DNA of 64,000 bases from an uncultured cyanobacterium (GTDB taxonomy: Bacteria; Cyanobacteriota; Cyanobacteriia; Phormidesmidales; Phormidesmidaceae), in the NCBI GenBank assembly GCA_963793265.1, contig CAWBZI010000006.1, forward strand, positions 96,001 to 160,000, in the 5' to 3' direction. A program made the translations under genes and the position numbers. The notes under the pieces are model-generated. The model saw only the letters and a program-made list of their open reading frames with translations. It ran no database searches and was not told the origin of the DNA. Positions 1-64,000 of this stretch are shown one piece after another (positions within the stretch are counted from its first letter, which is position 1; each line of letters begins with the position of its first letter).

Positions 1-728
1 CAAAAGTCCTTCATACGCAAAGGATTTGGAGCGGTACCGTTGTAAACACCCTGCATAGATGGATCAAGTAGCGCCTTCATGTAAAGGCTCACTAAATCAT
101 CAATGTGAATCCAGGAAAACCATTGACGACCGCTGCCGATAGGGCCACCTGCGTAGAGTTTGAACGGGGGCAGCATTTTAGCGATCGCCCCTCCATTTCC
201 CAACACAATCCCCGTCCGAATAATCACCACCCGCACCCCAAAATCCTTCGCCTTCCTAGCCGCAGCCTCCCACCCCTGACACACCTTTGAGAGAAAATCA
301 TTCTCCGCCGGTTCACTCGTCTCAAAAAACTCCGCCGTCTCACTCGTGCCATAAAATCCAATTGCTGAGCTACTCACCAGCACCGAAGGCTTCTGCTCCG
401 CATTCTTAATCGCCTCCACCAGCTTTTGCGTTCCGACCTGACGGCTATCAATAATCCGCCGTTTTCGCTCCGCCGACCATCGCTCAGAAATTGGCTCACC
501 CGCTAGGTTAGCCACACCATCACAGCCCGATATCTCATCTTGCCAATCGCCCGATTCTGTCGGCTTATACGCCACATACTCAAGCGACTTAAACTTAGGT
601 GCCGCAAAAACCTTCCGTGCCTTCTCCACGCTGCGCGTTAGCACTTTCACTTCATGGCTTTCGTCTATTAACCGAGCCACCAATTTAGACCCGACAAATC
701 CTGTTGCACCCGTAACGGCAATTTTCAT
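1..728 (-). CDS. TIGR01777-family NAD-dependent epimerase/oxidoreductase, truncated at window edge
   Basis: Not in the ORF track. Manual translation from ATG at 728 gives MKIAVTGATGFVGSKLV (Rossmann motif), NLAGEPI, SSSAIGFYG, GSGRQWFSWIHIDDLV, GVYNGTAPNP; frame stays open to position 1. Confidence 0.9.
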   Translation of the reverse strand, partial: MKIAVTGATGFVGSKLVARLIDESHEVKVLTRSVEKARKVFAAPKFKSLEYVAYKPTESGDWQDEISGCDGVANLAGEPISERWSAERKRRIIDSRQVGTQKLVEAIKNAEQKPSVLVSSSAIGFYGTSETAEFFETSEPAENDFLSKVCQGWEAAARKAKDFGVRVVIIRTGIVLGNGGAIAKMLPPFKLYAGGPIGSGRQWFSWIHIDDLVSLYMKALLDPSMQGVYNGTAPNPLRMKDF

Positions 729-840
729 AGCTGGGCAATATTCCTGTTTTATCAACTGCCTTTAATAGTAGCGAGCTGAGGAACGGCAGGGTACAGAACA
801 TAAGATAGAGTTGATAAACTAATAGCTAAGCGACTTGGAG

Positions 841-1134
841 ATGGCAGTTATGGACGGAGTAAAAACTTCTGTAGAGCAAAAGCGTAAACAGCTCATAGAA
901 GACATCCAGACATTACCAGTTGACCGTTTGCAAGAAGCAGCCGACATCATCTCTCAGTTACAGAAAGAAGTAGTAGCAGAAATTGAGCAACCTCCAGTTC
1001 AGCCTTCGTTGTCTCCCTACGAAGCGTTTAAAAAATCTGGGTTCATCGGTTGTGGCGAGGGGCCATCTGACCTTGCGGCTAATCATAAACAGTACTTAGA
1101 AGAGGGCTGGAAAGATAAGTATGGTTATCGCTGA
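841..1134 (+). CDS. Putative antitoxin (DUF2281-like) of VapBC-type pair
   Basis: Small ORF overlapping the PIN gene; C-terminal GFIGCGEGPSDLAANHKQYL resembles cyanobacterial PIN-associated antitoxins. Start could be 835, 841 or 850. Confidence 0.65.
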   Translation: MAVMDGVKTSVEQKRKQLIEDIQTLPVDRLQEAADIISQLQKEVVAEIEQPPVQPSLSPYEAFKKSGFIGCGEGPSDLAANHKQYLEEGWKDKYGYR

Positions 1135-1540
1135 TACAGGCTTTTGGGTTGCAATTGCAAATCCGAGTGACGATGATCATGATGCAGCCGTTCAGGCTAT
1201 GAAAAAGCTGACAGAGCCTCTAATCACGACTTGGCCAGTGATTACGGAAACGTGCTACTTACTCCTAACTAAGATAGGTAACCATGCGCAGGTTGGATTT
1301 ATCGATAGATTGGTAGCAAAAGACTTTCAGACGTTCAAAATTAGAGTAGAACACGCGCCACGAATCTCTGAGCTGATGAAAAAGTATGCTGACTTGCCGA
1401 TGGATCTAGCGGATGCGTCACTGATTGTATTAGCTGAGCACTTGGGTGATGGTCGAATCCTATCGGTTGACCGACGTGATTTTAATACCTATCGCTGGAA
1501 AAATCGCGAACCCTTTGAAAATTTGATGTTTCCTGAGTGA
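1121..1540 (+). CDS. vapC: PIN-domain VapC-family toxin
   Basis: IADTGFWVA, TTWPVITET, MDLADASL, ILSVDRRDF carry the PIN acidic residues; 139 aa. Confidence 0.88.
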   Translation: MVIADTGFWVAIANPSDDDHDAAVQAMKKLTEPLITTWPVITETCYLLLTKIGNHAQVGFIDRLVAKDFQTFKIRVEHAPRISELMKKYADLPMDLADASLIVLAEHLGDGRILSVDRRDFNTYRWKNREPFENLMFPE

Positions 1541-1586
1541 GGCTGGATACTATCGTCTTTCGTTAAAGGTAATAGCAATGCGCTTT

Positions 1587-4470
1587 TCATACAGGGCTGA
1601 GCTGTTGCTTAAGCGCTGCTGGTACATTTTTAGCCGTATCCAACCCCTTTACGCTATCCCAATTTGTTTCGCTAGAGAAACAAATATCTGTAAGATCAGC
1701 ATCAATTAGGCCAACCTGACTCAGGTTAGTCGGGTTGTCAAACAAAACTCCAAGACCATGGTCAAAATTGGCCTTTGCCAAATTAGCTCCGTTGAGATCA
1801 GAGTTAGAGAGATTAGCGCCGCCAAAATTCGCGTGACTGAGGTCGGCACGAGTAAGAGTAGCTTGACAAAGGTTGGCGCACTGAAGATCAGCGCCCTTCA
1901 AGTTAGAACCGTAAAGCTGAGCTTGGTCGAGATAGGCGAAAGCGAGGTGAGCGTTGCTGAGGTTAGTCTCTATCAGTACAGCTCGACTAAGGTCAGCTTC
2001 AAAAAGCTCAGCTCCACTGAGATCAATTCCGCTAAGATTAGCTCCACTAAGGTCAATACCAATGAGATAAGCGTTATGAAGGTGACGACCGACAGTTCTC
2101 GCAAAATCAGAGGCACGAATAGTTTGGCTGTAGCTGATAATTCGTAGCAACCTCCCGGTATCAGCGGGATCTTCGTCTATGTTTCCGCAGGGATGAAATC
2201 GTAAACAGTTATCGTTCGAATCTTTCTGTTGCCCGTAGAAATATGCCTCAAAGCAAAATCATTACGTTTAGCCCAGCATAGATATCCACTTGTCGTAGAC
2301 CTGTATCATTCGTAGCTTTAAGCTGCATCATCTTGCTTTGAGGCATATTTCTACCTGGCGCTTCGTCTATATAGATTCCTTCGCTCCAATTTTCATAGAA
2401 ATTGCGGAGCCGTTGAAACAGTCGTACGATATTGTCTAATTCAGTTTTAGAAAAAAGCAGCTCTTTTATATATTCGAAGATATCGTCAGTAAACGCTCCA
2501 TAGCCGAATAGATCATAGATTTGCCTAGCAACCTCGCTATCGCTTAAGCGAAGTCGCCCGCGCTTGTCCATCTCTACCCAATGCTCGAAGGCATATTTCA
2601 GCCGCTCTGCAAATAAAAACTCCCCAAAGCTTTTGTGCGCAAACTCTACTGAGCCAGCTTTATCCCCTTCTCCTGGCTTCAAATAAAACGCCGTCAGCAA
2701 ATTATTCAGTGTCTTGTCTTCCGTTTTTTTCGTCTCGGCTTGAGCCTGCTTCAATAGCTCAGCCACCGGATTAGAACTATCTATAAATCGGCTCTTAAGC
2801 ATCGTCAGCTTTGCTGTTTCATTCCCCGACTGCACTACACACAGCGCTGCCTCCTGCAACACCTGCCGTAAATCCTCTGCATCGAGGCCAGAGATACGAT
2901 CATTCAATGCCTGTCGTTGCCGCTCCAGCACCCACCGTACTGACTCGTCATACACACGCACTTTGGCCTGCATACCCTCAACGCCCGCGAACATTTCAGC
3001 ATTCAAATGCTTCTCGCGGTGCAGGCGTCCCAGCAGGTATAGCAGTAAGGGTTCTCGTGCTAACTGATTGCTAATATCTTCTGGGCAAGCAGTCAAGAAT
3101 GCTTGAAACCCATCAGTCTCCTCCTTACCAAACAGAGTGGCCCAGTTGCCTAACCACTCGTCTCGCTGAGTATCCGTTATCGGCTCTAATCTCACCCTCA
3201 CCAAATTATTAGTTTGAGTCAGCATCCGATCCACGCCTTGCAACGCTAGGGGTCGCCCAGTCACCAAACACTGATGATGACTATCTTTTTGAAAGGCGCA
3301 AAGTTGCTGTATTAGCTCTACCAGCCCACCACTTTCGCGGCCTTGCAATAGCAGCTCGTCAAAGCCATCGAAGATTAAGAGGAACCGCGTGTTTTCGTCA
3401 GTCAACCATCCGCTGTCGCTTTGAACAAAATCTAGCGTCTCTAGATGATTATTTAAGGTCTTTGTCAGGTTGTTCTCCAAGACCTTGACTTCGCGTAGCC
3501 GGATAATAATTGGGATGAACGCTGGATATAGCTCTAGTCGAACGGATGCCGCCAGCATTCGGCAAAATACAGATTTTCCGCGACCAGCATCACCTTCTAA
3601 AAATCCGACCTGGCGAGGTTTAGATTCCTCTAGTAGTTTCATCGCCCACTCATTGATGCCGATTGGCTCGTCATCCATTTCCTTACCCGTAACATCTAAG
3701 GGCTGCGCCGTCAATGGCACATAGAGGTCATTAAAGGTCACCAGCGGATCGGCTTCATCAAATACCTGTTCGTAGGGAAGCGGTTCAATATTCTTTGCTA
3801 AATAGCCTTCGATGCTGCTAAATTTTTCCTGCAAGAGTAGTCCGTTAGATCTCAAAAACTTATCTAATGGATCGCCGTCGTGGTTGAGTTCTGCAACTGC
3901 ACCGTGAAAATATCTTGCAGTGCCCCAAGCCACTTTATCTACCAGTACTTTTACTTGCCAAGCGGGTAGTTCAGCCGAAGATAAAACTTCACTTAGGGCT
4001 TCGTCAGAGGCTTCGATTAGCTCAGAGTTTCTTAGGTGAGTGAGGGTTTGTTGCGATCGCGCCTTACTTAACTCAACCGTCTCACTCTTTGCCAACTGCA
4101 GCTTCAGCACCTTTGCAAGATTCACCTCTGCCAATACGGATTTTGTCTTATCATCAGCGTGATCTAGCACACCACCCAAACTTTCTAGATAAGCCATTTG
4201 TACTGCGATCACAACCGAATCAGATAAAGTCGGCTCTACCTTCGTCACGTCCCTATAAATTCGCAGCAGATCGATTCCTATCGCAGCAAACGGCAGCGTG
4301 GAGGTCGCCAGCTTAGTCACAGGTGTATCAAGTAATTTGAAAAATGAATCTACACGGTCTAAATCCTTCAGCGTTTCCAGCTTTGGAGCGGACTCCCGCC
4401 AAGCTTTACCCAAGCCAGCCGTCGCATTCACCGCACTAATCGACTTCTCTGCCAGCTTTCCCCAGGGCAA
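1587..4470 (-). pseudogene. NACHT-type NTPase with C-terminal pentapeptide repeats, split by a frameshift near 2250 (ORFs 2248-4470 and 1587-2150)
   Basis: Walker A GDAGRGKS, Walker B LLIFDGFDE, VTGR, PLLL, EFAHKSFGEFL. Removing one T after NVMILL gives an open frame (EAYFYGQQ...FHPCGN...RLLRIISYS) into A(N/D)Lxx pentapeptide repeats. May be a sequencing error rather than a true pseudogene. Confidence 0.8.
2235..2354. repeat. Perfect 22-bp inverted repeat (2235-2256 / 2333-2354)
   Basis: GTAGAAATATGCCTCAAAGCAA and TTGCTTTGAGGCATATTTCTAC, 76-bp spacer. Confidence 0.95.
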
Positions 4471-4657
4471 TTTAGCCGCATCCTTCAGCCACTCACCGAA
4501 ACCCGCTCAAACTCTGCATCGCGCCGCTATCCTTTGCCATTCTCTAGCTAAGGTAGCGCAGAAACGTAAGCCACCATTCAGCAACTGAGTAGAATATAGG
4601 TAGCACTCAGAATATCTTTTTCAAGAGTTGACATCTTAACTATCGTCAAACAATCCT

Positions 4658-4981
4658 ATGCAGTTAGAAGACTACTTCAACTTTTTAGAGCCATACGACA
4701 TTCGCTTACAAGGTAGCCGTATTGGCATCGAAACTGTCTTATATGACTACATATTTAGAGCAATGACGGCTGAAGAGATTGCTCAGAAGTGGACAACGCT
4801 AAGCTTAGAGCAAATCTACGCCACTATTCTTTACTACCTGCACAACAAGGAAGCCGTTGATCGGTACATCGCGGACTGGATTGAATATGGCAATCAGATG
4901 CGCAAAGAGCAAGCAGAAAATCCTTCACCCTTTACGCTTAGAATGCGAGCCTTGAAGAAAGAGCGGGCAACAGCTCAATAA
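4658..4981 (+). CDS. DUF433-family antitoxin
   Basis: IRLQGSRIGIETVL...TAEEIAQKWTTLSLEQIYATILYY; TAATG stop/start overlap with the next gene. Confidence 0.85.
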   Translation: MQLEDYFNFLEPYDIRLQGSRIGIETVLYDYIFRAMTAEEIAQKWTTLSLEQIYATILYYLHNKEAVDRYIADWIEYGNQMRKEQAENPSPFTLRMRALKKERATAQ

Positions 4982-5343
4982 TGCTCAAGTACTTGATCGA
5001 CGAAAATTTATCTCCGCTATACGCCCAGCAGCTTAGGCGAAAAAGGCCCGATTTAGTTGTCCGAGCAGTTGGAGAACCAGGCGTTCCTAGTACAGGAACG
5101 CTCGACCCAGACATACTGAGCTGGTGTGAGCAAAATCATTTTGTACTATTTACTAACAACAGGAGATCCATGCCTGTGCACTTGCGGGATCATCTCGCAG
5201 AAGGCCGTCACATACCTGGAATTTTGACGTTAAACGCGAAAATGAGTATTGGTGAAACGGTTGATGAGCTAATTGCAGTGGCTGAAGCGGCGTTTGATGA
5301 TGAATTTCAAGATCGAATTGATTATCTGCCTGTCAGTCAATAA
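4981..5343 (+). CDS. DUF5615 PIN-like (VapC45-type) toxin
   Basis: YLIDENL, DPDILSWC, VLFTNNR, HIPGIL; coupled to the DUF433 gene. Confidence 0.85.
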   Translation: MLKYLIDENLSPLYAQQLRRKRPDLVVRAVGEPGVPSTGTLDPDILSWCEQNHFVLFTNNRRSMPVHLRDHLAEGRHIPGILTLNAKMSIGETVDELIAVAEAAFDDEFQDRIDYLPVSQ

Positions 5344-5347
5344 TCGC

Positions 5348-6175
5348 TTAACCTTTCACACCACTACCCGTTTCTGAAGGCACGATGTAGCGCTGAGCCA
5401 GTACGAAAAACAGAATTACCGGCACAATCGAAATTACCGAACCTGCGGCAATCAATCGCCAGTCGAGAGAGAAGCTACCGGCTAGTTTGGCGACGCCTAG
5501 AGGCAAAGTGTAGTATTCAGGTCGATCCAGAATTAGTAGAGGCCATAGGAAGTCGCTCCATGAGCCTATGAAGACAAAGATGGCAAGGGTGACTAAGGCT
5601 GGGCGTACGGATGGAATCATGATGTGCCACCAGATGCCTAGCTCGGTGCAACCATCGATGCGGGCGGCTTCTTCAAGTTCTTTGGGGACTGATTGGAAGG
5701 CTTGGCGCATGAGGAAAATGCCAAAGGCTGAGGCCACTGCTGGGAAGATTGCGCCGATGTATGAGTTGGTGAGGCCGAGCTGCACGGTGAGGATGTACAG
5801 CGGAATCATCACGATTTGGAAGGGGATGAGGATGGTGGAGACAATAAGGGAGAAGAGGAGTTCTCGGCCTTTAAAGTTGAGGCGAGCTAGGGGATAGGCG
5901 GCTAAAGAGCAGAGGGTTAGGTTGAGGATGACGGTGACAACAGCGATTAGGGTGCTGTTGAAGAAGTAGCGGCCAAAGGGGTTGGACTGCCATACCTTGA
6001 GGAAGTTGCCGAAGGTTGGGGCTTGGGGTAGAAACTGCGGTGGGAATTGGAAGAGATTTTCGGCAGAGCCTTTGAAGGCGGTGCTGATAAGCCAGAGCAA
6101 AGGGAGGAGCATGACCAGAGCGATCGCACCCAGCACCCCATACATCAAAATTGTCCGCCCCCATCCCCGCTTCAT
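5348..6175 (-). CDS. Carbohydrate ABC transporter permease (LacG/MalG-like)
   Basis: Several TM segments, EAA loop ELEEAARIDG, WSDFLWPL. Confidence 0.93.
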   Translation of the reverse strand: MKRGWGRTILMYGVLGAIALVMLLPLLWLISTAFKGSAENLFQFPPQFLPQAPTFGNFLKVWQSNPFGRYFFNSTLIAVVTVILNLTLCSLAAYPLARLNFKGRELLFSLIVSTILIPFQIVMIPLYILTVQLGLTNSYIGAIFPAVASAFGIFLMRQAFQSVPKELEEAARIDGCTELGIWWHIMIPSVRPALVTLAIFVFIGSWSDFLWPLLILDRPEYYTLPLGVAKLAGSFSLDWRLIAAGSVISIVPVILFFVLAQRYIVPSETGSGVKG

Positions 6176-6188
6176 CTACCCAACACCA

Positions 6189-7082
6189 CTATCCAAAATC
6201 CCTATCCTGCATCAGCCAAAGCCCAGCAAAAGACTCCGACTCAGGGCTATCTTGCACCGCTAAAAAGTGCACACCATTCGCTGCGGCCTTCGCCTTTTCA
6301 AACTGCTCACCTTCCGCCTGCGTTGCAGGCCCAACCAAGTCCGCCAGCAGCCAAGTTTCAATCGTGCCGGTATCCATCAGCATCCGAGCCGTGTCCGTAT
6401 TGCCAGAGACATAGTTTGTCGTCTCTTCACGACCTGCGCGTACATTGGCCACCTCTAACCCAGACATCCAAGCGGCCAAAGGCACCGCTCGGTTTGAGTA
6501 GATAATAAACCCAGGAATTGGCGTATCGTCTGCCACACCTACCACCGCAGGCGCAAAAGACTCACCAAATCCAACATCCCACTCACCTATGTCAGCAAAA
6601 TCTTTAGCAGGCAAACTTACCAGCGCCCACTTATTTCCCTTAAGCGCGTCAGGCAGCGGATTTACTAGCTCCAAAGGCTTAGCGACCGAAGGTGAAATAC
6701 TCTCCTGATAGCCAGGCTCGTTAGGATACACATTCTTTTTGCGCTCCTCTAGCCACTGTTGAAGCGCCAGCGTACGCCGACTCGGATAGGGCAGCAAACC
6801 CGTCTCCTCGCATGCTCGCTTGATCATGTTTTGCATTTGATAGCGAAAGTAGCGCACCCGCGTTGGCGGCTCGTTAGTCTGCGCCAGCGCTTCCTCCATT
6901 GCCATCTTGAGCTGATCGGAATTCACTTCGCTATTGGAGACGTATTTGCTGTAGCGAAACAGCTTAGCGGGATCGTCATCTACCGACTGTAAGCCCTCGC
7001 AAATCAGTATTTCCCAGCGTTTTTTCTTACGCTCGTCCAAGATCGGTCTAGAGTAAAAATCTAGCTCCCAAACAGTGCCCAT
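6189..7082 (-). CDS. Tab2/Atab2-family RNA-binding protein (DUF1092)
   Basis: N-terminal WELDFYSRPILDERKKKRWEILIC; C-terminal [21 protein letters not shown]. Confidence 0.9.
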   Translation of the reverse strand: MGTVWELDFYSRPILDERKKKRWEILICEGLQSVDDDPAKLFRYSKYVSNSEVNSDQLKMAMEEALAQTNEPPTRVRYFRYQMQNMIKRACEETGLLPYPSRRTLALQQWLEERKKNVYPNEPGYQESISPSVAKPLELVNPLPDALKGNKWALVSLPAKDFADIGEWDVGFGESFAPAVVGVADDTPIPGFIIYSNRAVPLAAWMSGLEVANVRAGREETTNYVSGNTDTARMLMDTGTIETWLLADLVGPATQAEGEQFEKAKAAANGVHFLAVQDSPESESFAGLWLMQDRDFG

Positions 7083-7086
7083 AGTT

Positions 7087-7968
7087 TTAGTTGTTGTCGC
7101 CTTCAGACAGCGTTTTCGCAGCGTTTTTAGCGCGCTCTTCAGCCTCGGCCATCATCGTTTGCATATCTTTTAATATCTCACCAGGGTACTTCTCAAGCAC
7201 CTGTGTAGACAGTGCAATCCGGCCCTTTTCCTCATCAATGTTAAGCACAACGGCCTTAATTGGATCGCCAACCTTGAAGACATCGCCCAGAGCAGAGATG
7301 TAGCTTTTGCTAATTTGCTTAATGTGTAGCAAACCAGAAGCGCCGCCAAAGTCTATAAACGCGCCAAACGGCTTGAGCGAAGCAACTGTGCCCTCAACTA
7401 ACTCGCCTTTGGTTAGATGGCTCATTGCTGAAGCCCGCGCTGCTACTCGTTCAGAGAGCAGCAGCTTATTATTCTCCTCGTCTACTTCTAGAAAGGCCAC
7501 GTTGATAGGCTGACCCATCAGCGTATCGAGATCTTCAACTCGCTTAGCCAGGTGGGAGCGGGGAATAAACGCCCGCAGTCCACTTACATCTGCGGTGACG
7601 CCGCCTTTATTGCTGCCAGAGATAGTCACTTCTATCACGTCACCATTTTCCTGACGCTCTTTGAGCTTTTCCCATAGGGCTTTAATTTCCATGGCGCGAA
7701 TGGAAATGATCATTTGGCCATCGGCATCTTGACCGCGTGTGATTATAAACTTGCGCTCGGTGCCAATGGGCAGCACTTCTTCGAGCGGGCCTTCTGATTC
7801 TATAGAGAGTTCTTTGGTCGGCAAAAAGGCTGCCGATTTGCCGCCAATATCAACATAGGCCCCATCTGATTCATGGGTTTCGACTTTACCAGTGACGACG
7901 CTACCGCGCTCAAACTGATAATCTTGCTGCTCTAGGGCTTTCGCGAAATCTTCGGCTGAAAATGTCAA
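7087..7968 (-). CDS. rps1b: Ribosomal protein S1 homolog B (three S1 domains)
   Basis: GAYVDIGGKSAAFLP, GLRAFIPRSHL, FGAFIDFGGASGLLHIKQIS; TTG start. Confidence 0.88.
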   Translation of the reverse strand: MTFSAEDFAKALEQQDYQFERGSVVTGKVETHESDGAYVDIGGKSAAFLPTKELSIESEGPLEEVLPIGTERKFIITRGQDADGQMIISIRAMEIKALWEKLKERQENGDVIEVTISGSNKGGVTADVSGLRAFIPRSHLAKRVEDLDTLMGQPINVAFLEVDEENNKLLLSERVAARASAMSHLTKGELVEGTVASLKPFGAFIDFGGASGLLHIKQISKSYISALGDVFKVGDPIKAVVLNIDEEKGRIALSTQVLEKYPGEILKDMQTMMAEAEERAKNAAKTLSEGDNN

Positions 7969-8239
7969 CGGAGAAGTCTCCTTTCAAGTTGATATATAGA
8001 CTCTTCAATATATCGGGTTATTGGTGATTTTCGCTTGAGCGACGTAAAACGCTATATCTGCTACGCAAACGTCACTGAGTTATCGTCAAGTTTTATTGAG
8101 CGGACTCTTAAAAAATAAAATCATCTACCACGAACGGCTAATTCCCGACTAATCTCTAGGTAGAGATAGTCTATATAATTCAACGTGCGATCGCATTTTT
8201 CGTCACGTTGCCGATCCGCCGAATAAGGGGCACGCAACC

Positions 8240-9223
8240 GTGGTTCAATTCCATATCCAAACCGACAGCGAAATACCGGCATCCACGCAGCTTTACGACC
8301 AAATTTGGTTTGCGATCGCCTCTCGCCAATATCCACCCGGATACCGTCTGCCCAGTACCCGCCAGCTTGCCATGCAAACCGGGCTACACCGCAACACTAT
8401 CAGCAAGGTATACCGCCAGCTAGAAGATGCGGGCGTAGTCGAGGCCATGCCAGGCTCGGGCATTTACGTACGCGCAGAGGGCACCACAGATATTGTGAAA
8501 CCGGGCTCGCCGCTGCTGGATAAGTTTCCGAAGGCCCAAGAGCTAGTAGAGAATAGCTTAGACGAACTGCTCAGGCAGGGATGTTCGCTGCATCAGGCCC
8601 GTGAACTGTTTATGACTGAAGTTGACTGGCGGCTGCGCTGTAGCGCTCGGGTGCTAGTGACGATTCAGCGCGAAGATGGGGCGGGCGAGCTGATGGTGCG
8701 TGAGCTAGAGCAGGCGCTGAAGATTCCGGTGCAGCTTGTGCCTTTAGAAGAATTAGATCAGGTGTTGGCGCAAACCCGGTCGGGTACGGTGGTGACGAGT
8801 CGGTATTACGTGAATGAGGCAGAGGCGATCGCGGCTCCAAAATCCGTCCGCGTCATCCCTATCGACATCTACGACTACGCCAAAGAGCGCGAGCTGCTTA
8901 AGAACCTTCCTAAAGACACCTGCCTTGGTCTAGTCAGCCTCAGCAGCGGTATCATCCGCATTGCCGAGGTTCTTTCCTACAGCCTACGCGGCGATGACAT
9001 CTTAGTGATGACTGCTCAGACTGAGGATTCACAAAAGCTATCAGCCGTTGTCCGTAGCGCTCAAACGATTGTGGCGCTAGATACAGCAAGCTATCCAGCA
9101 ATCAAAGAAGCTTTACTTGCCGCCCGCAATGACATCATTCGGCCACCCGAAATCATTCGCTGCGAAAACTACATTGGTGAGAAGTCAATTGGTAGGCTCA
9201 AGCGAGAGTTAGGACTAGATTAA
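8240..9223 (+). CDS. plmA: GntR-family transcriptional regulator, cyanobacterial PlmA type
   Basis: RLPSTRQLAMQTGLHRNTISKVYRQLE HTH, DWRLRCSARVLV, C-terminal LKRELGL. Confidence 0.85.
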   Translation: MVQFHIQTDSEIPASTQLYDQIWFAIASRQYPPGYRLPSTRQLAMQTGLHRNTISKVYRQLEDAGVVEAMPGSGIYVRAEGTTDIVKPGSPLLDKFPKAQELVENSLDELLRQGCSLHQARELFMTEVDWRLRCSARVLVTIQREDGAGELMVRELEQALKIPVQLVPLEELDQVLAQTRSGTVVTSRYYVNEAEAIAAPKSVRVIPIDIYDYAKERELLKNLPKDTCLGLVSLSSGIIRIAEVLSYSLRGDDILVMTAQTEDSQKLSAVVRSAQTIVALDTASYPAIKEALLAARNDIIRPPEIIRCENYIGEKSIGRLKRELGLD

Positions 9224-9247
9224 ACAGACGTAGCTATGAGAAGACAA

Positions 9248-9290
9248 AAGCACCAGGAAGGTAATTGCCCTCTTGGTGCTTCTGCTCTTT
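9248..9290 (+). terminator. Probable intrinsic terminator after plmA
   Basis: Stem AAGCACCAGG...CTTGGTGCTT followed by a T-rich tail. Confidence 0.5.
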
Positions 9291-9387
9291 TAAGGACGAA
9301 ATGATATCACATGTAGTATCGTTTCTGTGTAAGTGAGAAGTATGAGAGTGTAAAAAGTCGTTTGCGTTCTCAAGTTGAAAGAATAGT

Positions 9388-9861
9388 ATGGACAGCAGTG
9401 AGAATAACAAACCATTAGAGTTTTATCTGAGCCTTGACTATCCAATCACGCTTTATCCAGAGGAGGCGGGCGGATTCACTGTCGAGATCAAAGATCTGCC
9501 AGGTTGCCTTAGTCAGGGTGAAACCGTTGAAGAAGCTTACGAAATGATTGCAGAAGCTCGTGAGCTATGGATAGAGTCGTGCTACGAGGACGAGGTTCCC
9601 ATTCCGCTACCTCACACAATGGCGACTTACAGCGGTAAAACAATGTTGAGAATGCCAACGTATTTGCATGAGCGGCTGGCTAGAAGTGCTAAGCGTGAAG
9701 GGGTTAGCCTGAACCAATACCTTGTATCTGTACTGAGTGAGCAAGATGCTTTGCGAGGCGTTAAAGACGAGCTGGCTAGCATTCGTGAATACGTGGAGAA
9801 AAAAGAGCCGGTACCGGCAGTGGAAGCTTCAGCCTATTTGGTGAGCGAGCCTGCAAAGTAG
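9388..9861 (+). CDS. hicB: HicB-family antitoxin (HicB N-domain plus RHH-like domain)
   Basis: FTVEIKDLPGCLSQGETVEEA; YSGKTMLRMPTYLHERLARSAKREGVSLNQY. Confidence 0.85.
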   Translation: MDSSENNKPLEFYLSLDYPITLYPEEAGGFTVEIKDLPGCLSQGETVEEAYEMIAEARELWIESCYEDEVPIPLPHTMATYSGKTMLRMPTYLHERLARSAKREGVSLNQYLVSVLSEQDALRGVKDELASIREYVEKKEPVPAVEASAYLVSEPAK

Positions 9862-9999
9862 CAGCGGTAAAGTCATAGATTGCGGTTATAGCTGGCTAAA
9901 GAATTGTGTATTGTCGCACATTAGAGAGGGGTCATGCTGCATTGTATTAAACACTGTTTAGACGAGCTTATTGAAAACCTTAAGCCCAGCCATTCCGCT

Positions 10000-10329
10000 A
10001 TGAGCAACACACAGACAGCCGAGAGCAAGCCTTCAACTGAGGGGGAGTACAACGGAGAGATACAAATTAAAGTCTCTAAAACTTTGCACCAAAAGCTGGC
10101 GAATGCTGCCGAGCGTGAGGGTGTTGACTTAAGTCAGTATTTGGCGACGTTGCTGAGCGAGCAAAATGCTTTTTCCTCAATGGGTCAGGCCGTTAGCGAC
10201 GTTCAGCAAAAGCTAAATGAGCTGAATAGACAGTTGCGCCTGACTGAATCTTCGGCTAATAATCGCCGGGAGCGCGTTACTTACGACAATCGATATATCG
10301 AAGATCCAGATTCAGGATTGAATGACTAA
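10000..10329 (+). CDS. Stand-alone HicB-like RHH DNA-binding protein with coiled-coil tail
   Basis: YNGEIQIKVSKTLHQKLANAAEREGVDLSQYLATLLSEQ parallels the C-terminal half of the upstream HicB. Start may be 9934. Confidence 0.7.
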   Translation: MSNTQTAESKPSTEGEYNGEIQIKVSKTLHQKLANAAEREGVDLSQYLATLLSEQNAFSSMGQAVSDVQQKLNELNRQLRLTESSANNRRERVTYDNRYIEDPDSGLND

Positions 10330-10354
10330 GGCACTTTGCAGCAGTCGCCTGTTA

Positions 10355-11254
10355 TCAAGCCTCAGCGCTAACTAGCTGCTCAGCATTTTCTACATCAGCG
10401 CCTTTCAAGAAGGCATTTGTAATTTCCAGGTACCGCTCAGCGTCTTCCATCATGGGAAAGTGAGCGGTATTTGGCATGAGTACATACTGCATTTGCTCGC
10501 TGATGTCGGCGGCCTGTTTGCCTAGTTTGGCGGGCGTAATTTGGTCGTATTCACCGGACACCATCAGCGTAGGCACCTTTAAGTTTTTGAAGGCGATTGG
10601 CATGACTTCGGTGGCGTGTTTGCTCACCGCCGCTTTTAGCGTCCCCATCGATGTGGGGCCATCGGCCATTAGGAAGTCGTTGAGGAAGGCTTTTTTCTCG
10701 GATAGAGGAATGGAGCCTTTGAGGAAGCGCTGCATGAATAGTTGCGGCGCGAAGGGGATTTGGCCAAGCCATTTGGGGCGAAAGGCGACGACGCCACCGC
10801 CGAAGAAGTAGAACAGCTCGAAGGCTATTTTTTGGTAGGGGAAGCTGCCGTTGCAGGTGAGGATTGCTCGCTTTACGCGCTCGGGGTAGCGGTCTAAAAA
10901 GTACAGCCCTGCGGTGCCGCCGAGTGAGTGGGCGTTCATGTATACAGGCTGATTGAGGTTCAGGGTGTCTAGAAGTACGGCAAGATCTTCGGCAAAGCTT
11001 TCTAGTGAGCTGAGGGAAGGGTCTGCGGCCATGGCTTCTGGGGGAGCGGGGTGCGATCGCCCAAATCCCCTCATGTCATAAAGCAAGCAATCATACTCAT
11101 CTTTAATCGCCTCAGCCGTCGATTCCCAATACCGAGCAGATCCGGCCCAACCATGCAAAAAGACCATCACTGGCTTGGAGTAGTCGCCAGGATGGTCTTG
11201 CGTAGAAATCCATTCGTAGTAGTGATCAACCCCGTTTACGCTGACGTAAGGCAT
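10355..11254 (-). CDS. Alpha/beta-fold hydrolase
   Basis: FLHGW, YDMRGFGRS, nucleophile AHSLG, HFPMME. Confidence 0.9.
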   Translation of the reverse strand: MPYVSVNGVDHYYEWISTQDHPGDYSKPVMVFLHGWAGSARYWESTAEAIKDEYDCLLYDMRGFGRSHPAPPEAMAADPSLSSLESFAEDLAVLLDTLNLNQPVYMNAHSLGGTAGLYFLDRYPERVKRAILTCNGSFPYQKIAFELFYFFGGGVVAFRPKWLGQIPFAPQLFMQRFLKGSIPLSEKKAFLNDFLMADGPTSMGTLKAAVSKHATEVMPIAFKNLKVPTLMVSGEYDQITPAKLGKQAADISEQMQYVLMPNTAHFPMMEDAERYLEITNAFLKGADVENAEQLVSAEA

Positions 11255-11332
11255 TCGCAGTTCTTCTTATTTTCTCGTCGTCAAAAGATTATAAAAAGGA
11301 ACAGAATCGCCTTGTCGTTACCGACACAAAGC

Positions 11333-12670
11333 TTAAGCAGACTCAGGCTCAGGAATTGCAGCCGGATGTACGATTAGCTCAGCGGTTGAACGGTTTTCGA
11401 CCATTTCGCGCGTGAGAACGCAATGCTTTACGTCTTCGCGTGAGGGTAGCTCATACATAATGTCGAGCATAATTTCTTCGATAATGCTGCGGAGGGCACG
11501 GGCTCCAGTTTTGCGATTGAAGGCTTCTTTCGCGATCGCCCTGATCGCCTCCGGCTGAAACTCCAGCTCCACATTATCCATCCGCATCAGCTTCTTAAAC
11601 TGCTTTACCAAAGCATTCTTCGGCTCCGTCAAAATAGAAACCAGCGTCTTCTCATCTAGCGGCTCCACAATCGAAATCGCCGGAATTCGCCCGATAAACT
11701 CAGGAATCATCCCAAACTTAACAATGTCATCAGCCACCAAATGCTTCAGCGTTTGAGTAGACTGCTTCTCAGTATCAGCCTCCTTACCCGGCTGCACAAA
11801 GCCCATCGACTTTTTGCCAATGCGCTGCTCCACAATCTTGTCGAGCCCCACAAAAGCACCGCCGCATACAAACAAAATATTGCTCGTATCAATCTGAATA
11901 CAGTCTTGATAAGGATGCTTGCGCCCCCCTTGAGGCGGCACATTCGCAACCGTACCTTCTAGCATCTTCAAAAGCGCCTGCTGAACGCCCTCACCCGACA
12001 CATCACGAGTAATCGAAGGGTTCTCACTCTTACGCGCAATCTTGTCTATCTCATCAATATAAATAATGCCGCGCTGAGCCTCATCCACATCCAAATCAGC
12101 TACCTGAAGCAACCTCAATAGAATGTTTTCGACATCCTCACCGACATAGCCCGCCTCAGTCAGCGTCGTCGCATCAGCCACCGCAAACGGCACTTCCAAA
12201 ATTGCCGCCAGCGTCTGTGCTAAAAGCGTCTTACCACAGCCGGTCGGGCCAATCAGCAGGATATTAGACTTCTGAAGTTCAATATCTTCCTCGTCGCCCT
12301 CACCCGCTTCAGCATTCACAAAGCTCAGACGCTTGTAGTGGTTATACACCGCTACCGAAAGCACCTTCTTGGCCTCATCTTGACCAATCACGTGCTCATC
12401 CAAATAAGCCTTAATCTCGCGCGGCTTCGGAATCTGGTTTAGTGAAATTTGAGATGGAGACTTACGCCGCCTTTCAGGAGCTTGCTCACGGCGAGGGGCA
12501 GGGGCCGCGACAGACGAATTAGAGTCAAACAACTCCTCATCCAAAATTTCATTACAAAGGTCAACGCATTCATCACATACGTAAACCCCCGGCCCCGCAA
12601 TTAGCTTGCGCACCTGCTCCTGCGACTTACCGCAAAAAGAACACTTCAAATGGGAGTCGTACTTAGACAT
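11333..12670 (-). CDS. clpX: Clp protease ATP-binding subunit ClpX
   Basis: CSFC...CDEC zinc finger, [27 protein letters not shown]. Confidence 0.98.
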
Positions 12671-12675
12671 AACCG

Positions 12676-13395
12676 TTACCCTACCGCAGTCAGCTTAGTA
12701 TCAGAGAGCATTTGTTTGGTAACCACCTGATCGATCAGGCCATACGCCTTCGCTTCTTCCGCAGACATAAAGAAGTCACGCTCAGTATCTTCCTCAATCC
12801 GCTCTAAATCCTGACCCGTATGTCCGGCCAGCATCTCATTCAAACGCTTCTTCAAATACAGAATCTCGCGAGCCTGAATTTCAATATCTGCTGACTGACC
12901 TTGAGCGCCGCCCGACGGCTGGTGAATCATGATTCTTGAGCTAGGTAAAGACATGCGCTTGCCTTGAGCCCCGCCCGCTAGCAAAAACGCGCCCATACTC
13001 GCAGCCAGACCGAAGCAAATGGTCACCACGTCAGGGCGAATTTGCTGCATCGTATCGTAAATGGCCATGCCAGCCGTGACCGAGCCACCGGGAGAGTTGA
13101 TGTATAGCTGCACGTCCTTTTCAGGATCTTCTGCATCTAGGAAGAGAAGTTGAGCCACGATGGAATCAGCGACATCATCCATTACGGGCGTACCCAGGAA
13201 AATAATCCGCTCGCGCAGGAGTCGAGAATAGATATCAAAGGCTCTCTCACCCCGTCCTGACTGCTCGACCACCATGGGCACAACGCCCTGAGGGTATTGA
13301 AGAGGGGATTGAAGAGGAGATTGAGAGGCGAGGCTTAGATTTGGAAAGCCAAACCGAGCGCCATGAGTGCCTGCTGTGAAGCTTGATGTATCCAT
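12676..13395 (-). CDS. clpP: Clp protease proteolytic subunit
   Basis: [39 protein letters not shown]. Confidence 0.97.
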
Positions 13396-13516
13396 AAAAC
13401 TGAAGCGACTGCCTATATACGTGCTTAATGTACCGCATCTCTCACCCTACACAAGCGTGAAGATGCGATACCACTGTAGCGAATCAACCTATTTTCGACA
13501 TATTCGGTTATTAGCC

Positions 13517-14944
13517 CTATGCCTCTTCTTCAACAACCGAAGCTTCTACCACTTCAGCCTCAACGGTCTGAGCCTCACCGTCATCGGCTTCCTCCACCTC
13601 GGGCTCTTCAGGCGTCAACGTTCCTTCAGGAACCATCTCAACCGTAGAGTTTTCCTTGAGCCAGGCTAGGATTTTCTCTTTGAGCAAGTCTTCAGTCACC
13701 ACCTGAGTCAGCCGCTCTGGATCAACTTGGGTAGGATCTTCTACCTCAGCCATCATCTCTTCAGAACGCGCCTTAATCTCAGCGTCTTCGACCTCAATTT
13801 CTTCTTGCTTAGCAATCTCGCCCAAAGCCAGCGTCCGGCGCAGTCGCTCAATCGCTTCAGGACGCGCATTAGAGCGCATTCCATCTACTAATTCTTTAGT
13901 GAGGAACTTGCCCAAATCAATGCCCTGACGGCTGAGCTGCATCGCCGTTTGGGTCACGATAAAGTCAACTTCTTTCTTGATCAAAGTATCAGGAATTTCA
14001 GCCTCGATATGCTTTACGAGTTCATCGAGCAAAGCCTGCTCAACGTTCGCATCGGTCGCATCGGTCGCTTCTTTTTCGTAACGTTCTTCTAAAGACTTAC
14101 GAAGTTCTGCTAACGTTTCAAACTCGCTGACTTCTTCAGCAAAGTCGTCGTCAATCTCAGGCAGCTCTTTTTCTTTTAGTTCTTTAAGCGAAATAGTGAA
14201 CGTTGCAGGCTTACCCGCTAGTTCAGCTTGAGGATAATCTTCAGGGAACGTTACTTCTACGTCCTTATCTTCTTCGAGCTTCATCCCCACAATGCCTTCT
14301 ACAAAGCCCGGAATAAAGCGACCTTCTTTAATCTCTACCTGAAAATCTTCAGCGCTACCGCCTTCAAATTCTTCTAGCTCGCCCGCTTCATTCTCAGCTT
14401 TGCCGACAAAATCAACGACAGCAACATCGCCATCCTGAGCGGCTCTGTCTTCTACAGGTACTAAAGTTGCCAGATTTTCTAGATAGCCCTCTAGCGTTTC
14501 ATCAACCCGGCTAGCAGTATCGGCTTTTATTTCTTCAGCCTGAACAGAGAGTCCTTTGTATGTGCTAAGCGTGACCCGTGGCGGCACGTCTACAGACGCA
14601 GAAATCGTAATTTCTTTACCGGGCTCAAACTGCCCAATCATCGACTCAAAATCTGAGCGCAGTTGATAGTTACCGAGCGCGTCAATATCTTCTTGCTTAA
14701 CCGCTTGATCGACTACCTTTTGCAGCAAATCTTCTAAAGCCGCTGCTTTTAGTTGCAGTCCACCGATCCGCTGAATCAGGATTTGGCGAGGCACTTTGCC
14801 CTTGCGAAACCCAGGAATATTAGCCGACTTCATATAGTCGCGCAGAACCTTCTCGTAGCTCTGCTTTGTCATCTCTGCCGGAACTTCTATTTCCAATCCG
14901 ACTTGGCTATCGGGCAGATTTTCCTGAGTAACTTTCATAGACAA
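13517..14944 (-). CDS. tig: Trigger factor
   Basis: IPGFRKGKVP signature, FKBP domain, tig-clpP-clpX order. Confidence 0.97.
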   Translation of the reverse strand: MSMKVTQENLPDSQVGLEIEVPAEMTKQSYEKVLRDYMKSANIPGFRKGKVPRQILIQRIGGLQLKAAALEDLLQKVVDQAVKQEDIDALGNYQLRSDFESMIGQFEPGKEITISASVDVPPRVTLSTYKGLSVQAEEIKADTASRVDETLEGYLENLATLVPVEDRAAQDGDVAVVDFVGKAENEAGELEEFEGGSAEDFQVEIKEGRFIPGFVEGIVGMKLEEDKDVEVTFPEDYPQAELAGKPATFTISLKELKEKELPEIDDDFAEEVSEFETLAELRKSLEERYEKEATDATDANVEQALLDELVKHIEAEIPDTLIKKEVDFIVTQTAMQLSRQGIDLGKFLTKELVDGMRSNARPEAIERLRRTLALGEIAKQEEIEVEDAEIKARSEEMMAEVEDPTQVDPERLTQVVTEDLLKEKILAWLKENSTVEMVPEGTLTPEEPEVEEADDGEAQTVEAEVVEASVVEEEA

Positions 14945-15182
14945 ATACTGTTGGACAAATAAATATGCGAGACGTGATAACGCGATCGCTCAGCCCCGAA
15001 CTTTCAAAAATTCGCCCGCAAAACGGCAGCTAGCAGATCAGTTATCTATCGCAGTTAGACATCATACACCGCATTATATTGATTCGCGCGAAACTTCCAT
15101 CCCCCCTTGGATTTCTCTCAATAATATAGAGTGATTGAAATGTATAGTAATTGAAGCTTAGTTATTAACCCGGCGTAAGCAT

Positions 15183-16217
15183 ATGCCCGACTCTTACAAC
15201 GTTGCCATCATGGGCGCTACTGGCGCAGTAGGCACCGAACTGCTTCAGCTCCTCGACGAGCGCAACTTTCCGATCAAAACCCTAAAGCTGCTGGCATCGC
15301 CTCGCTCCGCCGGTAAAGAAATCAGCTTTAAGGGCAAAAATATTACGATTGAAGCGGTGAGTGCACAGGCTTTTAAGGGCATCGATATCGTACTGGCCTC
15401 AGCCGGTGGCTCTACCTCTAAGGAATGGGGCAAGGCGATTGTGGACGCAGGTGCGCTCATGATTGACAATTCCAGCGCGTTTAGGATGGATGAGTCGGTG
15501 CCGCTAGTGGTACCCGAGGTCAACCCTCAAGCTGCTGAAGGTCACAACGGGATTATTGCGAACCCAAACTGCACCACGATTTTGATGAGCGTGGCGCTGT
15601 GGCCTTTGCAGCAGATTCAGCCGATTCAAAGGATTGTGGTAGCCACTTATCAGTCTGCGAGTGGGGCGGGGGCAAGGGCTATGGAAGAAGTGAAGCAGCA
15701 GGCTCAGGCTATTTTGAATGGGGAAAAGCCGCCTACAGAGAGCTTTCCGTATCCCCTGGCTTTTAATTTGTTTCCGCACAATACGCCGCTTAATGAGCAG
15801 GGCTATTGCGAAGAAGAAATGAAAATGGTCAATGAAACGCGCAAGATTTTTGGCATCTCTGACTTAAGAATTTCGGCTACCTGCATTCGGGTGCCTGTTT
15901 TAAGAGCCCATTCAGAAGCCGTGAACCTAGAATTCGCTCAGCCCTTTGAGGTCGCTCAGGCAAGAAAGGCTATTGAACAGGCCGATGGCGTTCAGCTCGT
16001 AGAAGATTGGAATGCCAACTATTTTCCAATGCCGATAGATGCCAGTGGCGAAGATGATGTGCTGGTAGGCCGGATTCGTCAGGATTTATCGCATCCTGCG
16101 GGATTAGAGCTGTGGCTATGTGGCGATCAGATTCGTAAGGGTGCGGCATTAAATGCGGTGCAGATTGCGGAGCTGGTGGTGGCTAAACGTTGGCTCAAAG
16201 TAGCTGCAATGGCATAG
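15183..16217 (+). CDS. asd: Aspartate-semialdehyde dehydrogenase
   Basis: GATGAVG, IIANPNCTT, TYQSASGAG, DQIRKGAALNAVQIAE. Confidence 0.97.
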   Translation: MPDSYNVAIMGATGAVGTELLQLLDERNFPIKTLKLLASPRSAGKEISFKGKNITIEAVSAQAFKGIDIVLASAGGSTSKEWGKAIVDAGALMIDNSSAFRMDESVPLVVPEVNPQAAEGHNGIIANPNCTTILMSVALWPLQQIQPIQRIVVATYQSASGAGARAMEEVKQQAQAILNGEKPPTESFPYPLAFNLFPHNTPLNEQGYCEEEMKMVNETRKIFGISDLRISATCIRVPVLRAHSEAVNLEFAQPFEVAQARKAIEQADGVQLVEDWNANYFPMPIDASGEDDVLVGRIRQDLSHPAGLELWLCGDQIRKGAALNAVQIAELVVAKRWLKVAAMA

Positions 16218-16250
16218 AAGTAAGCGTTCACGTAACAGCAGGATGAAGAG

Positions 16251-17168
16251 ATGACTAGCGCTGACAGCTCGAATGCTGCGCCCAGGTTTGGCCGAGTGCT
16301 CACCGCAATGGCAACGCCGTTTTTGCCTTCTGGGGAGGTTAACTATCCCATAGCCGAAAAGCTGGCAAGCCACCTGGCAGACCATGGCACAGATACCGTT
16401 GTGGTGTGTGGCACAACAGGCGAGTCGCCGTCTCTGACTTGGGATGAAGAATATGCTCTGTTTAAGGCTGTAAAGCAGGCGGTGGGCGGTAGAGCGCAGA
16501 TATTGGCGGGTACGGGTTCTAATAGCACCACTGAAGCGATTGAGGCGACTCGGAAGGCTGAGAAGCTTGGGCTAGAGGGATCTTTGCAGGTAGTGCCTTA
16601 CTACAATAAGCCACCTCAAGCGGGGTTAGTGGGTCACTTTGAGGCGATCGCACAGTCCGTCCCCGACTTACCGATCATGCTCTACAATGTTCCTGGGCGC
16701 ACTAGCTGCAACCTTCTTCCTGAAACAGTTGCCAAATTATCAAGTATTCCTAATATCGTTGCCATCAAAGAAGCAAGTGGGAATCTTGATCAGGTCAGCG
16801 CGATCAGCAGATTATGTCCATCTGAGTTTGAGATTTACTCAGGAGACGACTCTTTAACGCTGCCCATGCTCTCCGTAGGCGCAGTGGGCGTTGTTAGCGT
16901 CAGCAGTCATTTAGTCGGTGATAAGCTTCAAAAAATGGTTCGTGCTTTTGAAGCAGGCCAGGTCAAAGAAGCCAGAGATTTGCATCTTCAGCTATTGCCT
17001 TTGTTTAAAGTTTTGTTCTCGTTTACGAGCCCGATTCCTCTAAAAATGGCGTTAGAGCTTCAGGGTTGGGCAGTTGGCAAATGCCGCCTACCGCTCTGTA
17101 AAGGGTCAAATGAACTTAGGCAAGTGCTTAAAACCACACTCTTAGAACTGGATCTACCAGTGGCATAG
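16251..17168 (+). CDS. dapA: 4-hydroxy-tetrahydrodipicolinate synthase
   Basis: GTTGES, YNVPGRT, AIKEASG, YSGDD. Confidence 0.97.
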
Positions 17169-17816
17169 CTAGTACAAAAAGTGTAAGACTAATGCAGGAA
17201 TAAGGATAAGCTAGGAATAATTGCTTATTCGTATAGCATTGAGTTAGTGCTCAAGAACGCCTCGTAAATAGCCAGAGGCTTCAGCATCAATTAAGCCGAC
17301 AGGTAATACAAAGGAACAAGCGGCCTTGAGGAACGAAAGGCCAATGCGCTCTCAAAAGTGCAAAGGAAAAGAAAGTGACGGAAAAAGTCGAAACTTTAGC
17401 TTGAGCTTTACCGAAGAACTAATTACGAAGCTCTCGAAGCCCTTAAACCGTCAGGGCAAACCAGTATTTATCAGCGCTAGCTATAGAAGCGCTGCACAGA
17501 TCTATCTATCACGTCCGTTTTCAGTCGTTCAGCACCAGGTAAATTTCAATTGATTGCATTCAAAAAAAATAAATACACCAGCCCAAAGAAAAGGGTTGAT
17601 GCCACCAGTTGCCCGCAGGTCAGCAGCACAATGTCCAATATTCTTTGCTACGGGGCATTCGCTGTCGCCCTGTAGCCATGCCATCTAACAATCGATTGGC
17701 AAGCCAGCTAATTCTGGGCGTCCTCGTATCAGGCGACTTCTACACAGGCCAGGTATTGCCATCCAATTTTTCATTTCAAATCTTTCAACATTTCAACTCG
17801 TATAAAAGGAAACTAC

Positions 17817-19814
17817 ATGAGTAGACTCACAGATAGCAGCTCAAAAGAAAGTGCTCAAGACGTACAGAGCGCGCCAAAGCCTAGCCCTAAGACCAGCAAA
17901 AGAACTGGCCCGACTAGAACCAGAACCACCGCCCGCAGCAGTGCTGCTAAAACCAGCTCAAACAACGGCAACGGCGCTAGCCCAAAGAGTAGCCCAAGCA
18001 GCAAAAACGGTCGATCTAGCAACGAAAAAGTGCTCAAGATCATTCCGTTAGGTGGCCTGCATGAAATTGGTAAGAACACCTGCGTCTTTGAATATGATGA
18101 TGAAATTGTCTTATTAGATGCTGGCCTGTCTTTCCCGACTGAAGGAATGCACGGCGTTAATATCGTGCTGCCTGATATTACCTATCTCAAAGAGAATCAG
18201 CACAAGATTAAAGGCATGATCGTCACCCATGGTCATGAAGACCATATTGGCGGTATTGCTTTTCACCTGAAGCAGTTTGATATTCCTGTCATTCACGGCC
18301 CGCGTTTGGCGATGGCGCTGCTGCAAGGCAAGTTAGAAGAAGCTGGAGTGAGCGATCGCACCAAACTCCACACCGTTGGCCCTCGTGACATCGTTCAGTT
18401 CGGCAAGCACTTCAAAGCGCAATACATCCGCAACACGCACTCCATGGCCGACAGCTTCACCATGGCGATAGAAACGCCCGTGGGCACCATCATCCACAGC
18501 GGTGACTTCAAAGTTGACCACACTCCGGTAGACGGCGAATTCTTCGACTTTCAAAAAATTGCAGAGTACGGCGAAAAAGGCGTTCTGTGCCTGATCAGCG
18601 ACTCTACCAACGCAGAGATTCCAGGAAACACACCTTCTGAACGCGCCGTATTCCCCAACCTAGACAGAGAATTTAACGACGCCAAAGGTCGCCTGTTCGT
18701 CACGACATTTGCCTCCTCGGTTCACCGGGTCAGCATGTTGCTAGAGCTAGCCCAAAAGCACAAGCGCGACGTATTCGTCGTAGGCCGTTCAATGCTGAAC
18801 GTTATCTCTCACGCGCGAAACCTGGGCTACATCAACGCGCCCGACAGCCTGTTTAAGCCACTCAACATGCTTAAGCAGTGCCCCGATGAAAAAGCGATGA
18901 TCCTGACGACTGGCTCACAGGGCGAGCCAATGGCAGCGCTCACCCGCATCGCCAACCGATCCCACCGCCAGATTAGAATCCAAAAAGGCGATACGGTTAT
19001 CTTTTCGTCTAACCCAATTCCCGGCAACACCATTGGCGTCGTCAATACCATTGACAAGCTGATGATCCAGGGCGCTCGCGTTATCTATGGCAAGGGCAAA
19101 GGGCTACACGTTTCCGGTCACGGCTACCAGGAAGATCACAAGCTGATGTTGGCGCTTACTCGGCCTAAGTTCTTCATTCCTGTACACGGCGAGCATAGAA
19201 TGCTGGTCAAGCACGCTGAAATGGCGCAGCAGCTTGGCGTAGAAGCAGACAATATTGCCATTGTGAACAACGGTGATGTAATTAAGATTGCGCCTGACAG
19301 CATGGAAGTAGACGGTCAGGTAACCGCAGGTATTGAGCTTGTAGATGCTTCACGCACAGGTATTGTCGAGCGGGCGGTGCTCAAAGAGCGTCAGCAGTTA
19401 GCTGAAGATGGCATCATCACTGTCTCAGCGACCGTTGACAGCAAAGGTCATTTGCTAGGCGATCCCTCTATTAACTTGCGCGGTGTTGTGACTGTCAAAA
19501 CGCAGGAGCAGTGGGAGCGTAGCGCTGTTGCTACGGTGAAAAAGTCGCTGCGTGAGCGGTGGAAAGAAGTGGTTGAGAATGCAGATAGCGATCGCCCCAC
19601 CATTAAATGGGATGGCTTGCAGTCTCGGCTTGAAGAAGACGTGCGTCGATTTGTGCGTCGCGAGCTGCCAAAGCAGTATCCGGTCGCCGTTTTGCTGCTT
19701 CAGCATGTCGATGGTGCGGTAGCTGCTGGCGATGATGGCCAGAATGGAGCGGCGGTTGGAGAGCCTAAGCGTAGCCCCGGTAGACGTAAGCGATCGCTCG
19801 CCTCCGCCTCCTAA
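17817..19814 (+). CDS. rnj: Ribonuclease J
   Basis: PLGGLHEIGKN, THGHEDHIG, HSGDFK, HVSGH, PVHGEHR; low-complexity N- and C-terminal extensions. Confidence 0.96.
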   Translation: MSRLTDSSSKESAQDVQSAPKPSPKTSKRTGPTRTRTTARSSAAKTSSNNGNGASPKSSPSSKNGRSSNEKVLKIIPLGGLHEIGKNTCVFEYDDEIVLLDAGLSFPTEGMHGVNIVLPDITYLKENQHKIKGMIVTHGHEDHIGGIAFHLKQFDIPVIHGPRLAMALLQGKLEEAGVSDRTKLHTVGPRDIVQFGKHFKAQYIRNTHSMADSFTMAIETPVGTIIHSGDFKVDHTPVDGEFFDFQKIAEYGEKGVLCLISDSTNAEIPGNTPSERAVFPNLDREFNDAKGRLFVTTFASSVHRVSMLLELAQKHKRDVFVVGRSMLNVISHARNLGYINAPDSLFKPLNMLKQCPDEKAMILTTGSQGEPMAALTRIANRSHRQIRIQKGDTVIFSSNPIPGNTIGVVNTIDKLMIQGARVIYGKGKGLHVSGHGYQEDHKLMLALTRPKFFIPVHGEHRMLVKHAEMAQQLGVEADNIAIVNNGDVIKIAPDSMEVDGQVTAGIELVDASRTGIVERAVLKERQQLAEDGIITVSATVDSKGHLLGDPSINLRGVVTVKTQEQWERSAVATVKKSLRERWKEVVENADSDRPTIKWDGLQSRLEEDVRRFVRRELPKQYPVAVLLLQHVDGAVAAGDDGQNGAAVGEPKRSPGRRKRSLASAS

Positions 19815-19880
19815 ACCATCAGATACAGTCATCAGCTATAAACTTTTAGCCATCTTCTGAAGCTACAAAGTCAAAAGCTA

Positions 19881-19922
19881 CAAAACCCCTAGTGCCCTTG
19901 ATTTAAGGCGCTGGGGGTTTTG
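19881..19922 (+). terminator. Intrinsic terminator after rnj
   Basis: CAAAACCCCTAGTGCC...GGCGCTGGGGGTTTTG hairpin with T tail. Confidence 0.7.
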
Positions 19923-20004
19923 TGTATCGAGAGAATATAAACCACTTGAAATTAGTCAAATTAAAATTTTGTATAGCCAAATAGTATAAAAGCGCTTCTG
20001 GGGC

Positions 20005-20551
20005 TATAATACAGCCACGGAAGCTACCGCAAAGAGCTAAATAGGCCAGAGCCGAACAGGCTTCGTCTAAATTGCCCTGATGACTAACTGCCCTCAGAGA
20101 AGAGGGGTTAGCTAGCGGTTAATCCCTGAGTTTATATGACGCGCTTTTGTTAAGGTTCGGTTGCTACGCCCAACCTGCTAAAGCTGCGATCAAGGCTTGA
20201 AGAAAGCTAAAGAAAGTAAGAGATAACGCTTTACAGCAGGCATTGCTTTGCTGTTCCAGGCAAAAGGGTTAGACAACTGCCTTTTGTTTGTACCTCGACC
20301 TTTTACATTGGCTTTAATGTTTAGATCGGTTTTTTAGCAAACTATCTCGATCAAACAATTCTCCTAAAGACTCAGCGCTTTCTCATTCGTTGATTTTTGT
20401 TTACAGCCCTTGTTTACGGCTTTTGTTCACAGTCTTCAAGATTGACTTTCACGACATTATTTTTTCCAATTTTTTACTACTGACTCAAGAACCCGCCAGC
20501 AAAAAAGCCTTACAAATCGGCATCAACTGGCAGGATTCCGAGGAATATTGA
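20005..20551 (+). promoter_or_regulatory. Putative rne -10 box and ~530-nt 5' leader
   Basis: TATAAT at 20005-20010; no listed ORF before the rne ATG; hairpins and U-rich tracts. Long rne leaders are known in cyanobacteria. Confidence 0.55.
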
Positions 20552-22903
20552 ATGCCAAAGCAGATTGTTATTGCAGAGCAGCATCGAATTGCTGCCGTCT
20601 TTTCAGAAGATCAGATCCAAGAGATTATTGTTGCTAAAGGCAGCCACCAGGTCGGAGACATTTATCTCGGCACGGTAGAAAATATCTTGCCCGGTATTGA
20701 CGCCGCCTTTGTAAACATTGGCGATGGCGACAAAAACGGCTTTATGCACGTCTCTGACCTGGGGCCGCTAAAGTTAAAACGCATGGCCGGGCCAATTACT
20801 GAACTGCTCGCACCCCGGCAAAAGGTGCTCGTTCAGATTATGAAAGAGCCCACCGGGAACAAAGGGCCACGGCTGACAGGTAAAGTGACGCTGCCGGGCC
20901 GCTATCTGGTGCTGATGCCCTATGGCAAAGGCGTTAACCTATCGCGCCGCATTCGCAATGAAACAGAGCGCAACCGGCTCAGAGCCCTCGGCATTTTGGT
21001 AAAGCCGTCTGGGACGGGGCTTTTGATCAGAACAGAAGCCGAAGGCGTCTCAGAAGAAGCCATCATTGAAGACCTTGAAACGCTACAAAAGCGCTGGGAA
21101 AGCATTCAGCAAGAGGCATTAGCTACGCGCCCACCGTCGCTACTCAACCGCGACGATGACTTTATTCAGCGGGTGTTGCGCGACGTATACAGTGACGACG
21201 TTAACCGCATCGTCACCGATACCGAGGGCGGATTTGAGCGCACAAAGCAGCACCTTTCAAGCTGGAGTGACGGTCGTATTCCGCCCGGTATTTTAATCGA
21301 CTACCACCGCGAACCGACTCACATTCTGGAGTATTTTCGCGTTAACGCGGCAATTCGTGAAGCGCTCAAGCCTAGAGTAGATCTGCCTTCAGGCGGCTAT
21401 ATCATCATTGAGACGACTGAAGCGCTAACGGTGATTGACGTAAACTCCGGTTCGTTTACGCGGTCGGCAACCGCGCGTGAAACGGTGCTGTGGACAAACT
21501 GCGAGGCTGCTATTGAGATTGCTCGGCAGCTAAAGCTGCGCAACATTGCAGGCGTAATCGTGGTCGATTTTATCGACATGGACGGTCGCCGCGACCAGAT
21601 GCAGGTGCTAGAGCAGTTTGGCAATTCGCTCAGACCGGATAAGTCCAGACCCCAGATTTCTCAGCTCTCTGAGCTAGGACTGGTAGAACTCACCCGCAAA
21701 CGCCAGGGACAAAACATTTATGAGCTGTTTGGTCAAACCTGCCCGACTTGTGGCGGCTTAGGTCATTTAGCGCATCTTCCTGGCAGCGAACCTGAGCAAA
21801 CAGAGTCACTGTCAGTTGTATCTTCTCGGCCCCAGAGCTACAGCTCGCCAGCACAGAGCTATTCGAGCCGTCCATCGGCAAAGGATTCGAGCCGAGAAGA
21901 TCGCGCCAGCAGCTTAGATCCACAGTCGGAGCTGCAAGAGTTAGATTTGCTCAATCATCCTAACTATCAAGACAAAAACGGTCGTGGCGGAAATCGTCGG
22001 CGTCGGCGTCGGGGTTCAGAAAGTCCACCTTCGCGCTCGGGACGCTCTGCCCCAGCAAGTCCAGTGCCAGCAGCGGCGAAAGAGCCCGTTAACGAGACGG
22101 TAGAGGAACGCAGCCCTCGCCAGGGACGCGGCAGATCTGAGAGAGCAGAAAGAAACGACAGCAGGGCTGATAGGTCTGACCCTAGAGGACATAATAGACT
22201 CGATGAGCAGGCAGAGGCGGCTGATAATCAGTCGGATAAGCGGACGAGCAACGCTGAGCCTGGATCGAAGGGTAAGCGCACCCGCAACGGACGGCGAAAG
22301 CAAGAAGAGCCACCCGAAATTGTTGCCGTCGAGATGCCGCTAGAGGAGCAGCGCATCTACGCCATGATGGGCATTTCGCCGCTGGTCTATAGCGAGCAGA
22401 CGGTTGAGAATTCTCAGAATATTGCGGTTTCGGTGGTGTTGCCAGGTGAGGCTGAAGCCTTTATGGCAGAGGCTAAAGCCAAAGCGGCTGATGAGGTGTC
22501 TAATAAGCGAGTGATACCAACGCCGGTTCATGCTGAACCTAAGCTAGATGACGATCAGGACGAGGCTGAAGAAGAGCCAGAAATGCCTGAGGTAGATGAG
22601 CAGTCGGTTGCTCAATCTGAGAGCGATCAGCCAGAGAACAAGCCTTCTACGCCCATTCGGAAGAGAAGGCGCTCAAGTGGTTCTCGAACCTCTGCGAAGG
22701 TCAAGCTTGCTGATGATGTGGAGAATGACGTAAAAGAGCCGCCTGCTGTCGCTGAGAAGTCTTCTTTTGATGGGCCGATACTGAATAAAGCATCGAACTC
22801 ATCAGAAAGCGCGGCTTCAGAGGATGCGTCTGAAGGCTCAGGAGCGACTGAAGAGAAGGTTGTCCGCCGTCGCCGTCGCCGTCGATCTTCGGCTAGTGAG
22901 TAG
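20552..22903 (+). CDS. rne: Ribonuclease E
   Basis: MPKQIVIAE, AAFVNIG, TEALTVIDVNSG, DFIDM, CPTC zinc link, disordered CTD ending RRRRRRRSSASE. Confidence 0.97.
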   Translation: MPKQIVIAEQHRIAAVFSEDQIQEIIVAKGSHQVGDIYLGTVENILPGIDAAFVNIGDGDKNGFMHVSDLGPLKLKRMAGPITELLAPRQKVLVQIMKEPTGNKGPRLTGKVTLPGRYLVLMPYGKGVNLSRRIRNETERNRLRALGILVKPSGTGLLIRTEAEGVSEEAIIEDLETLQKRWESIQQEALATRPPSLLNRDDDFIQRVLRDVYSDDVNRIVTDTEGGFERTKQHLSSWSDGRIPPGILIDYHREPTHILEYFRVNAAIREALKPRVDLPSGGYIIIETTEALTVIDVNSGSFTRSATARETVLWTNCEAAIEIARQLKLRNIAGVIVVDFIDMDGRRDQMQVLEQFGNSLRPDKSRPQISQLSELGLVELTRKRQGQNIYELFGQTCPTCGGLGHLAHLPGSEPEQTESLSVVSSRPQSYSSPAQSYSSRPSAKDSSREDRASSLDPQSELQELDLLNHPNYQDKNGRGGNRRRRRRGSESPPSRSGRSAPASPVPAAAKEPVNETVEERSPRQGRGRSERAERNDSRADRSDPRGHNRLDEQAEAADNQSDKRTSNAEPGSKGKRTRNGRRKQEEPPEIVAVEMPLEEQRIYAMMGISPLVYSEQTVENSQNIAVSVVLPGEAEAFMAEAKAKAADEVSNKRVIPTPVHAEPKLDDDQDEAEEEPEMPEVDEQSVAQSESDQPENKPSTPIRKRRRSSGSRTSAKVKLADDVENDVKEPPAVAEKSSFDGPILNKASNSSESAASEDASEGSGATEEKVVRRRRRRRSSASE

Positions 22904-23483
22904 TTACCAGACACTACTGACTGAAGAGATTGCGGGTGTTGATGAGGTAGGGCGAGGAGCGTTTTTTGGGCCGGTCGTGGCAGCGGCGGTCGTTTTGCCA
23001 GAGGGGGCGATCGCACCCCTCACCGAAGCAGGCGTCACTGACAGCAAAAAACTATCGCCCGCCAAAAGACAAAAACTCGCGCTGCAAATTAGAGAAATAG
23101 CCCAGTGCAAAATAGGCATGGCCTCTGCCTATGAGATTGACAGGGTTAATATTTTGCAGGCGTCTTTGCTGGCAATGTATCGCGCGATCGCTCAGCTATC
23201 GCCACCGCCTAAGCTGTGTTTGATAGATGGCAATCAGCGAGTACCGCAGTTAGAGATACCGCAGCGGACGATTGTGAAAGGCGACCAGCATGAGCTAGCG
23301 ATCGCCGCTGCTAGCATCGTCGCAAAAGTGTGGCGAGATGACCTTATCACCCGGCTAGATCGCCGTTATCCTGGCTATGATCTAGCCTCTAATAAGGGCT
23401 ACGGAAGCGCAAAGCACAGAGCGGGCATCGCCAATCTAGGCGTTTGTCGGCAGCATCGAAAATCGTTCAAAAGCTGCCAGTAG
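22896..23483 (+). CDS. rnhB: Ribonuclease HII
   Basis: AGVDEVGRG, DSKKL, LIDGN, AAASIVAKVWRD, NKGYG; likely GTG start at 22896 overlapping the end of rne. Confidence 0.95.
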   Translation: MSSYQTLLTEEIAGVDEVGRGAFFGPVVAAAVVLPEGAIAPLTEAGVTDSKKLSPAKRQKLALQIREIAQCKIGMASAYEIDRVNILQASLLAMYRAIAQLSPPPKLCLIDGNQRVPQLEIPQRTIVKGDQHELAIAAASIVAKVWRDDLITRLDRRYPGYDLASNKGYGSAKHRAGIANLGVCRQHRKSFKSCQ

Positions 23484-23537
23484 TTCTGCTTGAAGAGACT
23501 CAAACTAGACAGACTGCTAAGTATCAGGCAGCTTTAA

Positions 23538-24092
23538 CTAAGAAGGGCTCGACACTTCAGCCGTCGCCGAAGCAGTAGCCCAACTACAATAATCGCTGAT
23601 AAGCTGACGCATTAACCGCTGCTTCAGCGTAATTAAAATACCGTTGAGCAAGCCATTACCTGTTCGTTCCAGCAAAGGTTTTGGAGTTAGCCACATAGTC
23701 TGGAGTAGATCAACGCTAACGCCTAAGTTCGCCTGTCCACGTAGCTTTTTCCCTTTAGACGTTTCTTGAACCACTAAGTAGCCCTGCATCTTCATCGAAA
23801 AGCGCTGATTGATAGACTCACGCCCTTCGATGTAGCAGGTGTCAGAACTTAGCCGCACCGTGTCGTTTTCTAACCAAACTTTAAGATCGCAAACCGGCTG
23901 CAAGGCTAAACCAATAAAGCGGATAGGCTTTACTTTCACTCTAAACAGGCCGGGACTCAGCGTCTCTACCTGATTTTTATCGATCAGCGCGTACACTAGC
24001 CGATCGACTTCGCTTAGATACGTCTCAATAGCCAAAGGCTGCTGTGGCACCGAAATTGTCACTGCTTGAGAAGCGCTGAAGCGAACAACCAT
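23538..24092 (-). CDS. DUF1997-family protein
   Basis: MVVRFSASQ...YLSEVDRLVYAL...LERTGNGLLNGIL...KQRLMRQLISDY; the ATG at 24092 avoids overlap with pheA. Confidence 0.8.
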   Translation of the reverse strand: MVVRFSASQAVTISVPQQPLAIETYLSEVDRLVYALIDKNQVETLSPGLFRVKVKPIRFIGLALQPVCDLKVWLENDTVRLSSDTCYIEGRESINQRFSMKMQGYLVVQETSKGKKLRGQANLGVSVDLLQTMWLTPKPLLERTGNGLLNGILITLKQRLMRQLISDYCSWATASATAEVSSPS

Positions 24093-24169
24093 AACTACGA
24101 GCGAAATGAAAGAGAAAACCGTATAAGCTAACCCTAGCACTTCTACAGCATTCGCGAGCCTCCTCCTAT

Positions 24170-25012
24170 ATGACGGTTTCAATTGCCCATCTCGGCCCTA
24201 AAGGCAGCTTTTCTGACTTCGCAGCGGCGACCTATGCCGAAAGTTTAAAGGCGCAATCGACTAAGCTGGATGCCTATCTGACAATTGCTCAGGCGATTAG
24301 AGCAACAGAGCAGGGTGACACTGACTATTGTGTTGTGCCAGTCGAGAACTCCATCGGTGGCGGTGTCACGATTACCCTAGATACGCTTTGGGAAATCAAA
24401 ACGTTACAAATTCAGCAGGCATTTACGCTACCTGTCAGACACGCACTAATTTCTAAAGCAGAGAGTATTGACCAGGTTGAAACCGTTTTTTCGCATCCAC
24501 AGGCGCTAGCGCAGTGTCGCAGCTGGCTAGCCGAGCATATGCCGAATGCAAAGCTGATTCCTAGCAATTCGACCTCAGAGCCGCTGCCTCGGATTAAGGA
24601 GGATTCAAAGCTGGGTGCGATCGCCTCCACCTGGGGCGCAAAAATCTACGATCTTCCCGTACTCGCCCATCCCATCAACGACTTTGCCGACAACTACACC
24701 CGCTTTTGGGTACTCGGCAAGCAGCCAGCCACCAGCGGACAGTTCACCTCTATTGCATTCAGCCTGCGCTCTAATGAACCCGGTGCACTGCTTAAACCGC
24801 TACAGCTATTTTCGGTGCTGAATATCAACATGAGCCGGATTGAGTCTCGCCCTACTAAGCGATCGCTCGGTGACTACATCTTTTTTGTAGACGTTGAAGC
24901 CAGCGCCCAAGACCAAACAATGAAGTCAGCACTAGAGCTATTAAAAATGCACACCGCAACGCTGAAGAACTTCGGCAGTTACGGCCTCATTGACATTGAG
25001 CGAATTCTGTAG
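24170..25012 (+). CDS. pheA: Prephenate dehydratase
   Basis: LGPKGSFS, VPVENSIGG, SHPQALAQC, NYTRF, ACT motif IESRP. Confidence 0.95.
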   Translation: MTVSIAHLGPKGSFSDFAAATYAESLKAQSTKLDAYLTIAQAIRATEQGDTDYCVVPVENSIGGGVTITLDTLWEIKTLQIQQAFTLPVRHALISKAESIDQVETVFSHPQALAQCRSWLAEHMPNAKLIPSNSTSEPLPRIKEDSKLGAIASTWGAKIYDLPVLAHPINDFADNYTRFWVLGKQPATSGQFTSIAFSLRSNEPGALLKPLQLFSVLNINMSRIESRPTKRSLGDYIFFVDVEASAQDQTMKSALELLKMHTATLKNFGSYGLIDIERIL

Positions 25013-25029
25013 AAGACATGCAAACGCAT

Positions 25030-25671
25030 CTACTCTAAAACATCCTTAAGCGCTGTCCGAGCCGCCAGGTTGTTACGGGTTGAAATCAAAATCTCCGCCT
25101 CACGCTCTAACCGACTCAGCGTATTTTGCATCTCTAACAACGACTGCTGCTCAAGCGAAACGCCATAGAGCGTGCTCGCAACCCAGTAAGAAAGCTCAAG
25201 CGGTAGCTCTGGAATATTTTCAGGAAAATCAATGTCCTGACTGGTGAGCTTAGCCGATAGCCGCACCACATCTCTCAGCAGCCGGTCAACTTCACTAGCT
25301 AGCGGCTCCAAGCTTTCCTCAACCGGCTCATCTTCAATCCACTCAACTAAGCCCACTAGGTAGGGCGTCTCTCGCACATAGTCCAATACTCGAAAGCGCT
25401 GCTGACCTAAGGTCATAATCTTCATGCGGTCGTCGGGCATTCGTTCGTAGTGAATGACCTCCGCGCAGCAGCCTACTTTTGCCGTCTCCCCAGTGTTGGG
25501 ATCAACCATGAGCACACCAAAGCGGCGATCGCCTTGCAAAATGGTGTTCATCATCATCCGATAGCGAAGCTCGAAAATGTGGAGGGGTAGCCGCCGACCG
25601 GGGAAGAGCACTAGCTCAGGGAGGGGAAAAAGCGGTAGCTCGCGAACGGCAACTGAGGAGGAAAAGTCCAT
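25030..25671 (-). CDS. LON peptidase N-terminal substrate-binding domain protein
   Basis: VRELPLFPLPELVLFPG..LPLHIFELRYRMMMNTIL; no AAA or protease domain; ATG at 25671. Confidence 0.88.
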   Translation of the reverse strand: MDFSSSVAVRELPLFPLPELVLFPGRRLPLHIFELRYRMMMNTILQGDRRFGVLMVDPNTGETAKVGCCAEVIHYERMPDDRMKIMTLGQQRFRVLDYVRETPYLVGLVEWIEDEPVEESLEPLASEVDRLLRDVVRLSAKLTSQDIDFPENIPELPLELSYWVASTLYGVSLEQQSLLEMQNTLSRLEREAEILISTRNNLAARTALKDVLE

Positions 25672-25788
25672 TGTGTGCAAAATAGGGCCATAGCAGTGCG
25701 CCGCTCGAAAGGGCAGCTTGCGCACTACAAATATTCTAACGCACGGGTTTAGATGGGTTGCGGTGAACCTCAGAAAACCTAAAACAGC

Positions 25789-25820
25789 AAAACCTCCTAA
25801 ACAGTCGAGTTTAGAAGGTT
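25789..25820 (-). terminator. Probable terminator of the str/rpsJ operon
   Basis: Hairpin AACCTCCTAAAC...GTTTAGAAGGTT with an A-run on its left (U tail on the minus strand). Confidence 0.55.
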
Positions 25821-25851
25821 CTTTAATGCTATCTAATCTATTTGGCTAAAC

Positions 25852-26172
25852 CTACAGCTTAACTTCAATATCCACACCAGCAGGAAGATCTAGCTTCATT
25901 AGCGCGTCAATCGTTTTAGAAGAAGGCTGATAGATATCGATGATGCGGCGGTGGGTGCGCGTCTCGAAGTGCTCGCGGGAGTCTTTGTCTACGTGGGGAG
26001 AGCGCAACACACAGTAGATTTTGCGCTTAGTAGGAAGAGGAATCGGGCCAACGGCTGTAGCGTTTGTGCGGTTGGCGGTATCGACAATTTTTTCGCAGGA
26101 AGTATCGAGTAAGCGGCGGTCGAATGCCTTGAGGCGGATGCGGATCTTCTGCTGTTGAATAGTAGCGGCCAT
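25852..26172 (-). CDS. rpsJ: 30S ribosomal protein S10
   Basis: [31 protein letters not shown]. Confidence 0.98.
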
Positions 26173-26258
26173 GGAAATTTAGCGCTTTCGTGCGCGAATG
26201 TTTAGTTTTCTAGGTTCGATGGGTCGGGAGGAGAATTTCGGCAATAAGCCGAGGTTGC

Positions 26259-26286
26259 GTAGGGGCGCAAGGTCTTGCGCCCCTAC
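26259..26286. repeat. GTAG-type REP-like palindrome
   Basis: GTAGGGGCGCAAG-GT-CTTGCGCCCCTAC, perfect 13-bp arms, between tuf and rpsJ. Confidence 0.75.
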
Positions 26287-26335
26287 AAAGGTGTCGCGGA
26301 TCTACAACATTCCGTAGCAGATCCAAACGCAGCTT

Positions 26336-27565
26336 CTATTTGGTGATCTTAGAAACAACGCCCGCACCAACGGTACGGCCACCTTCACGAATTGCAAAGC
26401 GCATACCCTGCTCAATTGCAATTGGGTTGATGAGCTTAACGTTCATTTTGATGCGATCGCCAGGCATAACCATTTCAGCAGCGCTACCGTCGTCAGCAGT
26501 AAAGCTTTCGATTGAGCCCGTTACGTCAGTTGTACGCACATAGAACTGAGGCTTATAGCCAGGGAAGAACGGTGTATGACGACCGCCTTCTTCTTTGTTG
26601 AGCACATAAACCTCAGACTCAAACTCAGTGTGAGGCGTAATGCTCTTAGGCTTAGCAAGCACCATACCGCGCTCAATGTCTTCTTTTTGAAGACCACGGA
26701 GCAAGACGCCTACGTTGTCACCAGCCATACCAGAGTCCAGCGTCTTCTGGAACATCTCTACGCCAGTAACAGTGGTGCTGCGAGTGTCGCGAATACCAAC
26801 AAGCTCAACAGTCTCACCGACCTTAACAACGCCACGCTCAATCCGACCAGTGGCAACCGTACCACGACCTGTAATCGAAAATACGTCCTCAACTGCCATC
26901 AAGAAGGGCTTATCTACTTCACGCTCAGGGGTAGGGATATAAGCATCCACTTCATCCATTAGCGCGTGAATTTTATCAACCCACTCGTCAGCGCCGCGAG
27001 CAGTACCAGGATCAGCAACCAGCTTCTCGACGGCCTTGAGTGCAGAACCAGCGGTCACCGGGATATCATCGCCAGGGAAATCGTAAGAGCTGAGCAGCTC
27101 ACGAATTTCTAGCTCAACTAGCTCAAGTAGCTCTTCGTCGTCTACCTGATCTTGCTTGTTCATGAACACGACGATATTAGGTACGCCTACCTGACCAGCC
27201 AGCAAAATGTGCTCACGGGTTTGAGGCATGGGGCCATCAGCCGCAGACACTACCAAGATAGCGCCGTCCATTTGCGCCGCGCCTGTGATCATGTTCTTCA
27301 CATAGTCAGCGTGACCGGGGCAGTCAACGTGAGCGTAGTGACGATTTTCAGTCTCGTACTCTACGTGAGCGGTGTTAATTGTAATACCGCGCGCTTTCTC
27401 CTCAGGAGCCGAGTCGATTTCAGCGTAGCTCTGAGCTTTACCGCCACCAGCAGCAGATAGCGTCATGGTGATAGCAGCCGTCAGAGTGGTCTTACCGTGG
27501 TCAACGTGGCCAATAGTGCCAATGTTGACGTGGGGTTTGCTTCTTTCAAATTTTTCGCGTGCCAT
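26336..27565 (-). CDS. tuf: Elongation factor Tu
   Basis: [24 protein letters not shown]. Confidence 0.99.
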
Positions 27566-27593
27566 GAATTTTCTTTTGTGTTCCTAAAACTAA

Positions 27594-29669
27594 CTATGCG
27601 TTCCCTTTGTTTCTGGCGATAATCGCCTCAGCCACATTACGCGGAACTTCCTCGTACTGGCTGAACTCCATAGAGAAGGAGCCCCTTCCCTGGGTTTTGG
27701 AGCGAATGTCGGTCGCGTAACCGAACATCTCAGACAAAGGCACTTTAGAAGTGACCTTCGTCACGCCCTCCTCAGACCCCATCCCCTCAATCTGTCCGCG
27801 ACGAGCGTTCAAGTCGCCCATCACATCGCCGAGGAAGTCTTCTGGAGCCTCCACTTCGACCTTCATCATGGGTTCCAAAAGAACCGGAGAAGCCTTCATC
27901 ACTGCTTCTTTGACTGCCATAGAGCCAGCAATTTTGAATGCCATCTCCGAGGAGTCAACGTCGTGATAAGAACCATCCAACAAAGTGACCTTAACATCAA
28001 TTAATGGATATCCGGCTAGAATACCAGATTCGCAAGCCTCTTTCATCCCTTGCTCCGCTGGCGAGATAAATTCTTTTGGAATAGAGCCTCCCACAATCTT
28101 GCTGACAAACTCAAACCCAGACCCTTCTTCAGAAGGCTCCAGCTCAATCACCACATGACCAAATTGTCCCTTACCACCACTCTGACGGATAAACTTACCC
28201 TCCGCCTTAGCAGGCTTTAAGATCGTTTCTCGGTAGGCTACCTGAGGCGCGCCAATGTTTGCTTCTACCTTGAACTCTCGCAACATGCGGTTAACAAGAA
28301 TATCCAAGTGAAGCTCGCCCATGCCAGCAATCACCGTCTGGTTAGTCTCAGGATCAATGCTGACGCGAAACGTGGGGTCTTCTTCCGAAAGCGACTGTAG
28401 CGCTTTTGAAAGTTTTTCCATGTCTTGCTTGGTTTTGGGCTCGACGGCGACCGAAATTACTGGCTCAGGAATAAAGAGCGATTCCAGCACAATCGGATGG
28501 TCGGCGTCGCAAATCGTATCACCTGTAAAGGTGTCTTTGAAGCCTAAGGCCGCGCCCAAGTCGCCCGCCCGCATTTCATCTACTTCAATGCGATCATCAG
28601 CCTTAAGGATAATCAGGCGCGAAATTCGCTCCTTTTTATCCTTGGTGGCGTTATAGACATAGCTGCCCTTTTTAAGTACGCCTGAGTACACCCGAATAAA
28701 GGTGAGGCGTCCGTAGGGATCGGCCATAATCTTGAAGGCCAAAGCTGCCGCAGGTTCATCGTCCTTAGCTTCGCGAGTACCGGTTTCGCCGTTGGGCAAA
28801 ATGCCTTGAATAGCCGGGACTTCTGGCGGTGAGGGCAAGTAGTCCACAACAGCGTCAAGCAATAGCTGAACGCCTTTGTTCTTAAAAGCAGAGCCGCAGA
28901 GCATTGGCACCATTTTGTCGTTGATAGTTGCCTTGCGAACGCATAGCATTAGCTCCTCAGCCGATATTTCTTCGCCTTCGAGGTAGCGTTCCATTAGGGC
29001 ATCGTTGGTTTCAGCGATCGCCTCCAGCAGAACAGTGCGATACTCCTGCGCCTTCGCCAGCATCTCCTCAGGAATATCAGTGACCTGAATATCAGTGCCT
29101 AAATCATTGGTATAAAGGTGCGCCTTCATCTGCACCAAATCGATTACGCCTCTAAACTTATCTTCAGCGCCAATTGGAATCTGTAGGGGTACAGCCTTAG
29201 CTCTGAGCCGATCTTTCACCTGCTCATACACCTTAAAAAAGTTCGCCCCTGTCCTGTCCATTTTATTGACAAAAGCAATGCGAGGCACCTTATAGCGATC
29301 GGCCTGCCGCCAAACGGTTTCAGACTGAGGCTGAACGCCACCCACAGAGCAGAACACCGCCACTACGCCATCAAGCACACGCATAGAGCGCTCTACTTCA
29401 ATCGTGAAGTCTACGTGACCAGGCGTGTCGATAATGTTGATTTGGTGGTCGCGCCAGGTGGTAGATATCGCCGCAGCCGTAATGGTAATGCCCCGCTCTT
29501 TTTCCTGCTCCATCCAGTCGGTAACCGCGTTACCGTCATGAACTTCACCAATTTTATGAACAACGCCCGAGTAAAACAAAATGCGCTCAGTCGTCGTGGT
29601 TTTACCCGCATCAATGTGCGCGGCAATCCCAATATTTCTAACTTTCTCAATCGGGGTATTACGGGCCAT
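27594..29669 (-). CDS. fusA: Elongation factor G
   Basis: [31 protein letters not shown]. Confidence 0.99.
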
Positions 29670-29860
29670 CGTGACCTCCTTTAAGCGAGCTGTATCAAGT
29701 TTTTTGGCTACAGCAAAACCATTATAAAAACTCCTGAGCGAAATTACCCAGAAGTTTTTAAGTTTGCGCTTCTATCCTGCAAGCTTAAGCGACACACTCA
29801 GGCGTTTGCATAGGACGTTTAGTTCTTTGTTAGCGCAGCAGAGCGACTTTAAAGAGCGCT

Positions 29861-30332
<472 letters not shown>

Positions 30333-30562
30333 GAGGCTTTAACCTTTGTGTAAATAGGGTGGAAGCAGTTTTTCAAAAAATAGAGATTGCTTACGAGTGG
30401 AACCAGCGGTGAAAAACGCAACGAACCTGGTTAATTAAGGGAGATAAGGACATCAGCATTGCCCAAGTCTTTCAAATTAATTAGGTGACACCAAAAGGTT
30501 GACCTTCGCAAAAGAGGATATTGTCTAAGAGAAAGCGACTCGCCAAAGAGACTGCAAATGAA

Positions 30563-30943
30563 TTAGGAGGCTGCTTTTGGCTTTTTGGCACCGTACTTAG
30601 AACGGCTTTGACGGCGGTCTTTAACACCCGCTGTATCCAAAGTGCCGCGAATGATGTGGTAGCGAACGCCAGGAAGATCCTTAACACGACCGCCGCGAAT
30701 CATTACAACGGAGTGCTCTTGCAGGTTGTGGCCGATACCGGGAATGTATGCGGTAACCTCAAATCCTGATGTGAGGCGAACCCTGGCCACTTTTCTTAGG
30801 GCTGAGTTTGGCTTCTTAGGGGTGGTTGTGTACACGCGAGTGCAAACACCACGACGCTGGGGGCAGCTCTGAAGCGCTGGAGATTTGGTCTTTTTGGTAG
30901 CTTTATTACGCTCTGTGCGAATGAGCTGTTGAATCGTAGGCAT
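30563..30943 (-). CDS. rpsL: 30S ribosomal protein S12
   Basis: [30 protein letters not shown]. Confidence 0.99.
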
Positions 30944-31081
30944 ATAGGCGTGGGGATTTAAGAGCGCAGTAGTTAATTACGCCGTGAGATAAGTTGTCAT
31001 GAGAAGCAATAGTATCAATTATTTTTTCACCCTGTCAATCGGTTCGACCGAACAGTTTTGCCAGGCAGTTTGGATGAAGGG

Positions 31082-31426
31082 TCAGTGGCGAATGGCGAAG
31101 GCGTATCCACAGCGGCAGCTTTCGGTGGCTAGCGGGTTGTTAAAGCGGAAGGCTCCGCCTGTGAGATCTTCGGAAAAGTCTATTTTGAGATCGCGGATGT
31201 AGTCGAGGCGATCGCGCTTCATCACCAACTGCACTGTCGCCACACCATAGCCATCAAACGAGTACACATCGTCGTCATCATCTACCTCATCGTCAAGCGA
31301 GAGCACGTAAGACCACTCAGCGCAGCTACTCGGCTGAAGCGTCAGCCGACAAAACGAAGTAGGCCGACCTTGCCGGGTTCTGAGTCTGTTAATTTCTTGG
31401 CAGGCAGCAGGGGTGAGCTGAATCAT
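31082..31426 (-). CDS. HesB/IscA-family Fe-S assembly accessory protein
   Basis: MIQLTPAA, SSC, DFSEDLTGGAFRFNNP, CRCG. Confidence 0.85.
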   Translation of the reverse strand: MIQLTPAACQEINRLRTRQGRPTSFCRLTLQPSSCAEWSYVLSLDDEVDDDDDVYSFDGYGVATVQLVMKRDRLDYIRDLKIDFSEDLTGGAFRFNNPLATESCRCGYAFAIRH

Positions 31427-31492
31427 TTAACCGGCAGATTGAAAGCACAGCGCTATTGTACGACGCCTATCACTTCGCGAATATTGCCTCTT

Positions 31493-31519
31493 AAAAAAAA
31501 GGGGAACCAAACGTTCCCC
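31493..31519 (-). terminator. Intrinsic terminator after the cupin gene
   Basis: GGGGAAC-CAAAC-GTTCCCC stem next to an A8 run (U8 on the minus strand). Confidence 0.75.
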
Positions 31520-31555
31520 CTTCACCAAACTTAAGTTGTCAGGAAATCAAAAAAC

Positions 31556-31975
31556 TTAGTCGGAGCTACGAGCGTAGTCATCCTGAAAGCGAGTGATATC
31601 ATCTTCGCCCAAGTACTCACCGTTTTGGACTTCTATGAGCACCAAAGGAATAACGCCCGAATTTTCTAGGCGGTGGTTGGTGCAGGCAGGGACGTAAGTA
31701 GACTGATTCGTGCACAGCATAATCTCCTGATCGCCGCAGGTTACTTTGGCAGTACCAGAAACCACGATCCAGTGCTCACTGCGGTGGTGGTGCATCTGTA
31801 GGCTGAGGCGGTGGCCGGGTTTGACTTCGATACGCTTAATTTTATAGCCGGAGCCTTCTTCGAGCACGGTGAAAGCACCCCAGGGGCGTAGCTCAGTGGC
31901 CGAGACGCCTTCAAAGCTAGCGGACTCTAGCGACTTGTCTAATGATTTAGCAGTCAGTTCTTGAGTTTGAACCAT
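31556..31975 (-). CDS. Mannose-6-phosphate isomerase type II C-terminal cupin protein
   Basis: RPWG, LSLQMHHHRSEHW, IEVQNGEYLGEDDITRFQDDY. Confidence 0.92.
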   Translation of the reverse strand: MVQTQELTAKSLDKSLESASFEGVSATELRPWGAFTVLEEGSGYKIKRIEVKPGHRLSLQMHHHRSEHWIVVSGTAKVTCGDQEIMLCTNQSTYVPACTNHRLENSGVIPLVLIEVQNGEYLGEDDITRFQDDYARSSD

Positions 31976-32327
31976 GGTGGAAATGATCTCCTTGTAGGTG
32001 GATATCCCTGTTGTTTGTAGGGGTGGCCGCTGATAGCAGTTAGACGAGGTGAACAGCCATGCTCAATTGTTAGTATCAATTGCTGACTTTATAGGCTGCT
32101 CTCATAATACTTGTTTCAATTCTGGTTGATTCTAACAAGGCATTCCCAGGTCGGTAAGAGAAAGCGCCCACCTGAAGGGGGTTCCCTATCAAGTCTTCAT
32201 CCTTGTTAACCAGAATTGAAGCAGAGATGATTAATCTTTGCTCCTGTAGATTATGCCCGGCCTATTTGACGCGCGATCGCTTCCATATCAAATAAAGTTC
32301 GGTCTAACTCAAGCCAATCTAATTTGA

Positions 32328-34307
32328 TTAGTCCCTACCCAAGACGAATAATCCAATGCCATTGTTCACACGGGCCGCCGTACGAGGCTGACGATTGAGC
32401 AGTTGCCCGCCTAAATAAAGGCTTGAAGAGCTACCGCCATCCAGGTTAAGCGCGTCTACTGCGCCGAGCTGCTGCATAATTTGAGCCGTTTCGCGCAGTG
32501 TGGGGCCGCGTCCATTGACGCGATCGTGCATGGTGGCAATCACCCAGGAGCCATCTGCGAGCTTGCCGACTGCCGTGCGCGGAGCTGAGCCCTGAATAAA
32601 GTTAGTGCTAAAGCCTTCGAGCTGCGGATTGAGGACGACATTGCGATCGCGTATCAACAAAGGCCCACCGCCTACAACATTAGGATACTGATCAAAGGCT
32701 GACGGCTGACTCTGAGCATCCAAACTTACAAGCTGACCTGTAACAAACTTCTCAGAGGCACCGTTATTGCTACGAAAGGCTAGCAAATAACCGTCAGAGG
32801 GAATCGCAATATTACCGCTACCGGCCTTACCCATCGTTCGCTTATTGCTAATGCTGCCATTGCGAACGGTCACCACCACTTCGCTGTCTACGATTGGGGT
32901 ATAAGACGAGCCCCAGCCCGGCGTATAGCGACCGATTCCCGCCTGCACGTAGCCACTGTTCATTGCCAAAATTGGGAACGCCTCTCCTGACTCGGTTCTC
33001 GCCACTTCAGAGAGCACCAGCCGATCCATAATCAAGTCGCCCTGCTCATTCCAGGCCATTGCACCGCGACCTAAAATAGGGCCAGAAATCCACTGGCTAT
33101 CCCGGCGCAGCGCACCTAGCGGGAGCTGATTATTACGGTTAAAAAAGCCTGCATTTACAGCAGCAGCGACTCGCTGAGTTTGCGCCTGCGTCAGGATTGG
33201 TTCAATACCAATGGCGCTGTTGGGCTTGGCGTGAATAGGGCGCAGTGAGAGCGTAGCGGGGTTGGGCTGCACGATAAACATGTAGACCGGGAATCGATGA
33301 GTGCCGACAGCGATGTACTGCTGCCGCCAGCGCAGACCCGGAGCCCAAGCCACATCGCGCTCAACCATGGCATCTTTGCGAATATCGATGACGATTCGAG
33401 ACGGACTGCCGGTTGACCAAATCTGAGGACTCGCGCCGTCTTTAGTTCTAATTTTTAAGACCGTACGACCGTTCAGCGGCGCAACATGGAGCTGAGTGAG
33501 CAGGTTGCCAGAGATTGCTCTAAAAGCCCTAACCATTTGAGGCGTGATTGCGCCATCGATTGAAACGGTGTAGACATCGGCAGACTCCATTTGCCAGGTG
33601 GCCGGGCCAGTGAGATCGACGACGATGCGATCGCCCCAAGTCTGCTTACCCTGCCGGATACCCCCCACCCGAGACTGCGGCAAGTTGAGCTGCAACGTAT
33701 TACCCGCCGCCTGCCCCGTCCAGCCAGCCCGGCTTGCCAAATCACTAATATCTAAATATCGGTCGGTCGAATCCCACCAGGCAGGCAGCGTGATCGTTTC
33801 GTCTTGGGTACTAGGGAACCAGCGCACTGACTGCTGGGTTGGGTCGGCTGCATTCAGCAGCTCGACGCCTACTAGCTTAGATAGCGCCGCGCTGGAAACG
33901 CCGATACGTCCGTTTTTTTGCTGCCAGCGACCGGGGAGGGTGTGGCTGTTGAGGCGGATGCTGGTGCCGGACTGCTCGGAAGTGTTGGAGGCGATCGCAA
34001 CGGGCAGAGCAGGCTGAAGCTGAAACGGCTGAGGTGACTCAGTAGAGACGGTAGTTGCGCTTAGTGAACCGCTAGGAATAGCGGCAGGGTTACCAGCCAC
34101 CGCCTGAAGCGCTTTATCAGGAATAGCAGATGACGCTTTGGGCACCGAACGCAGCTCTACTGAATTGACGAGCGCCCAGCCGAATCCGGTTAGCAAACCA
34201 AAAGAAGCCAGTCTGATAGCGGCAACCTGCATGGCTCTTAAGTAGTTTGAAGACACGGGGCTAGGGCGCAGAAGCGTTTTAAGAGAGGTCTTAACGGGAA
34301 TAGCCAA
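32328..34307 (-). CDS. Exported phosphodiester glycosidase (NAGPA-like) family protein
   Basis: N-terminal hydrophobic anchor, AVNAGFF, GGGPLL, PRTAVG, ALNLDGGSS; start uncertain. Confidence 0.85.
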   Translation of the reverse strand: MAIPVKTSLKTLLRPSPVSSNYLRAMQVAAIRLASFGLLTGFGWALVNSVELRSVPKASSAIPDKALQAVAGNPAAIPSGSLSATTVSTESPQPFQLQPALPVAIASNTSEQSGTSIRLNSHTLPGRWQQKNGRIGVSSAALSKLVGVELLNAADPTQQSVRWFPSTQDETITLPAWWDSTDRYLDISDLASRAGWTGQAAGNTLQLNLPQSRVGGIRQGKQTWGDRIVVDLTGPATWQMESADVYTVSIDGAITPQMVRAFRAISGNLLTQLHVAPLNGRTVLKIRTKDGASPQIWSTGSPSRIVIDIRKDAMVERDVAWAPGLRWRQQYIAVGTHRFPVYMFIVQPNPATLSLRPIHAKPNSAIGIEPILTQAQTQRVAAAVNAGFFNRNNQLPLGALRRDSQWISGPILGRGAMAWNEQGDLIMDRLVLSEVARTESGEAFPILAMNSGYVQAGIGRYTPGWGSSYTPIVDSEVVVTVRNGSISNKRTMGKAGSGNIAIPSDGYLLAFRSNNGASEKFVTGQLVSLDAQSQPSAFDQYPNVVGGGPLLIRDRNVVLNPQLEGFSTNFIQGSAPRTAVGKLADGSWVIATMHDRVNGRGPTLRETAQIMQQLGAVDALNLDGGSSSSLYLGGQLLNRQPRTAARVNNGIGLFVLGRD

Positions 34308-34479
34308 AGGTGGGAGGAGCGCAGTAAATGGGCTCGGTGAGTGAATTGCAAAAACTGACTGAAGGATATAGAGATGCTTGCAAAGATTCCGCTCTCAAGA
34401 TTCGCCTGAAATGGCTCTGACATCGACAAATCTTCTAAGAAAGTTACTTATGAATTGAGGATCGCTTGAGCGTTATTTG

Positions 34480-34616
34480 CCGAAGCCCTCACCCCAACCT
34501 TTTGAAGACACAATTTAGTGGCACCTCGGTAGCACAGTGCGTTTTCCCGAGAGGAGAGGGAGCCGGACTCAAAGTCCTTCTCCTTTCGGGAGAAGGATTT
34601 AGGATGAGGGCTTCGG
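34480..34616. repeat. Miniature palindromic dispersed repeat (CCCTCACCCC...GAGGG type)
   Basis: Terminal inverted repeats CCGAAGCCCTCA / TGAGGGCTTCGG; inner hairpin TCCTTCTCC-TTTCG-GGAGAAGGA; about 40 bp of extra sequence in the left arm. Confidence 0.7.
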
Positions 34617-35033
34617 GATATGGATGTTAGGCGTATTACTTAGCTGAATCTTACTTTTGCCGCCTCACCCCTGCTTGCCTTACAAGTGTTGCAAAGCAGC
34701 GCTGACGAATATAGTCATCTGCTGACAGTGTTTTGATTGGCCTTTTACCAAAGACCATAATCTCCCAAGCGAAGTCTCTACGACGCCGTAAAAACACGCA
34801 GGCTTCACACAGCATTCGTCACGCAACCTTAACTATTTTTAGCAGATCATATGTACTATTACGCACAATGTCAAATCGCTAGAACGTTCTCATATAGGCA
34901 GCTCTTAAAAGCTCACAGCCATCGCTTGAGCAAGAAAAAGTGCGCTATGTAGCGTATCGGACTTCAATGTTCCTTAATACTTCTCTATAATATGTAAACT
35001 GTTTTTGCCGTCTTCTTATTAGGTAACACGCGC

Positions 35034-38000
35034 GTGATTCTCAACCCAACAACTTTTCAGACCGATGTACTAGAAGACTTAGGGCCGAGCTGGCTTGTAG
35101 AAGAGCGCGATGCCTGCGGCGTTGGATTTATTGCAGACCAACAGGGACGCGCGAGCCACAAGCTAGTGGTTGATACCCTCACAGCTTTGAACTGCATGGA
35201 GCATCGGGGCGGCTGCTGCGCAGATCAAGATTCTGGCGATGGGGCTGGAATTATGACGGCGATTCCATGGGAACTGCTGGGAAAGTGGGCTGAGGAGAAA
35301 GGGCTAGAGAAGTTGGTGCCTGGGAAGACGGGTGTGGCGATGGTGTTTTTGCCGCAGCAGGCAGAGGATGCGAAAACGGCGCGTGAGATTTTTGAGCAGG
35401 CGGTGGCGGATACGGGGCTGGCGTTTTTGGGCTGGCGTGAGGTGCCGGTTGCGCCTGAGACGCTGGGGCCGCTGGCGCTGAAGTTTCAGCCGCAGGTTGA
35501 GCAGGCGGTGGTAGTGTCTGAAGCACTAGAAGAAGATGCTTTGGAGCGATCGCTATTTATCGCCCGTCGTAGATTTGAGCAAAACCGCACCAAGCAGGCT
35601 AAAGCATCCGGCAGCGCGCACCTATCCGACGCCTATGTCTGCTCATTTTCAGGCCGCACCATTGTATATAAGGGCATGGTGCGCTCGGCGGTGCTCAGTG
35701 AGTTTTACAAGGATTTGCAAAACGAAGACTTTAAGAGTGCCTTTGCAGTCTATCACCGCCGGTTTAGCACCAATACGCTGCCAAAGTGGCCGCTGGCACA
35801 CCCAATGCGATTGCTAGGGCACAACGGCGAAATTAATACGCTGATCGGTAATATCAACTGGATGAGCGCTCGCGAAGCGAATTTGGCACACCCAAGTTGG
35901 GGTGATGATTTGGCGCTGCTGAAGCCGGTGGTGGATGCAGAAAATAGTGATTCTGCCAACTTAGATAACGTGATGGAGCTGTTGGTAAGAACTGAAAGGT
36001 CGCCTGCCCAAGCGCTCACAATGATGGTGCCAGAGGCGTATCACAACCAGCCTGAGCTAGCCAAGTATCCTGAAATTGTTGACTATTACGAGTACTACAG
36101 CAGCATTCAAGAGCCCTGGGACGGCCCGGCTTTGATTGTGTTTTGCGATGGTAAACAGGTGGGGGCAACGTTGGATCGTAACGGCTTGCGGCCTGCGCGC
36201 TATGTGATTACGAAAGACGGCTATGTGGTGGTGTCTTCAGAAGCGGGCGTCGTTGATATCCCAGTTGAAAATATTGTTGAGAAAGGTCGGCTAGGGCCAG
36301 GTCAAATGCTGGCCGTGAACTTTGTAGACAGTCACGAGATTTTGCACAACTGGGAGATTAAGCAGCGAATCGCCAAAGCGCAGCCTTACGGTAAGTGGCT
36401 GAATGAACGGCGCGTGGAAATTACGCCGCAGATGTTTAGCGAGGAAACTTGGCTTGAGCCGCAGACGTTGCTAACGCAGCAAACGGCGTTTGGCTACACC
36501 GCTGAAGATGTGGACATGATTATTGAGGACATGGCCGCGCAGGGAAAAGAGCCGACTTTTTGCATGGGTAATGACACGCCGCTGGCTGTGCTCTCTGACA
36601 AGCCTCACCTTTTATATGACTACTTCAAGCAGCGATTTGCCCAGGTTACTAATCCACCCATCGATCCTTTGCGCGAGCGGCTGGTCATGTCGCTTTCTAC
36701 TCAGCTAGGGGCGCAGGGGAATTTGTTGGAAGAGCATCCTGAGCAGGCGCGGCTGCTGAAGCTGGCGTCTCCAGTGATTAATGACACGGAGATGGAGCAG
36801 ATTCGCAAGTCTGATTTTCCGGTGGGCGAGCTTTCGACACTGTATGCGGTTGAAGGTGGGCCGAAGGGATTGGAGGAGGCGATCGCGGCTCTATGTGATC
36901 GCGCCGCTGAGTCGGTGAAAGCGGGCACTCAAATTTTGATATTAAGCGATCGCCTGGACGCAGACGGCAATCTCACCACCCTTTCCGATCAGCAAACCTA
37001 CATTCCCCCGCTCGTCGCAGTCGGCGCAGTTCATCACGGGTTGATCAAACGCGGGCTCAGGATGCAAGCGTCATTAATTGTTGATACCGCTCAGTGCTGG
37101 AGCACCCATCACTTTGCCTGCCTGCTTGGCTACGGTGCGACGGCGATTTGTCCTTACCTCACTTTAGAGAGCGTTCGCCACTGGTGGGCCGAAGAGAAAA
37201 CTCAAAAGCAAATGAAGTCGGGCAAGCTGCCGGTTGCTACGCTTAACGGGGCGCAGGATAACTACCGTAAAGCGATTGATAACGGCCTGCTGAAAATTCT
37301 CTCGAAGATGGGCATCTCGTTACTAAGCAGCTATCGCGGTGCGCAAATTTTTGAGGCGGTGGGCATTGGCGCAGATCTCAAAGACACTGCCTTTAAAGGA
37401 AGCGTGTCTCGCTTGGGTGGTTTGACGATTGAAGAACTTGCGCAAGAAACAATGTCGTTTCATGAGAAAGCGTTTCCTGAGCTGACTCGTAAACGGTTAG
37501 AGAATATGGGATTTGTGCAGTCTCGGCCCTCTGGCGAGTATCACATGAACAACCCAGCAATGACAAAGTTGTTGCATAAAGCGGTTGAAACAAAACAGTA
37601 CGACCACTACGAGGTTTATCGCGAACAGCTTAGCGGACGGCCTGTTGCGGCGTTAAGAGATCTGTTGGACTTTAAAGGCGATAGAGAATCTATTGATGTT
37701 TCTGAAGTTGAATCTGTTGAATCGATTATGCGACGATTCTGCACAGGTGGAATGTCTTTGGGTTCTCTTTCACGGGAGGCGCACGAGACGTTAGGTATCG
37801 CCATGAACAGAATTGGCGGTAAGTCTAACTCTGGTGAAGGCGGCGAAGATCCGGTTCGATTCAAGATATTAGATGACGTAGACGGCGAAGGTTTGTCGGA
37901 TACGCTGCCTCACTTGAAAGGGTTAGAAAACGGAGATACCGCGTCTTCGGCAATTAAGCAGGTGGCCTCAGGTCGGTTTGGCGTAACGCCTGAGTATCTG

Positions 38001-39683
38001 ATGAGCGCGCGGCAAATTGAGATCAAGATGGCTCAGGGTGCTAAGCCAGGCGAAGGCGGGCAGTTACCGGGCAAGAAAGTGAGTGAGTATATTGCTTCAC
38101 TGCGTAACTCAAAGCCGGGGGTGACCTTGATTTCGCCGCCGCCGCATCACGACATTTACTCGATTGAAGATCTCTCTCAGCTAATCTTTGACCTACACCA
38201 AATCAACCCTAAAGCGGGCGTTTCGGTGAAGCTCGTGGCTGAAGTTGGGATTGGTACTATCGCAGCCGGTGTGGCTAAAGCGAATGCAGATGTGATTCAG
38301 ATTTCGGGACATGACGGCGGTACGGGCGCGTCGCCATTGAGTTCGATTAAACACGCGGGAATGCCCTGGGAGCTGGGCTTAACTGAAGTACATCGATCTT
38401 TGATGGAAAATCAGCTACGTGACAGAGTGACCCTCAGAGTAGACGGCGGGCTTAAAACTGGCTGGGACGTCATTATGGGCGCGTTAATGGGCGCTGAAGA
38501 ATACGGCTTTGGCTCGATTGCGATGATTGCTGAAGGCTGTATTATGGCTCGCGTTTGCCATACCAATCAGTGTCCGGTAGGCGTGGCGACTCAGCAGGAG
38601 ACTTTGCGCAAGCGGTTCTCTGGGACGCCGGGTAAGGTGGTGAATTTCTTTTACTTTATTGCAGAAGAGGTGCGATCGCTGCTGGCAAAGCTAGGCTACA
38701 AGTCTTTGATCGAAGTCGTCGGGCGAGCTGATTTGCTGGTGCCTCGTGATGATGTATCGCTAGCAAAAACGAAGGCGCTGGATCTTTCGGCGCTGGTGGT
38801 GCTGCCTGATGTGAAGAGCGATCGCACCTGGCTAGATCACGGCGATATTCACACTAATGGCCCTGTATTAGACGATGAGATTTTGGCCGATCAGGAAATT
38901 GCGCTGGCGATTACTCAGCAGGAGCCGATTGACCGAAGCTGGGATGTGATTAATACTGACCGGACGGTGGGGGCTCGGGTGTCGGGTGTGATCGCCAAAA
39001 AGTATGGCAACCACGGCTTCAAAGGCCAGCTCAACTTCACCTTTAACGGCAGCGTCGGTCAGAGCTTTGGCGCGTTCAACCTTGATGGCATGAACCTTAC
39101 TTTAATCGGTGAGGCTAATGACTACGTAGGGAAAGGCATGAACGGCGGCGAGATTGTGATTAAGCCGTTTGAGGGTGTGACTTACGAGACGAGTAAGAAC
39201 GTGATTGTCGGAAACACCTGCCTTTATGGGGCTACGGGTGGCACTTTGTATGCCAACGGTATTGCGGGCGAGCGGTTTGGGGTGCGTAACTCCAAAGGTA
39301 AGGCCGTGATTGAAGGGGCAGGCGATCACTGCTGCGAGTATATGACTGGCGGCGTAATTGTTGTACTTGGCGGCGTGGGTCGCAACGTTGGTGCAGGCAT
39401 GACGGGTGGTTTGGGCTACTTCTTAGATGAAGTAGGAGACTTTCAGACTCGGGTGAATCCTGAGATTGTGCAGGTGCAGCGGGTGCTTACTGACGCGGGC
39501 GCGCAGCAGCTTAAAGGCTTGATTGAGGCTCATGCTGAGAAGACGGGCAGCGCGAAGGCGAAGGCGATTTTGGCTGATTGGGAGGAATATTTGCCGAAGT
39601 TTTGGCAGGTGGTGCCACCTTCTGAGGCTGATAGTGCTGAGGCTGGGGTGCAGCAGGAGAAGGTGACGAGCGCGGTGGGCTAG
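35034..39683 (+). CDS. glsF: Ferredoxin-dependent glutamate synthase
   Basis: [54 protein letters not shown], Fd-type loop ([15 protein letters not shown]); no small-subunit gene next to it. Confidence 0.96.
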
Positions 39684-39689
39684 GGCGGA

Positions 39690-39833
39690 ACCCACCCCAC
39701 TCTGCGGGTACCCCTCCGAGAAGGGGATCTATTTCAGGCGATGAAGATAGAGGCGGTCTACCACGATCCCATAACACCCCGCAGCCGATAAATCCCCTCC
39801 TCGGAGGGGTGGCGCGCAGCGACGGGGTGGGTC
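39690..39833. repeat. Miniature palindromic dispersed repeat (ACCCACCCC...GGGGTGGGT type)
   Basis: Terminal ACCCACCCC / GGGGTGGGT; inner ACCCCTCCGAGAAGGGGAT / ATCCCCTCCTCGGAGGGGT; right end recurs at 45372-45399. Confidence 0.75.
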
Positions 39834-39956
39834 AGCAACCTCTGCTTACAGCCGATCTCTTACGCTAAATGCGTACCCAACAGTACCATGCATCTACAAC
39901 AACTATAGGAATCAAGACAGTTACAACAATCACTAAAGCTTAGATATACAACAGAG

Positions 39957-40391
39957 CTAGGAATTGTTGTACATCTCGTCTGGAATCAATCTTTTACCAT
40001 AGCTGACTACTTTGTCTTGAGTGAAACCGATGGATTCATAGAACTCAATGGCTTCGGCATTATCAAGCCGAATTTGAAGGTTTATCTTTGGGCATCCCAC
40101 ACTCAATAAGTGCTGTTCAGCTTTTGCCATCAGCTCACAACCAAGCCCTTTCCGCTGATGCGCTGGGTCGATTGCCAGGTAGTTTATCCAGCCGCGATGG
40201 CCATCATATCCAATCATGACTGAAGCGACTATCTCGTTGTCTATCAATCCCACTAAAAACCCTTCGGGCTGAGCCTTTAGCTTACGCTGAATATCAAGCT
40301 GAGGATTGTTCCAAGACCGCGTGAGCCCGCAGCGATTCCATAGCTGAACGGCGGCGGTTGTATCGCTGTCCTGAAAAGATCGGATGAGCAT
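39957..40391 (-). CDS. GNAT-family acetyltransferase (YpeA-like)
   Basis: GYDGHRGWINYLAIDPAHQRKGLG, GCPKINLQIR, FYESIGF. Confidence 0.9.
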   Translation of the reverse strand: MLIRSFQDSDTTAAVQLWNRCGLTRSWNNPQLDIQRKLKAQPEGFLVGLIDNEIVASVMIGYDGHRGWINYLAIDPAHQRKGLGCELMAKAEQHLLSVGCPKINLQIRLDNAEAIEFYESIGFTQDKVVSYGKRLIPDEMYNNS

Positions 40392-40408
40392 ACTATTTCC
40401 CTTTGGCG

Positions 40409-41014
40409 CTATCGAGGCAAAACGTCCCTCAAACAGAATTTAAGATTAGGCAGTAAGGGTGAGGAGATAATCTCTTCTAGTCGATATTGTTGTTGCTGGT
40501 ACTCGTCTCCCTTTAACTGACAAACGGTGAGAGTAGGTTGCTTGGGCTTACCGATAAAGATTGTTCCGCCTAAGCCTCTAAAGTCAGCAATCCAGTATTC
40601 ACGAATGCCCAATACGGCATATTCTTCTACTTTTCGAGCGTAGTCAGTTTCCCAGTTAGTGCTCACCACCTCTACTGCTAGCTTGATAGAACGGCCCAGC
40701 GTAATAACCGGCTCTCTTTCCCAAAGTGGCTCGTTCACCAAAGCAGTTTCGTCTAGAACAACGATATCTGGGCGGCGAGCAGTGGCCGTTTCGCCGGAAG
40801 AACGAATGAGGCAGGTGCGAGGAATGAACCAGGGAAGCTGCGCGTTGGTAATCGCTGCGCTAATTTTGGCTGCTATTTTGCCACCGACCGCTTCGTGGGG
40901 GCCAGTCGGTTCCATATCTATAAGATCTCCGTCTGCTAGCTCGTAGCGAGGATTATCGCCGTATTGGGCGATAAAGTCGTTGAAAGTAAGCGGTTTATTG
41001 AGCGTGTAGGTCAT
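40409..41014 (-). CDS. Uma2-family endonuclease
   Basis: RYELADG, RRPDIVVLD, AVEVVS, DYARKVEEYAVLGIREYWIAD. Confidence 0.92.
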   Translation of the reverse strand: MTYTLNKPLTFNDFIAQYGDNPRYELADGDLIDMEPTGPHEAVGGKIAAKISAAITNAQLPWFIPRTCLIRSSGETATARRPDIVVLDETALVNEPLWEREPVITLGRSIKLAVEVVSTNWETDYARKVEEYAVLGIREYWIADFRGLGGTIFIGKPKQPTLTVCQLKGDEYQQQQYRLEEIISSPLLPNLKFCLRDVLPR

Positions 41015-41057
41015 AAGGCTAGGTTAGCAAAGATGGGCTACGAGATGATAGGAATAT

Positions 41058-44000
41058 CTAGGCGACTAGGCTAACGACGGTGGCGATGAGTTCGTCTATG
41101 CTGGTGGGTTTGACGAGGTGGTATTGAAAACCGGCGAGGAGGAGGTTTTCGGTGTCGCTGACGGCGGCGTAGCCAGTGAGGGCGATCGCAGGCACCTGTC
41201 CACCGGCTTCTTCAGGGCGCGATCGCACCCACTCAATCAAAGTCAAACCCGTCCTGGCCTGGCAAACTAATGTCGCTGATAATCAAATCAGGCATTCCTT
41301 GTTCGGTGATGTGTGCGATCGCCCCACCCACCGAAGTCGCTGTTATCACCGTAGCCTGCTGCGCCTCTAGCGTGACCGTCAAAATATCTAAGTTGTCAGG
41401 GTCATCTTCAACCACCAGTATTTGCAAATCGCCCAGCAAATTTTCACCGACAAACGGCGGTGTCGTCGTCGCAATGGGTCGTACAGCGACCGTCAACGGC
41501 AGCAAAATGGTCAGCGTTGCACCAGCGCCTAGTCCAGAAGAGTCCATTGTCACCGAGCCTTCATGAGCTTCTACAAACACTTTAATAATCGCTAGCCCTA
41601 AACCCAGGCCCGAGTACTGCCGCGTATTAGAGCTATCGGCCTGACGAAACCTGTCGAACACATAGGGAAGAAACTCAAGATCAATACCTTTACCCGTATC
41701 GCGCACCTGAATTTGGGCCTGCTGTTCGGTATAGCTGAGTGAGATTTCGACTTCGCCACCCTCCGGCGTGAACTTAATCGAGTTAGAGAGCGCGTTGTTG
41801 AATACCTGCTGCAATCGCTCAGGATCAAAATAGTAGTAGTCAGGCGCTTCGGCTAAGTTAGCCACCAGCCGAATACCGACACTCTCTGCAACCGGCAAAA
41901 TACCTTCCACCACATCAGCAACTAGCTCAGTGAGATCTACCGCCCGGCGCTGTAGCGATAGCTGCCCCTGAATAATGCGAGAGACTTGGAGCAAATCTTC
42001 AATAATGCGCGTTTGCGTTTGGGCGCTACGCTCAATACTGGTCAGCGCTCGCTGTTGCAAAACAGGATCGGCACTAGATTGATTTAAAAGAATCTCTGTC
42101 CAGCCCAAAATGGCGTTGAGCGGCGTGCGCAGTTCGTGAGAGAGCACTGACAAAAACTCGTCTTTACTAGCGTTGGCCGACTCGGCTTCTACTCTAGCGG
42201 CTCTCTCTTGCACAAGCTGCAACCGCTCCTGCTCGGCCCTCTTGCGCTTGGTAATATCTTCAATCGCCAGCAAAATCATAGAAGAATCATCTTGTTCGGC
42301 TAGCTGTGAGTGCTGCTGTGTCCCCTGTTCGATATAGCGCGCGTTGAGCAGCAGCGTTTTACGGCCACCCTGTTCAAAGTTGTGCTCCACCTCAATATCT
42401 TGAAGCGGGAAACCCTCGGCTAGCAAATTTTCTAAAGCCGCCCGCAGCACTGGAATGTTCCACTGACCACCGCCGACATCCAGCAGCCGCTGGCCTTCGG
42501 TTTCAGCAGCAGAGCCTTGTGTAAACTCGTAAAAAGCACGGTTAGCCGTTTTTATTTGGAGCTGAGCGTTGAGCACAATTAGCGGCTCTCGCACCGTTTC
42601 AACAATACTCTCTGCATAGAATCGAGATGCCTCAAGCTGCTGCAACGTCCGCTTAATATCGTCAATATCTACCAGCGCCATCACCGCGCCATCAATTTGA
42701 TTATCGGCGGTGCGGTAGGGCCGAATGCGCAGCCGGTACCAGTGCCCTTCACTATCTTGCACTTCACGCTGCTGGGCATCGAGCGTGTTGATCACACCCG
42801 AGATAAGGGTTTCAAGGTCGGGAATATCCAGATCAAAGCGAATGTTGCTGATTGGCCTACCTACGTCTGTGGGAATAAAGTTGAACAGACGCTGTGCGGT
42901 CGGGGTGAAGCGGCGAATGCACAGGTCGCTTGAGAGCATGACCACTGGAATGCTGACGTTGTTGAGCAGGTTGATTAGGTCGTCGTTAATAGAGCGGGTG
43001 TCGAGGTTGCGGCTCTGTAGCTCTTCGTTGGTGGTTTTTAGCTCTTCGTTGGCCGCCTGAATCTCTTCTTTGGCGGTTTGTAGCTCTTCGTTGGTGCTTT
43101 GTAGCTCCTCGTTACTCGATAAAATCTCTTCGTTGGCGGTCGTCAGGCGCTGGTTGGCCGCATTGTGTTCTTCTATGGTGGCCTGCAAGTAGGTTTGAGT
43201 ATCGAGCAGCTCTTGGCGAACCCCGGCAAGCTCTCTTTCGAGCCGGGTAATGTCAGGGCGGCTAGTAGGCGTGCTTTCTGCTTGGGGGCGATCGCTCACC
43301 GAATCGGCCAGCACCAAATCCCCTTCTTCAAACAGCACAATGTAGCAGCGCTCTTGCGACAGCGGATTTTTAATCGGTGTGACTTCTATATGAACGTAGC
43401 GCGCCGACCCTTCTATCAGCAGATTTTCTTCTCTGATTGTCGTCACCTGCTGTTTGGCCCGCTCAACTGCCGAACGAACTTCGATCAGCAGGCTAGGCCG
43501 CAGCATTTTGAGAAAATTAAAGCTAGGCTCGCCGGGCGCAGGTCTGAGATAGGGGCTCGTATCGCCGCGGAAGTGTAAGATATCGAGCTGATTGTTAATC
43601 ACTACACCCGACGGAGCATAGCGGTTGAGCATCACTTGATCGGCCTGACGCTGCACGTTTGAGTAACCGGTGAGCTGAGCAGGAACGCCCTCGGCTATCG
43701 ACGTGGGATGGAGAGCGGCGCTGTCGCTGGTGATAAAGTCAAAGCTAAGCCGGTTAGCGACCGAAGCGCGGGTGTAAGCTTTATGCTTTTTATCGACCAC
43801 TTCAAACATATCGGAGGTTTCACCAATGCTCTCGGAGCTGCCGAGCCAGAGAAAGCCGGTAGCGTTAAGGCTATAGTGAAAAATCGCTAGCACTCTTTTT
43901 TGCAGCGCGGACGTGAAGTAAATCAGCACGTTGCGGCAGCTAATAAAGTCGATATTAGAAAAAGGCGCGTCGCTGCTGAGATTTTGGCGTGCAAAAACGC

Positions 44001-45261
44001 AGGATTCTCGAATCGCTTTACTGATTTGATAGCCGCCATCAACTTTGGTAAAAAAGCGCTGGCGGCGCTCAGGAATAACGCCGCTGAGCTGGTTTTCGGT
44101 ATAGATGCCTTTGCGCGCAACGTTAACCACGTCTTCGTTGACATCAGTACCAAATATTTGAATAGAGAGATTGATATTTTGGCTGTAGAGATATTCGCTC
44201 AGGGCGATCGCAATCGAATAGCACTCCTGCCCAGTTGAGCAGCCTGCCACCCAAATCCGAATAGAGGCATCAAGTCCTTTTTGCTCAACGAGCGTCGGAA
44301 AGATAGTCTCTTTTAAGAAAACGAACGTGTCAGGATCGCGAAAAAAGCTTGTCACCGAGATCAGCACGTCGCGGTGGAGCGCTCTGATCTCAGCCGGGTC
44401 TTGCTTTAAAAGCTTGACGTAGCTCTCAACCGAATTCTTTTGGTAAAGTGCCATGCGCCGCTGCATTCTGCGCTCAAACGTGGCCCGCTTGTACTGACTA
44501 AAGTCGGTACCCGTCGCAGCTCGTAGCAGCGAATAAACCATCGAGAGATCGGCAGTGCTCGTAGACTCTGGCGCGTCTGGCAACAGCTCAGGTGAAGGAT
44601 CTGCAAAAGGATCTGTTGCGGGGACGGGTTGGTCTGGTTGAGGCGTTGGAACGGCTTGAGAAACGTAGGGATGCTGAACAATGTCAATCAGCTTGCGGCC
44701 AATTTCAGCAGGCGACAAAATGAAGTCAACAAACCCAGTCTCCACGGCGGTATTTGGCATTTCGCCATACTCAGCAGAATCTTGAGTTTGGGCAAAGGTA
44801 ATGCCGCCTGCCTGCTTAATTAGCTCTAGCCCACGCGCACCGTCACCGTCTAACCCTGAGAGCACTACACCGATGGCGCGGTTGCGGTAGGCGGCGGCTA
44901 AAGATGTCATGAAAATGTCGATTGACATAAAGGGGCGATCGCTAGCCTCTCTCGGCGCAAGCTGAAGGCGATCTTCAACAATCGTCATCCGCGCGTTTGG
45001 CGGAATCACATATACATGGCCGGGCTCTATTACCTGATCGTGCGTCGCTTCTTGAACGCTCAGCGCCGTCTCGCGCGCTAGGATTTGGCTGAGCATACTT
45101 GGCGCGTCGGCCCCCAAATGCTGCACGACAATCACAGCTAGATTCGTATCTGCGCTCAGCTCGCGTAATAGCGCCGAGCAAGGCTTAATTCCACCGGCAG
45201 ATGCGCCTACTGCAACGACAGAGAAGGCTCGCAAATTCTGATCTGGGGGCAAATCAGACAT
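41058..45261 (-). CDS. CheB-CheR-PAS hybrid sensor histidine kinase with C-terminal REC domain; apparent frameshift near 41240
   Basis: CheB GASAGG/QH/GLDGDG; Che[29 protein letters not shown] coiled coil; [35 protein letters not shown] continues in ORF 41058-41246 (LIEWVR..IALTGY..KP). Confidence 0.9.
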
Positions 45262-45371
45262 GAAGATTGATCCTGGAATACTAGCGAGAGTATTCTATCA
45301 ATCCGTGTGGGGGTGATCGCAAATTCGGTAATAATTGTCACGTTGGCGGGAACATCTGTGATGCGAGCGTG

Positions 45372-45429
45372 GGGGTGGCGCGCAGTGACGGGGTGGGTCG
45401 GCCGTGTGAAACCAGCCAACACCCACCCC
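45372..45429. repeat. Partial copy of the 39.7-kb dispersed repeat, forming a hairpin
   Basis: GGGGTGGCGCGCAG(T/C)GACGGGGTGGGTC matches 39806-39833 at 27/28; ACCCACCCC at 45421-45429 can pair with GGGGTGGGT. Confidence 0.75.
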
Positions 45430-45437
45430 TGCCGCAA

Positions 45438-47153
45438 TTAAGCTGGCGTGCTCATCTCATCTCCTGTAATAAAGGGATTGCCGTCTGTAACCGGGTTCCA
45501 ATTAGCAAAGGGGTTGCCGCCGCCAAAGCCGCTCATACCGCCACCAGCACCGCCGCCAAAGGGATTTTCACCGCCCATGCCGCCGCCCATGCCGCCGCCC
45601 AGATTGCCAAAGATATCTTCGACGCCATTAACGCCCTCGATATCTAGCAATACGCCGAACGGACTCTGGCGCAACAGACCTTCCAAGTCACCATCGCCCA
45701 TACCAGATCCCGCGTCAGAACCCATATCAGCACCAGGAATAGCACCAGCGCCGCCACCGAAGGGATTACCCCCGCCGCTGCCAACAGGGTTGCCCATGCC
45801 GTCAGTACCATCGCCAATGCCATCACCAAAGTCGATCGGGCCCATCTCAGGCGCGCCGTTAGGTGAGGTTAGTTCATCCATTGAGAACGGCAGATCGATA
45901 GGAACTGAGCTGGCCGCGCCAGTACTGCCTGCAATGTCACCGAAGTTGAAGGCAGAATTGGTCATTGATGGGTTGCTAACAAGGGTTAGGCTGCCGTCTT
46001 CGCCTGTGGCAATGTAGCGATCGCCATTGCCAACAAACGAACCACCGCTCTGGCCAGCAACAAAGTTGTTGCCGCTAATATCGTTGTCGCTGCCGCTTAC
46101 CTGGTTAGCGTTGCCGTTAATCGTGTTGCCATCGCCGGTTGGACGGTTGCCGCTGCCAGTGACAGCGTTGTTGTCGCCCAGATTCCAATTACCGCTGCCT
46201 TCAGTGCTGTTACCTTCGCCAAAGAACCAGTTACCGTTGCCGTCAGACTCATTGCCGTCGCCAAAGAACCAGTTGCCGTTGCCGTTAGCAGTGTTGCCGC
46301 TGCCAGTTGGATTCATGGCTGTATCAGGTAAATCGCCTTCAGGGAGTGGCCCAGACATCATGCCGCCGCTGCCGCCGCCTGAGAAGAAGGGATTGTTGCC
46401 ACCGATGCTATCTAGTGACGGCATTCCTGCGCTATCACCACCACCAAACGGATTACCACCTGCACCGCCACCTGAGAGCTGAGAGATATCAAACGGAATG
46501 CTATCTGAACCCGAGAGCATCCAGTTGCCATTGCCGTTGTCGGTGTTGCCTTCACCAAAGTCTGTACTCATGCCGCTGAACGGGTTGCCGCCACCAGCTC
46601 CGCCACCAAACGGATTACCACCGCCTGCGCCGCCGCCACCGAACGGGTTGCCGCCACCTGCGGGCGCTTCGCCGTCTGCCGACTCACCACCGCCAAAGGG
46701 ATTGCCACCACCGGCTCCGCCGCCGAATGGGTTGCCGCCGCCTGCGCCACCGCCAAACGGATTACCACCGCCTGCGCCGCCACCGCCGAACGGATTGCCG
46801 CCACCTGCGGGTGCTTCGCCGTCTGCTGACTCACCGCCGCCAAAGGGATTACCGCCACCAGCACCACCGCCGAACGGATTACCGCCACCTGCGCCGCCGC
46901 CAAACGGATTACCACCGCCTGCGGGTGCTTCACCGTCTGCTGACTCACCGCCGCCGAACGGGTTGCCGCCACCGGCTCCGCCGCCAAAGGGGTTGCCACC
47001 GAACGGGTTGCCGCCTTCGCCGTCGGCTGCGCCGAAAATATCTTCTAGGCTATCGATGCCAGGTAAACCGATGAGATCGTCAAAAGGAGACGGGCCAGAA
47101 GGTATTCCAGAAGACATATCAGAGGTTTCTGTTGCTGTTGTCGTATCAGCCAT
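45438..47153 (-). CDS. Uncharacterised acidic Gly/Asn-rich repeat protein (GGNPF repeats plus putative beta-roll)
   Basis: 571-aa ORF with ATG start, co-oriented with its neighbours; repeat copies differ mainly at third codon positions in this frame. Confidence 0.8.
   Translation of the reverse strand: MADTTTATETSDMSSGIPSGPSPFDDLIGLPGIDSLEDIFGAADGEGGNPFGGNPFGGGAGGGNPFGGGESADGEAPAGGGNPFGGGAGGGNPFGGGAGGGNPFGGGESADGEAPAGGGNPFGGGGAGGGNPFGGGAGGGNPFGGGAGGGNPFGGGESADGEAPAGGGNPFGGGGAGGGNPFGGGAGGGNPFSGMSTDFGEGNTDNGNGNWMLSGSDSIPFDISQLSGGGAGGNPFGGGDSAGMPSLDSIGGNNPFFSGGGSGGMMSGPLPEGDLPDTAMNPTGSGNTANGNGNWFFGDGNESDGNGNWFFGEGNSTEGSGNWNLGDNNAVTGSGNRPTGDGNTINGNANQVSGSDNDISGNNFVAGQSGGSFVGNGDRYIATGEDGSLTLVSNPSMTNSAFNFGDIAGSTGAASSVPIDLPFSMDELTSPNGAPEMGPIDFGDGIGDGTDGMGNPVGSGGGNPFGGGAGAIPGADMGSDAGSGMGDGDLEGLLRQSPFGVLLDIEGVNGVEDIFGNLGGGMGGGMGGENPFGGGAGGGMSGFGGGNPFANWNPVTDGNPFITGDEMSTPA
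46578..47015 (-). repeat. Coding tandem repeat: 13 GGNPF units with 3 ESADGEAPA spacers
   Basis: Counted in the translation; degenerate at DNA level. Confidence 0.95.
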
Positions 47154-47363
47154 AAAAATTTAGCCTAAATTATTACATTGGACTGTAGTAATTTAGGTCG
47201 GCTGACAGAGAAAGGTAATGAGAAAAGTTTTGATCGCGCTGTTGTTTCTTTCGGAATCTATAGACAACGGTTTGACTGTCTGAAAAGATACAGAACAACA
47301 GCGCAAATTGAGTATGCGTTTGGTGGTATGTTCCAACACGCGATACTAAAGCACAGACATTCT

Positions 47364-48221
47364 CTAAGCACTCAGCCTTTCAGAAGACACTTGAGAGAAG
47401 TCTTGAGAAGGCATCTGAGTAGATTCTTGAGATGCTGAAGGTCTAGAGCGCTGCTCTTTTCTCCAGGCTTGAGGAGACTGGTTATGGTGCTTGCGAAACT
47501 GTCTTGAAAAGTGACAGGCGTGCTGGTAGCCTACCAAAGAAGCCACATCTTCTATTTTGTGGTTACTTTCTTGCAGCAGCTCTCTAGCCGCAAGCATTCG
47601 GCGTTCAACAATCCAACGGTTTACGGTACGGCCCGTGCGATCGCCCACCTGACTGGTCAAATACGCGGGAGAATATCCCACTGCCTGAGCAACTTCTGGC
47701 AAGGTAATCGGCTTATGATAGTTCGCCTCAATAAAATCAAACACTGGCTGAAGCGCCCCGGCTTCTGGGAAAATGGGATGCTTCAGCGCTGCAATGTTTT
47801 GAGCAGGCTCCTCAACACTCGAATATTTAGAGGCATAGCAGCTTTCAAGCCGCTCGCGCTTCTGGATTTGCGCGGTGATTGCCCTCAGTACTTCTGGCAT
47901 AGAAGACGGCTTAGTGAGATAGTCGTCTACGCCGAGCTGCATTCCACGGCGAATCTCTTCAGAAGATCGCTTAGCCGTTAAGAAAACAACTGGAATTAAG
48001 GCAGTCGAAGGCTCTTTTCTCAGCGCAGAAAGCACGCTGTAGCCGTCCATTGCCGGCATCATAATGTCGCAGACAACCAGGCTGGGCAAATGCTGCTGAG
48101 CAAGCTGAATGCCCATAGCTCCATTAGCTGCGCCAATTGCCTCAAACCCTTCTGCACCTAAGCAGTCTATAAAAATCTCTCTTGTTGAGGTTTCGTCGTC
48201 GATAACTAAAACTTGCTTCAT
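47364..48221 (-). CDS. Response regulator, REC plus AraC HTH
   Basis: VIDDE, CDIMMP, FLTA, TKP; ITLPEVAQAVGYSPAYL...VGYQHACHFSRQFRK. Same architecture as the scytonemin regulator Npun_F1278. Confidence 0.9.
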   Translation of the reverse strand: MKQVLVIDDETSTREIFIDCLGAEGFEAIGAANGAMGIQLAQQHLPSLVVCDIMMPAMDGYSVLSALRKEPSTALIPVVFLTAKRSSEEIRRGMQLGVDDYLTKPSSMPEVLRAITAQIQKRERLESCYASKYSSVEEPAQNIAALKHPIFPEAGALQPVFDFIEANYHKPITLPEVAQAVGYSPAYLTSQVGDRTGRTVNRWIVERRMLAARELLQESNHKIEDVASLVGYQHACHFSRQFRKHHNQSPQAWRKEQRSRPSASQESTQMPSQDFSQVSSERLSA

Positions 48222-48353
48222 GTTTTTTACAAAAATAATGTAGTGCGTACCTAAAATCTGACTGTTTATCTGCTCGCTGTATTTGCTGACTATAATTGTC
48301 TGTCAGCAGTCCGCCTGGTTGTCACAAAACTTGCTGGTTACAAAACTTGTTGG

Positions 48354-49829
48354 CTAGGGAACGGGTAAGATGGGCGATCGCATCACTGGCAAAACCACCT
48401 TTATCCGAGTGCCCTCACCCAGCTCGCTAAAGAGCTTTACCTGCCCGCAAAGCGCCTCCGAAAGCGCCTTAACTAGCGTAAGACCGATGCCAATACCTTC
48501 GACATCACCTATGTTACTGCCCCGATAAAAGGGCTCGAACACATGCTCTCGCTCTGCGGGTAAAACGCCAATACCAGTATCGTGCACCTGCAAAGTCATA
48601 CTATCTTCTGCTTCGATTAAGATTACTTTAACTAGGCTTGAGCTAGAGTATTGACTAGCATTCTCTAATAGCTGTATTAGGATTGCTTTCAACAGGCTTT
48701 CGTATACATAGTTAGCATCAGCACTAACTGCGCCCGACAAAGCTACATTTAAAGAAGTTGCATTTAAGGCAACAAAGGTGTGTTGTTTATAAGCGGTCTT
48801 AAAATTTTCTACCAGATCGCAGCAAACTTTATATGGGTCTATGGTTGTAATTTTGTCGGCAGATAGCGGGTCTTTATAGGCCGACAAGCCTCGCCCTTCG
48901 ACCATGCCGATTTGAGCAATCTCTTCTAACCGACTAATGCATTTATTTATCTGGTTAAAGGCGGCCTTAACCTGGCCGAGATACTTTTTCTTTCGGCTTT
49001 CGCTCCACTGACCGTAGTATCTTTCGATTAAACCAGAGGTCATCGAAACCACGTTTAGCGAGCTAAGGGAGCGGTGAATAATTTGAGCCGTGAGCTGGAG
49101 CTTTTTCTGGGTGATCGCCTCGGTCGATACCATCTGCTGATACAGATAGTCACGCTGGTACTTAAGCCTAACAGCATCAGATTCAAGCGTTACCACCGAA
49201 GGGCTAGACGCCACTTTTGGCTCAGCCGTATCTTTCGACTCAATATATCCCCACAGCCTGCCAGCTACTTTTCCATCGATATGAAGTGACTGAAATCCCT
49301 GCTCAAACACACGACCGTCAGCTAGCCTCACGGCCGTTACTCCGGCTGCTAGTGGCTGAGCGGCTATCTGCTCTACGCATTTGTAAAAGCCTTTTGGACT
49401 ATTCACTCGGGTTTTAAAACAGTCAACATAATCGCTGAACTGACGGGTGGATAAAACAGAATGAGGAAGCTGCCACAGGGTTACGATCGCCGGATTGAAA
49501 TATTCAACTTGTCCCGACAGGCTGACTGCAATCAGGCCAACCTGTGTCATGTGAATGGCGCGATGAACAGCCGCCTTATCAACAGAAGAGACTCTAAAGA
49601 GCGTTAGGTTATCTTCTGTTTCGGCCTCTAAGATTTGTCTTTTATTTTGGCAATATTGTCTTTTTTTACTGAAGTTTTCTAGATAGTTGTTTTTTTGAAC
49701 AAAATGTTCTAATGGTGAACTTTCCTCCTGCAGTAAATAACTGACTAGCTGAAACGTTTGCTCAAACTGCCAGAAGTCTGCAAGTTCTCTCCGTTGTTGG
49801 ATAATCACGCTATGCTTTGGGCAATGCAA
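48354..49829 (-). CDS. PAS-domain sensor histidine kinase with degenerate H-box
   Basis: PAS-like segment (DGRVFEQ...VAGRLWGY), IIHRSLSSLNVV, LLENASQYS, DTGIG, FEPFYRG, GIGIGL; start uncertain. Confidence 0.8.
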   Translation of the reverse strand: MHCPKHSVIIQQRRELADFWQFEQTFQLVSYLLQEESSPLEHFVQKNNYLENFSKKRQYCQNKRQILEAETEDNLTLFRVSSVDKAAVHRAIHMTQVGLIAVSLSGQVEYFNPAIVTLWQLPHSVLSTRQFSDYVDCFKTRVNSPKGFYKCVEQIAAQPLAAGVTAVRLADGRVFEQGFQSLHIDGKVAGRLWGYIESKDTAEPKVASSPSVVTLESDAVRLKYQRDYLYQQMVSTEAITQKKLQLTAQIIHRSLSSLNVVSMTSGLIERYYGQWSESRKKKYLGQVKAAFNQINKCISRLEEIAQIGMVEGRGLSAYKDPLSADKITTIDPYKVCCDLVENFKTAYKQHTFVALNATSLNVALSGAVSADANYVYESLLKAILIQLLENASQYSSSSLVKVILIEAEDSMTLQVHDTGIGVLPAEREHVFEPFYRGSNIGDVEGIGIGLTLVKALSEALCGQVKLFSELGEGTRIKVVLPVMRSPILPVP

Positions 49830-50283
49830 CCGACATTAAATAGCTGGGCTCGTAAAAAGCCCATAGTATGTTCAAAGTTCAAAATTTACCAGTCACTTCT
49901 TATGTATTTTGTTGTGCGTTTTGTGGCTGCTCAAGTGTCAGCAACAACTCGAGATTGCTGAAAACAGGAGCGTATGGAGCGAAATCTTGTTCGCTATAGC
50001 CTTAAACTTATAGGGAGCCGTGGCGTCTAGAGAAAATGCTTAAACCGACGATTTTTTTATTGCCACCTAGTCCCTACACCACTGCTTTCAAATATCCGTT
50101 GCCTATAGCTATCAACGGATAAACTCAATGATGTCAAATGTAAATTTATATTATGCAAATATCATAAAGTAGATTCAGCTAGATTGCACGTTCGTTTCAT
50201 TACATCTTTATGTTGTCTTCAGCAGAATATTAGCTGTGGCCTACCAAACCCAGTAATTTTACGAACTTTGCTTTTCCGCAAAT

Positions 50284-51372
50284 TCACTGTTGAGCGCGTA
50301 AAAACACGCTTAAGCTCTCGATAACGTAGTTACTTTCACTTAGCGCTCTATTATTTTCTGATGCAAACGTGCTACTGGCCGCTTCAAAAACTTCTTGTAG
50401 GGCCGCTGTTTGTCCGGCTGCGACTAAGCGAGCGAGGTGGCCGTAGGTTTGGGCTAGGCGAGTGATCGTGTCGCGGCAGTCGCCGCTATTGAGCATAATT
50501 TCTAGGCAAAGCGTTGGCTTTTGGCCCAGCAAACGGCTGACCTGGTTGAGCATGAGCCGGTAGAGGGGGCTCGCTAGCGCTAAAGACTGTGCAATATCAG
50601 ACTTTTCTTGCGAGAGGAAAACGCCTACGCCCAACGCCGAGAAGTACCGCATGGCCTGAACCGTAGCCATCGTTGTATCGTGGTCGTCAGGGCTGCAACT
50701 GCTTAGGCAAGCGCCACTGGCACTCATCAAATCGAGCAGCCAGCTAAAAGCATTTGGGTAGCGGCCCTGGCACACCACCACATTTTGAGACAAAAAGGAC
50801 TGGGTACCAGGGCCAAACATAGGATGCAGGCCCAGTACCGGGCCCACATGATAGCTGAGCATCGCCGCAACCTCTGAGGATTTAGTGCTGGTAAGATCAG
50901 CGATCGCACACCCCGGAGACAGGTACCTAACAGCCCGCCTTACCACCATTTCTACCTGCGCAGTCGGCACACAAATCAGCACCAAATCTACATTTGTCAA
51001 TAGCTGCTCGGCCTGAGCCCAGTCCTGACGGCCTAATGTGCTGACGAAGTGCCCGGCCTGAATAAGCTGCCGGGCAAAGAACTGTCCCATTTGACCACTG
51101 CCACCGATCAAAGTGATCTTTTTAGGCCGCGTTTGGCTGGGCGTTTGGCCGGGCGTGCGGGCAGCAGCCATACATGATGTATGGAGAGAACGCCATACGA
51201 AGTCAGGGACACTAGCGCCTGCAAGAATCTGTTCGGGCGGAGTTTCGACAGATAGAGACGGATTTTGTGCCAAAAGAGAGATGCGATCGCCTAATAGCTG
51301 AACCAGCTTGTCGTCAATTTCTTGCAGTTGACTGATTGTTTGAATTTGGGCGGGTAGTTGAGTAGAGTGCAC
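50284..51372 (-). CDS. tyrA: Chorismate mutase / prephenate dehydrogenase
   Basis: IDDKLVQLLGDR (short CM-like part), IGGSGQMG, DLTSTK, LHPMFGP, HDTTMATVQA. Confidence 0.88.
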   Translation of the reverse strand: MHSTQLPAQIQTISQLQEIDDKLVQLLGDRISLLAQNPSLSVETPPEQILAGASVPDFVWRSLHTSCMAAARTPGQTPSQTRPKKITLIGGSGQMGQFFARQLIQAGHFVSTLGRQDWAQAEQLLTNVDLVLICVPTAQVEMVVRRAVRYLSPGCAIADLTSTKSSEVAAMLSYHVGPVLGLHPMFGPGTQSFLSQNVVVCQGRYPNAFSWLLDLMSASGACLSSCSPDDHDTTMATVQAMRYFSALGVGVFLSQEKSDIAQSLALASPLYRLMLNQVSRLLGQKPTLCLEIMLNSGDCRDTITRLAQTYGHLARLVAAGQTAALQEVFEAASSTFASENNRALSESNYVIESLSVFLRAQQ

Positions 51373-51395
51373 AGAAATTCCATCCTCACAGATTC

Positions 51396-52817
51396 TTATT
51401 TATAGGCAGGCGTCTTAAGGGTTTTGGACACTGAGGGCGTTTGTAAATGGTTAAGCAGCACTTGAAAAACGTCGGTGGCCTGAAGGGGCCAACTTGCGTC
51501 CTGCGCTGCGAGCAAATTAGAACGTGTCATCAGCAGCGGCCAGTCTTTTTGACTCGCAGGCCGATGACCATGAGAACCCTTGACCAAATCAGCTTCTAAA
51601 GGAATCACATCCATTAGATACCGAAAGCCCAACTGCTTTTGCAGCAGCTTTTTTGCAATCTTCAGCTTCGGCTGCTTCAGGGCCGGGTCAACAAAAAGCT
51701 CTACCGGGTCATAGCCAGGCTTGCGGTGAATATCAACCGTACGGGCAAAGTCGGGCGCTTTGCTATTCTCTTGCCAGTAGTAGTAGGTAAACCAGGCGTC
51801 AGGAGCGGCGATCGCCACCAGTTCTCCAGCGCGTGAATGGTCAAGCCCATGTTCTCTTTTACCGGCCTCGTCTAGCACTTGTGCCACGCCAGGAGTTGCC
51901 TCAAGCAGCCGACGCACCTCATCCACTCGCCCCTCATCTTTTACATACACATGCGCAAGCTGATGATCAGCCACCGCAAACGCCTGACTCATCCCCGCAT
52001 CTAGCAGCTCACGCCCCAGCTCCTCACGAATGCTAATTAATCCGGCATCACGCAGCACCCGGTTGAGATGCACTGGTTGAGAAACGGGCGTAATGCCGTA
52101 TTCAGAAAGCACAATCACCTGCGCGCCTTTGGCCTCGTAGTAGTCGATCAAATCGCCACAGACCGCATCAATCTCGCCTAAATCCGCGGCGATTTGCTCG
52201 GGCTCACAGCCGACTTTTTGCAGGCAATAGTCCAGGTGCGGTAGGTAAATGAGCGTCAGGGTGGGCGAATGCAGGGCTTCTACCTGCTTGGCCGCATCAG
52301 CAATCCACTGGCTAGATTCGACTGAGGTCGCAGGCCCCCAGAATTTGAAGAGCGGGAACTGGCCGAGGTTGGTTTGGAGGTGCGATCGCAGCTCGGCAGG
52401 CTGCGTGTAAATATCAGGCAGTTTGCGGCCATCGGCAGGATACATGGGCCGAGGCGTGACAGTGTAGTCGGCTGAGGAGTACATGTTGTACCACCAAAAC
52501 AGATTCGCGCAGGTAAAGGTAGGGTCGAGCTTTTTAGCCGCGTCCCAAATTTTAGGAGCCTGCACCAGTGCGTTAGACTGTCGCCAAAATTTGACCTCGC
52601 ACTCATCACGGAAGTACCAGCCATTGGCAACAATGCCGTGTTCGCTAGGCGATTTGCCCGTGAGGTAGGTGGACTGGGCCGTGCAGGTGACAGCCGGGAG
52701 AGCTGGGGCGATCGCGCTTTGATGGGCCTGATTTCGCCACTTCAAGAGCGCGGGGGTGTGCGGGCCGATCAGGCGATCGGTGAGGCCGACCACGTTAATG
52801 ACAACTGTTTTTTGCAT
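51396..52817 (-). CDS. eboF: EboF, alkaline phosphatase / nucleotide pyrophosphatase family
   Basis: VVINVVGL, PAVTCTAQSTYLTG, HGIVANGWY, VDIHRKPGYDPVELF, KGSHG. Confidence 0.9.
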   Translation of the reverse strand: MQKTVVINVVGLTDRLIGPHTPALLKWRNQAHQSAIAPALPAVTCTAQSTYLTGKSPSEHGIVANGWYFRDECEVKFWRQSNALVQAPKIWDAAKKLDPTFTCANLFWWYNMYSSADYTVTPRPMYPADGRKLPDIYTQPAELRSHLQTNLGQFPLFKFWGPATSVESSQWIADAAKQVEALHSPTLTLIYLPHLDYCLQKVGCEPEQIAADLGEIDAVCGDLIDYYEAKGAQVIVLSEYGITPVSQPVHLNRVLRDAGLISIREELGRELLDAGMSQAFAVADHQLAHVYVKDEGRVDEVRRLLEATPGVAQVLDEAGKREHGLDHSRAGELVAIAAPDAWFTYYYWQENSKAPDFARTVDIHRKPGYDPVELFVDPALKQPKLKIAKKLLQKQLGFRYLMDVIPLEADLVKGSHGHRPASQKDWPLLMTRSNLLAAQDASWPLQATDVFQVLLNHLQTPSVSKTLKTPAYK

Positions 52818-54051
52818 AGGGTTTGGATGTGAAAGGGGATAAGGTCTTCAAAACCCACTCATATTCGCGCTGAATAGAATTCTGTACGGTCATTTGCAAA
52901 TGGCTCGGCAGCACGTCCCAGGTGTAGGTTTCAATTTCGAGATGACGGCACTTAAGCGTCGGCAGTCGGTTCAAAATTGCTTCGAGATGAGCGCGCGTCG
53001 ATTGAACAGACTGATAGTCGTCTAAGAAGATAGGCACGTGGAAGTGCGTACGCCACTCTTCGGCCTGAGTGCTGTCGAGGTCTACGAGGGCTTCTTTTAA
53101 ATCGCGATATTGCTGGCGCTTACCGTTGGCGTGGCGCGCAACAACCTGATGCAGGTAGGTGGATTCAACAAAAGGAGAGAGGCGATCGCCCACAGCCCGT
53201 CGCCCAGCCGCATCAGCCGGGATAGCCACCTTTAGCGCCGAGCTAAGCTGAAGCTTGCCGATTTGAATTCCTGAAAACAAAAAGCGGTCAATCGCCTCAT
53301 TCGGATCTTCATAGGCCACCGCAAAATGACAGGTGTCATAGCAAACCTGCACGTGTGTTCTCAGCCAGTCCTCTGCTACGGCCTTAGATAAACCGCGCTC
53401 TGAGCTGAGCTGAGCGATCCCAACCGGCAGCAGCCACTGCTCAAAGAAATTAATCAGCTCCGTCGTATTCTCAATCAAACCATCCGGCTCAGGCTCAATA
53501 TCTAAATGCAGCACCTTACCCGTTTGTAGGGCAACATCCGCCATCGCCGCCACCACCTGAACAATCTGACGAGTGCTTTGTTCAAACACACTATCAAATG
53601 TATTTTGAGTACCCCCCTGCCACCACGGTTTATAAGACAGCGGCAGGGTAGAGATACCACCGTCCATATCAGGCGGTAGAAGTGCCGCTAAAATCTCCAC
53701 CAGCCGCAGGGTGTAATGCAGCCGCTTTGGTTGAGTCCAGTCAGGCGCATACACTTTATCTTTTACAACCTGATTGTGGAAGCCGCCGTAAGGGAAGCCA
53801 TTCAGCGTAAAAACATAGAGGTCTTGTGCTTGTAGCCAGCGCTGAAAAGATAACAGCGCATCGCCTTGCAACAGTTCGCGGCTCGCGGCATCTGATAGGC
53901 GTAGGCCAATACCAAATGCTTGATTGGGAAAGAGATTATGCTTAAGCGCGGTGACGTGAGTGGCTAGATTGTCAAATACGGCTGGCCAGCTTTCGCCAGG
54001 GTGGATGTTGGTGCAGTAGGTGAGATGGGTTGGGGATGAGGAGAGTTTCAT
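52795..54051 (-). CDS. eboE: EboE, TIM-barrel protein
   Basis: LTYCTNIHPGESW, TLNGFPYGGFH, EPEPDG, YDTCHFAV, WRTHFHVP, LEIETYTW. Confidence 0.92.
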   Translation of the reverse strand: MKLSSSPTHLTYCTNIHPGESWPAVFDNLATHVTALKHNLFPNQAFGIGLRLSDAASRELLQGDALLSFQRWLQAQDLYVFTLNGFPYGGFHNQVVKDKVYAPDWTQPKRLHYTLRLVEILAALLPPDMDGGISTLPLSYKPWWQGGTQNTFDSVFEQSTRQIVQVVAAMADVALQTGKVLHLDIEPEPDGLIENTTELINFFEQWLLPVGIAQLSSERGLSKAVAEDWLRTHVQVCYDTCHFAVAYEDPNEAIDRFLFSGIQIGKLQLSSALKVAIPADAAGRRAVGDRLSPFVESTYLHQVVARHANGKRQQYRDLKEALVDLDSTQAEEWRTHFHVPIFLDDYQSVQSTRAHLEAILNRLPTLKCRHLEIETYTWDVLPSHLQMTVQNSIQREYEWVLKTLSPFTSKPYAKNSCH

Positions 54052-55673
54052 GCAACAGAACGCACCGATGCGCCAACAGACGAGCCAACAGCGGCTACTT
54101 CTAAGAGCGAAACTTCTAAAACCGCAGGCATAATGTCCTCACTTTCAAGCTCGTTCAAAGGCGCTTTCACAGGCTTGTTGTTCAATTCCTCAGACGGCGC
54201 ATTGACGACATCATCAGATGGTTCACTTGCTAACGCTACAGACAGCTCATCAGGCGATTGGTTCGTCAGCTCATTAGATGGCAGGTTAGGCTGAGCCGCT
54301 ATCTGATTTTGAGGCTGGCCTTGCGCTTGCTGCGCTTGTTGCTGCGCCTGAACCTGCTTCTGAGCTTGTGCCTGAGCCCGCAGCTTGGCCTGTTCCTGAG
54401 CCTTCAGTTGAACCTGCTTTTTTAGATGCTCTCTAACAACGCTTTGAGCCTTTTTCTTAGCAGTCGCGGTGCGGTGGGCTCGGGCGGTTAATAGCGCGAT
54501 CGCCTCTCGATACCGGCCAAATTCAACCTCATGCACCTCTACCCCCTGACCAATTGCCCACAGCAGCGTAATCGTCAGCTCACCCCCCAAATGCTGTTGA
54601 AACTCAGTGAGTCCTTTAAACAGTGAATCGGGGTGCTCAGGCTGATCGAGATGTCGAAACAGCTCTGCAACAGATAGGGTAAAGCCCAGCATTTCTAGCG
54701 TATCTAGCACGCGCTTGCACTCAGCAGCACTAATTAGGCCCGAGAGCTGAGAGTAAATGGTGTCTAAAGCAATACCGATGGCGACCGCCTCACCATGACG
54801 CAGCTTGTAGTCTGTCAAATACTCCAGCCGATGCGCCGACCAGTGACCAAAGTCGAGCGGACGAGACGATCCTTTTTCAAACGGATCGCCATAGCCACCG
54901 ATGTGTTCTACATGAATTTTGGCGCAGCGATAGACCAGTCTTCGCATAGCGTCCATATCACGGCGGGCGAGGGCTTTGGCATCTTTTTCTATTTGATTAA
55001 AAAAGTCGGCGTCTTTGATTAGCGCGACTTTTACCGCTTCGGCAATGCCTGCTCGCCAGTCGCGATCGCCCAGTGACTTCAAGAACGAAAAGTCATTAAG
55101 CACTGCGTACGGCGGTGCGAATGTGCCAATAAAGTTCTTTTTCTCAAAGGCGTTAATGCCATTTTTTACGCCCACACCTGAGTCGTTTTGGGCCAATACA
55201 GTCGTCGGGACTCTGATCAGACGGATGCCACGGTGAGCGATCGCAGCCGCATAGCCCACCATATCCAAAACCGCCCCACCCCCAATCGCCATCACATACG
55301 AGTGACGACAAATATTGTGCTGATTCATCACCCAGCAAAGCTGCTCAACTAGGGCATGGTCGTTTTTAGACTGTTCACCACCCGGCACCGACAGCGGCGC
55401 AGTCACCAGCTTTACCTGATCAGAATATTGCTGCGCGTAGGTCATCACCATGCCGAGCAGTTGGCTGTGTGCCATTAGGCCATCATCAGCAACCACGAGC
55501 ACCCGGCCCGGCTTGCCATCGGCGCTCAAAACGTTGGCAAGTAGAGGGTTATCGGGCCGAAACAGGCCGTCAGTGAAGTGGACGCTGTATTCAAAAGGAA
55601 CAGAAAATTGCTGCTGAATGGGCTTGAGTTCTGAGGCAGCGGTCGAAGGGGAGGCGGGGGCGATTGCAGTCAT
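54048..55673 (-). CDS. eboD: EboD, 3-dehydroquinate-synthase-like sugar phosphate cyclase with C-terminal extension
   Basis: GGGAVLD, PTTVLAQNDSGVGVKN, AEAVKVALIKD, RPLDFGHWSAH, HGEAVAIG. Confidence 0.88.
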   Translation of the reverse strand: MTAIAPASPSTAASELKPIQQQFSVPFEYSVHFTDGLFRPDNPLLANVLSADGKPGRVLVVADDGLMAHSQLLGMVMTYAQQYSDQVKLVTAPLSVPGGEQSKNDHALVEQLCWVMNQHNICRHSYVMAIGGGAVLDMVGYAAAIAHRGIRLIRVPTTVLAQNDSGVGVKNGINAFEKKNFIGTFAPPYAVLNDFSFLKSLGDRDWRAGIAEAVKVALIKDADFFNQIEKDAKALARRDMDAMRRLVYRCAKIHVEHIGGYGDPFEKGSSRPLDFGHWSAHRLEYLTDYKLRHGEAVAIGIALDTIYSQLSGLISAAECKRVLDTLEMLGFTLSVAELFRHLDQPEHPDSLFKGLTEFQQHLGGELTITLLWAIGQGVEVHEVEFGRYREAIALLTARAHRTATAKKKAQSVVREHLKKQVQLKAQEQAKLRAQAQAQKQVQAQQQAQQAQGQPQNQIAAQPNLPSNELTNQSPDELSVALASEPSDDVVNAPSEELNNKPVKAPLNELESEDIMPAVLEVSLLEVAAVGSSVGASVRSVA

Positions 55674-55740
55674 GAGAGGTTTGGGGCTTTGGGGGGATTA
55701 GGGAATCGGAAGACTTGTAAAGGGTCGAAGGAAAGAGAAC

Positions 55741-56772
55741 TCAGGTCACAGCAAACAGTTTTGCCACGCCGATAGACAGTGGCAAGAGCGCTAGCGTAGC
55801 TAGGCCATAAGGCCAGCCCGCAAACCCAGCGCCTATCGAGGCGTCTAGCACAATTAGCGACAAAATTCCGGCTTTTACAGCCGCTCGAATCTTGTCAGCA
55901 GCAGGATCTTGTGCAGCTCGAATGAATGGGGGAAATACGAGCGCTGACAGTAGAAGCACAAAGGGGAGAAGGGGCCAGAAAGAGATAGTAGGAAACGTGC
56001 TCAGGCCAAGAAGAATACTCACGACGATGGTGAGAAGGAGAAGAGCGATCGCGCCTGTTTTCTTTTCTCCACCGTGAACCTCACCCTGGCTAATTGCGGT
56101 AATTGCGCCGATATAGGCCAGTGGAATGCAGCTCAACAACAGTAGTGTAGTCAGCAATGACGATTGAGCCTGTGCGCTTTGAACAACACTTCCAGATGCT
56201 ATGGCACTGACGCCTAACAACAGATTACAGCCGCGACAGATGCCCATATTCAAAGGGCCAAGGAACGTGTGGTGCTTGCTGAACTTGTCGTATAAGAGAG
56301 CGTTAAGGGCGATCGCAGCTGCCAGTCCAAAGCTCAGCGCCGACACCCGCGCCGCCGCCGCTATGCCCATTCCCAGCATCGCTACGCCTAACCCTACAGC
56401 CGCCGCCATCGGCACCTGACCGCTAGGAATAGGCCGTTCAGGCCGCTCTACCGCGTCTAGCTCAGCATCGCAAACGTCATTAAAAACAACGCCACCCGCA
56501 TAGAGGCCAGTCGTAGCGACAAGTAGCCACAAAAGAGAATAGAACAAAGGCTTTGAATCGGCAGTAGCCATCAGCTCCGTAGCACCATAGCCTGTGGCGT
56601 AGCCTGCCAGAACAACACTGTAGCCTGCAAAAATATCCGCCCAAGCCGTAACAATATTAGCGGGTCGAAGTAGCTGTAAGTAGGCAATCAGCTTGCCTCG
56701 GCTCGCCGTTTTGCTCGTCGCTTCGTTCGCTACCTGACTCTTTGAAGGCTGCGTCGTTGTCGTCATGCCCAT
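55741..56772 (-). CDS. eboC: EboC, UbiA-family prenyltransferase
   Basis: LLRPANIVTAWAD, NDVCDAELDAVERPERPIPSG, MGICRGCNLLLG, C-terminal FAVT. Confidence 0.92.
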   Translation of the reverse strand: MGMTTTTQPSKSQVANEATSKTASRGKLIAYLQLLRPANIVTAWADIFAGYSVVLAGYATGYGATELMATADSKPLFYSLLWLLVATTGLYAGGVVFNDVCDAELDAVERPERPIPSGQVPMAAAVGLGVAMLGMGIAAAARVSALSFGLAAAIALNALLYDKFSKHHTFLGPLNMGICRGCNLLLGVSAIASGSVVQSAQAQSSLLTTLLLLSCIPLAYIGAITAISQGEVHGGEKKTGAIALLLLTIVVSILLGLSTFPTISFWPLLPFVLLLSALVFPPFIRAAQDPAADKIRAAVKAGILSLIVLDASIGAGFAGWPYGLATLALLPLSIGVAKLFAVT

Positions 56773-57782
56773 TACCGAATCACCAAAGAATCTGTTGCAG
56801 CTTCTACCTTTGGCATCTGCCCGCGCAGCACCGAGCTACCGCTATAGAGCTGCCGCTGATCGACAGGGGCAGGATTGAGCCAGTCCGACTCATTAAACTC
56901 ACCGCTTTGCGCGTAGGCTGCAAGTGCGTTGTCATAACAAACCGCCCGCACCTGTTCTTCACTAATGCCGCTCTCTAGCATCAGCTGAGCCGTCTTCGGC
57001 ACCGCCAGCGGATCGCTCATACCCCAGTCGGCAGCGCTATCAATAAAGATTTTTTTGTGCCCATACTTGCGCACCACATCCACCATGCGCTCATTACCCA
57101 TTTTGGTATTGGGATAAATCGAAAACGCGCACCAAAATCCCCGATCTAAAATCTCAGCCACCGTCTCTTCATTGGCATGATCAATAATCACGCGCGACGG
57201 CTCAAAGCCCTCTTGAACGCACACATCCATACTACGCGAGGTGCCTTCTTTTTTATTGCGGTGTGGCGTATGCACCAGCACCAGTTTTTCTAGCTCCTTA
57301 GCCATATTGAGCTGAATGCGAAAGTACTTATCTTCCGCTTCGGTCATATCGTCATAACCAATCTCACCAATCGCCACCACGCCTTCTTTGCAGGCGTACA
57401 TTGGCAGCAAATCGATCACTTCATCAGCCACCGCAGGATTGTTTGCCTCCTTAGGATTCAGTGAGAGCGTGCAGTAGTGACGAATGCCAAACTGTCCGGC
57501 TCGAAAGCGCTCCCAGCCGACTAACGTGCTGAAATAATCTTTGAAAGTGCCAATGCTTGTACGCGGTTGACCTAGCCAGAAAGCAGGTTCAATTAACGCT
57601 ACTACACCGTATTCTCTCATCACCATGTAGTCGTAGGTGGTGCGAGCGCTCATGTGAATGTGCGGATCGATGACGGGCAGGGTGTGTTTTAGAGCGCTAT
57701 CGTTTGGTTCGCTATTGTTTGAGATATCGTTGTTTGGGGCTTGGTTAACATCTTTATGATTTAACAGATTGTTGTGCGTCAT
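56772..57782 (-). CDS. eboB: EboB, TatD-family hydrolase
   Basis: DPHIHM, EPAFWLGQPRT, GEIGYD, HTPH, DSAADWG. Confidence 0.92.
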   Translation of the reverse strand: MTHNNLLNHKDVNQAPNNDISNNSEPNDSALKHTLPVIDPHIHMSARTTYDYMVMREYGVVALIEPAFWLGQPRTSIGTFKDYFSTLVGWERFRAGQFGIRHYCTLSLNPKEANNPAVADEVIDLLPMYACKEGVVAIGEIGYDDMTEAEDKYFRIQLNMAKELEKLVLVHTPHRNKKEGTSRSMDVCVQEGFEPSRVIIDHANEETVAEILDRGFWCAFSIYPNTKMGNERMVDVVRKYGHKKIFIDSAADWGMSDPLAVPKTAQLMLESGISEEQVRAVCYDNALAAYAQSGEFNESDWLNPAPVDQRQLYSGSSVLRGQMPKVEAATDSLVIR

Positions 57783-57890
57783 TTGTCGCTTATTTTGGTC
57801 TTTCTTGACTTTCTTTTAGGTGTTTTGGGGCTTGTATGCGTTTGAGGTTGTTGGTTGGTGGGGTGGGTTTCCGATGTATACGCTAAACAG

Positions 57891-58796
57891 TTACTTCTCA
57901 AAAGGAGAAGGTAGCCCTCTAAAATTCTCCCAAGTAAGCTCCCCCGAACAAATGCGCGCCTGCAAATCGGGATAGCCACTCAACAAGGCCCGAGCAATCG
58001 AAGACTTCGAGCAAGCCAGTGCCGCTGCCGCTTGCTCCGCCGCATCCGCACTTACCAGCACGCGCACCAAGTCACCAACAACCTGCGCATCAGCATGAGA
58101 GCCTACCGCTCGCCACAGCTCAGGATCAACTTTGCGGCCAGCGGCCCAGCGCTCATGGGCATAGTCGGAGAGCATTCTTGCCAGCCGGGGATTTGCTCGC
58201 TCGTCTAGTCCATGAATTAGCGAAAGCGAGCTGTCTTCAAAGAGTGCCTTGAGTACCATTTGGTTCCAGGCAGGCTCGTCAAAGTATTGGGCGGGGTAGG
58301 GATTGCGCAGGGCGATCGCTTCAAACACAATCGTCATAGAACTGCGCAGACCATCAATCGCCTGAGCACAAAAGCTTTCGGGTTCGGGAAACAGCGGAAG
58401 GCTTTGATAGAGCGCAACCGTTTCGCTGACATCGGCGCTGTCAAACAGGTTTTGAACAAGCTGCCGAAAGGGAACGTTCTCGTGTTCTAAGCACGCCAGT
58501 AGCAGCATGGTTCGAGCCGCCTGATCGGTGCTCCAATGATCTATTTGCCAGCCGGGACAAATGGACGGTAGCTGCGATTCATCTAGCTCGCTCACTTGCA
58601 GATCGTCTTTACCCACGCGCCTTGCTGCCGCGCTAAAAACAGGAAATACGTTGCGCTCATTTTTCCAGACCTTAGCCATGGCGTTTTCGAGCCATTCAGC
58701 GGCAGGTTCGGCAAGCTGTCGGGTGAGCTTTCTATAGAGAAAATAGGTGGCAGCAGCGGCCTTTGACTGATTGGGAGGAATATCTAGAGCGTACAT
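57891..58796 (-). CDS. eboA: EboA domain protein
   Basis: WSTDQAAR, ALRNPYPAQYFDEPAWNQMVLKALF, DYAHERWAAGR; the ATG at 58796 avoids overlap with trpD. Confidence 0.9.
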   Translation of the reverse strand: MYALDIPPNQSKAAAATYFLYRKLTRQLAEPAAEWLENAMAKVWKNERNVFPVFSAAARRVGKDDLQVSELDESQLPSICPGWQIDHWSTDQAARTMLLLACLEHENVPFRQLVQNLFDSADVSETVALYQSLPLFPEPESFCAQAIDGLRSSMTIVFEAIALRNPYPAQYFDEPAWNQMVLKALFEDSSLSLIHGLDERANPRLARMLSDYAHERWAAGRKVDPELWRAVGSHADAQVVGDLVRVLVSADAAEQAAAALACSKSSIARALLSGYPDLQARICSGELTWENFRGLPSPFEK

Positions 58797-58815
58797 TTTA
58801 GAGATGCTTTTATAA

Positions 58816-59919
58816 TTACTGTAAAAATCTTGAAAGTTGCTCAAACTTTGTCCAGGCCGCACCGCTAGAGAGGACGTTTTGGGCGATCGCAACCCCTTCC
58901 TTTAACGCTTCCGTATCGCTCAGATTCTCTGATAACGCCTCGCCAACCTGAAGCGTTAGCGCAGTATTGATTGATACGATATCTCTTTGAGCCTGCGTAC
59001 CTTTACCCTGCAATACGGACTTAAGAATCTCAGCATTCACCTGAACATCGCCGCCCCTAATAGCTTCAGTGGGAGCCTTTTGCAGTCCTAGCATCTGCGG
59101 GCTCACCGCCTCAATATTAATTTGAGTGCCTTTTACCACAGCAATATCACTAAAGTCAGCCAGCCCGGCCTCGTCCAAATTTTCGCGGGCATGAACCACA
59201 ACGGCCCGGCGCGTACCCAAGCGGCTGAGCGCCACTGCAATCGTTTCAATCAGCGTAGGATCGTACACGCCGATTACCTGGCCTGTCGGCTGCATGGGGT
59301 TGAGTAGGGGGCCAAGCAGATTGAAGATCGTGCGGATCTTGAGGGTTTTGCGGAGGGGAGAAATCGCCTTAAAAGCAGGATGCCAGCCCGGCGCATACAA
59401 AAAGGTAATACCTACCTCATCTAACGCCGCACTCACCTTATTAGCAGGCGCACTCAAATTTAGACCTAACGCCTCCAACACATCCGCCGAGCCCGCCTTA
59501 CTAGAGGCCGATCGGTTACCGTGCTTAGCCACTTGCAGCCCGGCTGCTGCCGCAACAAAGGCCACCGCCGTTGAGATGTTGAACGTAGAGGCACCGTCGC
59601 CGCCCGTCCCACAGGTATCGACTAAAGGCAGCGAATTTTCAGGGCGCGGCGGGCTTGTAATCGCCCGCGCCCTGAGCACACGTACCATACCTACTAGCTC
59701 GCTTGCCGAAACGCCTTTTGCCTGCAACGCGGTTAAGATTGCGCCCGACATTACCGGCTCAACGGCTTCATCGAGCCACGCTTGCATCAGAGATTCTGAC
59801 TGTTCAGCCGTGAGCGACTGTCTGTCGAGTAGCTGCTTTAGCAGAGAAGAATAGTCTTGCTCGGCTGTTGTTTCAGCAGGGCGAGTTCGTTGAAAAATAG
59901 CTGTCATAGGAGATACCAA
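58816..59919 (-). CDS. trpD: Anthranilate phosphoribosyltransferase
   Basis: [33 protein letters not shown]; start may be the ATG at 59907. Confidence 0.96.
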
Positions 59920-59940
59920 GTAGGAAAGATCAAAGAAGAC

Positions 59941-61188
59941 TTAGCCTTCCAAATTCAGCGCTTTTGCTGCGGTTTGCACGTCTTTATCACCGCGCCCGGA
60001 GCAGTTGATCACGATGCGAGGACTGCCTTCTAGCTGAGGGCAAAGGGTTTCGAGATAGGCGATCGCATGAGCCGTTTCCAGTGCAGGAATAATCCCCTCT
60101 AGCTCCGAGAGCAAACAAAAGCCGTCCAAAGCCTGCTGATCGGTCACGCTGTAATACTCAGCTCTATTAGTGTCTTTTAGGTAGCTGTGCTCAGGGCCAA
60201 CGCCAGGATAGTCAAGCCCCGCGCTAATCGAATGCGCCTCAATAATCTGCCCGTCCGAATCTTGCAACAAATAGCTCATCGCCCCGTGCAGTACGCCCAC
60301 TCGCCCTTTGGTCAACGTCGCCGCGTGCTTATCGGTATCTACGCCTTCACCCGCAGCTTCGACTCCAATCATCCGCACCGAAGAATCTTTGACAAAATCA
60401 TAGAAAAGTCCCATTGCGTTAGAGCCGCCGCCAATACAGGCCAGCAAAATATCAGGCAAGCCGCCCCATTTCTCTTCACACTGCGCCCGCGTTTCTTGCC
60501 CAATCACCGCATGAAAATCTCGAACAATCATCGGGTAAGGATGTGGCCCGGCGACAGAACCTAGAATGTAATGTGTGGTTTCGACATTCGTTACCCAGTC
60601 ACGAATTGCCTCAGAGGTTGCGTCTTTGAGCGTACCTGTGCCCGCTTCTACCGGGCGGACTTCAGCGCCAAGCAGCCGCATCCGAAATACGTTGAGCGAC
60701 TGTCGGGCCATGTCGTGAACGCCCATGTATATGATGCACTCTAGCCCGAAGCGAGCGCAGGCGGTAGCAGTGGCAACGCCGTGTTGACCGGCCCCTGTTT
60801 CTGCGATGATTCTCTTTTTGCCCATGCGCTTAGCAAGTAGGGCCTGAGCGATCGCATTGTTAATTTTGTGAGCACCCGTATGGTTCAAATCTTCTCTTTT
60901 GAGATAGATTTGAGGGCCAGAGCCATCGGGTTTAGCGTAGTGAGCCGTGAGGCGTTCGGCTAAATAAAGTGGATTCGCACGGCCTACATAGTCTTTGAGT
61001 AGGTGCTGTAGCTCTTTGTCGAACTCTAGGTCGTAGCGGTAGTGGTTATAGGCACGCTCTAGCTCAGCTAAGGCAGGCATGAGGGTTTCAGGCACGTATT
61101 TGCCGCCGAACTGGCCGAAGCGCCCGAGGGCGTCAGGCATTTGTTCTTTTTGCGGGGCGGACTTGGAAGGGTTGAATGTCGTGACCAT
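59941..61188 (-). CDS. trpB: Tryptophan synthase beta chain
   Basis: [42 protein letters not shown]. Confidence 0.98.
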
Positions 61189-61259
61189 TTGGATCTCCTG
61201 TTGTTTTGTTTTTCTATCTAGTTCAGCCGTCGATATCAGTCGATACCAACAGATATCAG

Positions 61260-62072
61260 CTAAACGGCTACTGCCTCTTTTTTCTCAATAGCTCCTTTCA
61301 GCCCTCGACAAAAGTCTTCAACAGACTTGAGCCGCTCGCTCGGATCTTCCGTCAGCCGCTTTACAAACGCACTGCCCACAATCACCGCATCCGCGCCGCT
61401 CTCCTGCATCTGCCGGGCCTGCTCAGTGCTAGAAATACCAAAGCCAACGCCAATCGGCTTATCGGTGTGCGATCGCAATTCCTTCAGCAGCGGGCCCACA
61501 TTTGCTCCCGTCTGCTGCCGCATTCCAGTCACCCCGGTCACGCTCACCAGATACACAAAGCCTTGGGAGGCACGGGCGATCGCCTGCATCCTCTCTTCCG
61601 AACTCGTCGGAGCCACCAGCAAAATCACCTCAACGCCGCACTTACCCGACAGCGACAGCAGCGCATCCGACTCTTCTAAAGGCAAATCAGGAATCACCAG
61701 ACCTTGCACGCCAGCCGCCTTAATCCGCTTCAAAAACAGCTCAATCCCATGGTTCAAAATTGGATTGTAGTAAGTGAACAATATCAGCGGCGTTTGCAGC
61801 TTAGGTGCAACCGTTTGCACCATCTCTAGCACCGCGTCTAGCTGTATGCCCTTTGCCAAAGCCCGCGTAGCGGCTGCCTGAATGACGGGGCCATCGGCTA
61901 GCGGGTCGGAATAAGGGACGCCCAGCTCAATCAAATCAGCGCCGCTTTTATCAAGTACCTGTAGCGCCGAGGCCGTTGTTTCAAGGTCGGGATCGCCCGC
62001 CATGATGAACGGCACTAGGGCGCATTGTTTTTGCGATCGCAAACTTTCAAACCGTTCAGAAACAGTCACCAT
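61260..62072 (-). CDS. trpA: Tryptophan synthase alpha chain
   Basis: [38 protein letters not shown]. Confidence 0.97.
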
Positions 62073-62104
62073 AAAAATTCTCCTAAACGTTTTCCAAATA
62101 TCTC

Positions 62105-63016
62105 TTAAACAACAGACATCACATCTACAGGCGAAAGCAGCGCCCGAGTTGCCTGCTCTACATCCGCCTGCTTCACCAGCGACTCGCCTACTAGCACGGC
62201 CCGAGCGCCAGCATCAGCGACCACTGCCAAATCTCGCGGAGTGCGAATACCTGACTCGCTCACCACTATGACGCCTGCAAGCTGCTCTTTTCTAGCGGAC
62301 AATAGCTGCTGGGTCGTTGCCAAATCAACGCTAAAGTCCTCTAGATTGCGGTTGTTGATGCCGACTAAATCGAGATGGTCAAGCGCTAATACCCGGTCTA
62401 GCTCGGTGAGCGTGTGAACTTCGATGAGCGATCGCATTCCCAAAGTTCTCACGAGCTGCGAGAGCGTTTTTAGATCGCGATCGCTCAACACCGCCGCAAT
62501 TAGCAGCACCGCGTCCGCTCCCGAGTTTCGCGCTAGCCAAACTTGGTAAGGCGAAATTACAAATTCCTTACACAGCAAAGGAATATTTACCTGATACCGC
62601 ACCTGCCAAAGGTAGTTAAAGCTGCCCTTAAAAAAGCTGCGGTCGGTGAGCACAGAAAGGCAGGCAGCTCCGCCTTTTTCATAAGATTGGGCAATCTCAA
62701 CCGGGTTAAAATCCTCACGAATAATCCCCTTACTTGGCGATGCCCGCTTTACTTCAGCAATCAAACCGACCAATCCTGATTCTTTAGCAGCCTGATTAAT
62801 CGCTGCCACAAAATCTCTAATCGGCGGTGCTTTGGCAGACTGTTGTACCAAATCGGCAAGCGGCAACTGCGCCGCCATATGAATCACCTCACGCTCCTTT
62901 TGCCAAACAATCTCTTCGAGAATGTTGTTAGGGCAATCGTCAGTAGAGGCTAGTTTGTAATCGGTATCGTCCGGCCCGGTAATGACCTGGCTGAATACTT
63001 GACGGCGAATCTGCAT
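62105..63016 (-). CDS. trpC: Indole-3-glycerol phosphate synthase
   Basis: [36 protein letters not shown]. Confidence 0.97.
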
Positions 63017-63061
63017 AGGTCGTAGAGCTTGAGTTAGGAGAAATTAGAACTAAAAAGAAAT

Positions 63062-64000
63062 TTATGCGCGAGCGTTCGCAATCGCCTTCGCAGGCTCTCT
63101 CACATAGGCATTCACCACATTTTGAACAATGGTGAGCCCGGTATTATTAGCCAGCGTCATAATCGACTCTGGGTGAAACTGCACCGCCGCAATCGGCAGC
63201 GTTTTGTGCTCAATCGCCATCACCACACCATCTGCCGAGCGCGCCGTGACCCGTAAAGCTGACGGAACGTGCGTATCTAGCGCGTGTAGCGAATGGTAGC
63301 GCCCCGCTTCAAAATGCTGAGGTAGGTTCTGAAAGAGCACCGAATCAGCGTGCGTCACCGTGATTAAAGAAGACTTGCCGTGCTGAGGAATACTAAGTAC
63401 GCCCAGCTCCCCGCCTAGCGCCTCAACGATGCCCTGAAGCCCCAGGCACACGCCAAACATCGGAATCGAGCGGCGAATGCAGGCCATGATTGTCTTATCA
63501 AGCTTAAAATCACGTGGATTGCCCGGCCCCGGCGAGAGCACTACTAAATCAGGTTTTTCAGCATCCAAATAGCACTCCGCAAAGCCATGTCGCAGCGTTG
63601 TGACCTGAGCGCCCGTTTGGCGAATGTAGTTAGCTAGCGTATGCACAAAAGAGTCTTCGTGATCGACCAGTAAAACCTTACAGGGCGCATGAATAGCGCT
63701 TGAACGATAGGGTGCAATCACCGGATTTGTCGGCTTGGCCTCCTTTAGCGTCTGCATCATCGCCGCCGCTTTCACGACCGTTTCTGCCTCTTCAGCCGCC
63801 GGGTCTGAGTCATAGAGCACCGTCGCCCCTACCCGCACTTCGGCAATCGAGTCTTGCAGGCGAATGGTTCGCAGCGTCAGGCCCGTGTGCACATTGCCGT
63901 TGAACATAAAACCGCCAACGGCTCCGCCATACCAGCGGCGCGGGCTGCGTTCATTTTCTTCGAGAAAGGCGATCGCAGCTCTTTTCGGTGCGCCCGTCAC
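63062..64000 (-). CDS. trpE: Fused anthranilate synthase TrpE(G), C-terminal part (begins beyond the window)
   Basis: TGAPK..WYGGAVG..LTLRT..VRVGAT (TrpE end) in frame with GATase motifs DHEDSF, SPGPG, GVCLG, RYHS, QFHPES. Confidence 0.93.
   Translation of the reverse strand: MTGAPKRAAIAFLEENERSPRRWYGGAVGGFMFNGNVHTGLTLRTIRLQDSIAEVRVGATVLYDSDPAAEEAETVVKAAAMMQTLKEAKPTNPVIAPYRSSAIHAPCKVLLVDHEDSFVHTLANYIRQTGAQVTTLRHGFAECYLDAEKPDLVVLSPGPGNPRDFKLDKTIMACIRRSIPMFGVCLGLQGIVEALGGELGVLSIPQHGKSSLITVTHADSVLFQNLPQHFEAGRYHSLHALDTHVPSALRVTARSADGVVMAIEHKTLPIAAVQFHPESIMTLANNTGLTIVQNVVNAYVREPAKAIANARA

What the first reader, a model, noticed from the sequence alone, without database searches (positions are those of the whole stretch)
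181..61583. Base composition flips at HIP1 sites: G/T-rich 5' of GCGATCGC, C/A-rich 3' of it, regardless of gene direction
Seen: at many HIP1 octamers the plus strand switches from G/T-rich to C/A-rich at the palindrome (181, 6120, 8825, 11053, 16644, 18352, 23007, 24617, 31208, 35546, 41182, 43288, 53182, 58312, 58883, 61576). Hand counts: around 181, G11:C4 in 151-180 versus G2:C16 in 189-220; around 11053, G16:C7 in 11021-11052 versus G3:C10 in 11061-11090. It shows at third codon positions in genes on both strands. In the minus-strand permease, the 16 codons before the 6120 site end in G/T 14 times and never in C, while those after it often end in C (gtc ctc ctc ctc atc agc acc gcc ttc). 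Plus-strand rnj does the same at 18352 (ccg cgt ttg gcg..gtg | cgc acc aaa ctc cac acc). The pattern is its own reverse complement, so it is neither replication skew nor transcription skew. Established: HIP1 is methylated, its function is unresolved, and a methyl-directed repair role has been proposed. Inference: a HIP1-anchored, strand-asymmetric process, for example nicking followed by 5'-to-3' excision and resynthesis, leaves the template single-stranded so that C>T and A>G changes accumulate 5' of the site. That would be a footprint of a HIP1-directed repair or recombination system. Sites were picked by eye, so selection bias is possible, and I do not know whether this has been reported.
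Basis: partly seen in the sequence, partly recalled or inferred. Interest (0 to 1): 0.85.

Follow-up and report, generated by a model that had tools for sequence, protein, structure and literature searches.

The report
G-to-C strand flip at HIP1
In this cyanobacterium the DNA is G-rich just before and C-rich just after nearly every copy of the abundant palindrome GCGATCGC, a saw-tooth written mostly into silent codon positions that looks like the scar of a one-directional repair or recombination step starting at this long-unexplained word.

Summary
All 60 scorable HIP1 copies in the window, and 6,878 genome-wide, were stacked. The strand is G-rich 5' and C-rich 3' of GCGATCGC. At fourfold-degenerate sites the GC skew is +0.42/-0.45 at 11-30 nt, whatever the gene strand, codon family or large-scale skew.

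HIP1 is the lone outlier among 142 palindromic octamers. CGATCG and GATC outside HIP1 show nothing. Only GTGATCGC, the variant expected from 5-methylcytosine decay, keeps the skew.

Between neighbouring sites the skew forms a saw-tooth that crosses zero at the midpoint. In wide gaps it reaches about 1 kb.

The skew follows HIP1 itself: orthologous positions without HIP1 in same-genus genomes have almost none.

The base pattern is G up and C down, with A and T nearly flat. That is not what plain C>T deamination predicts.

Strength varies by lineage. It is significant in 15 of 22 other HIP1-bearing genomes and is zero in one very HIP1-dense genome.

My best reading is a HIP1-anchored, strand-polar excision, resynthesis or recombination process. 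The enzymes are unknown; neither MutH nor Vsr was found.

I found no description in print. Earlier notes of this scan report the same pattern on other pieces of this genome and in other genomes.

The parts
181..63976 (.). Array of 61 HIP1 octamers (GCGATCGC). Each is the centre of a switch from G-rich to C-rich on the plus strand.
   Evidence: 61 copies against 1.94 expected; stack of 60 sites; 56 of 60 scorable sites have S>0.
181..188 (.).
Evidence: S=+23 (40 nt each side).
6120..6127 (.). It lies inside a minus-strand ORF at 5348-6175.
   Evidence: S=+25. The ORF comes from my own gene calls.
8825..8832 (.).
   Evidence: S=+21
11053..11060 (.).
Evidence: S=+24.
16644..16651 (.).
   Evidence: S=+11
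18352..18359 (.).
   Evidence: S=+17
23007..23014 (.).
   Evidence: S=+18
24617..24624 (.).
   Evidence: S=+14
31208..31215 (.).
   Evidence: S=+18
35546..35553 (.).
   Evidence: S=+13
41182..41189 (.).
   Evidence: S=+15
43288..43295 (.).
   Evidence: S=+20
53182..53189 (.).
   Evidence: S=+16
58312..58319 (.).
   Evidence: S=+19
58883..58890 (.).
   Evidence: S=+13
61576..61583 (.).
   Evidence: S=+9
24859..24866 (.). HIP1 site without the flip. This is one of 4 exceptions in the window.
   Evidence: S=-3
25525..25532 (.). HIP1 site without the flip
   Evidence: S=-2
55062..55069 (.). HIP1 site without the flip
   Evidence: S=-4
60848..60855 (.). HIP1 site without the flip
   Evidence: S=0

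Best explanation
HIP1 is the fixed starting point of a strand-polar DNA transaction.

Proposed steps:
1. A nick or break is made at the palindrome.
2. One strand is removed 5'-to-3' away from it, over tens to about 1,000 nt, and is refilled.
3. Because the site is a palindrome, this happens in mirror image on the two strands.

On each side the two strands therefore live under different damage and correction regimes. The strand that ends 3' at HIP1 behaves like a 'leading-type' strand. Over evolutionary time it gains G and loses C. Where only a transition is silent, it gains T for C and G for A.

Neighbouring sites oppose each other, which gives a saw-tooth.

Shown here: the pattern, its specificity for the full octamer, its range, its dependence on HIP1 being present, and its independence from gene strand, codon family, dinucleotide context and large-scale skew.

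Inferred: the nick, the 5'-to-3' polarity, and whether the bias arises from damage to exposed single strand, from distance-dependent mismatch correction of nascent-strand errors, or from biased correction of heteroduplex.
For: Specificity:
- HIP1 is the only outlier among 142 palindromic octamers: 0.154 against a mean of -0.003, sd 0.021.
- There is no skew at CGATCG or GATC outside HIP1, nor at 11 of the 12 single-base variants tested (all 24 by symmetry). Only GTGATCGC (n=432) keeps +0.114/-0.114.

Not a hairpin:
- In-register complementarity of the flanks equals chance: 0.257 against 0.256 at 11-20 nt.

A DNA-level effect:
- The ln odds ratio of G/C, 5' against 3', is 1.49-2.05 in all 8 fourfold families and 1.55-1.93 for all four following bases.
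- The response falls in the order third position > intergenic (about 29%) > first (19%) > second (13%). These percentages are derived.
- The bias spills into amino acids. M, V, E and G are enriched on the 5' side; T, N, H, I and P on the 3' side.

Range and polarity:
- The saw-tooth crosses zero at the midpoint in all six gap classes.
- In 548 gaps of at least 2 kb the skew is still -0.21/+0.125 at 301-500 nt and -0.10/+0.03 at 751-1000 nt.

The skew follows HIP1:
- Where only G000 has the site (130 pairs), S is 9.6 in G000 and 1.5+-0.65 in the relative.
- Where only the relative has it (160 pairs), S is 6.9 there and 3.0+-0.63 in G000.
- Sites shared by all relatives have the strongest skew: 13.9+-1.6 (n=29) against 10.1+-2.5 (n=14) for sites in G000 only.

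Independence from large-scale skew:
- The amplitude is the same about a shifted baseline.
- That large-scale skew has the same G/C-dominated signature.

Literature:
- HIP1 raises transformation and recombination in a methylation-dependent way, and a Chi-like role is suggested (abstract of 10.1101/2024.09.10.611283).
- Strand-asymmetric C>N and A>N mutation occurs on the resected strand either side of human meiotic breaks (passages of PMC7615360). The sign is the same as here.
Against: - No nick or break at HIP1 has been shown.
- No MutH or Vsr family gene was found in 5 of 5 genomes searched, G000 included.
- MutS and MutL are present both in genomes with strong skew and in genomes with none, so they do not explain the lineage differences.
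- One genome with 281 HIP1 sites per 100 kb has no skew at all (-0.006+-0.007). HIP1 alone is therefore not sufficient.
- Intergenic positions respond about three times less than fourfold sites, whichever HIP1 they flank.
- Synonymous first-position changes respond weakly (Leu C/T ln OR about -0.5) or not at all (Arg C/A), against -1.0 to -1.6 at third positions. This needs constraint to explain it.
- Fourfold-site divergence from relatives does not change with distance from conserved HIP1. Excess identity is 0.22/0.16 at 1-30 nt and 0.22/0.16 beyond 400 nt. A strongly mutagenic local process is therefore unlikely.
- The outer flanks of close HIP1 pairs are only 1.1-1.7 times stronger than those of single sites. 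That fits neither simple addition nor a strict nearest-site rule.
- Equilibrium composition cannot separate mutation bias from fixation bias.
Confidence: 0.45

Rival explanations
1. Biased conversion rather than biased mutation. HIP1 acts as an uptake-like or Chi-like entry point in natural transformation or in recombination between chromosome copies. Single strands that start at HIP1 form heteroduplex. Mismatch correction accepts C-bearing and rejects G-bearing incoming alleles, or the converse on the other strand. The result is a fixation bias with G and C at the extremes and A and T neutral.
For: - One parameter (G favoured, C disfavoured, A and T neutral) fits all silent classes.
- The base factors at fourfold sites (G x1.53, C x0.58, A x0.89, T x0.98) predict ln OR values of -1.08 for C/T and +1.03 for G/A at twofold sites. 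The observed values are -1.21 and +1.05 (derived).
- There is no local rise in substitution rate.
- HIP1 boosts transformation and integration (abstract).
- HIP1 abundance co-varies with competence genes (PMC13756078, abstract and Discussion).
- That C.C is the mismatch MutS recognises worst is recalled knowledge and was not tested here.
Against: - The sign cannot be predicted without knowing which strand enters and which way correction is directed.
- The genome with zero skew (G053) has MutS and MutL.
- No polymorphism data of use could be obtained.
Confidence: 0.25
2. The template left single-stranded 5' of HIP1 suffers cytosine and adenine deamination, giving C>T and A>G.
For: - The geometry fits.
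- Twofold sites shift in the predicted direction by about a factor of 2.
- There is an analogy with resected strands at meiotic breaks.
Against: - At fourfold sites T does not rise (0.241 against 0.247) and A falls only from 0.191 to 0.170.
- The purine share rises from 0.467 to 0.592, so a pyrimidine-to-purine bias of equal size is needed.
- There is no CpG or TpC context dependence.
- There is no rate increase near HIP1.
Confidence: 0.1
3. Selection on the flanks. HIP1 function, for example strand-specific loading or recognition on single strands, works better with a G-rich 5' flank and a C-rich 3' flank. Silent sites are therefore tuned.
For: - HIP1 sites themselves are conserved. 181 of 311 site-relative pairs keep HIP1 at 78% median amino-acid identity.
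- PMC5861425 argues for selection on HIP1 (passages).
- Third positions respond more than intergenic DNA.
Against: - Selection would have to act on silent sites out to about 1 kb, and 53.5% of the genome lies within 300 nt of a HIP1.
- The flanks carry no position-specific motif and no pairing.
- The effect size is uniform over codon families and contexts.
- Protein composition is dragged along.
- HIP1-dense genomes do without it.
Confidence: 0.12
4. Reverse causality. New HIP1 copies arise preferentially where a G-rich to C-rich switch already exists.
For: - The immediate neighbours favour G at -1 to -3 and C at +1 to +3.
- Extended HIP1 forms are known (PMC4390886, passages).
- Positions lacking HIP1 in one genome keep a small positive S of 1.5-3.0.
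Against: - Random positions have S with mean 0 and sd 8, whereas 83% of 6.9 thousand sites are positive with mean 9.4.
- Fourfold sites are largely randomised between these genomes (excess identity 0.12-0.22). Yet the oldest (shared) sites have the strongest skew, and both genomes carry it independently at shared sites.
- The saw-tooth scales with the distance to the next site.
Confidence: 0.05

Closest known systems
Elhai's proposed G-5mC-directed mismatch repair at HIP1 (PMC4390886, section 3.4), modelled on Dam/MutH-directed repair of E. coli
   Same: - A methylated short palindrome serves as the strand signal or nick site.
- The working range is about 1 kb.
- HIP1 density is about one per kb.
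- MutS and MutL are present.
   Different: - That model was made to explain how HIP1 copies arise. It says nothing about flank composition.
- The seven-base half sites it treats as sufficient show little or no skew here.
- No MutH-family nickase was found.
- E. coli repair is bidirectional, whereas this footprint needs one direction.
Strand-asymmetric mutagenesis either side of meiotic double-strand-break hotspots in humans (PMC7615360)
   Same: - The pattern is antisymmetric and centred on a defined site.
- C-loss occurs on the strand that ends 3' at the break.
- The reach is of the order of a kilobase.
- It is attributed to 5'-to-3' resection.
   Different: - That is a eukaryotic, PRDM9/SPO11-driven process, seen as de novo mutations rather than as equilibrium composition.
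- A>N is as prominent as C>N there, whereas A is nearly neutral here.
- There is no sign here of a raised local substitution rate.
Replication-associated GC skew (sign change at origin and terminus)
   Same: - It has the same kind of signature, G against C with a small T against A of the same sign. This also holds for this genome's own large-scale skew.
- The switch from G-rich to C-rich is of the terminus type.
   Different: - The period is about 0.8 kb instead of a replichore.
- It is anchored on an 8-nt word.
- It is superimposed on the large-scale skew and independent of it.
Chi sites and DNA uptake sequences (over-represented short words that steer recombination or uptake)
   Same: - HIP1 is a highly over-represented word.
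- Experiments show HIP1 raising transformation and integration (abstract).
   Different: - Chi and uptake sequences are asymmetric words with orientation bias. HIP1 is a palindrome.
- I know of no kilobase-scale compositional footprint around them (recalled, not searched).

Membership tests
MutH-type methyl-directed mismatch repair signal | A MutH-family nicking endonuclease is encoded | tested here: not met
   PF02976 was not found in G000 or in 4 other cyanobacterial genomes. The E. coli control rings.
MutH-type methyl-directed mismatch repair signal | MutS and MutL are present | tested here: met
   PF00488 and PF08676 were found in 5 of 5 genomes, including the genomes with zero skew.
MutH-type methyl-directed mismatch repair signal | The site is transiently hemimethylated and nicked on the new strand | not testable with these tools
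   This needs methylome and nick mapping. G000 encodes about 7 C5-methyltransferase genes of unknown specificity.
MutH-type methyl-directed mismatch repair signal | Action range of roughly 1 kb from the signal | tested here: met
   The skew is detectable to 751-1000 nt in gaps of at least 2 kb.
Very-short-patch repair of 5mC deamination (Vsr) | A Vsr endonuclease is encoded | tested here: not met
   PF03852 was not found in 5 of 5 genomes. The controls ring.
Chi-like recombination hotspot | An asymmetric word read from one side, with orientation bias along replichores | tested here: not met
   HIP1 is a perfect palindrome. The effect is mirror-symmetric and independent of the large-scale skew.
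Chi-like recombination hotspot | Stimulates recombination in vivo | not testable with these tools
   Literature only: abstract of 10.1101/2024.09.10.611283, in another species.
Replication origin/terminus skew switch | One switch per replichore boundary, following replication direction | tested here: not met
   There are 6,888 switches at a median spacing of 577 nt. The amplitude is unchanged when sites are split by 100-kb skew.
Break-and-resection strand asymmetry (as at meiotic hotspots) | An antisymmetric mutation or composition pattern with C-loss on the 3'-ended strand | tested here: met
   C is 0.167 on the 5' side and 0.430 on the 3' side at fourfold sites. The sign matches the passages of PMC7615360.
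Break-and-resection strand asymmetry (as at meiotic hotspots) | A programmed break at the centre | not testable with these tools
   The contigs laid cannot show molecule ends.
Extended palindrome / hairpin element | Flanks complementary in register | tested here: not met
   Observed 0.257 against expected 0.256 at 11-20 nt. At +-1 the observed value (0.193) is below expectation (0.267).

The most novel reading that the evidence does not exclude
HIP1 is the strand-entry signal of a MutH-less, one-directional excision system, used in mismatch repair and/or recombinational repair. Lineages with the saw-tooth use it and lineages without the saw-tooth do not.

If so, the saw-tooth is a direct evolutionary read-out of the polarity of that system (5'-to-3' from the palindrome) and of its tract-length distribution (tens of nt to about 1 kb). 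HIP1 then shapes silent-site composition over more than half the genome, and protein composition as well.
Probability: 0.35. Interest if true: 0.9.

Novelty: new variant of a known kind. Interest (0 to 1): 0.8.

Why it matters
- HIP1 has been known for three decades without an agreed function. A polar footprint of kilobase range, specific to the full octamer, says that something directional starts there on each strand. It also gives that process a sign, a length scale and a lineage distribution that can be tested.
- It is a large and unrecognised determinant of codon choice. Within 30 nt of a site the G/C odds at silent positions differ about 6.5-fold between the two sides, and 53.5% of the genome lies within 300 nt of a site.
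- It measurably shifts amino-acid usage.
- The contrast between lineages with strong skew and lineages with none offers a comparative route to the enzymes.

Tried and rejected
**Hairpin or extended palindrome.** Rejected: the flanks show no in-register complementarity.

**Amino-acid or gene-position context.** Rejected. The effect is at fourfold sites of all families. It is absent at control octamers and at random positions. It is nearly absent at orthologous positions without HIP1.

**Pure G<->C exchange.** This idea was C.C mismatch escape after error-prone resynthesis. Rejected because twofold C/T and A/G sites shift as strongly as the rest.

**Polarised substitutions with close relatives.** Not possible. 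The nearest genomes held are only about 80% identical in a conserved gene, and fourfold sites are largely randomised.

**Methylation link.**
- I could not tell which of about 7 C5-methyltransferases in G000 is the CGATCG enzyme. NCBIfam gives only the generic dcm superfamily, and cross-genome identities are 30-54%.
- Presence of any PF00145 gene associates only loosely. The 3 genomes without one have amplitudes of -0.006, -0.013 and +0.047. The 12 with one range from -0.011 to 0.149. The remaining 7 surveyed genomes were not searched.
- The ratio of GTGATCGC to HIP1, used as a proxy for 5mC decay, does not track amplitude.

**Additive versus nearest-site models.** The outer flanks of 125 close pairs are 1.1-1.7 times those of 1,585 single sites. 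This is inconclusive.

**Replichore dependence.** The contigs show irregular large-scale skew with no clean two-arm pattern. Splitting by it changes only the baseline.

**Sequencing runs.** No RNA holder is listed. Three coded DNA metagenome runs hold at least 0.77 of the sampled words. The four runs I laid gave only short low-depth contigs. Only 40 of about 490 differences were shown, and there was no information on molecule ends. Nothing was usable for polarity, frequency or nick mapping.

**Neighbours of the methyltransferase genes.** I scanned them for a HIP1 nuclease. One has an adjacent HNH endonuclease and one a SinI-type enzyme. Nothing ties either to HIP1.

Full report
**1. Is it there?**

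The window (G000:C6:96001-160000) holds 61 copies of GCGATCGC where dinucleotide shuffles give 1.94.

I stacked all 60 scorable copies, not only the 16 that were listed. This gives GC skew +0.50/-0.46 at 1-5 nt, +0.26/-0.23 at 11-20 nt and +0.06/-0.12 at 51-100 nt. The eye did pick the strongest sites. The mean S is 17.2 for the 16 listed sites and 9.0 for the other 44. Still, 91% of those 44 are positive, against 46% of random window positions.

In the whole genome (5.68 Mb, 7 contigs, 6,888 copies) the stack of 6,878 sites gives:
- +0.285/-0.289 at 6-10 nt;
- +0.161/-0.179 at 21-30 nt;
- +0.086/-0.099 at 51-75 nt;
- a return to baseline near 300 nt.

The per-site score is shifted as a whole. 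Its mean is 9.4 with sd 9.2, against -0.03 with sd 8.0 at random positions, and 83% of sites are positive against 46%. This is a property of HIP1 sites in general, not of a subset.

**2. Is it specific?**

Of 142 palindromic octamers with at least 30 copies, HIP1 is the single outlier. Its value is 0.154; the others have mean -0.003 and sd 0.021. The runner-up, ATCGCGAT, is the overlap of tandem HIP1 copies.

CGATCG not embedded in HIP1 shows nothing. Neither does GATC outside CGATCG, nor GCGCGC, CGCGCG or other look-alikes. The seven-base half sites show at most a quarter of the effect.

By symmetry, the 12 single-base variants tested cover all 24. Only GTGATCGC (the same as GCGATCAC) keeps the flip. 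It has n=432 at more than 250 nt from any HIP1, with skew +0.114/-0.114. It is also the most abundant variant. It is the C>T product at the cytosine reported to be methylated by the CGATCG enzyme (PMC4390886, passages). I read these copies as recently decayed HIP1 that still carry the footprint.

**3. Where does it sit?**

I made my own gene calls: 4,690 ORFs covering 86% of the genome. With them, the flip at fourfold-degenerate sites at 11-30 nt is +0.418/-0.448 in plus-strand genes and +0.426/-0.451 in minus-strand genes. In sense orientation every gene is therefore G3-rich before and C3-rich after a HIP1. A transcription-coupled skew would not change sign.

The G/C odds ratio between the two sides is uniform. 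Its ln value is 1.49-2.05 over the eight fourfold families and 1.55-1.93 over the four following bases. This rules out tRNA-level or dinucleotide-specific causes, including CpG and TpC chemistry.

The response falls in the order third position > intergenic > first > second. From, intergenic, first and second positions respond at about 29%, 19% and 13% of the fourfold response. The weak intergenic response belongs to the positions, not to the sites. Fourfold positions beside intergenic HIP1 copies respond almost fully (0.197 at 51-100 nt). Intergenic positions beside genic copies respond weakly (0.053).

This is the order usually seen for directional mutation pressure (recalled: Muto and Osawa; not checked here). 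Two observations still count against a purely neutral reading:
- the threefold deficit in intergenic DNA;
- the weak response of synonymous first positions (Leu C/T ln OR about -0.5, Arg C/A about 0), against -1.0 to -1.6 at third positions.

The bias reaches proteins. M, V, E and G are 16-31% more frequent on the 5' side. T, N, H, I and P are 16-23% less frequent there.

**4. Shape**

The single-exponential length of 91 nt is an average over opposing neighbours.

Between adjacent sites the fourfold skew runs as a saw-tooth. It crosses zero at the midpoint in all six gap classes, from 150-300 nt to 2-4 kb. In the 548 gaps of at least 2 kb it is:
- -0.53/+0.50 at 1-50 nt;
- -0.21/+0.125 at 301-500 nt;
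- -0.10/+0.03 at 751-1000 nt.

This is roughly a logarithmic decay.

Splitting sites by the local 100-kb skew leaves the flip unchanged about a shifted baseline. The large-scale skew of this genome is irregular along the contigs. It has the same G/C-dominated signature as the HIP1 effect.

The flanks are not complementary in register. At +-1 they are less so than chance. This is not an extended hairpin.

**5. Base signature**

Base shares at fourfold sites, 11-30 nt from HIP1:

| Base | 5' side | Baseline | 3' side |
|---|---|---|---|
| A | 0.170 | 0.191 | 0.189 |
| C | 0.167 | 0.287 | 0.430 |
| G | 0.422 | 0.276 | 0.168 |
| T | 0.241 | 0.247 | 0.213 |

G and C trade places while A and T hardly move.

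Twofold sites shift just as strongly:

| Measure | 5' side | 3' side | Far from HIP1 |
|---|---|---|---|
| C/(C+T) | 0.325 | 0.617 | 0.495 |
| G/(G+A) | 0.656 | 0.400 | 0.513 |

The base factors from the fourfold sites predict these twofold shifts well. Predicted ln OR values are -1.08 and +1.03; observed values are -1.21 and +1.05 (my arithmetic).

One parameter therefore describes everything: G favoured, C disfavoured, A and T neutral on the strand 5' of HIP1. Two simpler ideas fail:
- Pure C>T/A>G deamination, because T should rise and A should fall as much as C and G move.
- Pure G<->C exchange, because twofold sites should then not move.

**6. Cause or consequence?**

I mapped 281 orthologous gene pairs in 80-kb samples of five same-genus genomes, at a median amino-acid identity of 78%.

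HIP1 is kept at 181 of 311 site-relative pairs. The mean S values are:

| Where HIP1 is present | Pairs | S in G000 | S in the relative |
|---|---|---|---|
| In both genomes | 181 | 12.3 | 8.4 |
| In G000 only | 130 | 9.6 | 1.5+-0.65 |
| In the relative only | 160 | 3.0+-0.63 | 6.9 |

Sites shared by all aligned relatives have the strongest skew: 13.9+-1.6 (n=29). G000-only sites give 10.1+-2.5 (n=14).

Fourfold sites are largely randomised at this distance, with excess identity of 0.12-0.22. The skew is therefore regenerated or maintained wherever HIP1 is, and lost where it is not. These pairs are not independent, because five related genomes were used.

The same alignments show no change in fourfold divergence or in amino-acid identity with distance from conserved HIP1. 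That argues against a strongly mutagenic local process.

**7. Other cyanobacteria**

I took samples of 38-100 kb from 22 other HIP1-bearing genomes.

- 15 show an antisymmetric skew (6-60 nt, all positions) above 2 SE. Five of these are same-genus genomes at 0.10-0.16. G038 has 0.149 and G020 has 0.121. Eight others lie at 0.045-0.07.
- 7 do not. They include G053, with 281 sites in 100 kb and -0.006+-0.007.
- None is negative.
- A 23rd genome has no HIP1 in 80 kb. It has 146 copies of GGGATCCC instead, without skew.

HIP1 is therefore necessary here but not sufficient, and a lineage-specific factor is needed. I could not name it.
- MutH and Vsr families were not found in 5 of 5 genomes.
- MutS and MutL are in 5 of 5, including genomes with zero skew.
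- The 3 surveyed genomes without any C5-methyltransferase family gene have amplitudes of -0.006, -0.013 and +0.047. Two genomes with such genes also have none.
- PMC4390886 (passages) reports that a few HIP1-rich strains lack a CGATCG methyltransferase.

**8. Mechanism**

The strand that becomes G-rich is the one that ends 3' at HIP1. Two routes would expose it:
- a break at HIP1 followed by 5'-to-3' resection would leave it single-stranded;
- a nick at HIP1 followed by 5'-to-3' excision would make it the template for refilling.

The reach of up to about 1 kb and the midpoint crossing fit excision or resection tracts that compete between neighbouring sites.

Three sub-mechanisms remain open.

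(a) Damage to the exposed strand, as at human meiotic breaks. There, C>N and A>N accumulate on the resected-side strand (PMC7615360, passages). The sign is right. T stays flat here and there is no rate rise, which are weaknesses.

(b) A distance-dependent, one-directional mismatch repair in the spirit of Elhai's model (PMC4390886, section 3.4). A strand's own replication errors would be corrected best just 3' of a HIP1 and worst just 5' of the next one. The commonest nascent-strand errors are G.T mispairs (A>G, C>T) and 8-oxoG mispairs (T>G, C>A). This is recalled knowledge and was not tested. Unrepaired errors of these kinds give exactly G up, C down, with A and T cancelling. On the same assumption, error-prone refilling would give the opposite sign.

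(c) Biased correction of heteroduplex in transformation or inter-copy recombination, where HIP1 is known to matter (abstract; PMC13756078).

Composition at equilibrium cannot separate these. I commit to the generic polar excision-and-refill process at 0.45, with conversion bias as the main rival at 0.25.

**9. Is it known?**

I ran four full-text searches:
- 'highly iterated palindrome' + 'skew';
- HIP1 + cyanobacteria + GCGATCGC;
- HIP1 + 'GC skew' + cyanobacteri;
- cyanobacteri + palindrom + synonymous + 'strand asymmetr'.

I also ran term look-ups for skew, flank and asymmetry inside PMC5861425, PMC4390886 and PMC13756078.

None of these found a description of a compositional flip around HIP1. 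Only the one- or two-base extensions such as GGCGATCGCC are reported (PMC4390886). The library lacks most subscription journals, and supplements were not read.

Earlier notes of this scan report the same pattern on two other pieces of this genome and in four other genomes. My tests agree with their core claim and with the saw-tooth. I add the following:
- the twofold/fourfold base analysis;
- the orthologous-position test;
- the flat divergence profile;
- the lineage survey, with a clear null;
- the negative gene-family results.

Noticed in passing
whole genome G000; e.g. none inside the listed sites: GTGATCGC/GCGATCAC is unusually common. There are 766 copies, 11% of the HIP1 count. In the other 20 same-class genomes the ratio is 0.6-5%, taking HIP1 counts. 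This fits frequent C>T decay at the methylated cytosine with no Vsr-type repair gene found.
   Followed up: partly
L058-L061 (G075:C1:100001-180000): This genome has no HIP1 in 80 kb. It carries 146 copies of GGGATCCC (observed/expected 68), and that alternative palindrome shows no flank skew (-0.020+-0.011).
   Followed up: partly
L098:1486-3249 (G000:C1:1596699-1598462): A C5-cytosine methyltransferase gene (336 aa) lies convergent with a 257-aa HNH endonuclease gene, overlapping it slightly. The specificity is unknown. It could be a restriction pair or a nicking partner.
   Followed up: partly
L104:1270-3397 (G000:C4:92803-94930): A SinI-type restriction endonuclease gene lies next to a C5-methyltransferase that is split into two frames.
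   Followed up: no
G000 contigs C1-C7: The large-scale GC skew is patchy. At all sites it ranges from -0.10 to +0.10 per 100 kb, and at fourfold sites from -0.17 to +0.18. There is no clean two-arm pattern on any contig.
   Followed up: partly
all HIP1 sites, positions -1/+1 to -3/+3: Longer palindromes are avoided. The bases at -1 and +1 are complementary in 19.3% of sites against 26.7% expected from their frequencies.
   Followed up: no
window 41001-61000: Coded metagenome runs from three studies hold this stretch or parts of it as short contigs, at several levels of divergence. The differences are dominated by transitions.
   Followed up: partly
whole genome G000: Protein composition differs on the two sides of HIP1. 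Val is 8.0% against 6.3%, Glu 6.7% against 5.3%, Thr 5.3% against 6.9% and Ile 5.2% against 6.2%, at 11-50 nt on the 5' and 3' sides respectively.
   Followed up: yes
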